In this document: positions 1 through 64,000 of the stretch, piece after piece
How the letters are laid out: every line of letters starts with the position of its first letter
Position numbering within the stretch: the first letter of the stretch is position 1
Source of the DNA: a virus
Reading direction: 5' to 3' (one strand)
IMG/VR virus record: IMGVR_UViG_3300045988_074841
Length of the DNA stretch: 64,000 nucleotides
The notes under the pieces: generated by a model
What the model saw: only the letters and a program-made list of their open reading frames with translations
What the model was told of the DNA's origin: nothing
Databases searched by the model: none
Made by a program: the position numbers and the translations under genes

Positions 1-2
1 AT

Positions 3-301
3 ATTACTGCTGCTGTAGCTCCAACACTTGATGCAGCTTATGTAAAGAACCTTGCTTCTTTCTGTTCTCAGAACCGTGGCTTCTCTAATGTATATCGTGA
101 TGGTGCTTCTATTTATCCAGGTTATCCTATGGAAGTAGAAGATAAGAACTACAAGATGTACTCAATCCAATTCAAGTATCCAAGAAAGTATGGTCGTACT
201 CGTGACGAAGCTCCTATTCAAGAGTTAGCTATTGTTGTTCCTACAGACAATGCTACACTTACTTATCTGCTTGATACTATTCTTGCGTTTAATAGGTATT
301 A
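3..301 (+). CDS. 3' end of an upstream virion-block gene (C-terminal 99 aa, ...NATLTYLLDTILAFNRY*); function unknown
   Basis: Open frame 3 runs from the window edge to TAG at 299-301; codon usage matches neighbours; followed immediately by a hairpin terminator. Confidence 0.5.
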
Positions 302-310
302 GTTGTTCAA

Positions 311-355
311 GGAGAACCTATCCATCTTCTACGGGGAGGTTCTCCTTTTTATTTT
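311..355 (+). terminator. Hairpin terminator (stem GGAGAACC/GGTTCTCC, T-run); loop carries a variant copy of the GC-rich element
   Basis: 8-bp stem 311-318/338-345 followed by TTTTTATTTT. Confidence 0.6.
326..339 (-). repeat. GC-rich element, variant copy (CTTCTACGGGGAGG) in terminator loop
   Basis: seen in sequence. Confidence 0.7.
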
Positions 356-359
356 CGTT

Positions 360-983
360 ATGGAAGAATTTAATCAAATCAATGATATAATAGCTGAATC
401 TATAAAAGATACTTCTTATATTACAGTGCTTATTAGTAGTGGAGTTTATCTTGCTTATACTCTTATTATTAAGCTTGTTGATTTGTTTAAAGCTAAAGAC
501 CGGAATAGACCTATCGTTGAAATGGCTGCTGCTGTAAAGCAAGTAAGCGAAAACGTAGTTAAACTTAATGGTGTCCTAGACAAAGCTTTTCAAGATGCTG
601 AGACTAAAGAACGAAATAAAGTAAAGAATGCTATTTGTACTTCTTTTGATAGTTTTAAATGGGCTGTTGCTAATACTTGTCACGAAATTATTATTCATAA
701 CAATATTGAACAGAATAAGGTATTGATAAAACAAAACTTATTCAAAGTGATTAGTACAGAGTATTATAAACTTTATAATGTTTTCTCTGCTTATGAATTG
801 GATGGAATTTGTGTAGCTACTAAACTAAAAGAAGAGTGGATTGATGCTGTAACTAATGAATGTCTTGCTATCATTTATGATGGTCAAGATTCTATAAATA
901 GAATTGGTCAAATAAGTAATAAACTACTTATTCTTACTAATGAATATTCTATATATATAAATAACAAAGTGTTTAATTATTAA
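360..983 (+). CDS. Hypothetical protein with N-terminal TM helix
   Basis: ORF track 303..983 starts at TTG inside the upstream terminator; first ATG at 360 (MEEFNQ...) is more plausible; hydrophobic segment ITVLISSGVYLAYTLIIKLV. Confidence 0.5.
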   Translation: MEEFNQINDIIAESIKDTSYITVLISSGVYLAYTLIIKLVDLFKAKDRNRPIVEMAAAVKQVSENVVKLNGVLDKAFQDAETKERNKVKNAICTSFDSFKWAVANTCHEIIIHNNIEQNKVLIKQNLFKVISTEYYKLYNVFSAYELDGICVATKLKEEWIDAVTNECLAIIYDGQDSINRIGQISNKLLILTNEYSIYINNKVFNY

Positions 984-995
984 TAAGATGTTCTT

Positions 996-1211
996 ATGAT
1001 AGATAAAAATGACACTATAAATAACCTTGAGAAGTTAGAGGAAGGAGTTGTTAAAACTCTTGAGTATCTAGCTGCTCAAGGTTTTATAGTTAATAGAGAT
1101 AAAGTACTTAAACTTACTACTATTAGTATGTACAAAGCAGTACTTAATAACTCTGATAAAATTAAAGGTTTTGATATTGCTAAGTTTAATAATAAAGTTA
1201 GATTGTTATGA
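996..1211 (+). CDS. Small hypothetical protein (71 aa)
   Basis: ATG ORF; stop/start overlap ATGA with next gene (translational coupling). Confidence 0.45.
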   Translation: MIDKNDTINNLEKLEEGVVKTLEYLAAQGFIVNRDKVLKLTTISMYKAVLNNSDKIKGFDIAKFNNKVRLL

Positions 1212-1501
1212 ACGATGAAGAAATTATTGTTCTTTCTATTCCTAAAGAATGGGAAGATACATATATAAAACTACTTACTGTCATTAGTCAATCTGGTGAA
1301 GCAATTCTTAATGATTGTTCTTATGGTTGTAAAGGTGATGGTAGTATAATGTTTAACTGTTGGAATATATTCCAAGCTGCTTGTGCTGCTCATGCTTTAG
1401 GTAATACTAAACGAGCTAATCTTTATATTGACTATGTAAACAAACAAATAGCTAATAAATTTGGAGAAGTAACTATTAAAACTAAAGAAGATGGAGAATA
1501 A
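1208..1501 (+). CDS. Small hypothetical protein (97 aa)
   Basis: ATG ORF, coupled to flanking genes. Confidence 0.45.
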   Translation: MNDEEIIVLSIPKEWEDTYIKLLTVISQSGEAILNDCSYGCKGDGSIMFNCWNIFQAACAAHALGNTKRANLYIDYVNKQIANKFGEVTIKTKEDGE

Positions 1502-1865
1502 GCAGTTAGATAATAAAGATTTGCTTATGAACAAGAAAGAAGAATTAATTTGGAAAGTAATAGACAATGTTATCAGTTGTTGTGCTGTTACTAGAATTGA
1601 TGGAACAAAGTCTATTACAAGAGAAGATGTAGTAGGAAAATCCAGAGAAGAAAATGTTGTATTAACTAGATGTCTTGTTGTTGAACAAATGGTTCATGCT
1701 GGATTTACAATTAGTACTATAGCTTTTATTCTAAATAGAATTGTTCAAGCTACTAGACATTTGCTTAAAATGAGTAATGACTATTATGAAAGTTCTAGAG
1801 CTTTTAGACTTGCTACTTCTGAAGCTACTCTCCTTAATAAGGATGTTGAGCCTATTTTCGTTTAA
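1491..1865 (+). CDS. Hypothetical protein (124 aa)
   Basis: ATG ORF overlapping previous stop; followed by terminator. Confidence 0.45.
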   Translation: MENKQLDNKDLLMNKKEELIWKVIDNVISCCAVTRIDGTKSITREDVVGKSREENVVLTRCLVVEQMVHAGFTISTIAFILNRIVQATRHLLKMSNDYYESSRAFRLATSEATLLNKDVEPIFV

Positions 1866-1913
1866 ATAGAAAATAAAAAGAAAATAAGTATCATAGTAGT
1901 GATGCAATTAATA

Positions 1914-1953
1914 AAGATGATAATTGGAGCAAAATCCGATTATCATCTTTTTG
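1914..1953 (+). terminator. Rho-independent terminator (11-bp stem AAGATGATAAT/ATTATCATCTT + T-run)
   Basis: Perfect inverted repeat 1914-1924/1939-1949 followed by TTTTTG. Confidence 0.65.
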
Positions 1954-1973
1954 CGTATAATGAAGTTTATGCT

Positions 1974-1981
1974 TATCTTTG
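1974..1981 (+). promoter_or_regulatory. Candidate Bacteroidetes-type -7 box TATCTTTG (TAnnTTTG) upstream of 2049 gene
   Basis: Exact match to TAnnTTTG consensus between terminator and next start; no expression data. Confidence 0.3.
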
Positions 1982-2048
1982 CAACGTACAAAATACTAGT
2001 TAATGTACTATTCGTTATTTTATTAATCTTAATAATCATTGTAAAGTT

Positions 2049-2978
2049 ATGGATGATTCTAAAATTTTTATGTTCCCTGATGGTGGAACTCGTCAGACTT
2101 CTAGTGATGTTAATAGTTTGCTTCCTTTACTTATGTGTAATGGAGGTCTTAACGGTGGCGGTAATTGGGTATGGATAATCTTCCTGTTCTTCCTCTATCC
2201 TCTTATGCGTAATGGTGGATTGTTTGGTAATATGGGTCAGAATGGTGGTGGTTGTCTTGGTCCTCTTGCTAATATGGTAAATAATAATGATGGTAGAGAC
2301 CTTATCATGCAAGCTATTAATGGTAACGGTGCTGCTGTTCAGAGATTAGCTACTATGTTTGGTACTAAAGTTGACATGATTCAATCAGCTATTTGCCAGA
2401 TTAATAATAGTGTTGCTCAAGTTGGTTGTAAGATTGATTCTTCTACTGGTGCTCTTCTTAATGCTGGTACTCAGAATACTATGACTCTTGCTAATCAGTT
2501 GGCTACTTGCTGCTGCAACTTGAAGAATGCTATTACTGAAGGTAATTATCAGAATCAGATTGCTACTATTCAGCAGACTGATACTATTAAGCAAAGTGTT
2601 GGTGATGTAGGTAGTGCTGTAAGCCGTGGATTCTCTGATGTAGGTTATGCTCTTCGTGACCAGACTTGCAACTTAGATAAATCTATTGATGGTGTTGGTG
2701 ATAGAATTATCGCTAGACTTGATGCTTCTGAAAAGTCTGCAATGCAGGATAAGATTAATGCTCTGCAAACTCAGTTAACTACTGAACATCAAAGTGGAGT
2801 AATTGCTCAGCAAATTGCTGCTGCTGTAAATCCTATTGCTCAGGCTGTAAATGAGATTAAGTGTGCTCAGCCTCAGACTGTAACAGTTCCTTATCAGCCA
2901 TTCCAAGCAATACCAAATTGTGTTGCTTATCAGTATGGTATGTATAACAATGGTAATCTTAATGGTTTTTGGCTTTAA
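2049..2978 (+). CDS. Gly/Asn-rich hypothetical virion protein with one TM-like segment (309 aa)
   Basis: ATG ORF; N-terminal GG repeats and hydrophobic WVWIIFLFFLYPLM; Gln/Ala-rich C-terminal half. Confidence 0.5.
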   Translation: MDDSKIFMFPDGGTRQTSSDVNSLLPLLMCNGGLNGGGNWVWIIFLFFLYPLMRNGGLFGNMGQNGGGCLGPLANMVNNNDGRDLIMQAINGNGAAVQRLATMFGTKVDMIQSAICQINNSVAQVGCKIDSSTGALLNAGTQNTMTLANQLATCCCNLKNAITEGNYQNQIATIQQTDTIKQSVGDVGSAVSRGFSDVGYALRDQTCNLDKSIDGVGDRIIARLDASEKSAMQDKINALQTQLTTEHQSGVIAQQIAAAVNPIAQAVNEIKCAQPQTVTVPYQPFQAIPNCVAYQYGMYNNGNLNGFWL

Positions 2979-2996
2979 ATTATAGGAGGTAATATT

Positions 2997-3314
2997 ATGG
3001 CTTCAAATAATGAATTCATTGGTAATCGTGGTGGTATACCTTTAGTAGCTGCTACTCAAACGACTGCTGGCAGTACTACTGCTAATGCTGTTTTTAGTAT
3101 GCCTAATCATACTTTCAGAGCTATGGGAGTTGCTGGTATAATGGTAATTAATTTTAATGCAGCTACAACTACTGCAACTGGTTTTGAAATTATGATTAAT
3201 AATATCACTCTTCCTCTCTTGGCAAGTAATGGAGAAGCTCTTACTGCTCTTACAGAAGGTCTTCACATTATAGTATTTGATAAACAAAATAATAAACTTC
3301 AACTCATAGTATAA
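2997..3314 (+). CDS. Hypothetical protein (105 aa)
   Basis: ATG preceded by strong SD-like AGGAGG (2985-2990). Confidence 0.55.
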   Translation: MASNNEFIGNRGGIPLVAATQTTAGSTTANAVFSMPNHTFRAMGVAGIMVINFNAATTTATGFEIMINNITLPLLASNGEALTALTEGLHIIVFDKQNNKLQLIV

Positions 3315-3787
3315 TGTTTTCAGGTCTTAATCAAGGTAGTCGAGTTTATATTCTAAACAAGACTAATGGTATAGAATTTAAGATTGGAGAAATTGTTGGA
3401 ACTACTACACCTGTATTTGCTACTGATGGTACTAACATGATGGTTGTAAATTTAAAGGTTAAAGTAGATGGTAGTAACGTTGATTACAATAATATTCCAG
3501 CTAATAACACTTCTGTTAGTTATAACAATGGTAATCTTATTATTGCTGAAAGTAAACAAACTATCCAATCTGAAGTAGAAGCTACTCTGCAACATGCTAA
3601 TTATGTCGTAGAACATATTGAAGATTATAAAAATCAAATAACTAAATGTGAAGAAGTTCTTAAAGAACTTAATCCTCAATTTGCTAAAGATAAAGCACGT
3701 GACGAAAGAATAGCAGGTATCGAAACTGAAGTTGCTGGAATAAAAGGCGATATAGCTAAAATTCTAGCTGCTGTAACTAAAAATTAA
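3314..3787 (+). CDS. Hypothetical protein (157 aa), C-terminal coiled-coil-like
   Basis: TAATG stop/start overlap with previous gene. Confidence 0.5.
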   Translation: MFSGLNQGSRVYILNKTNGIEFKIGEIVGTTTPVFATDGTNMMVVNLKVKVDGSNVDYNNIPANNTSVSYNNGNLIIAESKQTIQSEVEATLQHANYVVEHIEDYKNQITKCEEVLKELNPQFAKDKARDERIAGIETEVAGIKGDIAKILAAVTKN

Positions 3788-3791
3788 AATT

Positions 3792-4025
3792 ATGATAATC
3801 ATGGTACAACGTAATATGAATAAGTCTGAACTTAAAGAAAAGATTAGACGTATGAAGATGGAAATTCAAGAACTCGAAGAGTGTCTTGATAAGTATGAAG
3901 AAAGGGATAATCGTTATGACGATGACCCTCAGTATAGAAGTCGTAATCCTTATGACGATGAAGAACGTTATCACGAAAGAGAAGAATATGGGCATCGTGA
4001 GCGTGGTCGTTATGGACGTTATTAA
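3792..4025 (+). CDS. Small highly charged protein (77 aa; C-terminal R/E/Y-rich RNPYDDEERYHEREEYGHRERGRYGRY)
   Basis: ATG ORF immediately followed by composite hairpin element. Confidence 0.4.
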   Translation: MIIMVQRNMNKSELKEKIRRMKMEIQELEECLDKYEERDNRYDDDPQYRSRNPYDDEERYHEREEYGHRERGRYGRY

Positions 4026-4033
4026 TATGAAAT

Positions 4034-4095
4034 CCGCCCCGTAGAAGAGTGTAGTGGTAAGTCTTCTCTAACCATGCCTTCTACGGGGCGTTTAT
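4034..4095 (+). terminator. Composite hairpin: inverted pair of the GC-rich element (CCGCCCCGTAGAAG ... CTTCTACGGGGCG) with ~30-nt loop, then TTTAT
   Basis: Element copies at 4034-4047 and 4078-4090; loop similar to that of the 15866 element. Confidence 0.6.
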
Positions 4096-4108
4096 AATAA
4101 CTAAGCTT

Positions 4109-4531
4109 ATGTATAAAGAAGGTTTTGATGTTTATGATGAACTTCCTGAAGATATGGTTGTTTATCTTCGTTATAATGGTAGACATTTTAATCGTAAACT
4201 AGTTGAGTTTGCAACTAGTAAAATGACTACTAGAGATAGTAACGGAACAGAAATAGCTCTTGAACCTATAACAAGAGAACAGTTAGATAACATGATGAAA
4301 CAATCGAATGTTCATTTAACTAATAATGATAATCCTTATGATGCAGTATTTGTAGCTAATATGTGTAAAGCTGATTACTTAGGTAGTAGTGTTCCTGATG
4401 GATTGCATTTGTGTCTATATGTAAAAGATGTAATAGATGATGTTGATGGTTATGATGGAATAGCTTTTAATCGTTGGTATGCAGACATGTGTCGTAAAGG
4501 TATTCAAATTGATTGGTATAATTGTCGATAA
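4109..4531 (+). CDS. Hypothetical protein (140 aa) in a single-gene, terminator-flanked unit (moron-like)
   Basis: ATG ORF with terminators on both sides (4034-4095 and 4544-4585). Confidence 0.5.
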   Translation: MYKEGFDVYDELPEDMVVYLRYNGRHFNRKLVEFATSKMTTRDSNGTEIALEPITREQLDNMMKQSNVHLTNNDNPYDAVFVANMCKADYLGSSVPDGLHLCLYVKDVIDDVDGYDGIAFNRWYADMCRKGIQIDWYNCR

Positions 4532-4543
4532 CATTAATAATTT

Positions 4544-4585
4544 GAAGCAGCTAGTATTAATATAAATATTGGCTGCTTTAATTGT
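4544..4585 (+). terminator. Hairpin terminator (GAAGCAGC/GCTGCTT)
   Basis: 7-8-bp stem with AT-rich loop, T-rich tail. Confidence 0.45.
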
Positions 4586-4651
4586 GTTAATTAATATATA
4601 GTTACTGCTGATATTGCTAATAAAAAACTATATTTGCAGCAATTAAAGATA

Positions 4652-4978
4652 ATGATAATGGAAATGATAAATCAAATAATACAACAAGTAATAAATAGTT
4701 TTGATTTTACTTATTGTATAGTAGTTAATGTTTTAACTTATTTGCTAGTTACTGTACTTATTTATCTTTGTCGTGGTAATGTAACTAGAACAATTAAGAA
4801 ACTTACATTGCTTTTTAGTATAGTAATTGTTAGTGTTATATATTATGCTATCGGTATTGATGTAAAACTTATTGTAAATAGTTCTATACTTGCTCCTGTA
4901 AGTTGGACTTGGATTATTAAACCAATCTTATCTAAGTTTGGTTATGATTATAAGAATATTGATAATAAAATAAATTGA
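4652..4978 (+). CDS. Small membrane protein (2-3 predicted TM helices)
   Basis: ORF track 4634 start is TTG; first ATG at 4652; candidate -7 box TATATTTG at 4629-4636; strongly hydrophobic sequence. Confidence 0.45.
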   Translation: MIMEMINQIIQQVINSFDFTYCIVVNVLTYLLVTVLIYLCRGNVTRTIKKLTLLFSIVIVSVIYYAIGIDVKLIVNSSILAPVSWTWIIKPILSKFGYDYKNIDNKIN

Positions 4979-4979
4979 T

Positions 4980-5594
4980 ATGGATAAGGTAAAAATAAAT
5001 AAAGTTATTGACGCTTTAGGTCTTTCTCTTGATAATAAGAATATTCTTAAAGCAGCTCTTAATCAAAAAAGTGAAGCTGATATAACTGAAATAGAAACTA
5101 AAGTTGATACTATTGATAAAGAGCTTAATACTGCAAAAGCTGATATTAGTAATTTAGGAGTTAAAGTTAATGACTTCATTAATGCTAATGAAATTATCGA
5201 ACTTGGTGTAGGTATCGACGAAGAAACTAAAGCTAATAATATTGCTAAACTTGGTGACACTCAACATACATTTATTACCAGTATTAATCATGCTTATGGC
5301 ACAGCAAGTTGGATTCCTACTGATGGAGGTAATGCTTTTATTATAACAGATGAAGGTCACGCTGTAACATACAAAATTAGTACTGATGGTGGTGTTACTA
5401 AAGTTAGCGAGTTTACATTAGCTAAACCTAAAGAGTATACTTTACCTGCTGCTACTAAGACAACTCTTGGTGGAGTTAAAGCTATTACAAACATAGTAAA
5501 TGTTGATACTGAAACTGCAACTGTTGCAAGTCTTGCTGGCGTTGTCAACACTCTACTTAATCAACTTAGAGCTGCTGGTATTATTAAATTATAA
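4980..5594 (+). CDS. Putative tail fibre/head fibre-like protein (204 aa)
   Basis: C-terminal PAATKTTLGGVKA...VASLAGVVNTLLNQL resembles phage tail-fibre repeat motifs (ATTT..G.VK); N-terminal coiled coil. Confidence 0.45.
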   Translation: MDKVKINKVIDALGLSLDNKNILKAALNQKSEADITEIETKVDTIDKELNTAKADISNLGVKVNDFINANEIIELGVGIDEETKANNIAKLGDTQHTFITSINHAYGTASWIPTDGGNAFIITDEGHAVTYKISTDGGVTKVSEFTLAKPKEYTLPAATKTTLGGVKAITNIVNVDTETATVASLAGVVNTLLNQLRAAGIIKL

Positions 5595-5633
5595 AATACC
5601 CTTGCTTCTTGCGATGCTAGATGTGTGTCCGTG

Positions 5634-5667
5634 ACCCTCAAGGCTAGAGATTAGTCTTGGGGGTTTT
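5634..5667 (+). terminator. Hairpin terminator candidate (ACCCTCAAG/CTTGGGGGT + TTT)
   Basis: 9-bp stem with one G-U pair, 13-nt loop, short T-run. Confidence 0.4.
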
Positions 5668-5850
5668 ACGTATAATGCAGACGTTAAAATTTTATTTAAG
5701 ATTTTTATTTCTTTGAAATTTACGTTCTAAGCGACTTTTGGTCAATTTATGATTAACTAATAACGGACGTATATCAAGCATACTCAGAAGCTAAATAAAG
5801 TGGGTATATGGCAATGTTTATATCAAAGTTTGATAAGCTAAAATATAAAT

Positions 5851-5935
5851 AAAGGAGGAGGCATATATAACTAAATTATTAACCTGATTGAGGTTTAAGT
5901 TACTAAGTATTTTGACATGAAAGTCCTCCTCCTTT
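5851..5935 (+). promoter_or_regulatory. Long-range inverted repeat AAAGGAGGAGG ... CCTCCTCCTTT (11 bp, 63-nt loop) in the 363-bp leader of the tail-fibre gene
   Basis: Perfect 11-bp arms 5851-5861/5925-5935; loop contains TTGACA-like hexamer and a mini-ORF MKVLLLLLI. Confidence 0.4.
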
Positions 5936-5957
5936 TACTAATATAATTAATAATAAT

Positions 5958-8900
5958 ATGAGTAAAATTCCTGCTATTAATGAGATAGACGCAAATAGTC
6001 CTTCTCAAGAGTCTACAGAAGTTGTAGTTAAAGCTACTACAGTAACTCCTGATATTAATGAAATCCAGGAAACTATTAGTGGTTCTGCAACTATTCAAGA
6101 GATTGATGGTACTCGTAAACCTACAATTAGTGAGATTTATAAGATTGTTAACGATGGACTATTTGAATCTACAACTAATTGGTGGGATTACGCATATAAA
6201 CTTTCTCAAGCTCAACTTAATCAAGATATTATTTCTCGTCTTGATAATGGTGTTATTGGTGGTGGTTATAGTAAAGGTGTTGATATTATAACTACTACTA
6301 GTAATAAACTTCCTAGTAACACTAATGTTTATTCTGCATTAAAGAGCGATTCTCTTTATCCTAAGAAATTAAATGATGAAGTTATTAATGGAATATATGA
6401 TTTTCTTAATGGAATAACTATTGGTAAACCTACTTCTTATACAGGAGGTACTTGGTCTGTAGACCAAATAGGTAAGACACATCTTACTACAGATTATCTT
6501 TATGTTCGTCTTAAAGCTATATTTGAAACTCTTCAAATACTTAATGTTGATACTATTGGTGGTAAGTTAGTTATTTCTCCTGCCGGTAGTATTAGAGTTG
6601 CTTATGTAGATAGAATTAAAATTGATGCTCCAGTATTTACTCATAATGAAGAAACTGATGTTTGGAGTATTTCTCAAGTAGAAGATGAAGAAGGTAATCT
6701 TGTAAATGAAACTCTTAATCAAGAAATTTATCGTTGTTATTTTCTTGGTGAACAAGATGGTGAAGAAATAGATAATAAATGGAAAGTTGGTGATCAAGCT
6801 CAAGCTAAAACTTTCAATGTTAAGAAAGGTACTTATCATAAAGTAGAAAATAGTTATCTTTGGAGACTTGTAGTTAATGTTAGTTCTAATACTGTAGATA
6901 TTGATGGTAAGAAATATCATTATGTTGATTTAAGTCAAATTGATTTTGACTCTGGTTCTGATGCTCCTGCTCCAGGAGATATTCTTAATCAATTAGGACA
7001 TAGATTAAATGATGCTCAACGTCAAACAGCTTTAGTTCTTAATGCTGTTGATAATTATGCTCCTAGTATTACTCTTTATGCTGGAGTAAATTATTATACT
7101 TTACTCAATAAAGAGTATGTAGAATTTGGTGTTTATAATGGTAAAGCTTTCTTCAATGTATATGGCGATATGTATATTGGAGATAAAGGTGAGAATCCTA
7201 AAACTTATATTAAATATAAGAACGGTAAGATTAATATTAAAGCTAATCTTGAAATAGGTTCTAGTATTGGAGATAAAAATCTTGACCAATATATTAAAGA
7301 AAATGGCGGAGTTGATGAAGAAACTGTAAAGAATCTTATTAATAATGCTCAAGTAATTATAGACCTTCAAAATCAAGCTGATGGTGCTATTGAAACTTGG
7401 TTTTATGAAGGTGTACCTACTCTTGATAATCTTCCTGCTGTAGATTGGAATACTAACAAATTAAAGAAGATACATATAGGTGATTTGTATTATGACCAAA
7501 CTACTGGTTATGCTTATCGTTTTACTAAATATAATGATGATGTTAATTCTTATCGTTGGAATCGTATTAAGGATAACGATATTGTTACTGCACTTGAAGC
7601 TGCCAATCATGCTCAAGCTACAGCTGATGGTAAAATGAAAGTATTCTATGGTGAGACTAAACCTACTAATTATAAAGTTGGTGATATGTGGGTTAATGCT
7701 ACTCTTGAAGGAAAGTTTAATAATGATATAGCTAGAGCTGTTGCAGATAATGAAACTTTCAATGCTAATGATTGGGTTTTAGCTTCTCGTTATTCTGAAG
7801 CTATCGCTACTATTCAAAAGTGGACTAATGAATATGAAACTAAGTTTGGTGATCTTGCTAAGGAAGTTAAAAATCAAAAAGACCAAAGTATTATTGTTTG
7901 GTATCTAGAATATGAACCTACTGTAGATAATGCTCCTGCTAATACTTGGAATACTGAAACTCTTCGTTCAGAACATATTGGTGATATAGTTTATGATATT
8001 AAAAATAATCATTCTTATCGTTGGACTGGTACTGTTTGGATACAAATAAAAGATGCTGACTTTAATGAAGCTATGAAAGCTGCTAAAGCTGCTGACGATA
8101 AAGCTGGAGCTGCTGGAGATTTAGCTGATAGTAAGCGTCGTATATTCTATTCTGATACTACTCCTACTAAACCTTTTGATAAAGGCGATTTATGGATTAA
8201 ACAAGTTAAGGATAAAACTGAAACTTGGGTTTATAATGGAACTGATTGGGTTAAATCTGAAGATAAAGATTTAGCTGATTTTAGTGAAGCTATAAATGAA
8301 GAACTTGGTGGTATTAAAGATCAGCTTGATGGTAAAGCTGAAATTTGGTATCAAGTAGATGACCCTAGTAAATCATGGACTGATAAATCTGTTCATGAAG
8401 GCGACATTTGGTATAATACTACTTATGGTACTACTAATTATTGGAATGGTAGTGCTTGGGAACAAATGGATATTCCTAAAGATGTATTTGATACTATAGA
8501 TGGTAAGTCTTCTATATTTGTAGATTCTTATGATGATGCTAAAGCTGGAACTGGTGTTATATGTAAAGGTTATAAAGAACGTGACCTTTGGATTCTTCCT
8601 GAAGATGCTACTGTTAATGGTGTTAAGTATTATAAAGGAGATATGCTTACTGCTGTTTCTAATAATACAAACTTTGACGAAACTAATTGGAAAAAGAAAG
8701 TTCGTTATGTTGGGCAAGCTGAATTAACTAGTGCTATTGATATAGTAAACGATAAGATTAATACTATCAATAATACAACAATTCCTGGTATTAATAATAA
8801 GTTTAATGAGTTTGTTAAAGATGGAGTACTTGATTCTTCTGAGAAAGCTAGACTTACTGACTTATTAAATCAAGCTAATAATGAAGTTGCTGCTGTTGTA

Positions 8901-11900
8901 GACCAAGTTAATAATATTATTACATCTAAATATCTTACTAATGATAATGCTAATAAAGGTAAGTTGGAAGAAGCCAATACTGTTATGAATACAGCTTGGA
9001 CTGAATATAAGAACCTTATTAATACGCTTATAGATGCTAATACTGAAATAACTAAAATTAATATAGGAGAAGCTAATACTAAATATAAGAACCTTCAAGA
9101 GAAGATTAAAGCAGTTAAACAATATCTTGCTATTTGTCAAGCTGATGTACTTAGTGGTATGGGTACTGATATTACTTCATACAAATATCTTAAAGAAGCA
9201 TTTAAAGGTAAAACTGAAATAAATGGTGGTCTTGTAGTTACTAACGTACTTCAACTTCGTCAAACTTCTGATGCTTCTTCTCCTGTTACTGCTGGTATTA
9301 GTGGACTTCAAGGAAAAGCTAATGCTGATGGTATTGTAGATAAAAATACTTATGATATAACATCTATTGCTGCTTGGTTTGGCGGTCCAATGGTAGATAA
9401 AGATATATTTACAGATGAACAACTTAACAATAAAGTAGCTGGTACAGATTATGCTAGAAGTTTGTTTAGACATGATGGTAGTGGTTATTTAGCTAGTGGA
9501 GCTATTTATTGGGGAACTGATGGTGTATTACATGGCGACCCAAATAGTTTCATTCTTCAAGGTACTAGTATTGCAACAATATTTTATTATACTAGATTAT
9601 TCTATTTACATTATGCTAATCAAGATAGTACAGATTTTAATGATATAGATTATATTACTCCTAAGAAAACTTTTAGTAGACTTAATATTTTACCTTTAGG
9701 TGGTATTGAAGATAGTCATAATCTTCCTACTGGTTTATTTATTGGAGATAGTAATACTGGTGGTTCTTTTCAAATTGGTAATGTAATTCTTAGAACAAAG
9801 AGTGGAGATCCTAATATACTTGAAATAGTTAGTGCTAGTAGTAATAAAACAGCTCATCTTGGAGTACAAGGTGGAGTTAGTGCTTATGGAACATACACAC
9901 CTTCTACGGGGGGTGAAGGTGGACTAAATGGAACTATAATTCCTTATAGTACTGCTATTGCTTTTGACCCTCAAAATGAAGGAAGTAAAATAGCTAGTGC
10001 TAGTTCTATTTATAAGCTTCATAGTAGAATATCTAGTATTGAAAATAATGGTGCTACTAGTATAACTGTAACTGGAACAGGTAATGCTATTACTAGTGTT
10101 AGTAAAAATGGAACTAGCATTACTTTTACTAAAGATGCTACTTTCTTGACTAGTCATCAAAGTTTAGCAAATTATGTTACTATTAATGATAGTAGACTTA
10201 GTGATAGTCGTTATCCTAAATTTGCTAATAATACTTGGTATTTAGTAGGAGACGATGCTTATATTGGCGACCATAATAGAAATGGTATGTTTTGTATTAA
10301 ATCTGCCAATTCTGATAATGTAAGTGGTATAGCAATCTATAATAAAGCTGAAAGTGGTGTTGCTAATATTTGGTTTGATAATACAAATATAAACCTTGAT
10401 AAACAACTTGTTATGAAAAACAAGCGTATTTGGATTCAAGGTAACGGTACTGCTGGAGGTAATAATAATAGACTTACTATTGCGGCAGGTATGCCTGGTG
10501 GATTAGCATATAATACTTCATGTCGTGGAACTATTCTTTATTCTAATGGAATTGCATTCGCTGACCCATATAATGGTAATTCAAATAATGATAGTGGATG
10601 GATTAGACATTTAGAAACTTCTCCTAATAGTGGAACTTTAGAAATAGCAGTAGGTGATGATGCTTCAAATGAAGAAATTCATTTCAGATGGTATAATACA
10701 AATACTAGTGCAGAAACTATAGTACACGATATAACTGTTCCTAGATCTACAGGTACTTTAGTTTTAACTAGTCAAATACCTACAAGTCTTCCTGCAAATG
10801 GAGGTAATGCAGATACAGTTGATGGAATTCATGCAAATGGACTTCTTACTGCTCTATCTAATTCTGATAATGGAATTAGTATAACAGTTGGTGGAACTAC
10901 TAAAAGTGTTAGTAATATAAATGTAAATGGCGCTAATACAATTTTAGGAATTTCTCCTCAAATAGCTGCGGCTACAGAACATAATAGTATATATGTATCA
11001 AGTCCTGGTTATTCTACTAACAAACCAGTTAAAATGTTATGTTTTGATTGGTATGGTAATTATTGGGCACTTAGCAATATAAGAAGTGGAGATGAACATA
11101 GTAATGGATTTGGTGTATTTTTTAAAAATACAGAAATAGCTAGATTTACTTCTGATGGAAATCTTAGTTGTAATGCAGCTTCTGCAACTAAGCTGACTTC
11201 TTCAGCTGGCAGTGATACATTGCCAATTTATTTCTCAGATGGAAAACCTGTCGCTTGTACTATGAGTACTGGACGAAGTTATGGAATAGTACGATCTTTC
11301 GATCGTAGAACATATACATCTGCTAATCAATATTTCGGAAATGGTACTATTGTAGCAATAGATCCAAAAGGAGAGGGATGTATTTCGACAAATGATACTA
11401 TACTTTCATTGGGTGATTTGTCAATAAGAAATACTCAACTTTTAGTAGCATACGACAGAGATGGTGTTTATTATAGAAGAATAACAGATAATCTAAACTA
11501 TGGGAACTGGAAAAGATTAGCATTTACATCTGACAATGTAGCTTCTGCAACTAAACTTCAAACTCCTAGAACTATTTGGGGACAATCTTTTAATGGCACT
11601 GCTAATGTTAGTGGGTCTTTATCTGGAGTTGGTCATATACAATTTAGTGCAGATAATTCTTATAGTATTGGAACAAATACTTCAGAAGCGGCTCACACTT
11701 ATACAAGACAAGTATGGGCTAGACATTTAAATGCTAGTCGAGTTTATACTCGTGATACTAATTTATATATCGGTTATAGTAATACTGCGCAAGTAAAGTT
11801 ATATTCAGGTACTAAACAATCAGGAGACGGCTCTAATGAACGAATGACCATATCAACTAATGGTAATGTAGGTATTGGAACTGCTTCTCCTTCTTACAAA

Positions 11901-13571
11901 CTCCATGTTGAAGGTAATATTTATTCATCTGCTATTATTAGAACTGCTGCTAAAAATCAAGCTATTGTATTAAGTAACAATTCCCGTCCTGCTTGGATTA
12001 GTGCTCTAGAAGGTCAGATAATATTCAATACTGGTAATGCTATTCGTTTTGGTGAAACTGCTTGGGATTGGAATCAATGGGCTGGACTTAAATATACTCA
12101 CTCTAATAAAACTATTTATCTTGGTATAGCTGATAATTCTGCATTTAATGCTAATCCTGCACAAAGTGATGGTACGCTTAGACTTGCAGGTATTAAAACT
12201 GTAACTCCTGATAGTGGAGCTAGAATTGGAAATAGTGGTGGTGATTTATATTTAGGTAATGCTAGTAATAGTGCTTGTGTGAAAGTTCAAGATATGTGTA
12301 GTCAAACTACTAGTGATAATTGGATTATATATCAAGGTGGTAGTGCTAAGTTTAAAAATCTCACTATTAATGGTAATACTAGTATTAGTGGAACAACTAT
12401 TATAAATAGTAATTTAACAGTTAATGGTTTAATATATAATAAAGGTATACTACCTGCAAATTATGAAGTTAATAATAAAGGAACTAGTTGTTATGTTTCA
12501 GCTGATGCTTTATGTTCTGGAATTACTGCTATTACTGATAGTATACCTATTAGTAATGTAACTGTACAATATTCTAACGATAGCGGTAATAGTTGGACTA
12601 ATTATTCTATGGATAATAATAATAAATTTAATCTATATGCTAATAATGCAGGTTTAAATAACGTTTACTTAGGTTATAATGTTATTCCTCCTGATATTGA
12701 CCCTGATGTATTAAATCAAATAAAGGATGAAGCTGAGAAATTAGCACTAATAAAAAAGAATGAAGCTGAGAAACTAGCTCAAATAAAAAAGAACGAATTA
12801 ATGGTTACATTTAATGTTCCTAATAATTGTTATTCTCAAGTTTATTTTGCTAGTGTTGATATGACAAATGGTATTAATACTATTTGTACTGTAGAAATAA
12901 TAAACAATAGTGGTGCTGTAGTTGAAACTTTTACTAAACATATGGCTGGATGGAATCAAATTAATTATATAAGTCTATTACATGATAGTAATGTTGGTTA
13001 TGGTGTAGGAAATGATAGTAGAAGATATATTAGATTTAGGTTTAAACATGACCAAAAGACTACTGCTTTACGTAATGCTGTAATATATAAAATACGAATA
13101 TTTTCTTTTACTAAGTATTCATTTCCTACTGATAGATTTATGGGTCATACAGGTCATATATATAATTTCGATTATAATATGAATACTTACTTCCCTAATA
13201 GTATTCTTGCTAAAGGTGGAGTTACAGCTTATCAATCTTCTGATGTTCGTCTTAAAACTAACATTACTAAACTTAATTGTTTAAATGTTATTAAAAGCAT
13301 TGGAGGTACTTATGAATTTGATTATATTCGTGACCATAAACATAGTATTGGTTTTATTGCTCAAAATGTAAATAATCCATTACTTAATGATATAGTTGCT
13401 AAAGATGATAATGGTTATCTAAAGATTAACTATTGGAGTCCTAAACTTATTAGTCTTGCTTTTGGTGCTTTAACTGAAATAGATGATGAAGTTGATAAAC
13501 TTAAAGCTAGAGTTAGAGAATTAGAAAGTGAAGTTGAATATTTAAAGAACAAAGATTATGTCTTACAATAG
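5958..13571 (+). CDS. Tail fibre/tail spike protein (2537 aa) with C-terminal intramolecular chaperone auto-processing (peptidase S74-like) domain
   Basis: C-terminal SSDVRLKTNITKLN...SIGFIAQNV...INYWSPKLISLAFGAL + terminal coiled coil match the endosialidase/tail-spike ICA signature (SDxRxKxNI ... GFIAQEV); multiple Trp/Tyr-rich beta-repeat modules (GD.WY.....YRW); long Gly/Asn/Ser/Thr-rich beta-helix-like middle. Confidence 0.8.
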   Translation: MSKIPAINEIDANSPSQESTEVVVKATTVTPDINEIQETISGSATIQEIDGTRKPTISEIYKIVNDGLFESTTNWWDYAYKLSQAQLNQDIISRLDNGVIGGGYSKGVDIITTTSNKLPSNTNVYSALKSDSLYPKKLNDEVINGIYDFLNGITIGKPTSYTGGTWSVDQIGKTHLTTDYLYVRLKAIFETLQILNVDTIGGKLVISPAGSIRVAYVDRIKIDAPVFTHNEETDVWSISQVEDEEGNLVNETLNQEIYRCYFLGEQDGEEIDNKWKVGDQAQAKTFNVKKGTYHKVENSYLWRLVVNVSSNTVDIDGKKYHYVDLSQIDFDSGSDAPAPGDILNQLGHRLNDAQRQTALVLNAVDNYAPSITLYAGVNYYTLLNKEYVEFGVYNGKAFFNVYGDMYIGDKGENPKTYIKYKNGKINIKANLEIGSSIGDKNLDQYIKENGGVDEETVKNLINNAQVIIDLQNQADGAIETWFYEGVPTLDNLPAVDWNTNKLKKIHIGDLYYDQTTGYAYRFTKYNDDVNSYRWNRIKDNDIVTALEAANHAQATADGKMKVFYGETKPTNYKVGDMWVNATLEGKFNNDIARAVADNETFNANDWVLASRYSEAIATIQKWTNEYETKFGDLAKEVKNQKDQSIIVWYLEYEPTVDNAPANTWNTETLRSEHIGDIVYDIKNNHSYRWTGTVWIQIKDADFNEAMKAAKAADDKAGAAGDLADSKRRIFYSDTTPTKPFDKGDLWIKQVKDKTETWVYNGTDWVKSEDKDLADFSEAINEELGGIKDQLDGKAEIWYQVDDPSKSWTDKSVHEGDIWYNTTYGTTNYWNGSAWEQMDIPKDVFDTIDGKSSIFVDSYDDAKAGTGVICKGYKERDLWILPEDATVNGVKYYKGDMLTAVSNNTNFDETNWKKKVRYVGQAELTSAIDIVNDKINTINNTTIPGINNKFNEFVKDGVLDSSEKARLTDLLNQANNEVAAVVDQVNNIITSKYLTNDNANKGKLEEANTVMNTAWTEYKNLINTLIDANTEITKINIGEANTKYKNLQEKIKAVKQYLAICQADVLSGMGTDITSYKYLKEAFKGKTEINGGLVVTNVLQLRQTSDASSPVTAGISGLQGKANADGIVDKNTYDITSIAAWFGGPMVDKDIFTDEQLNNKVAGTDYARSLFRHDGSGYLASGAIYWGTDGVLHGDPNSFILQGTSIATIFYYTRLFYLHYANQDSTDFNDIDYITPKKTFSRLNILPLGGIEDSHNLPTGLFIGDSNTGGSFQIGNVILRTKSGDPNILEIVSASSNKTAHLGVQGGVSAYGTYTPSTGGEGGLNGTIIPYSTAIAFDPQNEGSKIASASSIYKLHSRISSIENNGATSITVTGTGNAITSVSKNGTSITFTKDATFLTSHQSLANYVTINDSRLSDSRYPKFANNTWYLVGDDAYIGDHNRNGMFCIKSANSDNVSGIAIYNKAESGVANIWFDNTNINLDKQLVMKNKRIWIQGNGTAGGNNNRLTIAAGMPGGLAYNTSCRGTILYSNGIAFADPYNGNSNNDSGWIRHLETSPNSGTLEIAVGDDASNEEIHFRWYNTNTSAETIVHDITVPRSTGTLVLTSQIPTSLPANGGNADTVDGIHANGLLTALSNSDNGISITVGGTTKSVSNINVNGANTILGISPQIAAATEHNSIYVSSPGYSTNKPVKMLCFDWYGNYWALSNIRSGDEHSNGFGVFFKNTEIARFTSDGNLSCNAASATKLTSSAGSDTLPIYFSDGKPVACTMSTGRSYGIVRSFDRRTYTSANQYFGNGTIVAIDPKGEGCISTNDTILSLGDLSIRNTQLLVAYDRDGVYYRRITDNLNYGNWKRLAFTSDNVASATKLQTPRTIWGQSFNGTANVSGSLSGVGHIQFSADNSYSIGTNTSEAAHTYTRQVWARHLNASRVYTRDTNLYIGYSNTAQVKLYSGTKQSGDGSNERMTISTNGNVGIGTASPSYKLHVEGNIYSSAIIRTAAKNQAIVLSNNSRPAWISALEGQIIFNTGNAIRFGETAWDWNQWAGLKYTHSNKTIYLGIADNSAFNANPAQSDGTLRLAGIKTVTPDSGARIGNSGGDLYLGNASNSACVKVQDMCSQTTSDNWIIYQGGSAKFKNLTINGNTSISGTTIINSNLTVNGLIYNKGILPANYEVNNKGTSCYVSADALCSGITAITDSIPISNVTVQYSNDSGNSWTNYSMDNNNKFNLYANNAGLNNVYLGYNVIPPDIDPDVLNQIKDEAEKLALIKKNEAEKLAQIKKNELMVTFNVPNNCYSQVYFASVDMTNGINTICTVEIINNSGAVVETFTKHMAGWNQINYISLLHDSNVGYGVGNDSRRYIRFRFKHDQKTTALRNAVIYKIRIFSFTKYSFPTDRFMGHTGHIYNFDYNMNTYFPNSILAKGGVTAYQSSDVRLKTNITKLNCLNVIKSIGGTYEFDYIRDHKHSIGFIAQNVNNPLLNDIVAKDDNGYLKINYWSPKLISLAFGALTEIDDEVDKLKARVRELESEVEYLKNKDYVLQ
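9901..9914 (-). repeat. GC-rich element copy (CTTCTACGGGGGGT), in-frame in tail fibre (PSTGGEG)
   Basis: seen in sequence. Confidence 0.7.
12729..12794 (+). repeat. 33-nt tandem duplication inside tail-fibre gene (EAEKLALIKKNE / EAEKLAQIKKNE)
   Basis: gaagctgagaaattagcactaataaaaaagaat / gaagctgagaaactagctcaaataaaaaagaac. Confidence 0.8.
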
Positions 13572-14841
13572 TAATAGTGGAATTATTAGTGCTCCTGTTA
13601 GTATTGATGATGTTAAACAAGCTCTTGGAGAGAGTAGCAATGACCTTGCTACTCTTTGTAAGAGTGAAAATATAAATATATGGAGTAAGTATAAACCTAT
13701 TAGTTGTAAAGGTGACTTTAAAGAATATCCTATTAGAGAAGACTATGAGGAAACTGTAACATCTTCATATAATAATTATACTTGTGCTGTTCGTTGTGGT
13801 ATGAATATACCTATGGATACTTATAGAAACTTATATAATAATTATGGTGGAGAAGGTTTTGCTATTAACGCATGTGAAAATCTTCATAGAGATAATGTAT
13901 ATGGAAGAAATGGAGGTATTAACGATAATAAAAGTGCAAATGTATCAGGAAAACATTTTCCAAAAGGTGGTGCTAATTCTCCTTATAGATTAAGTGATTT
14001 TAGAAACTATAATGCTAAAGCAAAGTATAATGGTTTTCGAACTTCTCTTCCTCAATTTAATAATGTTGAAATTTATCATTCTTCAACTCCTAAATTTAAT
14101 TGTGTTCTATATATGGATACAAGTGTTGATAATAATACAAATCTTACTATGGATGATATAATAACTGATTTATCTTTAGCTTGGTCTTTTTGGGTTCAAA
14201 TTCGTTATGATTCACCATATAACACTGTTGATAAGATTTATAAAAATTATTATGTTGGTAATTGTCAAAAACCAACAGATTATATATACGCAAGCAAAGA
14301 AATAACTTTTGATATAGGTAACGATAAAGAAATTACTATTGTACCTTTTTTAGCATGTACTCGTAGTGCAACTTTATATGATAATACAAAAATAATTTTT
14401 ATATCTCTTCCGGGTGATATTACTTTTAAGTATTATCCTAGACAAATTTATATGGAAAATATTAAAAGTGGTTCTAGTGGTTTTGTTGATTTCTCATCAT
14501 TAAGAGAATTAGTTGGTGGTAGTTGTATTTGTAAAGCAAAAATATATAAACTTCCTGATGCTGAAATTACAATTAATGATGGTATGTTTAGAAGTATTGC
14601 TGCTTATGGTATTAATAAGATAACATATGGAAGAGGTTATGTATCTAATAGTTCTGGTCAAGGTATAGGTTCTGTAACTATTCCTAAAGGTGATAGAACA
14701 GATTATGTTGAAGTATATATAAGATTTGATAATGTTTACGAAGGAGGTTATTATGGAGAAAAATGTCAATTATCTTTTGAAATTAATATAGATGGTGGAT
14801 GGAAACAAGTTCCTTCAGGAGGTAGTTATATTATGCGTTAA
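13558..14841 (+). CDS. Hypothetical tail-associated protein (427 aa)
   Basis: ATG overlapping tail-fibre stop by 14 nt (coupled); Cys-containing, Asn/Tyr-rich. Confidence 0.5.
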   Translation: MSYNSNSGIISAPVSIDDVKQALGESSNDLATLCKSENINIWSKYKPISCKGDFKEYPIREDYEETVTSSYNNYTCAVRCGMNIPMDTYRNLYNNYGGEGFAINACENLHRDNVYGRNGGINDNKSANVSGKHFPKGGANSPYRLSDFRNYNAKAKYNGFRTSLPQFNNVEIYHSSTPKFNCVLYMDTSVDNNTNLTMDDIITDLSLAWSFWVQIRYDSPYNTVDKIYKNYYVGNCQKPTDYIYASKEITFDIGNDKEITIVPFLACTRSATLYDNTKIIFISLPGDITFKYYPRQIYMENIKSGSSGFVDFSSLRELVGGSCICKAKIYKLPDAEITINDGMFRSIAAYGINKITYGRGYVSNSSGQGIGSVTIPKGDRTDYVEVYIRFDNVYEGGYYGEKCQLSFEINIDGGWKQVPSGGSYIMR

Positions 14842-14927
14842 AACGTAGATGTTATTAATATAATAAATGTGCTAGAAACAATATTAATTTACTTATCAAA
14901 TAAGTATAACTATTTAATAATACAATT

Positions 14928-15242
14928 ATGGAAATTAAAGTAACTAAAATTGTAAGTATGACTTCTAATGTAGAAGCTACTGTAAATGAACTTAGTATAA
15001 ATGCTAATGTTCGAGTTCGTAACAATGACACTATCGAAGGTATAGATAGCGGTAATGTAAAAGATAGTAATAGTAATCAACTAGCTAGCTTTAGTTATTA
15101 TGGAAGTAATAATCTTAATATTAATTATAATAGTATTGAGAATGGTAATATTGCTTCTGTTAGTACTGCTGTTAATGATTTCATTAAAGAACTAGAGAAA
15201 AATCCTTCTCTTGTAAGTACTGCAAATACTAGTGAAAACTAA
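14928..15242 (+). CDS. Hypothetical protein (104 aa)
   Basis: ATG ORF; Asn/Ser-rich. Confidence 0.4.
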   Translation: MEIKVTKIVSMTSNVEATVNELSINANVRVRNNDTIEGIDSGNVKDSNSNQLASFSYYGSNNLNINYNSIENGNIASVSTAVNDFIKELEKNPSLVSTANTSEN

Positions 15243-15250
15243 GTGATTAC

Positions 15251-15324
15251 TTTGCAAATATATTAAAATATATTATTATATATATAACGTAGTTATATAA
15301 TAATATATTATTAATATATTTGCA
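15251..15324. promoter_or_regulatory. Large AT-rich imperfect palindrome centred on ACGTAG; each arm carries TATATTTG (TAnnTTTG -7 box)
   Basis: Arms TTTGCAAATATATTAAAATATATTATTATATATATAAC / GTTATATAATAATATATTATTAATATATTTGCA; -7 box at 15315-15322 lies ~36 nt upstream of ATG 15358. Confidence 0.4.
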
Positions 15325-15357
15325 TTACAAATTAAACATCAAAATAATAGAGTTATT

Positions 15358-15855
15358 ATGATTAAAGTAAAACAAAGTAATGCTGTTAGTGCATACAATG
15401 TACTCAAGCAAATTAAGACTAAAGAACTTCCTGCTGAAGTAGCTATTGCTATTTGGAAGAACGTAAAAGTATTAAAGCCTATTGCAACTTCTTATGAAGA
15501 AGCTATTAAAGATTCTAAAGAATCTCTTAAAGGTGATAATGATGAAGAGATGTCTAAGCTTCTTGCTGAACTTCAAAAGAAAGAAACTGATGAAGCTGCT
15601 GGTAAATATACTTTTACTCGTACTGATAATGAAAATCGTGCTAAAGTAACTGAGTATTATTCTAATGCTCAAAATAAACTTAATACTTTTATTAAAGACC
15701 TTGATAATAAAGAAGTAGAAGTAGAACATACTACTATTAAAGAGGATGATTTAATTAAAGCTCTTATTGGTACTGATTTTAATATTGGTGTTATTGAACT
15801 TATTGATTTCTTATTTGAAGATGCTCCTAAAGCAGATGATAAAGAAGATAAGTAA
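15358..15855 (+). CDS. Acidic hypothetical protein (165 aa)
   Basis: ATG ORF, followed by composite hairpin element. Confidence 0.5.
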   Translation: MIKVKQSNAVSAYNVLKQIKTKELPAEVAIAIWKNVKVLKPIATSYEEAIKDSKESLKGDNDEEMSKLLAELQKKETDEAAGKYTFTRTDNENRAKVTEYYSNAQNKLNTFIKDLDNKEVEVEHTTIKEDDLIKALIGTDFNIGVIELIDFLFEDAPKADDKEDK

Positions 15856-15865
15856 AACATTAAAC

Positions 15866-15930
15866 CCGCCCCGTAGAAGATGTAATTGGTAGAACTTCTA
15901 CTAATCATACCTTTTACGGGGCGGCTTTCA
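15866..15930 (+). terminator. Composite hairpin: inverted pair of GC-rich element (CCGCCCCGTAGAAG ... CTTTTACGGGGCGG) with conserved ~31-nt loop containing mini-palindrome GTAGAAcTTCTAC
   Basis: Copies at 15866-15879 and 15911-15924; sits between stop 15855 and start 15956. Confidence 0.6.
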
Positions 15931-15955
15931 TATTAATAATTTAACTAATACTGAT

Positions 15956-16645
15956 ATGAGTAGTTTATCTCAACTTACTAGTGAAATTTTACATGGTGTA
16001 GGTCAGCCTAATAATCATACTCTACGTGAAAGAGTTCGTAATGCTATAATTCATACTCGTAATGAACTTATACGTAGAAGTTATGAAAACCATGCTTATG
16101 TTGATAAAATTCATACTCAACGTTTTAAAGTTTCACTTATTACAGTTAATGATGGTGATGTAGAACTACCTGAAGATTATGAAGGAGTTCCACTTGATAA
16201 AATTAAAAGAACTCTAGATAAAGTTCCAAGACCTATTAGACTTACTAATAATCTTCCTTTTGATAGAGTTAGTTCTGTAGGATATAAAACTAATAGAGAG
16301 TTTCCTTATATTAAAGAAACTACTGCTAGATTTAAAGGAAGTGTTCCTGGACTTTGTGGTGCTATTAGTTATGATTATATTAATGAATATCTTTATTTAT
16401 TTCCAGCTAGTAAAGATAGAATTGTTCCAGTAGATACTATTGTTATTGAATCTGCTTTTGAACATCCTAATCAAATTCTAGATATTAATGGAGACCTTAC
16501 TGTTGAGAATCATCTTTATGATGACAACGAGTGGTTACTTAGTGAAGATATGATTGGTCAAATAAAAGAAATAATATATAAAAGGGAACTATTAAATCAA
16601 CATCAAGAAACAGATGAAGTTCCTAATACTATAAAATATAATTAG
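15956..16645 (+). CDS. Hypothetical virion protein (229 aa)
   Basis: ATG ORF, first gene of operon ending at terminator 25442. Confidence 0.5.
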   Translation: MSSLSQLTSEILHGVGQPNNHTLRERVRNAIIHTRNELIRRSYENHAYVDKIHTQRFKVSLITVNDGDVELPEDYEGVPLDKIKRTLDKVPRPIRLTNNLPFDRVSSVGYKTNREFPYIKETTARFKGSVPGLCGAISYDYINEYLYLFPASKDRIVPVDTIVIESAFEHPNQILDINGDLTVENHLYDDNEWLLSEDMIGQIKEIIYKRELLNQHQETDEVPNTIKYN

Positions 16646-16648
16646 TGT

Positions 16649-17581
16649 ATGACTGCTGTAAGACTTAATCCAATAAATATGAGTAAGTATCATCAAGATA
16701 TGAAAGATGCTTTTACTCTAGAACTTGAAAGAGCTAGACTTTCTTATGATGAACTAGCTGGTAACATAGTTGAAAAACGTTCTAAGATTGTTCCTTATGT
16801 TGATAGTTTTGCTCTTCCTGTAATTGATTATCCAGAGTTTCAACAGAACAAGTATATAAATGGTCGTCTTGAAAATGCTGCAAAAGGTATGTATGAAGAT
16901 AAACGTAATGACCTTGAACATAAACATCTATGTTTTAGACTTGTTGCTTATGCTGTTGATTTACGAAAGATGAGTGAGTTAGAACAAAAGATTAAACTTT
17001 ATGAGAAATGTATTGCTCTAAATTATGCTGAATATAGAAATATAATTGGTATATTTTATAACAAAGTACATGATGTTCTTATTCTTAAAGCTCATGGTTA
17101 TCGTCTTGAAGGTAAACTAGGTTATGTTTGCATTAATAGAGTTCTTAATACTGGTTGTAAGATTTGTGACTTTGTTGCAACTAATAAATACAAGAAAGAA
17201 CTTGAAGCTAAAGGCATTAGAATTTGGAATAGAGAAGAAGCTGAATTTGCTAAAGCTAATGGCTTAGAATATGATGCAGTTGACCCTAGGATTTATAAAG
17301 CTGATGAAAGTTGGTATGAACTTGCTCTTTGTAATTGTACTCTTCATAGAGCTTATGGTTATAAACTAAGCATGATTGATTATCGTTCTGTAAAAGTCAG
17401 ACAATATACTAATGAAGGTTTAATTAAACTTACTGGTGGCGACAAAGAAAAGATATGTCATTTACCTGTATCTCTAAAGATTAAACTAACTCTGTGTTTA
17501 CAAGTAGATAAATTAATGTATACTAAATTTGTTAGAAATGAAAATCAAACAAAATGTGGATATGAAGCGCATCATTGGTAA
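16649..17581 (+). CDS. Hypothetical virion protein (310 aa)
   Basis: ATG ORF 3 nt after previous stop. Confidence 0.5.
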   Translation: MTAVRLNPINMSKYHQDMKDAFTLELERARLSYDELAGNIVEKRSKIVPYVDSFALPVIDYPEFQQNKYINGRLENAAKGMYEDKRNDLEHKHLCFRLVAYAVDLRKMSELEQKIKLYEKCIALNYAEYRNIIGIFYNKVHDVLILKAHGYRLEGKLGYVCINRVLNTGCKICDFVATNKYKKELEAKGIRIWNREEAEFAKANGLEYDAVDPRIYKADESWYELALCNCTLHRAYGYKLSMIDYRSVKVRQYTNEGLIKLTGGDKEKICHLPVSLKIKLTLCLQVDKLMYTKFVRNENQTKCGYEAHHW

Positions 17582-18296
17582 AGTTGATAATGACTTTAAT
17601 CTTAGTGAAAGTGATTGGATTCCTCGTGCTGCTGCTTGGATAATTGATGCACTTAGTCAAATGAAATGTCTTCCTATGGCTAAGAAAACTAGAAGACTTC
17701 AAATAGTTAATCGTATAGGTATATTTCCTTGTCAGTTAAATGCTACTGATATTAAAGTATTTGATGATTATGGTTGTGAAATAAAACAACTTGAAGCTAA
17801 TAATAGTTGTTGTAATTCAGGATTTGGTTCTAAAACTAATGTAGAACCTAGTCCTGAAATTGCTGTTATAGATGATACCAATAAAACTGGTCGTAATTTT
17901 ATGATGGTTGCAACTATTAGAAGAGCTGATGATAGTCGTAACTTTGTAATAACTAATAATGGTCATATTGAACTTAACTTTGATACTGATTGGATAAATG
18001 TTCAAAGTTTTGAACCTATGACTTATCACGATGATTATTATGATTGTGAAGTTCCAATGGTTTACGATAATGGTATTCTATTAGAAGCTATAAGTTTTTA
18101 TATTCTATATAAATATCTTAGTCGTGGTAGTCATCATCCAGTTTATGATTTAAAGAGTAGTAGTCCTGTTACTAATCCTTATATTCAATGGAAAGAATTA
18201 AAAAGTAAAGCTATTGCTTCTGTTCGTAATGATTTATATAATGCTGATGGTTGGAGAAACTTCTTCTACAACTCAACATTTGACCCAAGAAGATAA
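17538..18296 (+). CDS. Hypothetical virion protein (~252 aa)
   Basis: ORF track start 17529 is TTG; in-frame ATGs at 17538 and 17562; overlaps previous gene. Confidence 0.45.
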   Translation: MKIKQNVDMKRIIGKVDNDFNLSESDWIPRAAAWIIDALSQMKCLPMAKKTRRLQIVNRIGIFPCQLNATDIKVFDDYGCEIKQLEANNSCCNSGFGSKTNVEPSPEIAVIDDTNKTGRNFMMVATIRRADDSRNFVITNNGHIELNFDTDWINVQSFEPMTYHDDYYDCEVPMVYDNGILLEAISFYILYKYLSRGSHHPVYDLKSSSPVTNPYIQWKELKSKAIASVRNDLYNADGWRNFFYNSTFDPRR

Positions 18297-18301
18297 TAAT
18301 T

Positions 18302-21300
18302 ATGAATATAGTAAAAGAACTCAATTTAAATAAAACTCCAAACGTTGTTCCTAATGGAAGTTTGGTGTTTGCTAAGAACATTAAAGTTAGTCCTGATAAT
18401 TCGTATATTACGAATGAAGAAGGATTAACTTATGCTTTTAGTACTCCAGTTGAAGGTAAAATAGTAGGTATAATTCCTTGTATGAAAGAGATTGTAATAC
18501 TTAGTTACCTTGAAGCTGATACCGGTGAACATAGTTCTCATATTTATCGTTGTGTAGAAAATGAAGTTACTGGTCTTTTAGATTTAACAGAAATATATAG
18601 TGCTTGGAATTATAGTGGTGGAAAGATTGTAGGTACATATACTTATAATGTAAATAATGAACTTATTGTTGCTATTGGAGAATATGATGCTACTAAAATT
18701 GTTACTCACAATAGTAAAGACGATGATGGTGTTTATGAAGAAGTTGTAAAAAATAATATTCCTCTTAAAACTATTAATCTTTCTCGTTGTACAAAAGAAG
18801 ATAATCCTGAACTATATTCTATTTGTGCTAATATTCCAGTAGCTAATCTTAGTCTTAAAGATAAAGTTCCTGGAATTAATATGCCAAATGGTATTTATCA
18901 ATTCTTCATTCGTTATGAGATAGATAGTAATTATTATACTAATTGGTTTCCTATTGGTAGTAGTTATCATGCTATAAATCTAGAAGATAAAGTAATTATA
19001 AATCATGTTTATGATATAAAGAGTGATACTAATCTTGCTACAACTCGTTGTGTAGGTTCATACAATAATGATAAGAAAGATTGTAATTATAATCTAAAGT
19101 TTAATATTAACTTTGATGATAATTATAATTATAAAGCTTATCAAATAGGATATATACTTAAACATGAAAATACTGCTTTACCTCGTATTTGGAGAAAGTT
19201 TAGTTTTGATGTTCGTGAATTTATATTTGATGCTAGTAACTTTGAAGAAACTTCAATAGATGAATTGACTAGTAATAGTTTTAATTTATTTAATGTTGCT
19301 TCTCTTTGTAACTATGAGAATCGTCTTTATATTGCAAACTATGATGAAAGTGATTATAATGTAAACCTTAAAAATTATGCTACAAATATTAGAGCAAAGA
19401 TGATTTATGAACCTTGTTCTAAATCAAATACAACTAATACTACAACTAAAGAATATGAAATATATACTTTTAGTTGGTCAACTAATGCTATATTTGCTGC
19501 TATTGTAGAAGTATTAAAACCTTCTACTAATACTATTGTAAATGTAGATGGAAATAAGATTACATATCATGTTGTTTTAAATGCTAGAGATTACAATGAG
19601 CTTAAACGTTATCTTTGTTTTGTAGCTAATGATAATGAAAATGTTAGTGATTTTGATAATCTTGCTCTTGGTGGTTATGAAGGTAAGCATTTATATCCTT
19701 GTTCTAATATAGCTTTTGGTATTAACAATGATGGTACTTTTGATATTATAAGTATTCCTGTAAATGGTAAATCTAGTAGGTTATATGGTGGTCTTGGAAA
19801 AGGTAGTGGTACAGACCATAAACATGTAGGTTTAAAAATTAATACTGCTACTAGTGGATTAGCAGGTATGATAGGTAAATGGAGACCTGCTGCTAATTAT
19901 AGACCAAATAGATTTAGAATGAGTAAAGCTAGTAATACTAGAGTATATACTACTACTGTATTAGTAGATGATGCTGTTAGAACTTTAATGCCTAATAGTG
20001 TATATAATTTCTTTATTCATTATGTTCGTAAAGATGGTACTTATACTAATGGTTATCAACTTAGTAATGATATTCTTCCAACTACAATTTTAAATACTGT
20101 TACTATGACTGGAAGTTCTACAATAGATGTTCAACTTAGTAAGTTAACATCGTTGAAAGAACGAACTAGTAGTAGTACTTCTGGTAACGATAGAGATTTT
20201 ACTAATTTACTTAGTATTGAAGCTCTTAAAGATAAATATGCTTATGAAGTTGTAAGTACTGCGCCTTCTCCTTCTAATGCAACTATTCGTAAAACTGCTA
20301 GTTTTGGATATTATAAAAACTATAATAATGACCTTTTATTTAAAACTGGTTCAAGTCATAGTTTTGATAGTGCTAACGATAATACTTTATATAGAATTAA
20401 AGTAGGTTTTACTAATATTGAAATACCTGATGATTATATTGGTTTCTTCTTTAGTTATGAAAAACCAGAAGTAACTAATAATTATCAAGCTTATTGTGCT
20501 AAGAATGGAGTAAATGCAAGTCTTTTTAAAGCTAGCGAAGTAGAAACTGGTAAAGTTAATTATAATGGTTCTATATATGTACCTGAATATAAAATAACAA
20601 GTAATGGTTATATACTTCCTAGTACTAATCCAGCTTATATTAATAATTCTAGTATAGTAGCTAGTAATGCTGTAGATAGTGATAGTCTTAGTAACACTAT
20701 GAATACTGCTGGAATGGATGGAGGTATAGTTCTTAATTTAAAAGATAGTAAAGGTAAAATAACTCCTGATATTGGTGAAGTTGGAAATGTTATAATATTT
20801 AATCGTAATATATATTGTAAGAAAGATAAAGAACTTATTAGTTTTGGTCCTGTATGTTATAAACATGCTGATGTCAAAACTTATAGTTATGCTGATAGTA
20901 ACGATGCTGATAATTTTCCTAACAATTATGTTCACGGTTATGATTTTAATTATCCTGCATTCTATGTAAATGATAAGAGTTTAATTTATCAACGTAGAGT
21001 ATATATATCAGATACTGGTAAAGTATATGATGTGCAAGATAATAATTCTATAAATAAAGATTGGACAAGTTCTACTACAGAATATGCTAAGATTGTAAAT
21101 TATAGTAAGTTTAGTAGAGTTAATACTAATGCTATTTCTATAAAGAAAGAACCTAGTTATTTGGTTGGTGTTTTAGGTGATGATGAAAGTGGTTCTGGTA
21201 GTCATCAACGTAGTGTTAACTTTATAGTTCAGCCATTAAATGCTACAGACCTTATAGAATTAAAAGATACGTATATAGAAAGTAATTATAAACTTTATAC

Positions 21301-22705
21301 TAATTATAAAGATAATCTTAATTATGATTCTTATAAACGTGCTACTATTCGTCGTAGTGATGTAATTGGCGATGAAAGTCTTGCTAACTCATGGAGACAC
21401 TTTAGAGCAAACAACTATAAAGTGCTTTCCAAGAACAAAGGCAACATTACAAATATCATTGGCGTAGGCACTGCATTTTTCGTCCACACGGAGCATTCTT
21501 TGTTTTACCTTAATAGAGATAACCTCCTCAAGACATCGGGCGACACAGCGCAATTAAAAATGCCAGATTTGTTTGAAGTAGAACCTATTGAACTTTTTAC
21601 TAGTAATCATGGTTATGGTGGACTTCAACATCCTCAAGCTTGGACTGTTAATAGTAATGGTTATTGGTTTGTAGATGCAGACAATAAAAGAATATATAAC
21701 TTTGATAATAATCATCTTACTGATTTAACTAGTGATATTCTTAATTGGATGAATAATGTTCAAATAGCCGATGCTCACATGGTTACAGATTTTGCTAATG
21801 CTCGTGTAATTATGTGTCTTGCTTATTATAGTGAAGATGTTGGAGATAGAGAGCATAATCAACCTGGTTATATTACTTTATCTTTTAATATAATTAGTAA
21901 GAAGTTTGTTAGTATTCACGATTATAAATTTAACATAGGTGTAAATACTAAAAATCATTGTTATTTTTATTATGCTGTAACAACTAGTTCTTTTCTTTAT
22001 TGTTTCCATAAAAATACTCCTTTAGGATTCTATGGTAAAACTGGAGATTATGCTGGACTTGATGATCATGCTTATGGTTTCCCAGCTATGAGTACAAATC
22101 TTACTATACAAAAGGAAGATGGTACTGAAGAAACTAGAACTGTTCATCCTGCTATATTTGATGTTATCGTAAATGAGAATTACAATATTCCTAAATGTAT
22201 TAATTCTATTAGTTATATACTTAATAAAGAGTATGCTTACTTTAGTAATCAAGTTACTAGAATGGCTGAACCGCTTATGGGCAATGGAACTTATGGAGAT
22301 ATAGAACATTATAGTGGTGATAAACTTCGTATTTATACTGATAGTAATGATACAGGTGACTTAGATATTTCAGGACATAAAATGATTAATGATGATACTG
22401 TAACTAGAGATAGAACTCCAGATTACAAAGTTCCTTATTATGATAAAGGTATTTGGAACTTTAATTATATAAGGAATTATATTAGTAGTAAACTTACTAA
22501 AGAAGAGATATGTAAACGTTATAACTTGGATATTAATAAACTTACTCCTGCACAAGAAACTAAGATTCAAACTATGCTTAATAATCCAAGTGATGAACGC
22601 AATCTAGTTTATGGTCGTTATTTCGTTGTTAGATTTATCTTTAGAAATATAGATAATGTTCCTTTTAGATTTGAGGATTTAAATATTAATTATTCAAAGT
22701 ATTAA
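18302..22705 (+). CDS. Large virion structural protein (1467 aa), putative tail/ejection component
   Basis: Long intact ORF, Asn/Tyr-rich beta-type composition; contains a GC3-rich patch at ~21436-21567. Confidence 0.6.
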   Translation: MNIVKELNLNKTPNVVPNGSLVFAKNIKVSPDNSYITNEEGLTYAFSTPVEGKIVGIIPCMKEIVILSYLEADTGEHSSHIYRCVENEVTGLLDLTEIYSAWNYSGGKIVGTYTYNVNNELIVAIGEYDATKIVTHNSKDDDGVYEEVVKNNIPLKTINLSRCTKEDNPELYSICANIPVANLSLKDKVPGINMPNGIYQFFIRYEIDSNYYTNWFPIGSSYHAINLEDKVIINHVYDIKSDTNLATTRCVGSYNNDKKDCNYNLKFNINFDDNYNYKAYQIGYILKHENTALPRIWRKFSFDVREFIFDASNFEETSIDELTSNSFNLFNVASLCNYENRLYIANYDESDYNVNLKNYATNIRAKMIYEPCSKSNTTNTTTKEYEIYTFSWSTNAIFAAIVEVLKPSTNTIVNVDGNKITYHVVLNARDYNELKRYLCFVANDNENVSDFDNLALGGYEGKHLYPCSNIAFGINNDGTFDIISIPVNGKSSRLYGGLGKGSGTDHKHVGLKINTATSGLAGMIGKWRPAANYRPNRFRMSKASNTRVYTTTVLVDDAVRTLMPNSVYNFFIHYVRKDGTYTNGYQLSNDILPTTILNTVTMTGSSTIDVQLSKLTSLKERTSSSTSGNDRDFTNLLSIEALKDKYAYEVVSTAPSPSNATIRKTASFGYYKNYNNDLLFKTGSSHSFDSANDNTLYRIKVGFTNIEIPDDYIGFFFSYEKPEVTNNYQAYCAKNGVNASLFKASEVETGKVNYNGSIYVPEYKITSNGYILPSTNPAYINNSSIVASNAVDSDSLSNTMNTAGMDGGIVLNLKDSKGKITPDIGEVGNVIIFNRNIYCKKDKELISFGPVCYKHADVKTYSYADSNDADNFPNNYVHGYDFNYPAFYVNDKSLIYQRRVYISDTGKVYDVQDNNSINKDWTSSTTEYAKIVNYSKFSRVNTNAISIKKEPSYLVGVLGDDESGSGSHQRSVNFIVQPLNATDLIELKDTYIESNYKLYTNYKDNLNYDSYKRATIRRSDVIGDESLANSWRHFRANNYKVLSKNKGNITNIIGVGTAFFVHTEHSLFYLNRDNLLKTSGDTAQLKMPDLFEVEPIELFTSNHGYGGLQHPQAWTVNSNGYWFVDADNKRIYNFDNNHLTDLTSDILNWMNNVQIADAHMVTDFANARVIMCLAYYSEDVGDREHNQPGYITLSFNIISKKFVSIHDYKFNIGVNTKNHCYFYYAVTTSSFLYCFHKNTPLGFYGKTGDYAGLDDHAYGFPAMSTNLTIQKEDGTEETRTVHPAIFDVIVNENYNIPKCINSISYILNKEYAYFSNQVTRMAEPLMGNGTYGDIEHYSGDKLRIYTDSNDTGDLDISGHKMINDDTVTRDRTPDYKVPYYDKGIWNFNYIRNYISSKLTKEEICKRYNLDINKLTPAQETKIQTMLNNPSDERNLVYGRYFVVRFIFRNIDNVPFRFEDLNINYSKY

Positions 22706-22708
22706 ATT

Positions 22709-25429
22709 ATGACTGTAAAAATTAAAAGAAGAAGTCTTCGTTGTGGTGGTAGACCTAAAGCTGACTTCGGTAGTATTTTTACTACATTTATTGCTCCTGC
22801 TTTAGGTGTTGCAGGTTCTGTAGCGGATTCTGCTATAAGTAAAACCCAAGTTTCAAAGAGCAATACTAAACAGGTTGTTAAAGATACTAACACAGAAGTT
22901 ACTAATAATAATACTTCTGTTGAGAATCTTCCTACTATTCAAGTTCCTACTAAAGATCCAATTAGTGGACTTGTTACTAGTAATACTGTTATTCCTCCTG
23001 ACCCAACTAAAACTCCTACTATGAGACTAGGTGGTAGAAAGAAATGTTGGATTGGTGCAGCCATTGGTGCTGCTACTAGTATAGCAGGTTCTTTATTTGG
23101 TGCTGCTGCTCAAAAAAGAGAAATGCGTCGGCAAAAGAGTATTCAAGATTGGCAGAATACAACTCAAGAAGCTGCTAATATGACTACTGCTCTTAATAAT
23201 AGTCAAGATTATCAAGAAGATTATCTTAGACAATTTAGAACTGCTGCTAGACTTGGTAAAACTCTTGGAGCTAAAGGTATTTATATTACTGATGGTGGAG
23301 ATGCTACTAAGATAGGAAACAACACATATCTTCTACGGGGCGGTTCTCACGAAGATGTGAATGAGACTGGTCAAACAGGTATTGGTATCAATGTTGGTGG
23401 TAATGAAGTTGAAGCTGAAGGTGGTGAAGTTGCTCAGAAGAAGAATGGTGCTCTAAGAATTTTTAGTGCTCAACCTATTCTTGGTGGTATAAGTCCTGCT
23501 CAAGCTGTAATTAATGGAGCTAACAAAGATAAAGTATTTAGTACTCAACAAACTTTTAAGAAAAGAAATGGTCTTGAAGATGATGGTAGTAAAGCTCAGG
23601 TTGGTGGTTATTATGGAGCTAACTATCCTTCTCCTTTGTCTTTATTATCTGTTATTTACGATAAAACTTTAGGAAGATTTGATAATAAAAATCCTTTCCT
23701 TCAAACAGGTACTGCACCAACTCCTAGTAGAGGTTTAAATCTTAAGCAAGTTCGTGGTGGACTTGTTAATAGAAATATGCTTCGTACTAATAGAGTTTAT
23801 CGTATATCAAATATGAGAGAAGTAAAAGATGCTAAATCTGTAGGACAATATAGAAAATTACCTGAAGGCGTTAGACTTCCTAAAAAAACTGTAGTAAGTA
23901 AAAATGGAAGAACTTTCTCGATTGGAAAAGTTGGTGGTAATAGTCATGGAGGAAAAGCTGCTGCTATGGGTGAACCTTGGACTGGAACAACTAGCGGAGG
24001 ATACAATGAAAGTAAATATGTTATAAGTACTCCTTCTAGACATACAGTTTGGCAAGTAGGTCATCATGGAAGTTATTCTAAACCTCTTCCTGCTGATGCA
24101 ATAAAAAAAGGTAGTGGTCTTTGGAAAAAATTCGATGCTGAAGGTAATACTGGAATTAGTACTAAACGCATGGTTGTGTATAAAGATTTAGGTAATGGTA
24201 GATATTTAAGATTAGCTAAAAGTAAATATAGACTTGGTGGCGGTTTAACTTCTAAAGATAGAGGTTCTTCTAAACATCCATATCCTTCTGTATCATCTAA
24301 AGATTTTGCAGGTGGTAGTAGAAGTTATCCTATTCCAACTAAAGATGATGCTGTTGATGCTTTAAGACTTGCTGGTCTTCATGGAAGAAGTGATGTTAGA
24401 AGTAAAGTATATAGTAAATATCCTAGTCTTAGAAAGAAGAGTTTATTAGGTGGTTGTAGCCGCCCCGTAAAAGGTATGAGACCTAAAGCTGATACTGGTA
24501 TCTTTGTTCCTTTCAATAAACGTTATACTTCTATTTATGATGCTCCAGATTATAATTCTGATTATAATGGTGGTAATGTTTTAGGTAACGGTGAAGTAAC
24601 AGTTACAGCTAAGAGAATTAAGCCTACTTTTATGAAACCAAATAATGATGCAATGAATATCATTAATCATCCTGCTAATGAAACTCCTTATATTCCACAA
24701 AGACATAATCGTAGTCGTACTATATTTAGTGGTGGAGATTATTTAGGATTAGGTATTGATACTCTTGCTGCATTAAGTACAGGTCTTGTAAATTATAATA
24801 CTGCTGGTAAATATGTTCTTCCTGATAGAGCACCTATTATTCAGGCTAGTAAATTACCTACAACTTATAATGTTAATCCTGAAATAGAAGAGGTTAAACG
24901 TTATAGAGATAGACTTACTGGGCAAACATTCAATAATACTTCAAGTTCTGTAGCTGCTCTTAATAGAAGTGGTGCTATTAATCTTGATGCTCTTTCTAAT
25001 CTTAGTAAACTTTGGGCTACTAAAGAGAATGAAGAGAACAAGATGCTTACAGAAGATGCTAAGAATCAACAAACTGTTGCAGCACAGAATGTACAGAATG
25101 AACTTGCTCGTCAAAGTGAAATTGCTAGAATTAAGAATGAAGCTAATCAAGCTAAGGGTGATGCTCTTAATGTTGGTCTTAGTGGATTGTCTCAAGCTTG
25201 GACTAATTTCTGGACTGCTGGTAGAACTGCTTATGAAGATGACCAAGCTAGACGTGCAATGATTGCTTCTAGTAAAGATGCTACTCCTACTAGACTTATG
25301 GAAATGGATTTTGATTTATCTCCTGATGTTATAGCTGCTCTTTATAGAACTTCTAACGAAGATAGAACTAAACGATTCTATTTGTCTAGATTGTCTCCTA
25401 AACAAAGACAAAAATATGGTATAAATTAA
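22709..25429 (+). CDS. Gly-rich virion cargo/ejection protein (906 aa) with glycine-zipper TM-like segments and C-terminal coiled coil
   Basis: FTTFIAPALGVAGSVADSAIS and WIGAAIGAATSIAGSLFGAAA segments; internal duplicated CGGRPKAD(F/T)G(S)IF module; two in-frame GC-rich element copies. Confidence 0.6.
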   Translation: MTVKIKRRSLRCGGRPKADFGSIFTTFIAPALGVAGSVADSAISKTQVSKSNTKQVVKDTNTEVTNNNTSVENLPTIQVPTKDPISGLVTSNTVIPPDPTKTPTMRLGGRKKCWIGAAIGAATSIAGSLFGAAAQKREMRRQKSIQDWQNTTQEAANMTTALNNSQDYQEDYLRQFRTAARLGKTLGAKGIYITDGGDATKIGNNTYLLRGGSHEDVNETGQTGIGINVGGNEVEAEGGEVAQKKNGALRIFSAQPILGGISPAQAVINGANKDKVFSTQQTFKKRNGLEDDGSKAQVGGYYGANYPSPLSLLSVIYDKTLGRFDNKNPFLQTGTAPTPSRGLNLKQVRGGLVNRNMLRTNRVYRISNMREVKDAKSVGQYRKLPEGVRLPKKTVVSKNGRTFSIGKVGGNSHGGKAAAMGEPWTGTTSGGYNESKYVISTPSRHTVWQVGHHGSYSKPLPADAIKKGSGLWKKFDAEGNTGISTKRMVVYKDLGNGRYLRLAKSKYRLGGGLTSKDRGSSKHPYPSVSSKDFAGGSRSYPIPTKDDAVDALRLAGLHGRSDVRSKVYSKYPSLRKKSLLGGCSRPVKGMRPKADTGIFVPFNKRYTSIYDAPDYNSDYNGGNVLGNGEVTVTAKRIKPTFMKPNNDAMNIINHPANETPYIPQRHNRSRTIFSGGDYLGLGIDTLAALSTGLVNYNTAGKYVLPDRAPIIQASKLPTTYNVNPEIEEVKRYRDRLTGQTFNNTSSSVAALNRSGAINLDALSNLSKLWATKENEENKMLTEDAKNQQTVAAQNVQNELARQSEIARIKNEANQAKGDALNVGLSGLSQAWTNFWTAGRTAYEDDQARRAMIASSKDATPTRLMEMDFDLSPDVIAALYRTSNEDRTKRFYLSRLSPKQRQKYGIN
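23330..23343 (-). repeat. GC-rich element copy (CACATATCTTCTACGGGGCGG) in 906-aa gene (LLRGGS)
   Basis: seen in sequence. Confidence 0.8.
24460..24480 (+). repeat. GC-rich element copy, 21 nt (CCGCCCCGTAAAAGGTATGAG) inserted in second copy of an internal duplication of the 906-aa gene (SRPVKGM)
   Basis: seen in sequence; absent from paralogous segment at 22741-22779. Confidence 0.85.
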
Positions 25430-25441
25430 TATTATATAAAT

Positions 25442-25485
25442 ACTTCTGATAGTACTATTACTATCAGAAGTTTTACTATTTTTGT
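25442..25485 (+). terminator. Rho-independent terminator (13-bp stem ACTTCTGATAGTA/TACTATCAGAAGT, 4-nt loop, T-run)
   Basis: Perfect inverted repeat 25442-25454/25459-25471 followed by TTTTACTATTTTTG. Confidence 0.7.
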
Positions 25486-25509
25486 AATCAGTAATTAAAT
25501 AATAATATT

Positions 25510-26727
25510 ATGGCTTATAAAAACAATCAAAATGGTATTACTATTGGAGGTTATGTTCCTCAACGTGTACCAGTTCGTTCAAATATTGAAGCTCTTAGTC
25601 AAGCATTAAATAAAATTGATGAGCGTTCTGATAAAGCAATTCAACAAAAGTCTGCTATTACAAATGCTATTGGTCAATTAAAACTTAATGCCGCTGAGGA
25701 TAAATGGAAATACGATTATGCTAAACGTATTGAACAAAAGATTAATGATGCTGCTCAATATGGTGATTATAGTAGAGCATTAGATGTTGCTACTGAACTT
25801 GCAGGAAGTGCTACTTCTTCTCCTGAAGTTATGGGTCGTATTCGAGCTAATGAAGCTTATGAAAAGAAGAAAGGTGAAGTTGAATCTCTTGCTAATAGTG
25901 GAGTTATTAGTGGTCTTACTAAAGAACGTTGGCTTGCTCAAAATAAATATACTTATGAAGATATTCGTGATGAGAATGGTAATATAGTTGGAGGTACAGA
26001 TTGGAAAGCTGGATGGGACCCAGTTAAGAAAGTTGATATGGCTAGACTTGTTACACTTGCTGGTCAACTTGCTGCTCCTGTAAAACGCGCTACTAGTAGT
26101 AGTTCTCAACATAGTGTCTCTGATGAACAAGGTGTAGGTAATGGTGGTACTAGCACTCCTGCAGATCTTCGTTCTGTAAAAACTGGTTATAGTACTTCTA
26201 GTGGTTCTAGTTATCAAAGAGAAACTTTAACTAAACAAAAGATTGATGAAGTTTATAATAAACTTTTTGCTCTTGATGGAGATAATATGAATGCTCTTAT
26301 TCAGCAATATGATGATATTAAGTGGAAAGTCAATCAACTTAAAGATGAACTTAATACTACTACTGACCCTGAAAAACGTAAAACTATTCAAGATAGTATC
26401 AATGCATTTAGTAACGATATTTATGATTCTAATGGTCAACCTCTTAAAGTTAAAGAATATATGCTTAGTAAGATAGGTATTATTACTAAAGATATGGCTT
26501 ATGATAATATTACTGTTAGTCATACTTCAGGTAGTTCTGAAACTAGAGGTTTAACTTATGGTACTAAATATGCTCTTAGTTCTGGTACAAATACTAGTAA
26601 AATTACTGCTCCAGTTCCTAAATTAGGTGGAACATATTATAGTAATCCTGGTGAAGTAACAAGTAGTATTGAAAATGGTAGTTCTTGGTTTCAAGACCAA
26701 CTTTCTCAAGGTGGTGTATTAAATTAA
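25510..26727 (+). CDS. Hypothetical virion protein (405 aa)
   Basis: ATG ORF; Ser/Thr/Gly-rich middle. Confidence 0.5.
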   Translation: MAYKNNQNGITIGGYVPQRVPVRSNIEALSQALNKIDERSDKAIQQKSAITNAIGQLKLNAAEDKWKYDYAKRIEQKINDAAQYGDYSRALDVATELAGSATSSPEVMGRIRANEAYEKKKGEVESLANSGVISGLTKERWLAQNKYTYEDIRDENGNIVGGTDWKAGWDPVKKVDMARLVTLAGQLAAPVKRATSSSSQHSVSDEQGVGNGGTSTPADLRSVKTGYSTSSGSSYQRETLTKQKIDEVYNKLFALDGDNMNALIQQYDDIKWKVNQLKDELNTTTDPEKRKTIQDSINAFSNDIYDSNGQPLKVKEYMLSKIGIITKDMAYDNITVSHTSGSSETRGLTYGTKYALSSGTNTSKITAPVPKLGGTYYSNPGEVTSSIENGSSWFQDQLSQGGVLN

Positions 26728-26739
26728 AATAATAAAATT

Positions 26740-28632
26740 ATGCTTAGTAAAAAAATATATAATCAATTTATAAGTGATGGAGATTATATTGGTGCTGCTA
26801 ATTATTTATCTCGTGCTCACTTTAGTGACCCAGTTAAACAGTCTCTTGTAAATCAAGCTATAAAGAAACTTAGAACTGATGGTCGTAGAATACAAGGTAT
26901 GATGAGTAGAGCTGATGAAAATCAACGTAAAGCTTTTAGTTTTCTCAATGCAGTAAATAGTAATAGTATTCTTCCTGGTCTTAATAATGGTACAGATGCT
27001 GATGGTAATAGACGTGCTCCAGATAATATTTTTAGTAAAGATTATTCTGAAGCTAAACGTAGATTAGGTAGCCAAGGTTCTAAAGAAGCAGAAAGTTTAT
27101 CTATTAAGTTTGGTGGACAAACTGAGAAAAGAAGACTATTAGGTTTAGATTGGCTTGCTAAAGACTACGAATATAAAACTGATGCTTTTGAAGATATGCT
27201 TAGAAGAAGCAGACTTAGTAAAGATGCATTAATTAAATCAGGAGCTAAAGTTAAAATAAAAGATGGTCAATATATTCTTGATATTAGTAAACGTAATCCT
27301 TTATTTAATAAAGTATATAATGCTTTACTTAGCACTAAAGGATATGATAATAATTATAGATTTCAAGTAGCTGGTATAGATGCTAAAGGTAAGCTTATAG
27401 GCATAGGTGATGCAGATAAAAATTGGATTAATAGAAGAAGTAGAACAGATATAACTAATACTGATGGTTATTATATTAATCCTACAGGTAATAATAATTT
27501 TGAAATGCCTAATAATATTATAGCTGCTGCAAATCAAACTATCCGCCCCGTAAAAGATATGAGTGGTGATGGAAGTGGGTTATCTACTGTTAGTTCTATG
27601 ATTCTTCCTTTTAATAGTGCTCGTAGAAAACAAATTAGTGATGCTCTTAATACTGGTGGACTTAATACCGAATTAGCTAATGCTCTTGTAAAAGAAAATA
27701 ATGAAGCTATTCTTAATGGTCTTATGAATGCTGATTTTACTCAGTATGAAATGTATGTTACTGATGAAGAAAATACTGATGACCATACTACAGTTCGTCA
27801 TACAGTAGATAGTAGTAATGAAAAAGCTAATATTCAAGATTTAGTACGTGCAGCTATTGCTAGCGGAAAGTTTGACCCAGAAACCCAAGTTTCTCTTGGT
27901 ATGCAAGGTAATCAAACTGGTTATGTTATAACTATTCCAACTAAGATGGATAATGATACAGAAACAGGTAATAGAATTGAAGATATTAAACAAAATAGTC
28001 GTCAAATATTTATTCCTGATTTTATGAATGGTGAAGCTGAGAAAGTATTCTCTCAAAATTCTCAGACTAGAGCTATGAAAGAACTTGCTAGTATGGAAAT
28101 GTATAATTATTCTGTTGATATTCCTCAAGATGGTAGACTTAATGTTTATAATGACCCTTCTACTGGAAAGGCAATTTATCAAATGGAATATGATAGTGGT
28201 AGAGTACAACCTTTAACTAAAGAAGATGCACTTCGTAAAGTTAACAAAATGCTCATAGTTGAGGATGGTATTGATTTAGCTAATAAACAATTTTACGATG
28301 AAGATGGTAATCTTCGTAAAGGTCTTAGAAATAAAGATGGTTCTTTAAATGCTCAATTTCAACAAGATTTAAGTAGACAAATAGACACTTATGTTACTAG
28401 TGCTATGAGTGAACTTTATCCACAAGCTTGGCAAAGTTTTGCTCCTATTGCTAATAATGTTATAAATGGAGATTTTTCATCTGAAGATTATAAGACTAAA
28501 TTAGCTAAAGCTATGGATAGTTTTGTAGATACAGATAATATTAATCTTATTAATAATCAAAGAGCTATTTATTCTAATTATATTCTTAGTAATATAGGAA
28601 TGTATGATAATGATGCTTATAATATTGATTAA
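26740..28632 (+). CDS. Hypothetical virion protein (630 aa)
   Basis: ATG ORF; contains one in-frame GC-rich element copy (IRPVKDM). Confidence 0.5.
   Translation: MLSKKIYNQFISDGDYIGAANYLSRAHFSDPVKQSLVNQAIKKLRTDGRRIQGMMSRADENQRKAFSFLNAVNSNSILPGLNNGTDADGNRRAPDNIFSKDYSEAKRRLGSQGSKEAESLSIKFGGQTEKRRLLGLDWLAKDYEYKTDAFEDMLRRSRLSKDALIKSGAKVKIKDGQYILDISKRNPLFNKVYNALLSTKGYDNNYRFQVAGIDAKGKLIGIGDADKNWINRRSRTDITNTDGYYINPTGNNNFEMPNNIIAAANQTIRPVKDMSGDGSGLSTVSSMILPFNSARRKQISDALNTGGLNTELANALVKENNEAILNGLMNADFTQYEMYVTDEENTDDHTTVRHTVDSSNEKANIQDLVRAAIASGKFDPETQVSLGMQGNQTGYVITIPTKMDNDTETGNRIEDIKQNSRQIFIPDFMNGEAEKVFSQNSQTRAMKELASMEMYNYSVDIPQDGRLNVYNDPSTGKAIYQMEYDSGRVQPLTKEDALRKVNKMLIVEDGIDLANKQFYDEDGNLRKGLRNKDGSLNAQFQQDLSRQIDTYVTSAMSELYPQAWQSFAPIANNVINGDFSSEDYKTKLAKAMDSFVDTDNINLINNQRAIYSNYILSNIGMYDNDAYNID
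27543..27563 (+). repeat. GC-rich element copy (CCGCCCCGTAAAAGATATGAG) in 630-aa gene (IRPVKDM)
   Basis: seen in sequence. Confidence 0.8.
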
Positions 28633-28634
28633 TT

Positions 28635-31600
28635 ATGAATACAGAAAATGTTTTTAATAACAGTGGAGTTATAGTTAGTAATCCTAATTATAATCCTAAA
28701 ACAAAGAAGGGTCGTGCTCAACAACCCTTCTTTCATACTTTAGATGTAAGCCAAGATATTACATCTGGTGCAGCTAATGAATTTGCAAAGAACGCAAACA
28801 ATGCTTGGGTAATGGGTGATACTCATAGTTATCAACGTTATGGTGTTACTCCTAATATTATTACTAATCTTGATAAAGAGCGTGCTGAAAATCAGTCTAA
28901 TTGGACTAAAGCTGGTAATGCTTTAGGTCAAACTCTTGTTAGTCAAGCTATTCTTGGTACAATCAAAGCTGTGCCTGATTTGTTTGATGCTATTGCAAAT
29001 GGTTTCTTTACTAGTGATGGTGATTATCAAAATCCTATTAGTAACAAAATTAAAGAATGGCAAGATTATTTTGACCAAGAAGTTGCTCCAATATATAGTG
29101 ACCCTGAACATAATGATATTTATAGTGGTGGTCTTACAAATTTTGGTTGGTGGGCTAGTAATGTTCCTAGTGTAATGTCTAGTTTAACTTTGCTTCTTCC
29201 TGCTACTGGTATTATGAAAGGTGCTGGTGCTATAGGTAAAGCTCTTAAACTTGGTGCACGTAGTCGTAGTGGTCTTAAAAGTTTATTTGGTATTAACAAA
29301 ACTCTTGATAATATTGAACGTGGAGTAGAAGGTGCTCAACTTAGTGGTTTTCAATCTGCTGCTGCTAAAATTATAAATAGTACTAGAGAAGGTGGAAAAC
29401 TTAATACTTTTGCTAATGTTGGAGGTAACGCTGTACTTCAACGTATGATGGAAAATTATCAAGAAGCACAAGGAGTTTATCAAGATGTTTATAAAGATGC
29501 TACTGATAAACTTAATCATATGAATAATCAAGATTATCAAGCTTTTGTAAATAAGAATCAAGAACTTCTTCAAGACGTTGATACTTCTGATAGAAATGCT
29601 GTTGCTAGAAAGATTTCTAAAGCTTCTGCTGATGAAGACTTTAAATATAACTTTGGAAATCTTACTTTTGATATTATTCAAATGTATGGACTTAGAGGTT
29701 TTTGGAAAGGTCTTAAAGATAGAGGTGGAGCTTATAGTCTTAATCAAACTCTTCGTAATAATAAACTTGCTATAGGTAAAACTGAAGAAGAAATTAAAGC
29801 TGCTGCTGATAAAGTTTCTGCTTGGACTAAAGCTCGTAATAAAGTTTGGGATAGAATTAAAAACGAAAAACTTATTGTAGCTGGAGAACTTAGTGAAGGT
29901 CTTGAAGAAGGTGTAAACTATATTGCTCAAATGGAAGGTACTAATCTTGGTAAAGTACTTCTCGATGAAGCTGATGCTGACAAATCTCCTTGGGATGATA
30001 GAATGAAAAAGTATCTTCGTAGTGGAGGTCTTGCTGATTCTGCTTTTTGGGGAGTAATGGGAGGTGTTGTATTTCATCATTTAGGTTCTACTTTTGGTAA
30101 AATTCAAGCTACTATAGATGAAAAGAATAAGACTAAAAAAGATGATAAAACTGGTGAAAGTACTCCTAGTTCTTTTGGTCTTAGCGAAACTGGAGAAATT
30201 AAAGCTCGTAGAGATAATATGCAATCTTGGTTGAATACCTTTAATACATTCTTTGATAGAGCTGCTAAGATTAAAGAAGGTGTTAATCCTTTTGCTGGTC
30301 TTAATGAGAATTCTGATATTAAAGGTAATACTACTGCTCAAGAGATTGCTAAGTCTAGAGCACAAGATGAACTTATTACTGATTTGACTTTGAATGCAGC
30401 TCATCATGGTAACGCTGGTTATCTTCGTGAGTTTATTAAATCTAATGAAGTACGTGATGCTTTAGTAAATAAAGGTATTACTACTAAAGAAGATGCTACT
30501 CAAACTCAGCAAGAGATACTTAATAAAATGGATGAAGTTACTCAACAATATAATAATGAACTTACTAGAGTTATAAATATTGCTGACAACTATGCTGCTC
30601 ATCGTAAAGATGACCAAGTTATTCCTATTGAATATCTTCAAATGATTGCTACAAACAATGTTAAGTATGGTCAAGATATTGCTCGTCAAGAAGATAAACT
30701 TAATTTAACTCAATCTAATATTAATGCTGCTCTTCAAGTTAAAGAAATAGCTGATAAACTTGATGATACTTCTATTGATGATTTACAAAGAGTTGCAGCT
30801 CAAACTATTCTTGCTAACAATCTTGCTGAACTTTATGCTCAACGTAGAGAAATTGAAGAATCTGCTAAGACTGATATTAGTCAAGCTGTTGCTCTTGATA
30901 ATATTAATAAAAATATAGCTGCTGTTCAAGCACAACTTACTCCTGATTATCTTCGTGAAGCTATTCGTACTGGAATTACAGCTTTTCATGACGAAAATGG
31001 TGTTCTTAAATTTAAGCCTAATGAAGGTGCTAGTAAAGAACTTAAAGATATTATGTCTTTAGACCTTACTGATGCTGAAGGTAATGAAGATGCTACTAAA
31101 CGTGATGATTACTTTAAAAGACTTGATGAGTATGCTATTAAGCATAACATTATTGGTGAACTTAGTAAATATTCTGATGAGCTAAGTATTGCTGAGCAAA
31201 ATAAAGCTTTTGAAGATAATCGTAGAAAAGCTAATGAAGTTCTTACTGCTGTTGATGAATTTGGTATTCCTGGCGTTGTTGGTAAAAACTTTACTGATTT
31301 ACTTGTCGATAAAGCTATTGCTGAAGTTAATAGAGATTATCTTAGAAGTAAGCAAGTTAAAAATAGAGAAGATATTGCTAGTGAACTTAGTTTCTTAAAT
31401 CAAACTCTTGATGATGCTAGAGTTAAAGTTGTAAATAAAAGTTTCGATACTGTTAAGGATATAGCTAAACGTAATAAAGATAACCGTGATGTTATCATTA
31501 ATGCAATCGGTGCTTATTACAATCAAGACTTTGAGAATTACGATAATTTTGTATCTATTCTTAATGATAAAGATAAAGCAAATTTAAAAGAATCTTTAGA

Positions 31601-34600
31601 TGCTCTTCATCTTAGTGGTAATCTTAATTATCGTTTTGGTGAGCAAATACAAGAAATGCTTGCTAAAGATGATTTGTTTGAAGATACTAAACCTGCTGCT
31701 ACTCAAGCTCAAGAAGAAGAAGCTGAACAACTTAATTCTACAACTCCTGCTCCTACTGAAGCACCACCGACAGTGGAACCCCTAAATCCTTCGCTCTCAG
31801 CCCCTCAAATTAAGCAGACGGATAATTCATCAGGTTCACCACTTGAAAGCGTCACAGCGCAAGGAAATACGCAATTATCGAATGTTGGTACACAACAGCC
31901 TGCTGCGAAACCGAGTAAAATCGGAAAATTAAACTTTACAAATAATAAATTTGTAGCTAGTACTGGTAATGAGACTGCTTCTGATGATTATCAACTTGTT
32001 CCAACTCAGAATAACGATGAGTATGAAGTTCATCCTACAAGTAATGATAGCATTGCAAATCTTACAACTAATGAAGATTTGTTTGCTAATTCTAATATTG
32101 CTACTCAAGATAACGTAGGTATAACTTCTTATCCTATTGTTAGACTTACTGGTAATAATTTTGAAGTTGTTAGTCAAGGTAAACTAGGAATTGAAGATGT
32201 AAAAGAAGAAGAAACTTCACAGCAAACATCTTCTACGGGGGGTCTAGAACAAACTGAACCAGTAGAATCTCAAGCAGCAACTGAACCTATTCCTGAAGTA
32301 GAAGAGACTACTCCTGAAGTTGAAGAACCTAAAGTTCCTGATTTTATGGGTAATGCTTCTGACACTAAAGTCATTAGAGATGTTATTACTGAATTAAAAA
32401 CTACTCCTGATTTAGATTTAGATGCTAAAGCCAAGAGTATTCTTGATGATTATGTAGCTAAAGGATATAGTGAAACTGAAACTAAAAAACAAATAGATAG
32501 TGCTTTTAGACGTATTCGTAAGAGACAAGAAAAACTTATGAATAAAGAAAGTACTGTTGCTTCTGTTTATTTTAGTAGTTTTGACCAAGAAGAACGTAAT
32601 GCCAAATCTAAAAATGGTAAAGCTGTAGTATTTGATGATTCTTATAAAAAAGCTGTTAGTGACCTTCTTGATGTATACGCTAAAGATGCTGAACTTCCAC
32701 AAATTAATGGTAAGTATTATGGTAATCTTATGAACCTTATGGATTATATTAAGTCTGCTTATGATGATTATTCTATGGCTGACTTTATGTTTAATAGTTT
32801 GTCTGCTTATCTTAATACTCCTGAAGGTCAAGCTAAATTTAATATTACTGATGCCAATGATGTTAGTAATCCTGTTGCTTTCTTAAATAACTTCCATAAA
32901 TCTCAAGCTGAAAGAGATGCTGCTCTTTCTAATGGAACTGTTCATCAAGTTAATATGAATCTTTCAGATTTTGGAACTGATGAATATATGAAAGAAAGTT
33001 ATGCTGAACAAGTTAAACTTAAAAATGGCGATAAACTTACTATAGAAAGAGTTACTACAAGTAAAGGTACTAGTCGTTTAGGTATCAAATCTAACGGTAA
33101 ACTTGTTGGTAGTATATCAATTCCTTCTACAGGAGAAAGAGGAGAATATGTTCAAAAGAATGATGGACTTATTTATCATATAGATAAAGCTGATGGTTCT
33201 AAAGATGGAGCACTTAAACAAGTTCTTAAAGATATAGCTAGAAGTAAAACTCCTGAGCATGAAAAACTTAATGAAATTATTCATAAAGCTGCTTTTGATA
33301 AGTTTAACGCTGAACAGCTAGTTAATGAATTTAAGAGTAATCCTATTGTTCAAGATATGGTTAAGAATCATATGATTAATTTTGATGGAACTGGTCCTGA
33401 ATATGAAGTTGCTCTTAATGGTCTTGCTAAACTTTGGAGATATAACTATAAAGTTCTTACCGAAGGAAGGGTTAATAAGTTTACTGGTGCAGTAGTTGCT
33501 AATTCTATTGATAAATGGTTTGATACTCTCCGTGAAAGTTATAATGAAACTAGTAAATTAGATAACAATCCAAACATTGATATTGTAGCTAGTGATGTAT
33601 TTGAAGGTGAGCTTATTCGTAGTAATGATGGTACTTTTAAAAGTGATGCTGAAACTTCTCTACCTATTCAATTAGCTATCGCTAAAGATACTAAGTTTGA
33701 AATTGCTGCCAAATCTACTACTGGTGAATTTATTAATGGTATTGGAAGTAATAAGTTTCTTGTTAGTGTTGGTCGAACTTATGTTACTGTTCCTCGTAGT
33801 AACGGTACTGTAGATATTGTAAATGCTTATCCAGTGAGTTGGACAGGTGCTACATATTATACAAAAGATGACAAACAACAACAAGTTGAGACAGGTAAAG
33901 ACTTTAAGCAGCTTCAAAATGCTATAATTACTCAAATTAAAGATAGACTTGCTTCTATTAATGATGGTGATTTTGCTGAAAATAGAAATAACTTTATTGA
34001 TTTTATTGATAATCTTCTTAATATCAATAAAAATCCTATTTTCCTTAGTAAAGAACTATCTGTATTTAGAACTGCAAATATTCTTGGAATTAACTTTGGT
34101 AATAAGAATAATCAACTTCTTTTCTATAGAGATAAGAATGGTGATGGTGTAGGTCAAATAATTAATAAAGTTGATGGTAAACCTAATTATATTTCTTACA
34201 ATAGTGATTTATCTGCTGTAAGCGATAGACTTATTGAAGGAATAAAAAGTCTCAATTTCAATATTAACTTTGCTGTTTTAAAGTCTGATAATAATCATAA
34301 TATTCCTCTTCAAGGTATTACTAGTAGAACTACTGACGGTAAGTTTAAAATTACTATTCCTGAATATAAAGGGAAAAATGGTGTAAATCTTACTTATGAT
34401 AGTTTTAAAGATTTTATTCAACAAAACAATCTTCTTAGAGTTAATATGGCTCAAGAAAACGGTAGTAATATTAGAAGAACTGCTATTAATAAACAAGGAG
34501 CTAATGCTAGATTTAGTTTTCAAGTAACAAATAAACAAGAAAGCCGCCCCGTAGAAGATGTTAGTGATAGTTATATTTCTAAAGCTGATGAAATTAAATC

Positions 34601-35708
34601 CATTGTAACATCTGATTCTACAGATAAAGGTTTTGAAGTTGCTAGTGCTCTTTTATTAGATGATACATCTAAAGAGAAACTAAATAGTATTAAAAGTGAT
34701 AGTTCTTTACGTAAACTTTTAGCTAAAGATATTATCTTTGACGAAGAATTTATGAGTAAAGAACATGCACAAGCTAATGCTGTTTGGAGCAAAACTAAAG
34801 GTGGTAAAGTTGTTATTGGTCAGAAATTCTTAGATATGATTAATAGTAAGAAACCTGGTGAAAAAGGTAGAGCTATTAGAACTTTGATGCACGAAAATCT
34901 TCATGGTTATATTGAAGATATGGCTAATAATAAACGTCATCCTAATGCGGTTGCTAATCTTAGAAATAGAATGCAAGATATTTATGATGATTTTGCTACT
35001 GCTATTAATCAAGATATTAATGATTTAAAAGCAGGAAATATTGATGAGATTAAACAACGTAGACATATTCAAGATAAAGCTACTCTTGAAAAGATTAGTG
35101 AGTGGCTTAATAATGTTAATACTTTTACTGCTGAAAGTTATGCTACTCGTGAGAATCCTCAAGATGCTCTAGAAGAATTTATTGTTGAATCTCTTACCAA
35201 TGTTGATTTAATGAATTATCTTAATCAAGTTGACGCTGATGGTGGAGTAGTTAAAGGCAATACTATTTGGCAGAAAATACTCAAGTTTATTGGTGACTTG
35301 TTTGGTATTAATATTCGTCCTAATAGTCTTCGTGCTAAACAAATGGAAGCTCTTGGTGAAATATTTAAGAATAATCAAGAAGCTGAAGTTAAAGCTGAAG
35401 AAAAAGAAGAAGAAGTTACTCAACCAACAACATCTTCTACGGGGCGTATAGAAGAAGTTGAAACAGAAACAGTTGCTGATAATACTAATAGTGTTATAGA
35501 TAATGATGATGTTGGAAATGCTAATGAGGTGTTTGATATTAAGGATGAAGATGTTGATGCTGATGATGAATATGATGCTGATGAAAGTACTAGTGAAGAA
35601 GTAGCTTTCAATTCATTCAACTCAGCAATCGAATCTCTTCCGATGTCGGAACGTGCCAAATTTGCCTCTCTCGTTAGCTCTGCTGCGATTTCGATGTCTT
35701 GCAAATAG
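28635..35708 (+). CDS. Giant virion cargo protein (2357 aa) with HExxH zincin-like motif near C-terminus
   Basis: HENLH at 34890-34904 (LMHENLHGYIEDM); multi-domain with acidic low-complexity linkers; three in-frame GC-rich element copies; GC3-rich patches at 31760-31925 and 35600-35708. Confidence 0.6.
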   Translation: MNTENVFNNSGVIVSNPNYNPKTKKGRAQQPFFHTLDVSQDITSGAANEFAKNANNAWVMGDTHSYQRYGVTPNIITNLDKERAENQSNWTKAGNALGQTLVSQAILGTIKAVPDLFDAIANGFFTSDGDYQNPISNKIKEWQDYFDQEVAPIYSDPEHNDIYSGGLTNFGWWASNVPSVMSSLTLLLPATGIMKGAGAIGKALKLGARSRSGLKSLFGINKTLDNIERGVEGAQLSGFQSAAAKIINSTREGGKLNTFANVGGNAVLQRMMENYQEAQGVYQDVYKDATDKLNHMNNQDYQAFVNKNQELLQDVDTSDRNAVARKISKASADEDFKYNFGNLTFDIIQMYGLRGFWKGLKDRGGAYSLNQTLRNNKLAIGKTEEEIKAAADKVSAWTKARNKVWDRIKNEKLIVAGELSEGLEEGVNYIAQMEGTNLGKVLLDEADADKSPWDDRMKKYLRSGGLADSAFWGVMGGVVFHHLGSTFGKIQATIDEKNKTKKDDKTGESTPSSFGLSETGEIKARRDNMQSWLNTFNTFFDRAAKIKEGVNPFAGLNENSDIKGNTTAQEIAKSRAQDELITDLTLNAAHHGNAGYLREFIKSNEVRDALVNKGITTKEDATQTQQEILNKMDEVTQQYNNELTRVINIADNYAAHRKDDQVIPIEYLQMIATNNVKYGQDIARQEDKLNLTQSNINAALQVKEIADKLDDTSIDDLQRVAAQTILANNLAELYAQRREIEESAKTDISQAVALDNINKNIAAVQAQLTPDYLREAIRTGITAFHDENGVLKFKPNEGASKELKDIMSLDLTDAEGNEDATKRDDYFKRLDEYAIKHNIIGELSKYSDELSIAEQNKAFEDNRRKANEVLTAVDEFGIPGVVGKNFTDLLVDKAIAEVNRDYLRSKQVKNREDIASELSFLNQTLDDARVKVVNKSFDTVKDIAKRNKDNRDVIINAIGAYYNQDFENYDNFVSILNDKDKANLKESLDALHLSGNLNYRFGEQIQEMLAKDDLFEDTKPAATQAQEEEAEQLNSTTPAPTEAPPTVEPLNPSLSAPQIKQTDNSSGSPLESVTAQGNTQLSNVGTQQPAAKPSKIGKLNFTNNKFVASTGNETASDDYQLVPTQNNDEYEVHPTSNDSIANLTTNEDLFANSNIATQDNVGITSYPIVRLTGNNFEVVSQGKLGIEDVKEEETSQQTSSTGGLEQTEPVESQAATEPIPEVEETTPEVEEPKVPDFMGNASDTKVIRDVITELKTTPDLDLDAKAKSILDDYVAKGYSETETKKQIDSAFRRIRKRQEKLMNKESTVASVYFSSFDQEERNAKSKNGKAVVFDDSYKKAVSDLLDVYAKDAELPQINGKYYGNLMNLMDYIKSAYDDYSMADFMFNSLSAYLNTPEGQAKFNITDANDVSNPVAFLNNFHKSQAERDAALSNGTVHQVNMNLSDFGTDEYMKESYAEQVKLKNGDKLTIERVTTSKGTSRLGIKSNGKLVGSISIPSTGERGEYVQKNDGLIYHIDKADGSKDGALKQVLKDIARSKTPEHEKLNEIIHKAAFDKFNAEQLVNEFKSNPIVQDMVKNHMINFDGTGPEYEVALNGLAKLWRYNYKVLTEGRVNKFTGAVVANSIDKWFDTLRESYNETSKLDNNPNIDIVASDVFEGELIRSNDGTFKSDAETSLPIQLAIAKDTKFEIAAKSTTGEFINGIGSNKFLVSVGRTYVTVPRSNGTVDIVNAYPVSWTGATYYTKDDKQQQVETGKDFKQLQNAIITQIKDRLASINDGDFAENRNNFIDFIDNLLNINKNPIFLSKELSVFRTANILGINFGNKNNQLLFYRDKNGDGVGQIINKVDGKPNYISYNSDLSAVSDRLIEGIKSLNFNINFAVLKSDNNHNIPLQGITSRTTDGKFKITIPEYKGKNGVNLTYDSFKDFIQQNNLLRVNMAQENGSNIRRTAINKQGANARFSFQVTNKQESRPVEDVSDSYISKADEIKSIVTSDSTDKGFEVASALLLDDTSKEKLNSIKSDSSLRKLLAKDIIFDEEFMSKEHAQANAVWSKTKGGKVVIGQKFLDMINSKKPGEKGRAIRTLMHENLHGYIEDMANNKRHPNAVANLRNRMQDIYDDFATAINQDINDLKAGNIDEIKQRRHIQDKATLEKISEWLNNVNTFTAESYATRENPQDALEEFIVESLTNVDLMNYLNQVDADGGVVKGNTIWQKILKFIGDLFGINIRPNSLRAKQMEALGEIFKNNQEAEVKAEEKEEEVTQPTTSSTGRIEEVETETVADNTNSVIDNDDVGNANEVFDIKDEDVDADDEYDADESTSEEVAFNSFNSAIESLPMSERAKFASLVSSAAISMSCK
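32230..32243 (-). repeat. GC-rich element copy (CTTCTACGGGGGGT) in acidic linker of 2357-aa gene (SSTGGLE)
   Basis: seen in sequence. Confidence 0.7.
34544..34564 (+). repeat. GC-rich element copy (CCGCCCCGTAGAAGATGTTAG) in 2357-aa gene (SRPVEDV)
   Basis: seen in sequence. Confidence 0.8.
35434..35446 (-). repeat. GC-rich element copy (CTTCTACGGGGCG) in acidic linker of 2357-aa gene (SSTGRIE)
   Basis: seen in sequence. Confidence 0.75.
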
Positions 35709-35734
35709 ATTATTCATAGAATATATTTCAGGGT

Positions 35735-35777
35735 TCTAGAGGAGAATTTAAAATCCTCTAGAACTTTAATTTTTAAA
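35735..35777 (+). terminator. Terminator hairpin TTCTAGAGGA-gaatttaaaa-TCCTCTAGAA + T-run
   Basis: 10-bp perfect stem; core GAGGAGAATTTAAAATCCTC recurs at 49959-49978. Confidence 0.65.
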
Positions 35778-35800
35778 TAACTAATTTAATTAATAAAGTT

Positions 35801-38800
35801 ATGGCTTGTAATTTTAAAACAACAAGTGCTGGCACAAGCATTAAACGTAAGGTTGGAGCAAATAATGCTCGTTTTGTAGCGTTAATTAGTCTTATTAGTA
35901 ATCCTGAAACTGGAGGTTTTACTGATGAGTTTGTTAAGTATTATCAGAAAGTAAATCATACTGATAATATTCCTAGTGTTGATAATTCCGAAAGAGGAGT
36001 TATCGCTAAAACTGCTATCCGTTATTATAATAGTATTCACTTTGATGTTAATGCTCAAAGTACAGGTACTTATTATGATAAGGATGTAGATGCTTTCGGT
36101 TATAGTGATAGTCATGCAAAGGTATATGCTATTACTAGAGCAATTCCTAATATTATGCGTAGTATGTATGTTAGTGATATTAGAAGTGGAGAAATTGTTG
36201 ACAAGGATTCAATTCTTGGCGATTTAATTAAACGTACAAAAGTTAGGATAACTAAGGATGTTGCTGCTAATTATCTTAAAGCTATTGGTAAACCTGCAAC
36301 TAATGTTGAAGTTAATAAGATAGCTGATGCTCTTCTTAATAATAATGAAACTTATTATAAGAAAGATGAACTTATACTTGCTATAACTAAAGCTTTTGAC
36401 AAGAATGGTGATGTTCAAGTTCAAAATACTTTTGCTATTTATAAAGATATATTTAAAGATACTACTGGTAAAGATTTCTTTAATAGAGTTATTATTGCTG
36501 ACCCTATTATTGGTAATCTAAAATATAGCGATGAAACTGAATCTAGTCTTGCTGAAGCTTATGCTGAAGATTTTGATTCAGTAGATGATTCTTCTTATAA
36601 TAATAACGAAGATGAAGATGTACTTACTGTAGGTGATAGACAAGATAATACTTGGAATGATCATAGTGGTCTTGGTTCTAGTTATATGAAAGGTTTTGAC
36701 CTTGATATTCGTCTTAGTCTTTCTATGATACCTAAACTTACTAGTAATACTGTTGATACTAAGACTTTAAAGTCTGGTAAAGTAAAGGATGTTTACGATT
36801 ATGATAAAAACAATCCTACTGGTAATGTAGATTATATTGACGTAAAAGATATTATTAGTACTCTTAGTGCTAAGAAAGATGTTTCTAATCTTAATACTTT
36901 TATTGATAGTGTAAAAGAAGCTAGTAATATTCCTGGTATGGAAGGTCTTATTAAACTTTATAAAGACCTTACTTCTGATTTAGATTATGCTGCTCGTCTT
37001 TATACTCAATTCAAAACTGTAATTAACAAATATGAAACTCGTATTGCTGATGAGAATACAGCTATGAATAAGAGTAATAAGAATAGTAATGCTCAGCAAG
37101 TTCATGCTCTTAGTTTCCTTAATGATGCTAAGTTTACTCATATAAATACTGATTCTGATATTACCAATAAACTTGCTAATGAAGTAGATGAAACTATTGT
37201 AGAATATACTCAAGCTCTTGCTGCTGGCGATGAGTTTGCTTTAGACCAAGCTAAACTTTATAATACTATTGTTGATAGAATTGCTTCTCGCATTAAAGAT
37301 TATTATCCTAGTGCAGATAAAGCTTCTATTGATAATTATGTTCGTCTTGCTAATAATGGTGAAGTTGCTACCAATATGCGTTATCTTACTGATAGTCTCA
37401 GAAAGATAGCTAAAGCTTCTGATGCTACTACTTCTCAGTATACTGAAAATCGTGATGCTATTAGCGGTATTAACAAAGAAATTAGGAAACTTCAAACTAA
37501 AATTGACGCTCTCAACGAAGCTGGGGAACATAAAGGTATAGATAAAATCAATGAAGAAATAGATAAACTTGTTAGTCAAAGAGATAATATTCGATTTAGT
37601 GATTATCGTTCTCAAGATAGTATTACTCAGAGTATTGCTTTATCTGATAAACTTTATCCTTATTCTTCTGTTAAAGTTGAACTTAATTCTCGTAATGGTT
37701 TGGGTAATCTTCAATCTGATATTATCAATAGTTCCATGATTACTTATCTTCTTAAAGTACTCAATAGTCCTAAGACTACTACTGATGAATTAGGTAATAC
37801 CGCTCCTGAGTCTCTTGTTAACTTTGCTAAGTTTAAGTTTAAGAACAATCAATATAATCTTAGTAATATTCTTATTGAGACTAGAGAAAATGGTAAGATT
37901 GTAAATTATGGTCTCTTTTATTATGATGCTGACAAACAGAAATATGGTGTTACTAATTATGCTTCTGGTTTACTTAACGTTGCATTATTTAATGGAGCTG
38001 TAAAAACTGATGAAGGTACAGGTATTACTTATGCTCAAATGAGTAAAGGCGATTATGTTTATACTGCTTTTGCTAATTATTTTAATAGCGATAAAAATAT
38101 TGATGCTGATAGAGTAACTAATAGCATTCCTCTTGCTAATTACTTTATGAGAACTCCTTCTGATGCTCCTAAAACATTTGTAGTTCGTGCTCCACGTTAT
38201 CATATAACTAAGAGTAATCCAATTAGAACTGTAACAAATGCTGCTGATGTAGATAATTATATTAAGAATTATGTTGCAGAGCATATTGCTAGTATGTCTG
38301 AAGCTGCATTTAATCAAGCTAATCCTAGAGCTAAATTTATTCAACTTGAAGATAATCGTAGTGATCGTGCTCAAATTACTAGAGATTTAACTGATAATAA
38401 TATTACTCGTTCTGTATATGAGAATGAGATTATTCGTAATGATGGTAAAACTGCAACTATTGGTTATCAATTTACTGATGAAGAAGGTAATGTAAATAAA
38501 TATATTATTACCGGTTCTATTCGCCACGTAAAAGGTATGAATAAATTTGTTATTGAGAATGGTAAAGCTACTATTCTTGATAATAATGAAATGAGAGATA
38601 ATCTTCGTCCTATGATATATGATAAGTATCGTAAACAAGCTTATCGTAACGGTAGAATTGGTGATGTTCAAGTTGATTATAAAGTTAATAGAGAACATCC
38701 TATTTATAAACAATTTAGAAAGATATTTAATCAAGAGTTGACTAATATGGCTGAGGCTATTAATATGATATTCTTGACTGGCGATGATGGTGTTATTCAG

Positions 38801-41800
38801 CGTGAAGCTGATGGTAAACCTAAGTTTAATCCTAATAATGCTTTTGGATTAGATAAAGAATCTGCTCGTAGACTTTATGCTAATTATCAAACTAAAAAAG
38901 ATAAATATCTTGATTCTAATTATGGTTTAGTTGGAAATATGTTCCATAGTGATAAGTTCACTATTACTGATTATAAGACTGGTAAAATTCGTAATTATGG
39001 TCAAGAACTTCTTGATGATTATTTTGATAGTCTGTATAATGGTAGTAAAGGTGGCTTTATTCATTTTGGTTATGAGAATGGTAAGATTAAACTTAATCAT
39101 ACTAAAGACCAAGCTAAAGCTATTGATAACAAAATAGCAGAATTTATTAGTGATTATATTTATAGTTCTGCTATACGTATGGATGAATTTAAAAATCTTG
39201 ATGTAGCTGGACTTATTAATGATGATAATGTTGCTGACTTTGCTCTTAATTATCGTCTTGCTTATAATTATTTTGATGATTTATTTGAAGGTGATGATAA
39301 GTTTTATAAGTCTTCTCAAGACTTCTTGAAACGTGCTAAGGAAGGTCAAGCTAGTGGTACTCCTTATAGTACTTTCAATATTTATCAAGATGAGAATATG
39401 ATGTTGACAGACTTAAAGAAGATGAGTTATCTTAATAGTCAAGCTATTCAAGATAAACTTAATAGTCTTGGTCTTCATGTTACTCAACGTCCTGGTTTTG
39501 TTGGTATTACTATTAAGAATACTGTAAGAACTTCTCATGAAGCTTCTCAAAATGGTCCTGTTGTTCATGAACTTGCTCGTGTTTATATGAAACATGACCC
39601 TGAACTTACAGAAGATGAAGCTATTGCTAAAGCAAATAAGCATATGGAAGGTTATCAAAATACTACTGTAAACGATGCTCAATCTTATATTACTTTTGAA
39701 GAATGGATTCGTCGTGTTGCAGGTAGAGGTCAACTTAATAAATATATGCCTCTTATTGAGCGTATTATGGATAGAAGTAAACCTCTTAGAGTAGATGATA
39801 TTAAAACTTTTGTTCAAGTACAAAAGAACTTCTATTATGATATGACTTATAATGATAAGATTAATACTTATGCTCCTCGTCAAATTAAAAATGCTGAACT
39901 TGTTCTTGTACCTAGATTTATTGAAGGTACTGACCTTGAGAAAGTATACAATCTTATGAAAGACCATGGTATTGACCAACTTAATACAGAAGAGACTTCT
40001 AAAGCTGGTAAAGCTGGAGTTCTTACTTTATTTGATGAAGAAACTGGTGAAGTTACTGATACTCATATTCAAGATTTTAATAACCATGTAGAAGATTATA
40101 AAGAGACTTATTCTTATAATTTCCTTTATACTCAGCAAGAAACTCCTCAACACATGAATGCAGAAAATAAAGCTGCTATTCAAATTATGAAGAAGATTGT
40201 TGATAATATTCCTGATACTGGAACTATTGGAGAAGTTAAGAAAGAGTTTTTTAAACTTTATGTTGCTAATATTAAAGATAGTTTCAATAGTCTTGTTAAG
40301 GAACTTAATATTCCTACAAATGAAGATGGTTCTATTAAACTCGATGCTAATGGAAATATTGAAGGACTTGATATGAAACTGTTCTTCAATAAGCTTCGTA
40401 AAGAATGTCTTCGTCAAGGTCTTGATAGTAATATTCTAGAGTTCTTTACTCTTAATGAAGATAGTCCTTATACTGAACTTGGAAGAGCTAATACTGTTAT
40501 GCCTACATATATGACTAATATGATGAGTAAAGCTCAGAATGTTTGTCAGTCTATGTTTAATAATGCTATTACTCGTCAAAAGTTGCCTGGTTTTCATGCT
40601 GCTCAGGTAACTAATGTAGGTTATTCAAAGCATCTTCGTTATCATCCTGATGGTGGACGTTACATTGAAGTTCTTCTTCCTAAGAGCAACTTTGGTTTTG
40701 CTAAAAATGAAGATGGTACTTATAAAGAACCTGATGAAATTAGAGACAAAGATGGAAATCTTGTAGGTGGACTTCTTTATCAACTTCAAAGAGCTAAACT
40801 TGATACAATTATTGGTTATCGTATTCCTACTGAAGGTAAGCAATCTATATGTGCTATGAAAGTAGTTGGATTTACAGATGATGCTCAAGGTTCAACTATA
40901 GTTGTTCCTGATGATTGGGTTGCTCAAACTGGTTCTGACTTTGATATTGATTCTGTATATGGTATTCAACATAATACATATATAGATAAAGATGGAGATA
41001 TTCAAAAAGTTGCTTATAAAGAATCATTTGGTAAATTATATGACGATTATGTAAAAGAACAACTTAATGATGAAGCTAAAGATAAACTAGAAGAAGCTGT
41101 TAAAAATGGAGTTAACGAATCTACTGCTTTAGCTAATGCTGCACAAGAGGGTGGACTTCTTAGTCGTGAAGAATTTAGTAAAGCTAATAGTATTGAAGAA
41201 AAGAATAGTCGTCAAGCTCGTAACAATCGTATACTTGATGATATGCTTCGTATTCTTCAATCTGATGAAGCTTTTGAAGAGAATACTGGTCAATCTCAAT
41301 TTGAAGATATTATCAATGCACGTGATAATATTATGAATGATGTAGTTAAGAGTGTTCGTAATGGTCGTAGTTGTTATGATTTTATTGACCAAGCTGAATA
41401 TCAAGAAGATGTTATGAGTGGTGCTAAACTTAAAGCATTTAGTGTTACTCGTGATACCTTTGTTTCTATTTGCAACAAAGTTCAACCAACTATTGATAAA
41501 AATTATGCTATTAGTGCTAGATATAAAGCTACTCCAAAACAAGCTGAGGTTTTAGCTAAACGTTTTGGAGAAGATAATGTTATTTACAAAGATGGTTATG
41601 TTACAATTAGTCATACTATGATTGGTTGGTCACACGATAATCATAATGTAGATGATGCTATTCTTACTGCTTATAGTTCTGAGACTACAGCTCATATTCT
41701 TGATGCTGTAAAAAAAGGTGCTGTACCTAATGTAAATGAGTTTACTTTTGCAGTATATAAAACTTTCCCTGATGTAGGTAGTAATTATAAGACTGGTGTT

Positions 41801-44800
41801 GCATTTATGATGCACCCTGCTGTAACTCGTATAGTTAATGCTTATAATAAAGGTAAATCTGTTTATAGTGAAGATTCTGCTCAACCTATAGTTGATGCTC
41901 TTAAAGAAGTAGCTGAAGAACTCGATGTTGATAGTAGTTCTTTATATTCAGGTAAAATGGTAGTTGAAGCTATTAATGATAAACTTGGTACAAATTATAG
42001 TTTTATTAAAAACAACAATATTGTTCTTGATGAAGAGCAATTAGCTAGTGATGTAAAGAATGCAAACAATGTTTCTCTTGCTCGTGAAGTAGAGATTCTT
42101 ATGGCTTACAATGATATTAATCGTTTAGCTGATGTAATTCAGAAAACTGTAAGAGTTTGTAATCCTGATAAGTTTGGAGCTAAACAAACTATATTTGCTA
42201 CTAATGAAGTATTTGAAACTATTAAAGATATAATTAATAGTAAACAAGCTAAAGTACTTAGTAAGAATGATATTCCTTTCCTTGAAAGTATTTATCCTGG
42301 ACTTATTAAAGATGGTGTTGTAGATAAAGATAATTATGTAAAAGATACTCATGAATCTGCTTATCCTTCTCTTAATGCTTTCTTAAAGTATGCTTCAGTT
42401 ACTAGTACTGTAGTTAATAGCATGCTTTTTGAAACTCAAAATTCTGCTTTTGTAACTACTATTAAAGCTCTTAGTAAAATGCTTCCTACTCCTCGTAAAC
42501 TTACTGAGAAAGAATATAATGATTATGAGAAGTATGTTATTGGTGCTGCTTATAATAATGCTGACGGAATTAGATTAGGTTATACTATCAACTCTTCTAC
42601 GGGGCGTCTTGAATCAACTAAAACAAGTGATTTACAAGAGCGTCTTCGTATTTATGGATTTAGTGGTAGTCCAGTATTTCATTTTGATGTTGAAGATATT
42701 ACTGAACCAACTCAAGATGAAATTGATGCTTGGTCTAAACTTACTCCTGCTCAAAAAGTTGCTTGGTTACAAAGTAAAGCAGAAGATGGTGGTATATTTA
42801 GTAAACTTAAAGTTGACCTTCAAGATAATTATCGTGTTGGTAATAAAGAATGTGCTGCTCAATCTATTCGTTTTAATGATGATAATGTAGATACTGAAAC
42901 TGCTTACAATCTTTTTGAAACTGCTACTAAGAGTCAGAATCCTCTTGTTAAACTTGCAGCTATAGACCTTATTAAATATGCGTTTGTAGTTGAAGGTTTC
43001 AAGATGCGTCGTAATGGTATTAATAAGATTATTAAGAATAGTACTCTTCGTGATGATACTTTGTTTGCTAATCAAGATGGAGAACCTACTAGTCTTCTTA
43101 GTCAAATTGATGCTAATTTTAAGCATATTACTTATGATGATTATCGTGATGATTATTTAAGAAGTCATTCTGATAATGGTATGGTTCCAAAAAGAACTGT
43201 AAAGAAGAAAAGAGTAGGTAAAATTTGGGTTAATGAACTTAGTGCTCCTGATGGAGTTATAACTCTTAATGTTCCTTCTCGTAGAAATGATATTACAGAA
43301 GCAGATATTAATGATGAATTTGCTGCTACTAAAACTATTGCAGAAGAGACGGAAATCCGCCCCGTAGAAGATGTAGTAGATAATAAACTTCAAGTTGTTC
43401 AAGATAATACTACTGCTCCAGATGATACTAAACTTGCTGTTAAGTATGGTATTTATAATGCTTGGACTGATAGAGTTAATCCTTATGTAAAACTTACTTT
43501 TAAGAATCGTGGTGTTAATACTACGAATCTTTATAAGACTGTTCGTCATGGTGATATAATATTTGCTTATCCTGTTAGTATGCTTGAGGAAAACGAACAT
43601 GGTATTGTTTCTGTTAATCAAGCTAATAATACTCTTTATAGTGAGATGTATTATAGAACTATTATTGATAATAAACTTCAAGGTAATCAACTTACTAAAG
43701 AAGAAGCAGATAAACTTCGTAAAGAATACGCCAATGAACGAGCTATTTCTTCTAAAAGTAGAGTTAATACTGGTTTTGATATTAATAAAGATAGAACTAC
43801 TGGCGATATAGGTGGTGCTCGTGATGCTTATAGTAAAATTATTAATCTTATTAAGAATGATGCTAAAGGTATTCAAATTATAAACAATAGGTATCTTTAT
43901 AATCGTGTTAGTGAAGGATTTGGTAATTTCCAAATTATTCATGATGTAATTGATGGTAATGAAGTTACTAAGAAAATTGCTTTTGCTAAAGAAACAAAAG
44001 TAATATTTGATTCTGAAGGTAAAGTAATTCCTTATCCTGTTAAAGTTATTCAGATTATTCCTTCTACTAATGATAAAGAAAGTACATCTGTTGAATATAA
44101 TTTTGACATGTTTACTGATATTAATCGTAGAGCACATGAAGGTGATGTCAATGCTTATCGTGAAGTTCAGTTTATGAATAATAATGGTTTTGAGAATGTT
44201 AGTACTGATTATACAAATATGTCTCCTAAACTTTATGAAGCTATTGATAGATTCACTAGTGCTACAGCTAAGAAACTTATCAGTGATGCTGACCAATTCT
44301 ATAAAAAAGAAGATGGAACTTATGCTTCTATATTTGCTCCTGAAACTATAGAAATGATTCGTAATAATCCTAGTGAGCAAAGACGTTTTCAAAAGTTACT
44401 TCTTGATACAGATAGTATTATTAATAAATATGGTACTATATTTGATGTTGTAGTTGACGAAAATGAGAATCCTGAAGTAATTGATTTTATTAATCATATT
44501 AAGAAAACTATTGGAGATTTACGTAACAAACTTAATCTTAGTACTCTTAATGAAAGATTTGCTAGAGAAGTTGTTGCTAAATGGTCTAATGACCCTAATA
44601 TTCAAAATGGTTTAGTTGATATTTGTAATGGTTATCATGCTGTTACTTGGTGTGATGCTTGGATTGGAGATTTACAAGATACTGGTAATAGTCTTATTCA
44701 AAATATTAGCAAACATATAGTTGATGATATTAGTGCTAAAGATATGCAAGCTGCTAAAGATGCTCGTGAATTTGAAAAAGCTATTAAAGCTCTAGGTCAC

Positions 44801-47800
44801 ATAGATTGGGATAAACTTGTTGATAAGAACGGTAAACTTATTAGAGATTATACTGACAAATTTGTTGAAGATTTAGATACTCTTAGAAATAAAGTAGATG
44901 AAGCTCGTAAAGATGTCATTAATAATCCTATGGCTTATCTTAAAGCTAAGCATGAATATGATGCTTTCAAGCTTGCTCATCTTAATCAACAATTTAAGGA
45001 TGAGTATTATAAAGCTATGTATGATAATGATGATTACATGCTTAATACTGCTCCTACTATTTTTGCTGAATATACAAAACTTAGAGAGCAAATTAGAAAT
45101 ATTAATCGTCTTCGTATTAGTGGTGTTCTTAGTCCTGAAAATGAAGAAGAATATCGTAAACTTAGAAGAAGTATTAATCAACTTGAGTCTACAATAAATT
45201 TTGATGATGGTACTGAGAAACCTATTTATGATGAAACTAATCCTATTCCAGGTACTAAAGGTTTCGATGAAGAAGGTAAACCTATAATTGTAGATAAGGC
45301 TAAATATGATGAAGCTGTATTAAACTCTCAAGGAGCTGCTATGAAACTTAATCAATATCTCAAACGCAAACGTGATATTAATGAAGAATATAATGATACT
45401 CAAGTTAAGGATAGTTTTGAAGAAGAACTTGATAAGAGACTTGATATTATTAAGCGAGCTGAGAAACGTGATGCTTTTGGTAATAAACAAGTTTCTGATG
45501 AAGTTCTTGCTAATGACGAAAAGTATCAAAGAGCTAAAGAATGGCTTGAGCAAAATGCTACTTGGCATGTAGACCCTAAAGTTAGTGATGAAATTGCTGT
45601 AGCTTATGGTGTTCTTTCTAAAGGTAGAGTACAAAAGAATAATCAAATAACTTATAAGGCTAAACTTATCAAAATTAAACTTGCTAATGGTGAGAAAGTT
45701 TATGATAGTAAAGGTCGTATTCGTGGCGATATATTTACTGAAGAAGAACAAGAAGCTATAAGAAAAGATGAAGCTGGTCGTTATAATAATACTATTTATT
45801 CTGCTGGTAATGAACAAATATTAATTAATAATGCTCCTGAACAAAAGCAAGCTCTTCCTGCTGTAGTACAAAGAATGCTCACTTCTAATAGCAAAGAAGG
45901 TAAAGCTAACGTTGAATATCTTAAATTAGTTAATGAAATTAATGAAATTCTTCGTCCTTATTATGATACTACTAAGAAAGAAGTTAATACTATAACTGAT
46001 AGACATCAAATTAGTATTGAAGAACTTCATAAACTTGCTGATTTGTATGAGAAACTTCGTAATACAAAAAAGACTATAGTTAATGAAGATATACCTGGTA
46101 ATGGTTCTGCTGTTGGTAGTTTTATTCGTAAGTTTATGCATACTGAATATAGTTCTAAGTTTGATATTGAATACAGTAAAGCTAAAACTATTGGTGGTGA
46201 ATATCTTAAAGCTTGGGAAGATGCTAATATGGAATATGATTTTGAATATGATGAAAAAGGTCATATTGTTAAAGACTCAGATGGTAATTATGTATATGAT
46301 AAATCAGTTCGTCTTCCTAATCGTTTTCTTTATGGTACTCTTACTCTTAAAGATGAGTTCTATACTGGTATGAAGAATCAGAAAGTAGCTAAAGACTTGC
46401 GTAAAGAAGCAGAGATTAAAACTAAAGCTCTTGCTACTATTAACGAATATCTTGAAACTACTACAACTCCTTATTATAGTGATGCTATGGCTGAGGCTAG
46501 AGCTAAAGGTAAAGAAGAGTTTGATAAGTGGTTTACTCGTAATCATGTATGGAATGTTTATACTCATAAGTTTGACCCAATAGGTATTTGGCAAAAGACT
46601 AGTATTAAACCTAATTACGCTAATGGTACTTGGGCTGCTAATTATAATCAGTTAGATATTGTTCCTAAAGAAGAATATCGTAATCCTGATTATAAAGAGA
46701 ATACTACTCAAGCTGAGAATTTTAAACGTGGTATAAACGATGAAAAATATGTTAACAATGTAACTCTTAGTGACAATGAAAAACAAGCTAAGAAACTTAT
46801 TGAAACAACATTAGATAAGATTGTTAGAGATAAAACTAGTCGTCGTATTATTAGTCAAGGTTTTATTCCTATTACTGCAAAAGAAGCTGACCATGACTTT
46901 AAATGGTTTGGTAAACAAATAGCTGAATTTGCTGGTTGGAATGCTAATATTAGCTCTGTTGGTAAGAATAGTCTTCATGCTAATATGAATTATTCTACTG
47001 ATAAAACTCCAGTGCTTCCTATGATTGGTAGAGAATTTACTAATAAAAATAGTGAAGACATTAATAAAATTAAAGCTGCTGAGCCAAAGAGAGATCAATA
47101 TACTACTGATGAAGAGTATAATAAAGCTATGACTGAACATAAAGCTAGACTTGATGCTGCTGAAAAGAATAATAAAGCAATACATCAATCTCTTGTTAAT
47201 AGAGATTTTGTTTCTAGTATTAGTCAGTTTATTAGACTTGCTGGTCATCAAAATGCTGTTCAAGATAATAAGTATCTCTTCTATTATGGTCAAAATATGA
47301 TTAAAGCTACTCCTGTACTTGATGATAATATAGGTTTTAGTAATCTCAGAAAAGATATTAATAGAAGTACTACTGATGTTACTCGTTATGCTGAAAAGAC
47401 TTATGATGAAAGACTTTATGGTCAGTTTACTAATTGGGGTAATAGACTTATCTACGATAGATATAAACTTCCTAATAATAAACTTACCAAAGCTGCTAAT
47501 ATTGCACAAAGTCTTACTAGTGCTAAATTTATGATGTTAAATATTACTGGTGCTATTGGTAACGTTACTGTTGGTCGTAGTGGTATTTTTGCTGAACATA
47601 TAGCTAAAGCTTATTTTAGTACTTCTGCTTGGAATAAAGCTAAAACTATGTGGTATGGTGCTTCTTTATCTTTCCTAAGAGGAATGACTAGAGAAGATAG
47701 TACTAGTCTTGCTGATGCTATTGTTAAATTTATGAATGTTGTAGATTTCGATGAAGTACTTGGTAGACCTAGTGGTAGTTTTAAAGCTAGTGATGCCATT

Positions 47801-49174
47801 AATCGTCTTAGAAACCTTATGTATTCTCCTAATGCTATGGGTGAACATCACATGCAGAATAGTGCTATGTTTGCTATGATGTTTGAGAATAGAATTGTTC
47901 CTGTAGATGATTATCGAAATAAAGGTAGACTTCCTTATCAAGCTATGACTTGGTCTCAATATAAAGTTGCTTCTCACGAAGAAGCTATGAGACAACTTAT
48001 TGCTGGTACTCCTCTTGCTGCTCAATTTGAGAAATTTGTAAATGATATAAAGTCTGACCCAAATCAACTTAAAGAATATGCTAGAGGAAGAAGAGATTTA
48101 GCTAATGAATTTAAGAACATTTTCCTTAACAATAAACAAAGTAAAGATTTTGTTGCTAAACGTAAGGAACTTGAAGCTAAAGCTAAGAAACAATTTGAAG
48201 CTAATCCTACTCTTATGGAACAGCTTGATTTGGTTGATGGTAGACTAGGTTTTAAAGATGGTTCTCTTATGGAACAACTTTCTAAACAAAGTACTAATGG
48301 AGAAATAAATGATGCTTATGCTCTTCTTGGAGAGTTCAAAGGTAAAGTTATTGCTGTTAATAAAGAAATACATGGTGTATATGATAGACTTGGTGCTGCT
48401 CAACTTGAAAAATATTGGTGGGGTAGTCTTGTTATGCAATATCATAAACATATATATCCAGGTATTCTTAAACATTGGAGAAGAAAAGGTTATTTTAATG
48501 AACAAACAGGCGATAGTCGTGTAGGTTGTGGTCCTGCTCTTATGGATTTCCTTACAATGCCTATTCGTCAATATAATGAAAGACATAAACTTTTAGATAA
48601 TAAACAGCTTGAAGCACTTGAAGGTACTCAAAATCTTTTTGCTGCTTATGTAAACTTTGCTGAGAATATTCGAGTTAATTGGGAAGCATTACCTGAATAT
48701 CAGAAAGCTGCTATTCGTAGAACAGCTGGTGATGTATTTGGTGCTTTATCTTCTATTATGGTTGCTATCGGTACTAATATAGCTTGGGATGATAAGGATA
48801 AAGATAAAATGCTTCTTCCTAATCTTATGCTTTATAGTGCAGACAAACTTGCAACTGAAAGTATGATGTATAATCCAATATTCCTTCCAAACAATGCTAA
48901 AGATCTTTGGAGTTCTCCTATTGCAATGATGAATATGCCTAATGATATTATCAATAGTCTTAATCTTGTAGCAAATGCTATGTTTGATGATGAATTTGAT
49001 TATAATTATACTACTGGTCGTTACAAAGGTGAGAATAAATTTAAAGTTAAACTTATGAGACAAGTTCCTATTTATAGAGCTTATAATAATCTTGCTACTA
49101 TTGATAAGAGTAATAGTTATTATCATTATGGTAAAAATATACTTGGATTTGTTCCTACATCATTTGATAAATAA
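35801..49174 (+). CDS. Giant single-polypeptide virion RNA polymerase-like protein (4457 aa)
   Basis: In-frame DFDID aspartate triad at 40937-40951 (VVPDDWVAQTGSDFDIDSVYG), consistent with the D-x-D-x-D catalytic signature of crAss-like virion RNAPs; position at distal end of virion block; own terminators up- and downstream. Confidence 0.7.
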   Translation: MACNFKTTSAGTSIKRKVGANNARFVALISLISNPETGGFTDEFVKYYQKVNHTDNIPSVDNSERGVIAKTAIRYYNSIHFDVNAQSTGTYYDKDVDAFGYSDSHAKVYAITRAIPNIMRSMYVSDIRSGEIVDKDSILGDLIKRTKVRITKDVAANYLKAIGKPATNVEVNKIADALLNNNETYYKKDELILAITKAFDKNGDVQVQNTFAIYKDIFKDTTGKDFFNRVIIADPIIGNLKYSDETESSLAEAYAEDFDSVDDSSYNNNEDEDVLTVGDRQDNTWNDHSGLGSSYMKGFDLDIRLSLSMIPKLTSNTVDTKTLKSGKVKDVYDYDKNNPTGNVDYIDVKDIISTLSAKKDVSNLNTFIDSVKEASNIPGMEGLIKLYKDLTSDLDYAARLYTQFKTVINKYETRIADENTAMNKSNKNSNAQQVHALSFLNDAKFTHINTDSDITNKLANEVDETIVEYTQALAAGDEFALDQAKLYNTIVDRIASRIKDYYPSADKASIDNYVRLANNGEVATNMRYLTDSLRKIAKASDATTSQYTENRDAISGINKEIRKLQTKIDALNEAGEHKGIDKINEEIDKLVSQRDNIRFSDYRSQDSITQSIALSDKLYPYSSVKVELNSRNGLGNLQSDIINSSMITYLLKVLNSPKTTTDELGNTAPESLVNFAKFKFKNNQYNLSNILIETRENGKIVNYGLFYYDADKQKYGVTNYASGLLNVALFNGAVKTDEGTGITYAQMSKGDYVYTAFANYFNSDKNIDADRVTNSIPLANYFMRTPSDAPKTFVVRAPRYHITKSNPIRTVTNAADVDNYIKNYVAEHIASMSEAAFNQANPRAKFIQLEDNRSDRAQITRDLTDNNITRSVYENEIIRNDGKTATIGYQFTDEEGNVNKYIITGSIRHVKGMNKFVIENGKATILDNNEMRDNLRPMIYDKYRKQAYRNGRIGDVQVDYKVNREHPIYKQFRKIFNQELTNMAEAINMIFLTGDDGVIQREADGKPKFNPNNAFGLDKESARRLYANYQTKKDKYLDSNYGLVGNMFHSDKFTITDYKTGKIRNYGQELLDDYFDSLYNGSKGGFIHFGYENGKIKLNHTKDQAKAIDNKIAEFISDYIYSSAIRMDEFKNLDVAGLINDDNVADFALNYRLAYNYFDDLFEGDDKFYKSSQDFLKRAKEGQASGTPYSTFNIYQDENMMLTDLKKMSYLNSQAIQDKLNSLGLHVTQRPGFVGITIKNTVRTSHEASQNGPVVHELARVYMKHDPELTEDEAIAKANKHMEGYQNTTVNDAQSYITFEEWIRRVAGRGQLNKYMPLIERIMDRSKPLRVDDIKTFVQVQKNFYYDMTYNDKINTYAPRQIKNAELVLVPRFIEGTDLEKVYNLMKDHGIDQLNTEETSKAGKAGVLTLFDEETGEVTDTHIQDFNNHVEDYKETYSYNFLYTQQETPQHMNAENKAAIQIMKKIVDNIPDTGTIGEVKKEFFKLYVANIKDSFNSLVKELNIPTNEDGSIKLDANGNIEGLDMKLFFNKLRKECLRQGLDSNILEFFTLNEDSPYTELGRANTVMPTYMTNMMSKAQNVCQSMFNNAITRQKLPGFHAAQVTNVGYSKHLRYHPDGGRYIEVLLPKSNFGFAKNEDGTYKEPDEIRDKDGNLVGGLLYQLQRAKLDTIIGYRIPTEGKQSICAMKVVGFTDDAQGSTIVVPDDWVAQTGSDFDIDSVYGIQHNTYIDKDGDIQKVAYKESFGKLYDDYVKEQLNDEAKDKLEEAVKNGVNESTALANAAQEGGLLSREEFSKANSIEEKNSRQARNNRILDDMLRILQSDEAFEENTGQSQFEDIINARDNIMNDVVKSVRNGRSCYDFIDQAEYQEDVMSGAKLKAFSVTRDTFVSICNKVQPTIDKNYAISARYKATPKQAEVLAKRFGEDNVIYKDGYVTISHTMIGWSHDNHNVDDAILTAYSSETTAHILDAVKKGAVPNVNEFTFAVYKTFPDVGSNYKTGVAFMMHPAVTRIVNAYNKGKSVYSEDSAQPIVDALKEVAEELDVDSSSLYSGKMVVEAINDKLGTNYSFIKNNNIVLDEEQLASDVKNANNVSLAREVEILMAYNDINRLADVIQKTVRVCNPDKFGAKQTIFATNEVFETIKDIINSKQAKVLSKNDIPFLESIYPGLIKDGVVDKDNYVKDTHESAYPSLNAFLKYASVTSTVVNSMLFETQNSAFVTTIKALSKMLPTPRKLTEKEYNDYEKYVIGAAYNNADGIRLGYTINSSTGRLESTKTSDLQERLRIYGFSGSPVFHFDVEDITEPTQDEIDAWSKLTPAQKVAWLQSKAEDGGIFSKLKVDLQDNYRVGNKECAAQSIRFNDDNVDTETAYNLFETATKSQNPLVKLAAIDLIKYAFVVEGFKMRRNGINKIIKNSTLRDDTLFANQDGEPTSLLSQIDANFKHITYDDYRDDYLRSHSDNGMVPKRTVKKKRVGKIWVNELSAPDGVITLNVPSRRNDITEADINDEFAATKTIAEETEIRPVEDVVDNKLQVVQDNTTAPDDTKLAVKYGIYNAWTDRVNPYVKLTFKNRGVNTTNLYKTVRHGDIIFAYPVSMLEENEHGIVSVNQANNTLYSEMYYRTIIDNKLQGNQLTKEEADKLRKEYANERAISSKSRVNTGFDINKDRTTGDIGGARDAYSKIINLIKNDAKGIQIINNRYLYNRVSEGFGNFQIIHDVIDGNEVTKKIAFAKETKVIFDSEGKVIPYPVKVIQIIPSTNDKESTSVEYNFDMFTDINRRAHEGDVNAYREVQFMNNNGFENVSTDYTNMSPKLYEAIDRFTSATAKKLISDADQFYKKEDGTYASIFAPETIEMIRNNPSEQRRFQKLLLDTDSIINKYGTIFDVVVDENENPEVIDFINHIKKTIGDLRNKLNLSTLNERFAREVVAKWSNDPNIQNGLVDICNGYHAVTWCDAWIGDLQDTGNSLIQNISKHIVDDISAKDMQAAKDAREFEKAIKALGHIDWDKLVDKNGKLIRDYTDKFVEDLDTLRNKVDEARKDVINNPMAYLKAKHEYDAFKLAHLNQQFKDEYYKAMYDNDDYMLNTAPTIFAEYTKLREQIRNINRLRISGVLSPENEEEYRKLRRSINQLESTINFDDGTEKPIYDETNPIPGTKGFDEEGKPIIVDKAKYDEAVLNSQGAAMKLNQYLKRKRDINEEYNDTQVKDSFEEELDKRLDIIKRAEKRDAFGNKQVSDEVLANDEKYQRAKEWLEQNATWHVDPKVSDEIAVAYGVLSKGRVQKNNQITYKAKLIKIKLANGEKVYDSKGRIRGDIFTEEEQEAIRKDEAGRYNNTIYSAGNEQILINNAPEQKQALPAVVQRMLTSNSKEGKANVEYLKLVNEINEILRPYYDTTKKEVNTITDRHQISIEELHKLADLYEKLRNTKKTIVNEDIPGNGSAVGSFIRKFMHTEYSSKFDIEYSKAKTIGGEYLKAWEDANMEYDFEYDEKGHIVKDSDGNYVYDKSVRLPNRFLYGTLTLKDEFYTGMKNQKVAKDLRKEAEIKTKALATINEYLETTTTPYYSDAMAEARAKGKEEFDKWFTRNHVWNVYTHKFDPIGIWQKTSIKPNYANGTWAANYNQLDIVPKEEYRNPDYKENTTQAENFKRGINDEKYVNNVTLSDNEKQAKKLIETTLDKIVRDKTSRRIISQGFIPITAKEADHDFKWFGKQIAEFAGWNANISSVGKNSLHANMNYSTDKTPVLPMIGREFTNKNSEDINKIKAAEPKRDQYTTDEEYNKAMTEHKARLDAAEKNNKAIHQSLVNRDFVSSISQFIRLAGHQNAVQDNKYLFYYGQNMIKATPVLDDNIGFSNLRKDINRSTTDVTRYAEKTYDERLYGQFTNWGNRLIYDRYKLPNNKLTKAANIAQSLTSAKFMMLNITGAIGNVTVGRSGIFAEHIAKAYFSTSAWNKAKTMWYGASLSFLRGMTREDSTSLADAIVKFMNVVDFDEVLGRPSGSFKASDAINRLRNLMYSPNAMGEHHMQNSAMFAMMFENRIVPVDDYRNKGRLPYQAMTWSQYKVASHEEAMRQLIAGTPLAAQFEKFVNDIKSDPNQLKEYARGRRDLANEFKNIFLNNKQSKDFVAKRKELEAKAKKQFEANPTLMEQLDLVDGRLGFKDGSLMEQLSKQSTNGEINDAYALLGEFKGKVIAVNKEIHGVYDRLGAAQLEKYWWGSLVMQYHKHIYPGILKHWRRKGYFNEQTGDSRVGCGPALMDFLTMPIRQYNERHKLLDNKQLEALEGTQNLFAAYVNFAENIRVNWEALPEYQKAAIRRTAGDVFGALSSIMVAIGTNIAWDDKDKDKMLLPNLMLYSADKLATESMMYNPIFLPNNAKDLWSSPIAMMNMPNDIINSLNLVANAMFDDEFDYNYTTGRYKGENKFKVKLMRQVPIYRAYNNLATIDKSNSYYHYGKNILGFVPTSFDK
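38521..38541 (+). repeat. Degenerate GC-rich element copy (TCGCCACGTAAAAGGTATGAA) in vRNAP gene (IRHVKGM)
   Basis: matches the 24460 copy at 18/21 nt including the GGTATGA tail. Confidence 0.55.
42594..42606 (-). repeat. GC-rich element copy (CTTCTACGGGGCG) in vRNAP gene (SSTGRLE)
   Basis: seen in sequence. Confidence 0.75.
43357..43377 (+). repeat. GC-rich element copy (CCGCCCCGTAGAAGATGTAGT) in vRNAP gene (IRPVEDV)
   Basis: seen in sequence. Confidence 0.8.
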
Positions 49175-49175
49175 A

Positions 49176-49196
49176 CCGCCCCGTAAAAGAGTTGAT
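49176..49196 (+). repeat. Solitary GC-rich element copy (CCGCCCCGTAAAAGAGTTGAT) 2 nt after vRNAP stop codon
   Basis: seen in sequence; no inverted partner nearby. Confidence 0.8.
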
Positions 49197-49228
49197 AATG
49201 TGAATTCTACTAATAAGAATTAAATAAG

Positions 49229-49296
49229 ACCTTTATCTGTTGGAGATATTAATATTAATAGTATCTTTGCAACAGATAAAGGTTTTCCTGTTTTTG
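49229..49296 (+). terminator. Strong terminator: 14-bp stem ACCTTTATCTGTTG/CAACAGATAAAGGT with palindromic loop, then TTTCCTGTTTTTG
   Basis: Perfect inverted repeat 49229-49242/49270-49283. Confidence 0.7.
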
Positions 49297-49331
49297 CCAT
49301 GAAATTACTACAGATATATGCGAAACTTTAT

Positions 49332-49402
49332 TGCTCTATGGTGTAATGGTAGCACTACAGATTTTGGTTCTGTCAGAGCAGGTTCGAATCCTGCTAGAGT
49401 AA
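49332..49402 (+). tRNA. tRNA-Gln (anticodon UUG)
   Basis: Hand-folded cloverleaf: acceptor TGCTCTA/TAGAGTA (one G-U), D-arm GTGT-AATGGTA-GCAC, anticodon arm ACAGA-TTTTGGT-TCTGT (anticodon TTG at 49364-49366), T-arm GCAGG-TTCGAAT-CCTGC; 71 nt, no encoded CCA. Confidence 0.8.
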
Positions 49403-49487
49403 CAAATGCTATAAGTTCTAAACTACTTGCTAAATTAATTGTTTATAGGGTTTAAATGTGGTTTAAGGTGATATTTATAAAGTTCTT

Positions 49488-49523
49488 GAGCTAGATAGTC
49501 GTGATGACTGTCTAGCTCTTTTT
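49488..49523 (+). terminator. Hairpin terminator downstream of tRNA (GAGCTAGA/TCTAGCTC + TTTTT)
   Basis: 8-bp stem with inner GTC/GAC pairing, followed by TTTTTCG. Confidence 0.55.
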
Positions 49524-49958
49524 CGTTTAATGTGTTATAATGTGTCGCTACTAATAAATAAAAAAAAGAGTAACTCATCCTCACGGACAAGCTACTCATA
49601 ATATAAAACAATGATTAAAATGATGCAGCCGCTGCTGCTAATGTTGAATTATGAATTCTTATAACATGGAATGCAAATATCAAAAACATAAGTAATATTT
49701 CAATTTCTTTCGTAAGCGGTCAAATAATTAAAGTAGTATGATTAATCGGCATTAATATATAAGTTGCTTAGAAATCATTTATTATGTAATTGTGGGAGTT
49801 TCCCACTAAGGTTGGCACAGATTAAACTCGTATGCCTGGAGCTGAAATAAGACTTACAAGTAAGAATGGTTATTAAATAAATTACACTTTAAATGACTTC
49901 TAAGCTACTTTAAGATTGCGACTGAATAACTATTCAGAAGAAGAGAATTAATGCGACA

Positions 49959-49978
49959 GAGGAGAATTTAAATTCCTC
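49959..49978. terminator. Palindromic hairpin GAGGAGAATTTAAATTCCTC (paralogue of the 35735 terminator), likely terminator for (-)-strand lipoprotein gene
   Basis: Lies 40 nt downstream of the (-)-strand stop at 50020; symmetric so usable on either strand. Confidence 0.45.
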
Positions 49979-50019
49979 AAGAACGCAGCATCATTTTGAA
50001 ACAATCTACTGCCATATAA

Positions 50020-50277
50020 TTAATTAGCTTCTTGTTTAAAAGGAGCTTTAATTATATTACCATTACCATCAAGATAAATAACACTATCTGTGTCATATCC
50101 ATCATTTGTAGAATCAACATCATTTATTTCATAGAAATCATCATTAATTCCACAACTATCTATACTTACAGGTTTGTTATTAGAAACTTTATTATAACTA
50201 CAAGCACCAAGTCCGGCAGTTACAATAGCAAGTATAAATATGGCTATATTCTTATGTTTATTATAATTTGGATTCAT
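50020..50277 (-). CDS. Small secreted lipoprotein (85 aa)
   Basis: N-terminal signal peptide with lipobox ...VTAGLGAC-SYNK; last gene of (-)-strand block. Confidence 0.6.
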   Translation of the reverse strand: MNPNYNKHKNIAIFILAIVTAGLGACSYNKVSNNKPVSIDSCGINDDFYEINDVDSTNDGYDTDSVIYLDGNGNIIKAPFKQEAN

Positions 50278-50294
50278 AATAGTTTTAAATTAAA

Positions 50295-50325
50295 AACTGC
50301 TAGTACTTTCACAAGCACTAGCAGA
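50295..50325 (-). terminator. (-)-strand hairpin terminator (CTGCTAGT/ACTAGCAG + TTTTT)
   Basis: Read on minus strand: ctgctagtgcttgtgaaagtactagcag ttttt. Confidence 0.5.
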
Positions 50326-50350
50326 AACATCAGAAGAAAAATTTCAGTAT

Positions 50351-50623
50351 TTATTTCAAATACAAATCTATATACCTCTGTATACAGTTCACATGAGTAC
50401 TTCCAACAAATTTAAATGTTACTTCATCATCTTTAAGAAATATTGTAGTAGGATAATCATAAGCTTTATACTTATGAATAAGTCTTTTAGGAAGCTCTGT
50501 AAAATCTTTAATTTCAAGAGCTATTTCTTTAGATGATTTAGCAATAACTGTTTGAATGTTATTTATCACTATAGAACAACCAAGACAATTCTTAGTCGTT
50601 ATTATCAGGATTTTTCTTTTCAT
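50351..50623 (-). CDS. Thioredoxin-fold protein (glutaredoxin/NrdH-like, 90 aa)
   Basis: CxxC active site KNCLGCS near N-terminus and downstream DYPTTIF (cis-Pro region) typical of thioredoxin fold. Confidence 0.55.
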   Translation of the reverse strand: MKRKILIITTKNCLGCSIVINNIQTVIAKSSKEIALEIKDFTELPKRLIHKYKAYDYPTTIFLKDDEVTFKFVGSTHVNCIQRYIDLYLK

Positions 50624-50867
50624 TTATCTCAGCTACTTTTTCATAATAAGAACCATCAGGAGTGAAATGAACTCCTTCATTGTTAAGAATAGTCGCATAA
50701 GTCTTTGCAGTATTCTTCAAATCTCTAAGAAGCAAAGCAAGATTAGCAAAAGTTACTTTATTAACTTTATCGCTATTCTTAGCATTTTCAATAAACTTAG
50801 ATACATTGTTAACTTCAATAGCAGTATGTGCGTGCTGCTTAATCATTTCTGATACCCACTTTTTCAT
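50592..50867 (-). CDS. Hypothetical protein (91 aa)
   Basis: ATG ORF, 32-nt overlap with downstream gene. Confidence 0.4.
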   Translation of the reverse strand: MKKWVSEMIKQHAHTAIEVNNVSKFIENAKNSDKVNKVTFANLALLLRDLKNTAKTYATILNNEGVHFTPDGSYYEKVAEINEKKNPDNND

Positions 50868-50891
50868 ATTGTTTACTATTTAAATTATTAA

Positions 50892-51500
50892 TTATTTCTT
50901 TGCTGTAGAACCAAATGCACCATCACCTCTATCAGTTATGCCAAGGTCTTCAAGATTCTCGACTGGTTCAAAACAAATTTGTCTATGATGAGGAATTTCA
51001 AATTGCCCAATAACATCACCAACATTAATTGGTGTAGGATTATCTACAATAGCTCTAAAAACAATGAAAAATTCACCTCTATAACTTTCATCCAGAGTCA
51101 TTGGAGCATTAGCTACAACATAACCCATTTTAGTAATTCTACTATTAGGACGACAAGTCAGCGAATCTCTATATTCAAGAGCTACATGAATACCAGTTCC
51201 GCATTTAATGCGTCCATCATCTGTCTTTTCAATAGAAGTACAGACTACATCACAACAAGCATCTGTAGCGTGTCCATAAGCGTGACCATCTTTATCACCT
51301 TCACTCATATAATGAGCATACTCTGGAATTTGTGCTTTAACTTTAGGGTCAAGCCAAATCTTAACTGGAACAAAATCAATAGCTGTACGAAGAGCTTCTT
51401 TAAGTTCTTTTTCAGCTAACACTCTGTTGTCAGGAGTGTCTTTAAAAGCATTTGCATAATTAATAAATGCATCTGCAATACGATTACTTAATTGACTCAT
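50892..51500 (-). CDS. dut: dUTP pyrophosphatase (dUTPase) with N-terminal extension
   Basis: Motif III-like LDESYRGEF, motif IV-like VIGQFEI, motif V RGDGAFGSTA (RGxxGFGS[ST]); ~70-aa extra N-terminal region. Confidence 0.7.
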   Translation of the reverse strand: MSQLSNRIADAFINYANAFKDTPDNRVLAEKELKEALRTAIDFVPVKIWLDPKVKAQIPEYAHYMSEGDKDGHAYGHATDACCDVVCTSIEKTDDGRIKCGTGIHVALEYRDSLTCRPNSRITKMGYVVANAPMTLDESYRGEFFIVFRAIVDNPTPINVGDVIGQFEIPHHRQICFEPVENLEDLGITDRGDGAFGSTAKK

Positions 51501-51503
51501 AAT

Positions 51504-52019
51504 TTATTTATTGAAATTATATACTATAGCAGAATATTCATTAATCTGATAATTCTTACTATTTCTTATACACTTTAGAGTAGTATTAACTTGTTCTTTA
51601 AATCCTTCACAACCAATACATTTAATCATTTGAGGATTTAACAGATACCAATTATTACCAACTTCTACATTACTAGGAAGACCTTCAATGTCTTTCCATT
51701 TAATAATAGCTCCTACATCAATAAGTTCTTTAATAGCTTTTCTTATTGTGTCAGGAGTTTTAGCATTACACTGAGAAGATTCAATTAAAGTTCGAGAATT
51801 AAATTCAATACTAGTTTGTGAAGGTTTCATTGTATCACTAATCCAACAAGCAATATCACAAGCAGTTTTACTACAAGTTTTATGTATCATAGTAGACACA
51901 AATTTACCAGTACCTTTAAACACTTCATAAACAGTAGTTACTTTAGCATCTTTACCTTTAATTTTATTTCTAGCTTCATGTTCTTCCATAATAGTTGTAA
52001 AATTAAGTACTTCAATCAT
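51504..52019 (-). CDS. Cys-rich hypothetical protein (171 aa)
   Basis: ATG ORF; CxxxC / CIGCEG patterns suggest metal binding. Confidence 0.45.
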   Translation of the reverse strand: MIEVLNFTTIMEEHEARNKIKGKDAKVTTVYEVFKGTGKFVSTMIHKTCSKTACDIACWISDTMKPSQTSIEFNSRTLIESSQCNAKTPDTIRKAIKELIDVGAIIKWKDIEGLPSNVEVGNNWYLLNPQMIKCIGCEGFKEQVNTTLKCIRNSKNYQINEYSAIVYNFNK

Positions 52020-52045
52020 AACTTCACTACCTTAACTAATAACGA

Positions 52046-52077
52046 CACTACAAAGATAGAAAAATTCCTCGTTTCTA
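52046..52077. terminator. Bidirectional hairpin (12-bp stem TTCCTCGTTTCT/AGAAACGAGGAA, 5-nt loop) flanked by A/T runs on both sides
   Basis: Perfect 12-bp inverted repeat; lies only ~25 nt upstream of (-)-strand start at 52019. Confidence 0.5.
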
Positions 52078-52310
52078 TCACAGAAACGAGGAAAAAATGT
52101 CGTTAATTTGTGTTAAGGCTAACTATAACTATCTGATAATCAATTAGTTACAGCGTCAAAAATTGGCTCTATATATATAATATATTAGTCCTATGATATT
52201 TGACACGGCAAAGATAACTAAAAAGTAGTATACTGGTACAACTTTTAAGCTAAATGTTGTATATATCTACAATATTTTCTATAGTAGCATTAACATCACC
52301 TACTTCACAT

Positions 52311-52380
52311 CTTCTACGGGGCGGCTTTAGCTGCTTCTAGTATTCTAGCACTAGTAGTTGCTCTATCCTCCCCGTAAAGG
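52311..52380. repeat. Composite element: inverted pair of GC-rich element (CTTCTACGGGGCGG ... CCTCCCCGTAAAGG) immediately downstream of (-)-strand stop 52387
   Basis: Copies at 52311-52324 and 52367-52380 (second degenerate), ~42-nt loop. Confidence 0.6.
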
Positions 52381-52386
52381 ACATCC

Positions 52387-52671
52387 TTAGTAACAAGCAT
52401 TTAATTCATTTTGTAATTTTATAGTCCATTCTCTAGCATCTTCTTTATTATCAAATACTAAAGCTTCTGGAACATTAGGAACACCTTTATTTTCATCAAT
52501 CATAATAGTGTAATTTACAACACTTTGGTTAGTATCAGCATAACTATTTACAGCACTAACTGTACCAACAAAGAATTTACCACTAATATGACTAAAAGCT
52601 AGTACCTCATCACCAACTTTGTAATGAGGTACTTTAAATTGATTTTCTTTTCCATTAAAATTAACTAGCAT
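52387..52671 (-). CDS. Hypothetical protein (94 aa)
   Basis: ATG ORF overlapping upstream gene by 11 nt. Confidence 0.45.
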   Translation of the reverse strand: MLVNFNGKENQFKVPHYKVGDEVLAFSHISGKFFVGTVSAVNSYADTNQSVVNYTIMIDENKGVPNVPEALVFDNKEDAREWTIKLQNELNACY

Positions 52672-53713
52672 AAGCTACAACAGAATTAAGTGCTTTATTC
52701 ATATTATTATTAGCACTACCCCAAACAAGACTATTCATACGTTTCTCACCTTCAAGATTAGCAACGTTACAATAGAAACCAGTTACAGCATTATATGCAC
52801 CCCAAGCAGTACCACAAATATCTTTCTGACCAATACCATCATTATAGTAATCCATCATATTATAAAGTTGATTAGCTTTACGAGAAGATATTTCAACTGC
52901 TTCAAGAAGTCTATAATCACGAGCAACAAGTCTAGCGTAACCTTTATTAGGGTCGTACTGATTAATTCGTTCAATCTCAGCAGGAGTAAGTTGCAATTCA
53001 CAAAGATACTTATAAACTTGTTCATCATTCATCTTAATAGTAGTAAGATGACGATAAAGTTCTTGAGCATCTAAAGCATGAGAACAAGCAACTTTAAGTA
53101 CTTGAGCACCAAATTCAAGTTTCTCTTTTATAGACTTAGTATGTCTAAGTCTGATATGACAAGAAGCTTTATCTAATGCTCCATTAAGCATATTAGTACA
53201 AATAACACGAACAGGAGTAATCATAATATCTACAGATGAACCACCATCATGTCCATTACTAAACACAAGATAGTTATCTATAACATCGTCTTTACTTACA
53301 GAAGTTTGTATTGGAAGTTTAGCACTAACATATACTTTCTCTCCCATATTAAGACAAGCAGCTTTATCCCAAATTGCTTTACCTTCACCAATAGCGTTAT
53401 TAAAGAAGTTGAAAGCATCCATATTTTGAACAACTTCATACTTATCTTTAACTATACCTAAAGGATAGTTACAATCTGTACGATAGGTAGCATAAGCGTT
53501 AGCACACTCACGATAAATATTACCATCATGTACAAAAGCATCTTCACCTAAATCGTTATTACTACCTATTCTAAAAGGCATTTTACCTACAAGTTCACAC
53601 TTTTGCACAGACCAATCAAGACCTGCTTCTTTCATTACTTCTTGTGCAGTTGCACAACCTGAAACGTCTTTACCCATAGCCCAAGGAAGACCACCACGAT
53701 TAAATTTACTCAT
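52661..53713 (-). CDS. DUF932-like phage/plasmid replication-recombination associated protein (350 aa)
   Basis: Recalled family signatures GLPWAMG (PWHxLG-like), SNGHDGGSS...TPVRVICTNML, GTAWGAYNAVTGFYCNV. Confidence 0.55.
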   Translation of the reverse strand: MSKFNRGGLPWAMGKDVSGCATAQEVMKEAGLDWSVQKCELVGKMPFRIGSNNDLGEDAFVHDGNIYRECANAYATYRTDCNYPLGIVKDKYEVVQNMDAFNFFNNAIGEGKAIWDKAACLNMGEKVYVSAKLPIQTSVSKDDVIDNYLVFSNGHDGGSSVDIMITPVRVICTNMLNGALDKASCHIRLRHTKSIKEKLEFGAQVLKVACSHALDAQELYRHLTTIKMNDEQVYKYLCELQLTPAEIERINQYDPNKGYARLVARDYRLLEAVEISSRKANQLYNMMDYYNDGIGQKDICGTAWGAYNAVTGFYCNVANLEGEKRMNSLVWGSANNNMNKALNSVVAYAS

Positions 53714-53745
53714 AACTCAGCGTTATTAAATTGTTAAACATTAAA

Positions 53746-54018
53746 TTAAATATTATCAGTAGGAGGAAGAGCTTCTTGATTATCTTTACTTTCTCCTGTA
53801 TAGTCAGGATTTAAATCTTTAACGCTCCGTGAATCACGTATTACATTTGAAACAATAAGTTCTACACTAACTATATGTCTCTTTAGTTCTTCACCATTAT
53901 ATTTAAGATATGAAGCACTACTTGTAGCATCAGATAAATCTTCTGCTAGAATATTAACATTAAGAAAAGTATTAGCTTTTACTTTAATATTTGTTTTAAC
54001 GAAATATACATTATACAT
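53746..54018 (-). CDS. Hypothetical protein (90 aa)
   Basis: ATG ORF. Confidence 0.4.
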   Translation of the reverse strand: MYNVYFVKTNIKVKANTFLNVNILAEDLSDATSSASYLKYNGEELKRHIVSVELIVSNVIRDSRSVKDLNPDYTGESKDNQEALPPTDNI

Positions 54019-54034
54019 AATATTATTATTTATA

Positions 54035-54175
54035 TTAATAAGACTTTATATTTATACAACCTAAAGCAGAATCATAATTCACACTATTAGCATATAAATC
54101 ATCAACCATAACTTGACAGTCTCCATTATTTTCTTGGAGACTGTTAAGTTTTTGTATTAATTCTGAAACTCTCAT
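54035..54175 (-). CDS. Unlisted small ORF (46 aa, MRVSELIQKLNSLQENNGDCQVMVDDLYANSVNYDSALGCINIKSY)
   Basis: ATG 1 nt after upstream stop; fills otherwise empty 158-bp gap; below ORF-track size cutoff. Confidence 0.3.
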   Translation of the reverse strand: MRVSELIQKLNSLQENNGDCQVMVDDLYANSVNYDSALGCINIKSY

Positions 54176-54176
54176 A

Positions 54177-54941
54177 TTATTTGATAGTTAAATTATCATT
54201 TTCAACAAGTTTAGCAATATTGGAAACACAACCATCATCTTTGATTTTAACTTTCATAAGTTTCTTATCAATACTAGGTTTAAATTTCCAACCATAACGA
54301 TTAACAGCTCCGATATTAGTCATAAGCTGATAACCATCACCCTTGAGAAGGTCTGTAAGTTTAACTGGAACAGTAACCTCAATATTAACATCATCAAGGT
54401 CTTCTATTTCAATTTCACTACATTCGTAATTACCAGAATCTTTAGCAGTATTAACAATAGCATCAAGTAATGCTTGTTCGTCTACAGAAGAATTTTGATT
54501 AAGAGTACCGGTATATATACCATTAGCAAAAGTTACTTTAAGCATATCATTAATAGCTTCGAGTTTCTTACTATTAACTTCAATAGTTTCGCTTTTACGA
54601 ATAGTTACTTTACCAGTACCCCAATCAATCCACTTCTTACCTCTCTTATCTTCTGTACCATAATTTTTAATAGCAAAGAGAACAAGATTAGTAAGACCTT
54701 TAATTGTATTCTCTTTAGACTTCTTGAGTCTAGAAAGTCTATCAGTTTCAGACTTAATAGCAAGAATATCAGCATTCAAATTATTAATAAAGTTAGTTAT
54801 ATTCCTAACTTTATTAGTCATTTCTTGACCATTAATTTCAAGCTTTTCTTCTATTTCTGGAGTTATTTCTCCACCTGCTTCTTCAATCTCATCATAAAGA
54901 GAATATAATTCTCTATCAATATCAAAAATACTTTTTCCCAT
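54177..54941 (-). CDS. Siphovirus Gp157-like protein (254 aa)
   Basis: N-terminal L.EL..E.GGEITPEIEEKLE...I..L.A.I.AIK.E.DRL..R.K ... FAIKNYG...KKW pattern resembles Gp157 family; adjacent to DUF932 gene as commonly seen. Confidence 0.45.
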   Translation of the reverse strand: MGKSIFDIDRELYSLYDEIEEAGGEITPEIEEKLEINGQEMTNKVRNITNFINNLNADILAIKSETDRLSRLKKSKENTIKGLTNLVLFAIKNYGTEDKRGKKWIDWGTGKVTIRKSETIEVNSKKLEAINDMLKVTFANGIYTGTLNQNSSVDEQALLDAIVNTAKDSGNYECSEIEIEDLDDVNIEVTVPVKLTDLLKGDGYQLMTNIGAVNRYGWKFKPSIDKKLMKVKIKDDGCVSNIAKLVENDNLTIK

Positions 54942-54950
54942 ATTACTTAA

Positions 54951-55139
54951 TTATTTAATAGTTAAAGCTATATCTGCTTTATGAGTAATTTTACAATCTT
55001 CAACAGCAGAATAATTACGACCTACAGTAACACGAATTTCAACTTCAGGATTAGCTATTTCAAAATCACTAATTAACTTGAGAATAGCATTCTCTAAAGT
55101 CTTTGCATTCTTCTTAACTTCATTAATTGTCTTTTCCAT
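54951..55139 (-). CDS. Small hypothetical protein (62 aa)
   Basis: ATG ORF in tight operon. Confidence 0.35.
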   Translation of the reverse strand: MEKTINEVKKNAKTLENAILKLISDFEIANPEVEIRVTVGRNYSAVEDCKITHKADIALTIK

Positions 55140-55143
55140 AATT

Positions 55144-55359
55144 TTATAAGTTTAAATGAGTTTCTACATTATTTACTACACACAAAGGACATTCGTCAGT
55201 TAGCATGAATACAGTTTCAGCAGAACAATAACCGTTTGATTCAAGCCAATCTACAGCTCTTTCATTATCATCAGCAGCAGTTTTGTTTTCTGCGAAATCT
55301 TCAGTTACATCAACAACTTCAATTTGTCCAGCATTATAATTTAAAATACTTATCCACAT
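55144..55359 (-). CDS. Small hypothetical protein (71 aa)
   Basis: ATG ORF overlapping thyX stop. Confidence 0.4.
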   Translation of the reverse strand: MWISILNYNAGQIEVVDVTEDFAENKTAADDNERAVDWLESNGYCSAETVFMLTDECPLCVVNNVETHLNL

Positions 55360-56378
55360 GTTGTATAATTAATTAAATTTTTAACTTTATCAGCAAGTTC
55401 TTTAGCCATAGGATGAGGAGCTCCACTAACACCATTAGAACGTAAATCAATATAATGCTCCCAATCATCAACAAAAGCAGTATGAACTACTTGAGTTTTA
55501 GTATTAAGAGGAAGAATTTCTCTAGCTTGTTGTGCAGTCCAACCAAGTTCACGAGTTTTACGATAAACTAAATCACAAATTTGAAGACCATATAAAAACC
55601 AATCTACAGCAACCCAATTATAAGTATTCTTAGCTTCAATAAGATGAGTAGATTTATCATAAATTTCTTCATCACTATAAAAACCATTATTATACGTAGT
55701 TACATTAAATTCGTCATTAGTATCTATAGTTTTAATCCAAGGAAGTTTAGCAACAGTTATTCCATTACCAAATTTACCTTTATCATAAGCACAATATCTA
55801 GTACTTTCTTCACTAATACTATTAACTCTATGACGATTAAGTTCACGACTAGCACCAATATCTGTTATAAAACAAACAGTAGGTCTTGGAATATAGTAAG
55901 GACAATTAGGAGTTTCATCTATGAAATCAAGAGTATCAACAGCATAATTTTCTATTATTACTCTAAGATTTGTAGTAACATAATTATAACCATTATGATT
56001 ATTAATTCTACTATATTTATTATGTGAATATGTATTTACACACATATCAACAGCACTAGGAATAAAAGTAGGAAATTTAAGATGAACTGTTGCATGTTCA
56101 CAACAACTTAAATGAAGACTTGTTAAATCTACATCACCATAAGAATTTTGAGCAAGTATTCGTTCAAATCTGTTATTAACATTTATCTTACTATAACCAA
56201 GGAAATCATGTCCTTTAAAAATAGTTCTAACAAGAAAATCATAGGCATTTTCATCTTTATTTTTAGGAGTACTTTGATAGCAAACACGAGCACATCTAGC
56301 TACATGTTTAAAAATACTCTCTAAATCATAACCATCTTGTTTCCAAAGTTCAACACTAGGATTTACAACTTTAATCAT
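55350..56378 (-). CDS. thyX: Flavin-dependent thymidylate synthase ThyX
   Basis: ThyX signature ELNRHRVNSISEESTRYC (RHRxxSxxxxSxRY). Confidence 0.8.
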   Translation of the reverse strand: MIKVVNPSVELWKQDGYDLESIFKHVARCARVCYQSTPKNKDENAYDFLVRTIFKGHDFLGYSKINVNNRFERILAQNSYGDVDLTSLHLSCCEHATVHLKFPTFIPSAVDMCVNTYSHNKYSRINNHNGYNYVTTNLRVIIENYAVDTLDFIDETPNCPYYIPRPTVCFITDIGASRELNRHRVNSISEESTRYCAYDKGKFGNGITVAKLPWIKTIDTNDEFNVTTYNNGFYSDEEIYDKSTHLIEAKNTYNWVAVDWFLYGLQICDLVYRKTRELGWTAQQAREILPLNTKTQVVHTAFVDDWEHYIDLRSNGVSGAPHPMAKELADKVKNLINYTTCG

Positions 56379-56383
56379 ATTAT

Positions 56384-57034
56384 TTACTTTTTATGTTTAA
56401 CAAAATCTTTTCCAGCAGCATATTCTTCAGGAGAAATAGCTACTACATTTTCTTTATTTTCACTAGTAACAGGAATTTCTTTATTGTCAGCAGATAAATT
56501 ATACACATATCCATCTTCGTCTTTACAAAGATGGTCAAAACCATAGGTAGCTATAATTTCATTAGTTACATCTTGTCTACTAGTTACTTCAATAAGAACA
56601 AGTTTATCTGTTTTAACAAGAGTAGAAATATCAATGAAAGTTGACTCTACCCGCCCCGTAGAAGGTATGGTAGGTTCATGCCCATCATTACTAGCTTGCC
56701 AAGCTAATAACATATTACAATAATTACCTAAATCTTGAATAGTATCAAACATACTTTCATCTTCAACATTAGGATTATTATAACCATTAAAATCATCTTC
56801 AATAAGATGAACTAAACGATTAGCTTTATCATACATTCTAGCTAGACCATATCTATAGCCTAGTTTATCACAACCTTTATTGAAAGCATTACCATAATCA
56901 GCATTTTTCTTAGCCATAAGATTAAGCATTTTATTTTGCTGGTCACGTAATGCAACAACTTCAGGAGTTACAAGATGTTTTGGAACTACTCCATTAAGAG
57001 CAGCTTTCCAATAATTTAAATCACTTTCTGTCAT
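56384..57034 (-). CDS. DUF1599-like (nucleotide-modification-associated) protein (216 aa)
   Basis: N-terminal KNADYGNAF...LARMYDKANRL resembles DUF1599 DYG / DKxxR pattern (from memory); contains in-frame GC-rich element (PSTGRVE). Confidence 0.4.
   Translation of the reverse strand: MTESDLNYWKAALNGVVPKHLVTPEVVALRDQQNKMLNLMAKKNADYGNAFNKGCDKLGYRYGLARMYDKANRLVHLIEDDFNGYNNPNVEDESMFDTIQDLGNYCNMLLAWQASNDGHEPTIPSTGRVESTFIDISTLVKTDKLVLIEVTSRQDVTNEIIATYGFDHLCKDEDGYVYNLSADNKEIPVTSENKENVVAISPEEYAAGKDFVKHKK
56651..56664 (+). repeat. GC-rich element copy (CCGCCCCGTAGAAGGTATGG) inside (-)-strand DUF1599-like gene
   Basis: seen in sequence. Confidence 0.8.
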
Positions 57035-57040
57035 AACTAA

Positions 57041-57307
57041 TTAATTAATACTTATAAGTTTATTTTCTACACACCAATTAAAAGCTAATGAAATAACTCT
57101 TTCAGGAGTATTAGCTTCAAAATCTTTAATAGTACAAAAATCTTCATCAACCCACATGATAATATAGTCATCATTTTCATGAATTAATGCAGGTTTTGCA
57201 CCATCTTTATTAACAACATAAATGTCTGTATCATCCGTTTTACTAATAGAAGGAAGAGAAGTAAACATTTTCATTGCTAATGCTAATAAACTATCATTAG
57301 TTAACAT
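57041..57307 (-). CDS. Small hypothetical protein (88 aa)
   Basis: ATG ORF; has a frameshifted paralogue immediately upstream. Confidence 0.45.
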   Translation of the reverse strand: MLTNDSLLALAMKMFTSLPSISKTDDTDIYVVNKDGAKPALIHENDDYIIMWVDEDFCTIKDFEANTPERVISLAFNWCVENKLISIN

Positions 57308-57312
57308 AATTC

Positions 57313-57791
57313 TTATTTTATATAAGTAGGATTTATTATAAGACCTTTATCTAAACACCATTTAAAAGCATTTCTAATAGCTTGTTCTGGAGTAATACCA
57401 CTAATATAATGAAGTGAATCTCCTTCATCACCTATCCAATCAATAGCATATTTATCTTCAAAACAATAAAGCTGAGGAATGTAACCACGGTCTTTTTCAC
57501 ATGTTACAAAATTATCAGCTTTTTCTTCTATTGTAATACATGGAAGTTGAATAAATAATAGAAATTCATCAGCAGCTTCAAAATCAGTTTTTAACTGTAT
57601 ATGAAGTCTTCCTGTAGTATCTAAACATCTGTTATTGGAAACATTTCTCTTTCTAGTAATTCGTTAGGAATTTCATGAGCCATTCCTTCATAAATACTAA
57701 CTGAATAATGAGAATCTTTTGGGTCTGTTTCTTCAAATACAACTAGAGCATTATGAGAAACAGTTACATCAATAGCATTTTTTAATTTCAT
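57313..57791 (-). pseudogene. Frameshifted paralogue of the 57041..57307 gene (needs -1 shift between ~57680 and 57621)
   Basis: Frame A ATG 57791 gives 56 aa then TAG at 57621-57623; frame B (no ATG) continues to TAA 57313-57315 and is homologous to the C-terminal half of the neighbour (…DWIGDEGDSLHYISGITPEQAIRNAFKWCLDKGLI vs …MWVDEDFCTIKDFEANTPERVISLAFNWCVENKLI). Confidence 0.5.
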
Positions 57792-57802
57792 AATTTTACT
57801 TT

Positions 57803-58060
57803 TTAAATTTCACTAATTTGTTTCTTAATATTCTCTATTTCTCCTTTAACTTCAATACGTATGATATTTTCATACTTTGCCAAGATGTCTTTTATAGGAG
57901 ACAAATCTTCAAGGTTACAAAGACTATCTCTATTACCTAAGTAACCTTTCTTATAATAAGAAAGATGAGTGTCATTGTTATCTAACATATGATACACTCC
58001 TTTCAACTCATTTAATCTCTTATCAAGAGAAATAACTTCATTGTACTGTTCTTCTGTCAT
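57803..58060 (-). CDS. Hypothetical protein (85 aa)
   Basis: ATG ORF. Confidence 0.4.
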   Translation of the reverse strand: MTEEQYNEVISLDKRLNELKGVYHMLDNNDTHLSYYKKGYLGNRDSLCNLEDLSPIKDILAKYENIIRIEVKGEIENIKKQISEI

Positions 58061-58078
58061 AATTGTTATTTTATTAAG

Positions 58079-59551
58079 TTAAATATCCATTGTTCCTACA
58101 GCTTCAATAGTTCTTCCACTAGGTAAATGAATCAAATGATTCTCCATACATTCAGCAGTAGTTTTATCTAGAGGAAAACTAAGTCTATCTTGCAGATTAT
58201 AATATCTAGCAAAATCTTTAATATCATCAAACCAAAGAGTATGACAACCTATTCTAAATCTCCATTCTTTATATCCTAGAAAATCAGATTTATCTTTATA
58301 ATGAGTAATATCGACATATTTATCTGAATAGTCAATTCTTGAAACACAGAAAGAACCAATTCTAAACTTATCATATTTAAAGACAAATTCAGTTTTACCG
58401 CTAAGAATATAATTAGTATAAAGCTGATTAAATATATTAATAGCAGTTTCTAAAGGAACTAAAGCACCTCTACTAGTTTCAACCCAATTAGGTTTATTAG
58501 GTTTAAGTCTAAGTTGAGTATTAGGAAACATAGTATGATACAATACACTATCCATAGCTTTAATTTCTCTAGTATCAGGATTTGAATAATACATAGTATA
58601 ATGGATTTCTTGTTTTGTACCTCCTTTTCTCCATTCATCAATAGTTTGATTAGCTTTAGCTAAAGCTGCTTTATAATTATTTTCAGTTTTAATATTATAT
58701 TCAGCTTCTCTTTTACGAAAAGCTTCTTCTTCAGCTTTATCTTTAGCTTCTACTTCTGCAACATATTCATTAGACCATTTCTTGTTAAGCTCTGCCCAAC
58801 TAATTCCTTTATGAAGACAAAACTTAGTATAGAACTTACATTTCTTAATATACTCTTTTTGCTCATCAGTAAATAGAGCATCATTAAGAATAGCATTAAT
58901 TGAAGGAAAATCAACTTTATAGCTATTAATCCAAAATCCTTTATCAGATAAAGGCTTACATTTAGGAATAAACTTATATTTATCTACAAGAGTTTTAATA
59001 GCTATAAAATATTCATTTCTTTTATTTGCTATAAAACTATGGTCAGGAATTTGTTTACTTATAGAACTAAGTACTTTATATTCATGTCCAAAAGTCTCAA
59101 GATACTTCTTAATAAGATACTTTGCATACATTTTAATAAGTATCTTTTTGTTCTTTGGTTCAGTTATATCATAAATAGGAATATCTTCTTCTGTTTTATA
59201 AATAGCATAACCTGCTGGAAGACCACGTTCAATATCCCAATCATATTCAGTTCCTTCTTTAATTACAGCTATTTTACGTTTACGGTCAATACGAGCCATA
59301 CAAGAACCTTTAAGACCTCCACACCAGCCTTCTTTATCCCAATTATTTTTAATATAATCAGGAGTAAGTTTTTCAGCTAGACCTTTTCCTCTATGAAAGA
59401 AATAACCATAAGCAAAACAATAGCAGTGATAACTACTATCATAATATCCATACTCATCACGATGAATACCTTCATGGATACCTTCACTTTTAGTAATAGC
59501 ATGTCTAACTCTTTGTTTCTTAGGTTCAGCACCTACTTTACTTTTAGTCAT
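58079..59551 (-). CDS. Hypothetical protein (490 aa), central coiled-coil
   Basis: Long intact ORF; Cys/His/Tyr-rich N-terminus; no motif recognised. Confidence 0.5.
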   Translation of the reverse strand: MTKSKVGAEPKKQRVRHAITKSEGIHEGIHRDEYGYYDSSYHCYCFAYGYFFHRGKGLAEKLTPDYIKNNWDKEGWCGGLKGSCMARIDRKRKIAVIKEGTEYDWDIERGLPAGYAIYKTEEDIPIYDITEPKNKKILIKMYAKYLIKKYLETFGHEYKVLSSISKQIPDHSFIANKRNEYFIAIKTLVDKYKFIPKCKPLSDKGFWINSYKVDFPSINAILNDALFTDEQKEYIKKCKFYTKFCLHKGISWAELNKKWSNEYVAEVEAKDKAEEEAFRKREAEYNIKTENNYKAALAKANQTIDEWRKGGTKQEIHYTMYYSNPDTREIKAMDSVLYHTMFPNTQLRLKPNKPNWVETSRGALVPLETAINIFNQLYTNYILSGKTEFVFKYDKFRIGSFCVSRIDYSDKYVDITHYKDKSDFLGYKEWRFRIGCHTLWFDDIKDFARYYNLQDRLSFPLDKTTAECMENHLIHLPSGRTIEAVGTMDI

Positions 59552-59591
59552 AATTTTATTTTTTTAAATGTTCTACAATAAGTACATTATT

Positions 59592-59708
59592 TTAAATTGC
59601 ATGATTGCGAATAGCATAATAAATAAGCATTAAAATTCCTATTATTACATAAGGTATAATAATAACGAAACAACCAAAGCAACCACTATTGTAATCTTCA
59701 TTAGTCAT
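59592..59708 (-). CDS. Unlisted small hydrophobic peptide (38 aa, MTNEDYNSGCFGCFVIIIPYVIIGILMLIYYAIRNHAI)
   Basis: ATG ORF in 310-bp intergenic region; single TM helix; below ORF-track cutoff. Confidence 0.25.
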   Translation of the reverse strand: MTNEDYNSGCFGCFVIIIPYVIIGILMLIYYAIRNHAI

Positions 59709-59831
59709 ATTATTAAGTTATTTAATATTTTAATTTTGTTTCTAACGAATTGAATTTAGTTATATGAATAACTAATAAGCGAGCATAATAAAGCCGCTCA
59801 CACATGAAGTAAAGTGGAAATCTGCCACATT

Positions 59832-59845
59832 CTTCTACGGGGCGG
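59832..59845 (-). repeat. Solitary intergenic GC-rich element copy (CACATTCTTCTACGGGGCGG)
   Basis: seen in sequence. Confidence 0.8.
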
Positions 59846-59861
59846 CTCTAGCAATTTGATG

Positions 59862-60218
59862 TTATATGTTCAACTGATACACTTCACCATCAGGTTGAGC
59901 ATCAACAAGTTTAACTTCAACATTAGTATCTACAGTCATAGTATTAAGAATAGAATCTTCAATAACTTCTTTAGGAATAGAAAACTTTAATCTACTATAA
60001 TTATCTTTATTAGTTATACTAAATCTACCATCAACATTATTCATGCTAACAGCTAGAAAATAATCATCTCGTTTAATAGTTTCATTCCATCGTTTCATAA
60101 ACTTATAGAACATTCTAAACTTTATTTCTCGACTATATAATCTTTTAAACTTTGGAGAATACCAAGTTTTATGTTTATCTAATTCTTCTTTTACATTATC
60201 ATAAGCATTTAAATTCAT
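59862..60218 (-). CDS. Hypothetical protein (118 aa)
   Basis: ATG ORF 8 nt after ligase stop. Confidence 0.45.
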   Translation of the reverse strand: MNLNAYDNVKEELDKHKTWYSPKFKRLYSREIKFRMFYKFMKRWNETIKRDDYFLAVSMNNVDGRFSITNKDNYSRLKFSIPKEVIEDSILNTMTVDTNVEVKLVDAQPDGEVYQLNI

Positions 60219-60226
60219 TGTTATAT

Positions 60227-61426
60227 TTACTTTTGAATGTCCACTAATTTACAATGAAAAGGCACGTTCTTTACACCCGACCTTTCACGAAACTCACAAG
60301 TTGCAAGTTTACCAATAAAATCTTCTTTATGTTTAAGAATATATTCTTGTCTTGAATGGTCAAAATTACCAGTAGCTTCAAATAGTTCATCATTGATGTC
60401 ATTTTTAAGAACAAACTTACAAAGTGTAGTTCTAACTCCTTCAGGAACAACATCAATAATTTTAAACTTAGCATCATCAACTCGTTTATATTTAAGCATA
60501 GCTAAATTACGAGCACCAAATTGATAAGCAGAATCAACATCACGAATAATAAGACCTTCAAAACCAAGACTTATAAATTTATCTCTAAATCTTGTAGCAT
60601 CATCAATATTACTAATAACTACATCTGGTAATAATACAAGTTTACTCTTGTTATTAAGATGCTGTTCATAAGTATCAAAAGTATAACATAGTCTACTTAT
60701 GTTATCATTCTTAAACTTACGTCTAGCTTCATAACTCATATTATCAATAGCAATATCATAACACCAATACTGAAGAAGTAGATGTTGAGGAAGTTTTTCA
60801 TTCTTAACAAAACTATTAATATCATTTACTTTATAACCAGGAATATAAAGTTCACCATCAAGGCAAGCTCCTTCTTCAATCATAGCATCAAGTAAATCAT
60901 CTTTAATAGCTGGAAGAATTACTTCATCCATCCAAGTAAGTTTAGGAGTCCAATCAGTACCTTCTCTAGAACGATAAGTAAGTCTAACAGGATTAAACAT
61001 ATCATTAGTTTGTTCAGCACCAACAATACATCTAACTCCATTAATTTTATATTGACCTAAGTAACTACGTTTATCAAAAGGTTTATTATCTTTAAGTACT
61101 TTTGCAAGCATTGGAAGAACAAAACCTTCATCAGTAGTATTATTCTTTGGAAGATAAGTATTAAGATAATTAATTAAACTAACATAATCAGGAAAACTTT
61201 CAGGAGCATTATCTTTAAGCTCAGAAACTTCTTTATATCCTTCTTTACGTTTAGCTTTAATACGAGACTCAATCTCATTACCTTTAACTAACTTTCTAGC
61301 AACTTCTTCATCGTGAACAGTAGCTCCAGCTACTAAACCATATTTCAAAGATATGTTACCATTAGGAAGTTCAGATATATCCCAAAATTGAGGTTCGCCT
61401 TTAGCGTTTCTTTTATATAGTCTCAT
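60227..61426 (-). CDS. ATP-dependent DNA ligase
   Basis: Motif I QYKINGVR (KxDGxR-like), motif III LDGELY, motif IV EGLIIRD, motif V LKYKRV. Confidence 0.75.
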   Translation of the reverse strand: MRLYKRNAKGEPQFWDISELPNGNISLKYGLVAGATVHDEEVARKLVKGNEIESRIKAKRKEGYKEVSELKDNAPESFPDYVSLINYLNTYLPKNNTTDEGFVLPMLAKVLKDNKPFDKRSYLGQYKINGVRCIVGAEQTNDMFNPVRLTYRSREGTDWTPKLTWMDEVILPAIKDDLLDAMIEEGACLDGELYIPGYKVNDINSFVKNEKLPQHLLLQYWCYDIAIDNMSYEARRKFKNDNISRLCYTFDTYEQHLNNKSKLVLLPDVVISNIDDATRFRDKFISLGFEGLIIRDVDSAYQFGARNLAMLKYKRVDDAKFKIIDVVPEGVRTTLCKFVLKNDINDELFEATGNFDHSRQEYILKHKEDFIGKLATCEFRERSGVKNVPFHCKLVDIQK

Positions 61427-61920
61427 ATATTAATTTTAAGTTTACTAATAAGTTTAGCTCTAGCTTGAGCATTTAACTGAGCAGCACTTTGAGTTTTCTC
61501 TTTCTTAGGTTTTTCAAAACCATCAAGAGTTCCTTCTTTAGCTTTCTTTTTAGTAGTACGAGTAGTCTTCTTTAAACCTTTCTTCTTGTCATATATGATA
61601 GGAGGATTATCTTCTTCATATTTAAGATTACGTTTATGTAAAGCTACAAGTTTAGAAACATATTCGTCTCTTTTATTTTCATCAATCCACCCTTGTTCAA
61701 GAGCATAATTAATTCCATACAGAGTACGACTAACTTCATATTGATAAGGAGTACCAATAGTTTGCATCATTCTCATATCATCTTTAATACGAGAACAATC
61801 AAGACGAACACAAGCTTTAGCAACAAATTCATCAGCACCACAAGTACTAATATCTTTGATAGCCATAACTTTAACTTGTTCATCTATTACCATAGTATAA
61901 GCTTTTGGAAATCTTACCAT
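61423..61920 (-). CDS. Hypothetical protein (165 aa) with basic C-terminal tail
   Basis: ATGA overlap with ligase gene; K/T-rich C-terminus. Confidence 0.45.
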   Translation of the reverse strand: MVRFPKAYTMVIDEQVKVMAIKDISTCGADEFVAKACVRLDCSRIKDDMRMMQTIGTPYQYEVSRTLYGINYALEQGWIDENKRDEYVSKLVALHKRNLKYEEDNPPIIYDKKKGLKKTTRTTKKKAKEGTLDGFEKPKKEKTQSAAQLNAQARAKLISKLKINI

Positions 61921-62390
61921 TGTTTAGCTATTAATCTGAATATTACAACTTTATCTGGTTTACCTAGACGACCATGAGCATATTGAGCCATAGCACCAAT
62001 ATCATCAGTTTCTCTAGTTTGATACATTTTTGTAGGAGTTTTACAAGTATGAGTATCATAATCGTAATTAAGAGGAATATGAACAACATCTTTAAAAGGA
62101 ATTAATTCGTTTAAAGCATCATAATCTTCAGTACCATCATGAAAATCTACTTCTCCATACGAAAATATATTGTCTTTATCAAGATCAAAAGTAATACCAC
62201 CTCTAGTTATAGAAATAGCTCTACCTTTATCAAGTAGAGCTTCTTCTTTGTCACTTATCCAAGTCATAAGAATACGAGTTTGTGATTTTATTTTATTACC
62301 AGCTTTCTCAGTATGGCAAATCACAGTCTGATAATCTTTTGAAATAGGCATCGGTATTACTCTTATCTTTTCTGTATCGGATTTCGACAT
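61914..62390 (-). CDS. Hypothetical protein (158 aa)
   Basis: ATG ORF; 83-nt overlap with primase 3' end. Confidence 0.45.
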   Translation of the reverse strand: MSKSDTEKIRVIPMPISKDYQTVICHTEKAGNKIKSQTRILMTWISDKEEALLDKGRAISITRGGITFDLDKDNIFSYGEVDFHDGTEDYDALNELIPFKDVVHIPLNYDYDTHTCKTPTKMYQTRETDDIGAMAQYAHGRLGKPDKVVIFRLIAKQW

Positions 62391-63534
62391 ATCTAATAGT
62401 TTCTTTAATAAAAGTATCTATTTCATCATTATTGAATTTATCATGTAAATCAGCAAAATCTTTACACTCATAATTCTCAAGTCCAAATTCTCCACGAGTA
62501 ATAAAAAGATAAGGAATGCCATAAGTTTCCAAAAGATAATCAGCACCATCACGTCCAGTCCTATCAAAATCTAGAAGACTAACAATCATACCTTCATTAT
62601 TAAGTCTTTTTCTAAGCCAAGTATATTCATTAGCTTTAAGTCTATAATTTTCACTAGGAAGATTAACAACTCCAATATTAAGAGTTTTTCCATCCGCCCC
62701 GTAGAAGATATGTTTGCTTAGATGACTACCTAAACTTAATCTATCTTTACTAGACTTAGTTATAATAATATAATCATAATCTTCTCTTTCTAGATTAGGA
62801 AGACCTTCAAGTACATTACAATTAGTTACAAACTTTAATTCCTTAGTTCTATCACGTAATGGAAAATATAGTTTAATAAGATATACTCCAGATTTATTAC
62901 GACCAAGCATATAAGCATAACAAGGGTCATTTTTAGCATCTTTATATTTAGGAGTAGGATTAGTTACTCTATCAATATAATATTGTTCAACTGGAATAAC
63001 AAAATGAGTATTAAGATAATTCAAATCTACATTTAATTTAGCCCATATAGCTTTATCTTGACGATTCCAACTACGAGGAACAATTTCAATAATAGCTTTT
63101 TTCTTACGAGCTTTAACGAGAGCATTCTTTATAGATTCGTCTACATCATAATCATTAATACGATTATCTATTTGATATGAAAACGTTCTATAAATATGAC
63201 TTAGTACAAAATAAAAATCTTGTTTATTATTTGTACTAATCGGTCTTTCATATACAATACTTAGTACGTAAGCTACTACACCATACACATCATTAAAAAA
63301 ACCAGCACCGCCAAAATCACGAACTTTAAGTCTACCCTTGGCATTGTATGCAATACCCATACTACCATCAGTATCATCATCACGAAATACAGAAGTAATA
63401 AGATGATTATGTTCAACACAATCTCTAACTACTTCTAATGGTATATCTAAGTATTTACTTACAATTTCTTCTTGACTTACTCTAGATTCTATAAAAGCTT
63501 TTGTAAGTTTACTTGTGTTAGCATTACGTTTCAT
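62308..63534 (-). CDS. DNA primase, toprim-domain (DnaG-like)
   Basis: Toprim signatures: acidic NVLEG ... IIITKSSKD ... SLLDFDRTGRDGADYL (DxD + GRD); one GC-rich element copy in-frame (IFYGADG). Confidence 0.6.
   Translation of the reverse strand: MKRNANTSKLTKAFIESRVSQEEIVSKYLDIPLEVVRDCVEHNHLITSVFRDDDTDGSMGIAYNAKGRLKVRDFGGAGFFNDVYGVVAYVLSIVYERPISTNNKQDFYFVLSHIYRTFSYQIDNRINDYDVDESIKNALVKARKKKAIIEIVPRSWNRQDKAIWAKLNVDLNYLNTHFVIPVEQYYIDRVTNPTPKYKDAKNDPCYAYMLGRNKSGVYLIKLYFPLRDRTKELKFVTNCNVLEGLPNLEREDYDYIIITKSSKDRLSLGSHLSKHIFYGADGKTLNIGVVNLPSENYRLKANEYTWLRKRLNNEGMIVSLLDFDRTGRDGADYLLETYGIPYLFITRGEFGLENYECKDFADLHDKFNNDEIDTFIKETIRYVEIRYRKDKSNTDAYFKRLSDCDLPY
62694..62707 (+). repeat. GC-rich element copy (CCGCCCCGTAGAAGATATG) inside (-)-strand primase gene
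   Basis: seen in sequence. Confidence 0.8.
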
Positions 63535-63544
63535 ATTGATAAAA

Positions 63545-63590
63545 AATTAGGGGCAACAACAGTATTACTACCATCGTTACCCCTTAGAAC
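63545..63590 (-). terminator. (-)-strand terminator between ssb and primase (CTAAGGGGTAAC/GTTGCCCCTAA + TTTTTT)
   Basis: Minus-strand read: ctaaggggtaacgatggtagtaatactgttgttgcccctaatttttt. Confidence 0.6.
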
Positions 63591-63644
63591 ATTAAACTTT
63601 AGTTGAGAATAAGTAGGCAAAGAGATAACTCTTCACTTGTCTAC

Positions 63645-64000
63645 TTAGAATGGAAGGTCATCTGTAGCAGTTGGATCAAATCCGGCACCAGTAGGAGCAC
63701 CACCAGCAAACTCACCACCAACAGGAGGAACTACAGCACCACTAGTCATACCAGGCATACCAGGAATACCAGGAACACCAACAGTAGGAGTCTTATTAGT
63801 CTGCTTAGGAGTAATACTTTCCTTAACCTTATCGATAGCAAGAATAACAGGAGGAAGAATCTTTCCTTCCTTCATCTTAACTAGCTCAATAGCACCAGAA
63901 CCAACAAATGAAGTAAACTGCAAATCTTTGCTCTTATCAACATCTACCCAATCACCTTTACGATTACGAGTAGCACGAAGCAACTTAATCCAACAAGAAA
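63645..64000 (-). CDS. ssb: Single-stranded DNA-binding protein, 3' part (gene continues beyond window end)
   Basis: C-terminal Gly/Pro-rich tail ending in acidic tip ...TATDDLPF (cf. SSB DDDIPF); frame stays open upstream of the TTG at 63983 to the window edge. Confidence 0.6.
   Translation of the reverse strand, partial: SCWIKLLRATRNRKGDWVDVDKSKDLQFTSFVGSGAIELVKMKEGKILPPVILAIDKVKESITPKQTNKTPTVGVPGIPGMPGMTSGAVVPPVGGEFAGGAPTGAGFDPTATDDLPF

Follow-up and report, generated by a model that had tools for sequence, protein, structure and literature searches.

A short sequence, CCGCCCCGTAGAAGAT, recurs through the 64,000-nt stretch of viral DNA analyzed here (IMG/VR record IMGVR_UViG_3300045988_074841; referred to below as the window), both within and between genes and on either strand, and where it falls in coding sequence it mostly yields the same few peptides. 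This raises the question of what selection acts on. A previous examination of the letters and open reading frames (the sequence-only reading) had left two options: insertions tolerated only where they are harmless, or peptides that are themselves functional. A third is that the DNA itself is the object of selection. In a 16-mer scan, the window held 19 matches to CCGCCCCGTAGAAGAT with ≤3 mismatches versus 0.03 expected, and 21 with ≤4 mismatches. The core is CCCC-R-T-R-R-A-R-G (11 nt; matched by 20 copies in the window), which with its flanks comes to a total of about 20 to 24 nt, the information content being confined to about positions -5 to +24. All eight Intestiviridae genomes compared, among them p-crAssphage and the cultured crAss002, carry the core 11 to 31 times per genome versus ~0.05 times in shuffled sequences. 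The motif stands out as a GC-rich island within a 30% GC genome. No published description of the signal was found in the searchable literature, which is not proof of absence.

Copies are present on both strands at intervals of ~3 to 8 kb (~3 to 4 kb in six of the eight genomes), and their spacing was more even than random in all eight (CV 0.53 to 0.70, P < 0.05). With local pairs removed, neighboring copies lay on opposite strands in 102 of 150 cases (p = 6e-6). Because ancestry and some orthologous sites are common to these genomes, P values pooled for spacing, for alternation, and for reading phase (see below) do not represent independent samples. Strand alternation was absent in the window (7/13), cr271_1 (5/13), and cr110_1 (12/22). 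Plus and minus counts were roughly balanced in most genomes, e.g., 7/7, 10/9, 11/14, and 15/10, with 3/11 in cr271_1. The even spacing and alternating orientation suggest a strand-specific process which would need an oriented site within a few kilobases on either strand.

Copies are over-represented in intergenic DNA, as follows from the weak constraint there. Nine of the 20 core-matching copies in the window lay outside ORFs, in 11% of the sequence (p = 1e-4), and 8 of the 21 (~40%) were intergenic if copy 324..339 (minus strand, CCTCCCCGTAGAAGAT) is so counted, on the assumption that the ORF probably starts at ATG 361 and not at the listed TTG 303. Pooled over six genomes, 45 of 127 copies (35%) were intergenic and 65% were within genes. 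Several intergenic copies form hairpins. Copy 324 sits within GGAGAACC..GGTTCTCC, followed by a T run (mfe -22.2), and its G run is used by a terminator-like site at 333-347. The intergenic gap at 3787-4109 holds a head-to-head inverted pair whose left arm (4034..4049, plus strand; conserved in relatives) and right arm (4076..4091, minus strand, ACGCCCCGTAGAAGGC, then TTTATAATAA) fold at -40.1 kcal/mol. A second inverted pair (15866..15881, plus strand, and 15909..15924, minus strand, CCGCCCCGTAAAAGGT; -37.0 kcal/mol) occupies the gap at 15855-15956, upstream of a gene that corresponds, by synteny only, to the IHF/HU-like gene of crAss002. Both pairs have stable stems, T-rich tails, and loops of 26 to 27 nt, and inverted pairs overall fold at -37 to -51 kcal/mol. 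The terminator-like combination of hairpin and T run recurs at cr271_1 66210 and ctcc615 12770, as at copy 324, but is absent from the 13 coding copies and from several single intergenic ones. Inverted pairs and hairpin arms at operon ends probably double as transcription terminators.

The remaining intergenic copies are more varied. Copy 49176..49191 (plus strand) lies upstream of a tRNA-Gln and begins 2 nt beyond the stop codon that ends the 4457-aa ORF; a copy is found at the equivalent position in cr8_1, cr271_1, and ctcc615, and in the last two it is the 5′ arm of a perfect 10- to 11-bp hairpin. At copy 59830..59845 (minus strand), which adjoins the ligase operon, a hairpin also present in cr8_1 (-24.6 in the window versus -24.1 in cr8_1) forms between the 5′ part of the copy, AGCCGC, and GCGGCT further downstream. 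Copy 52309..52324 (minus strand) forms a tail-to-tail pair with a degenerate copy, CCTCCCCGTAAAGGAC, at 52367..52382 (plus strand) that retains the 11-nt core match.

These structures raise the possibility that the motif acts at the RNA level, through long-range stems between opposite copies (RNase III, processing, or stability), as a target of phage small RNAs, or as a terminator throughout. The tendency of orientation to alternate, the very stable intergenic hairpins with T-rich tails at operon ends, and the purine-to-purine variation, which is compatible with wobble pairing, would all fit. However, single copies have no secondary structure in common, and the flanks that define the lineage variants described below lie outside any consistent helix. 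Cleavage or termination would, moreover, be costly in the essential long ORFs that carry copies in both orientations. The motif had no Rfam match: the Rfam 15 covariance models run against the window gave the tRNA-Gln as sole match, whether the cutoff was the gathering threshold or E ≤ 0.5. We therefore regard an RNA-level element as improbable, even if it is the best surviving of the alternatives.

The comparison between lineages points elsewhere. Each lineage has its own flanking "dialect" around the core, differing even between close relatives such as the window and cr8_1. The core itself is absent from crAss001 (host B. intestinalis), in which CTCCAGAAG occurs 27 times, while crAss002 (host B. 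xylanisolvens) carries TTCCCCCRTARAGG. Three subfamilies have orthologous sites in their primase and SNF2 helicase genes, and at both the flanks follow the dialect of each genome and the amino acids follow the DNA; the UDG gene also holds copies of the motif. The primase site of the window (62694..62709, plus strand, antisense to a DnaG-family primase gene at 62308-63534 on the minus strand) is orthologous in cr8_1, cr271_1, crAss002, and p-crAssphage, each in its own dialect, and decayed in ctcc615. Among close relatives, motif variation was limited to purine-to-purine changes at the R positions, a divergence profile that is biased because the loci were retrieved via an exact motif match. One dialect per genome, together with orthologous sites that switch dialect in concert, argues for a co-evolving reader acting in trans, and the different motifs in phages of sister Bacteroides hosts suggest that this factor is phage encoded.

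A reader supplied by the host would also be conceivable, with the site either Chi-like and recognized by RecBCD/AddAB or else bound by a nucleoid- or RNAP-associated protein of the host, since dispersed, evenly spaced, alternating sites on both strands are what protection of a permuted genome from an end-entering nuclease would need. Chi sites are 5 to 8 nt long, are read by the host RecBCD/AddAB, abound in the host genome, and are co-oriented with replication. Like Chi, the crAss signal is scattered through coding sequence as DNA and depends on orientation, but its 11-nt core plus flanks is far longer, and none of these Chi properties was found for it in the genomes compared and the bacterial matches listed. 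Its dialects, furthermore, are not the same in phages whose hosts are closely related (crAss001 versus crAss002), nor in the closely related window and cr8_1, and these phages encode Gam-like nuclease inhibitors according to annotation. A contig scan with an 18-nt query in the dialect of the window gave, among the matches listed, no bacterial genome with a multicopy family, a search by which a host genome with the core only could be missed. A host reader appears improbable, slightly more so than an RNA-level function.

How the sites originate bears on the proposal that they are insertions. Where the window has copy 34544..34559, cr8_1 has EKPLEP without an indel, which means that this copy arose by substitution; the protein alignments show the same, substitution with no indel, where cr8_1 lacks a copy that the window has. 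This contradicts the insertion claim and indicates that new sites arise by substitution, not insertion. At orthologous sites of the window and cr8_1 the motif is retained even where the flanking protein alignment fails. A tiny mobile element (MITE/REPIN, yeast mitochondrial GC clusters, or Rickettsia palindromic elements) that survives where an in-frame insertion is harmless would explain why the motif is so GC-rich against a background of 30% GC, the presence of both orientations, and inverted doublets with common flanks, copies 15909 and 4034 having the 12-nt flank ttaatatgaaa in common. The Rickettsia and yeast elements are indeed short GC-rich repeats of AT-rich genomes that can sit in frame inside protein genes; they are, however, mobile DNA insertions, whereas the crAss sites arise by substitution and are orthologous between distant relatives. 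Gains without indels, orthology of individual sites across subfamilies, and old sites that change dialect in concert do not fit such an element, nor does the information content, which ends at about -5 to +24 and so leaves no longer element ends. In addition, 65% of the copies are in genes, versus the extragenic location of REP/REPIN/MITE, and no host genome with the family was among the matches listed. Mobility is accordingly a very unlikely explanation. Mosaic breakpoints were not enriched near the sites, leaving a recombination-hotspot version without support.

As the sequence-only reading had described, the four sense copies in the window, all on the plus strand, share one codon phase, xxC CGC CCC GTA RAA GRT. 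They read RPVKGM at 24460..24475, RPVKDM at 27543..27558 in a poorly conserved segment of a 630-aa protein (26740-28632) where cr8_1 has no copy, RPVEDV at 34544..34559 in a 2357-aa protein (28635-35708), and RPVEDV at 43357..43372 in a variable, indel-rich segment of the 4457-aa protein (35801-49174). A decayed sense copy in the 4457-aa protein (38521..38536, plus strand, TCGCCACGTAAAAGGT, 4 mismatches) uses the same phase, encodes RHVKGM, and is intact in the close relative L077. Apart from this one, the sense copies all read RPV(E/K)x. The antisense copies were also rightly described as mostly of the SSTG(G/R) type, here (S/P)STG(G/R): PSTGG at 9899..9914 (minus strand) in a 2537-aa tail-like protein (5958-13571); SSTGG at 32228..32243 (minus strand) in an acidic low-complexity segment of the 2357-aa protein, with the motif retained in cr8_1 (SFTGG) though the flanks are no longer alignable; SSTGR at 35432..35447 (minus strand) in a very hydrophilic acidic segment where cr8_1 has TEET-Q; SSTGR at 42592..42607 (minus strand) in the 4457-aa protein; and PSTGR at 56651..56666 (plus strand) in a 216-aa minus-strand protein (56384-57034) that is 88% identical to its cr8_1 counterpart and has an orthologous copy there. 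Other phases do occur, as had been noted: LLRGG at 23328..23343 (antisense, minus strand), overlapping a conserved GGSHE segment (local identity, 0.82), and IFYGADG at the primase site. Copies 23328 and 24460, each with an orthologous copy in cr8_1, fall in ORF 22709-25429, which matches crAss001 cargo protein 1 gp45 (PDB 7QOG, E = 5e-20), bearing out for this one protein the suggestion that cargo proteins are involved.

Could these peptides be functional, e.g., as cleavage sites (RPVEDV, SSTGR, etc.) for a virion zincin protease that processes cargo? Several copies do lie in cargo or RNAP-related giant proteins (from one homology match and synteny), the sense copies yield a uniform peptide, and homologues of the 2357-aa protein are annotated as zincin protease fusions. 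The codons tell otherwise. Those of the motif are the rarest in the genome (CGC, 2% of Arg; CCC, 1% of Pro; CGG, 0.4% of Arg; GGG, 1% of Gly; ACG, 2% of Thr), and the same rare codons are present in every copy, while identical peptides elsewhere use ordinary ones: PV[EK] occurs 15 times in the proteome of the window, and CCC GTA is used solely by the 4 motif copies. The nucleotide sequence of the motif is the same in every frame used. Over six genomes, 34 coding copies were sense versus 48 antisense (n = 82), the latter giving three unrelated peptides, and this in addition to the 35% that are intergenic. Copies in the primase, helicase, and UDG genes are not in cargo at all, and the crAss002 primase site retains the DNA motif in a shifted reading frame, with PLRGN instead of FYGG. 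A peptide signal, conserved whatever its codons and in sense frames only, was hence not what the codon, strand, and crAss002 primase comparisons revealed, and we consider functional peptides highly improbable. The selected object is the DNA, not the peptide.

There remains the frame bias. Copies in the window alone are too few for it, but it is clear when six genomes are pooled: with genes taken from longest-ORF calls and not from curated annotation, the phase split was 29:5 for sense and 31:9:8 for antisense copies. Avoidance of stops, the cause that had been suggested, does not account for it, since six-frame translation shows that stops rule out just one of the six frames. A stop interrupts just one of the two remaining forward phases (AP*K); the other (PPRRR/PPRKR) is free of stops and is used 5 times in related genomes. 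The split instead matches the background of non-motif tripeptides, both for sense copies (P[VI][EK] 105 versus PR[RKG] 30; fit p = 0.20) and for antisense copies ([ST]TG 78 versus [LP]RG 30 versus YG[GA] 31; fit p = 0.48). The tripeptide background of the proteome is therefore the origin of the frame bias: point mutation creates sites, and these survive mainly where the proteome tolerates the tripeptide. The tolerated tripeptides would be the PVE-like and STG-like ones, often within flexible acidic segments. Of the proposal that copies are tolerated only where harmless, a modified form thus survives, in which frame usage fits the tripeptide background but the copies are not insertions.

A preference for linkers was seen in part. 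Copies 27543, 32228, 38521, and 43357 do lie in linkers, as does 35432 by its composition, but 23328, 24460, 56651, and 62694 are in well-conserved ones, and there was no linker bias overall (Wilcoxon p = 0.37, n = 11). Nor did copies cluster in the giant proteins beyond what length predicts (7 copies in 28 kb versus 12 copies in ~57 kb of coding DNA). Slowing of ribosomes by clustered rare codons, as an aid to folding at the domain boundaries of giant proteins, is scarcely credible even though the codons are the rarest in the genome and some copies lie in linkers, because many copies are intergenic (and conserved there) or antisense, the nucleotide sequence is identical regardless of frame, and copies also occur in small proteins and conserved segments.

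Overall, the data favor, with a probability of roughly 75%, a dispersed signal that acts at the DNA level, is read in trans, and has the peptides as by-products. The Intestiviridae would keep a recognition signal composed of the core plus lineage-specific flanks, and coding sequence would bend to carry it, giving RPV(E/K)x, (S/P)STG(G/R), LLRGG, and (F/L)YGG. As to how such a signal acts, a role in processing a strand at specific sites or in controlling a DNA translocase (as a nick site or Chi-like self-marker) is a tentative suggestion with nearly even chances; binding of an architectural or regulatory protein seems rather unlikely, and some other action slightly more so. Jointly, the observations could be read, more speculatively than the trans-read DNA signal itself, as an old, perhaps Crassvirales-wide strand-specific "punctuation" read by a phage-encoded machine at regular intervals on both strands. 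Its Intestiviridae form would be CCCC-R-T-R-R-A-R-G with dialects, and CTCCAGAAG may be the analogue in Steigviridae (crAss001). It might serve as a site-specific nick or swivel site or as a priming or R-loop site or, alternatively, as a Chi-like self-marker by which a helicase-nuclease or translocase of the phage would tell phage DNA from that of the host. The same constraint would dictate amino acids in the primase, helicase, UDG, and virion cargo/RNAP proteins.

By analogy, the closest counterparts of the crAss signal appear to be the DNA uptake sequences of bacteria and the nick-associated motifs of phages. Uptake sequences, as known from Pasteurellaceae (USS) and Neisseriaceae (DUS), reportedly resemble it in several respects: weaker flanks surround a short core that exceeds chance expectation hundreds of times, the two orientations are about equally frequent (as in most of the phage genomes), spacing is less irregular than under random placement, the reading frames of coding copies match what the proteome tolerates, new sites come from point mutations, inverted pairs between genes resemble terminators, and lineages have their own dialects. 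To our knowledge, strand alternation has not been described for USS. The carrier here is a phage, however, not a competent bacterium, and has no uptake machinery, and the density is ~1 per 3.5 kb versus ~1 per 1 kb for USS/DUS. Since binding by a competence receptor is implausible for a lytic phage, the signal may be said to work like USS/DUS without being filed as a member. Stoperators of Cluster A mycobacteriophages (L5 gp71 sites), with ~24 to 30 asymmetric copies genome-wide and a consensus that differs by subcluster and co-varies with the binding protein, resemble the crAss signal in their many dispersed asymmetric sites and lineage-varying consensus. Stoperators, which belong to temperate phages, are co-oriented with transcription and mainly intergenic, whereas the crAss copies are unrelated to transcription direction (34 sense, 48 antisense) and 65% are in genes.

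Nick-associated motifs belong to T5 and phiKMV as well as to the Pseudomonas phages tf and Rembedalsseter (WACTRTGAC/TACTRTGMC). The motif of the Pseudomonas phages comprises ~13 dispersed asymmetric sites per genome, is conserved group-wide despite little nucleotide similarity, and lies mostly within coding sequences; its function is not known (PMC11780129). Most of its copies share a strand and cluster toward one side of the genome, and it shows no extragenic enrichment (PMC11780129). The crAss signal is also family-conserved, dispersed, asymmetric, and present inside and outside genes. It differs in being evenly spaced and 35% intergenic and in lying on both strands, the one-strand placement of the nick motif not being found.

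Little is understood of how crAss-like phages, the most abundant human gut viruses, replicate, package their DNA, and control their genes. A 20- to 24-nt signal at ~11 to 31 evenly spaced sites, present in the cultured crAss002, offers a handle on a core process. It also means that parts of crAss protein sequence, including primase and helicase residues, are dictated by a DNA signal, which matters for alignments, selection scans, and the search for protein motifs. The lineage dialects, for their part, could act as taxonomic markers.

The repeated 16-mer CCGCCCCGTAGAAGAT (the element, copies of which are named here by their first coordinate) has 19 matches in the window at up to 3 mismatches, against 0.03 expected, and 21 at up to 4 mismatches, of which 11 are plus-strand and 10 minus-strand matches. 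The four sense copies on which the sequence-only reading had based a claim of frame bias (24460, 27543, 34544, and 43357) lie where it placed them, and every sense coding copy in the window indeed shares one codon phase, xxC CGC CCC GTA RAA GRT, encoding RPVKGM, RPVKDM, RPVEDV (twice), and, at 38521, a decayed RHVKGM. Of the seven antisense coding copies, five encode (S/P)STG(G/R), much as claimed, and the other two give LLRGG and, in the primase, IFYGADG. The accompanying suggestion that stop codons close the other forward phases held for one frame, interrupted by TAG/TAA, but not for the PPRRR frame, which is open on translation. The proposed clustering of copies in giant proteins was not borne out, copy number there being no higher than length predicts. 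The copy at 38521-38536, decayed in the window (TCGCCACGTAAAAGGT), is intact in the close relative L077 and occurs as other variants in two further retrieved loci, L045 and L111; it exemplifies ongoing site turnover.

The host genome of these copies is that of a crAss-like phage with a GC content of ~30%, its genes lying on the plus strand up to 49174 and on the minus strand from ~50.9 kb. The nearest deposited genome is that of the uncultured phage cr8_1 (Crassvirales; Intestiviridae; Obtuvirinae; Fohxhuevirus), with which DNA-level similarity is confined to patches. The gene at 22709-25429 encodes a homologue of cargo protein 1, gp45, of crAss001 (PDB 7QOG, E=5e-20) and that at 62308-63534 a DNA primase (PHROG 12622, E=2e-60), for which a search of solved structures returned no usable match. 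The giant ORFs at 28635-35708 and 35801-49174 would correspond, by synteny only, to the genes annotated in other records as "RNAP-associated protein fused to zincin protease" and "RNAP catalytic subunit," respectively. The giant RNAP-like gene is closely followed by a tRNA-Gln (anticodon TTG; 49332-49403), which occupies this position in cr8_1 and in the related genome cr271_1 too and is of the ordinary Gln type rather than a suppressor.

The codons that build the motif are the rarest of the genome: CGC and CGG account for 2% and 0.4% of Arg codons in the window, CCC for 1% of Pro, GGG for 1% of Gly, and ACG for 2% of Thr. PV[EK] occurs 15 times in the window proteome, spelled CCC GTA in the four motif copies only and CCA/CCT GTT elsewhere, and all four occurrences of RPV are motif copies. 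By ORF position, eight of the 21 copies lie between genes (324, 4034/4076, 15866/15909, 49176, and 52309/52367), plus 59830, copy 324 being counted as intergenic on an inferred ORF start at ATG 361; for the 11-nt core, CCCC-R-T-R-R-A-R-G, 9 of 20 copies fall outside ORFs, in a fraction that makes up 11% of the window (p=1e-4). The alternative put forward earlier, that the encoded peptides are themselves functional, is not supported by these data: a selected peptide would not keep to a single rare spelling, recur in intergenic DNA, or give way to three unrelated antisense peptides, and the selected object is therefore the DNA. Peptide signals were rejected as a class because the motif peptides are not independent of codon choice. 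In a logo of 40 non-orthologous sites, information outside the 16-mer was restricted to about -5 to +24 (5' of the motif T, M, n, A [37/40], G; 3' of it R, T [35/40], G), which implies an element of ~20-24 nt without longer "ends." Variation within the motif among close relatives is almost all purine to purine, at positions 10 and 14; one divergence profile of these relatives was skewed by the way its loci were retrieved, a bias from which cross-genus comparisons are free. The element is a cis-acting sequence under purifying selection at the nucleotide level.

The frame bias itself is real. Among 127 copies from six genomes, 45 of them intergenic, the sense frames split 29 "P-V/I-E/K" to 5 "P-R-K/R/G," the stop frame being empty, and the antisense frames 31 "S/T-T-G" to 9 "L/P-R-G" to 8 "Y-G-G," both departing from an even split (p about 4e-5 and 3e-5, respectively). 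Neither differs from the background of the same tripeptides outside the motif (105:30 for sense, p=0.20; 78:30:31 for antisense, p=0.48), indicating that sites survive in proportion to the acceptability of the tripeptide they encode; the bias is a tolerance effect. The placement of coding copies in linkers was only partly upheld. Compared with cr8_1, copies 27543, 32228, 38521, and 43357 fall within the bottom 17% for local conservation, and 35432 is in a very hydrophilic acidic stretch, but 23328, 24460, 56651, and 62694 lie in well-conserved segments, 23328 (local identity, 0.82) overlapping a GGSHE segment also found in crAss001 gp45. There was no overall shift in conservation at copies between the window and cr8_1 (Wilcoxon p=0.37, n=11). 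Plastic protein regions would gain lineage-specific sites, and ancient sites would stay where the protein motif is compatible.

The other earlier reading, that copies are insertions tolerated where harmless, fared better in one respect: tolerance does limit coding sites, but the sites arose by substitution. Protein alignments show copies 23328, 24460, 32228, 56651, and 62694 to be kept in cr8_1, the motif at 32228 persisting (SSTGG versus SFTGG) though the protein around it is unalignable. At the window-only copies 34544 and 35432, cr8_1 has EKPLEP and TEET-Q, of similar length, with no insertion-sized gap in the alignment, and these indel-free alignments led us to reject a tiny mobile repeat. 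Codon alignments place the primase site in the window, cr8_1, cr271_1, crAss002, and p-crAssphage (it is decayed in ctcc615) and the SNF2-helicase site in all five complete genomes examined. Genome by genome, the flanks at both orthologous sites match the genome's own dialect, i.e., its lineage-specific sequence around the core. At the primase site the codons are GGG GCG GAT in the window, GGG GGG GAT in cr8_1, GGG GGA GCT in cr271_1, GGG GGG TCT in p-crAssphage, and CGG GGG AAT in crAss002, which has kept the DNA motif in a different frame, with PLRGN in place of FYGG. Amino acids, then, follow the DNA; the sites are old, were born by substitution, and shift dialect in concert.

An IMG/VR scan with 14 nt of the motif recovered many low-GC relatives with copies at positions matching those of the window, together with unrelated high-GC single hits that we judged to be chance. 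In complete genomes chosen through the primase protein and not through the motif, the core, expected ~0.05 times per genome by chance (Markov shuffles), is present in 24 copies in cr8_1 (Obtuvirinae; dialect tCTAG-CC[G/C]CCCCGTAAAAGGT-ATG), 14 in cr271_1 (Obtuvirinae, pig; AG-CTCCCCCGTAGAAGAR), 11 in ctcc615 (Obtuvirinae, mouse; CTCCCCCGTAGAAG / CCTCCCCCGTAGAAA; more if GTAGAAA is allowed), 27 in the cultured crAss002 (Churivirinae; TTCCCCC[G/A]TA[A/G]AGGAG), 31 in p-crAssphage (Carjivirus communis; TAGACCCCCCGT[A/G]GAGGATGGA), and 29 each in cr110_1 (GAGACCCCCCGTAGAGGA) and cr3_1 (TG[CT]TCCCCCGTAGAGGAA), both Crudevirinae. The first 100 kb of crAss001 (MH675552; Steigviridae) has no copy of the core; in it CTCCAGAAG occurs 27 times, with 14 copies sense and 13 antisense (shuffles, 1.5; maximum, 4), roughly evenly spaced (CV 0.72, P=0.054) and alternating in strand at 19 of 26 neighbours (p=0.014); CTCCAGAAG may be the Steigviridae counterpart of the Intestiviridae element. 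Many copies in p-crAssphage (6022, 28077, 28173, 93667, and 95865) and crAss002 (4210, 47840, 64741/64776, 86212, and 89648) follow a GC-rich module made up of CGCTxCGCT-like repeats or a small hairpin (5-7 bp stem, 3-4 nt loop, e.g., GGCAC-TAC-GTGCC), module and copy forming a longer composite element absent from the window's clade.

With local pairs merged, copies in each of the eight Intestiviridae genomes are spaced more evenly than random placement would give (CV 0.53-0.70, P 0.0004-0.04, Fisher 2e-10), and with local inverted pairs removed, 102 of 150 neighbours are on opposite strands (p=6e-6), pooled values that overstate independence because the genomes are related by ancestry. Taken singly, alternation is significant in cr8_1, crAss002, p-crAssphage, and cr3_1 and not in the window, cr271_1, ctcc615, or cr110_1. 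The second half of the crAss002 genome shows unbroken strand alternation.

Intergenic copies share no RNA fold, adopting at least four folding modes or none. Perfect inverted pairs with T-rich tails are formed in the window by 4034/4076 (-40 kcal/mol) and 15866/15909 (-37), and pairs of this kind, T-rich tails included, occur in crAss002 (64741/64776, -51 kcal/mol) and p-crAssphage (22901/22928). In cr271_1 (66210) and ctcc615 (12770) a perfect hairpin right after a giant gene's stop takes its 5' arm from the purine half, in copies 324 of the window and 47677 of cr8_1 the motif is within a hairpin loop, and other intergenic copies have no structure. The only Rfam family in the window is tRNA, with none at the element. 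We conclude that the conserved feature is the sequence, not the fold. Inverted pairs plausibly double as terminators, a secondary role; a simple terminator scan flagged a sole site, 333-347, made with the G run of copy 324, and missed the paired copies because their loops are too long. Both window pairs have 26-27 nt spacers and share a 12-nt outer flank, ttaatatgaaa (4022-4033 and 15925-15936), one hairpin element probably being a duplicate of the other. A hairpin in the region 59780-59870 (-24.6 kcal/mol), with arms AGCCGC and GCGGCT ~45 nt apart, has copy 59830 as its 5' arm, and cr8_1 carries this hairpin near 86689, where its block of ligase genes ends. At 49172-49186 and 15853-15876, the motif's TAA/TAG is in frame with the preceding gene's stop codon, placing another stop 4 and 7 codons further on (chance, ~1 in 9).

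Each genome has one dialect, tracked by its orthologous sites, and this tracking, together with purifying selection at the nucleotide level, points to a co-evolving trans-acting reader. Since crAss001 and crAss002 infect sister Bacteroides hosts with different motifs, and the window and cr8_1 also differ, the reader is more likely phage encoded than host encoded. Orientation would matter, suggesting a strand-specific process in which a site would be required every few kilobases on either strand. The element might act as a site-specific nick or swivel site, as a Chi-like self-marker that controls a translocating helicase-nuclease, in priming, or in architectural binding. A role as recombination hotspot was not favored, identity-shift breakpoints between the window and relatives being no nearer copies than random positions (0.088 versus 0.084 within 150 bp; 0.21 versus 0.16 within 300 bp, P=0.06). 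The HNH endonuclease encoded beside the DNA ligase gene in cr8_1 (84425-86669) and cr271_1 (74894-76710) is an unlikely reader, as it appears to be absent from the window, where the ORF layout, the basis of this judgment, leaves no space for it at 59862-61426; this distribution suggests a mobile homing-endonuclease gene. A promoter was rejected because orientation is independent of gene direction and copies are mostly intragenic, and a host-derived repeat because, among the genome-contig matches listed for CCGCCCCGTAGAAGRTRT, none is from a multicopy genome, the matches being single and mainly high-GC chance or coding ones.

By analogy, the element's behavior matches that of bacterial DNA uptake sequences (USS/DUS) in every point compared: excess, use of both strands, even spacing, dialects, frame preference by proteome tolerance, mutational origin, and gene-end inverted pairs. 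It nevertheless falls outside that family because the defining uptake machinery is not applicable to a phage. Unlike stoperators, its orientation is not tied to transcription; it is of the wrong length for Chi and lacks host enrichment among the matches listed; and, in contrast to REP and MITE sequences, it is neither extragenic nor insertional. A dispersed motif conserved across a phage family has a precedent in Pseudomonas phages, the nick-associated WACTRTGAC (PMC11780129), which differs in strand use and distribution. The middle-promoter motif of Drobysheva et al., -35/-10-like and sense oriented, is a different thing. No description of the element was found in the searchable literature, where the core and dialect strings, forward and reverse, returned PCR primers only, and word queries on crAss motifs turned up nothing relevant. 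Its interest lies in its testability and in its host range, which takes in the most abundant phages of the human gut.
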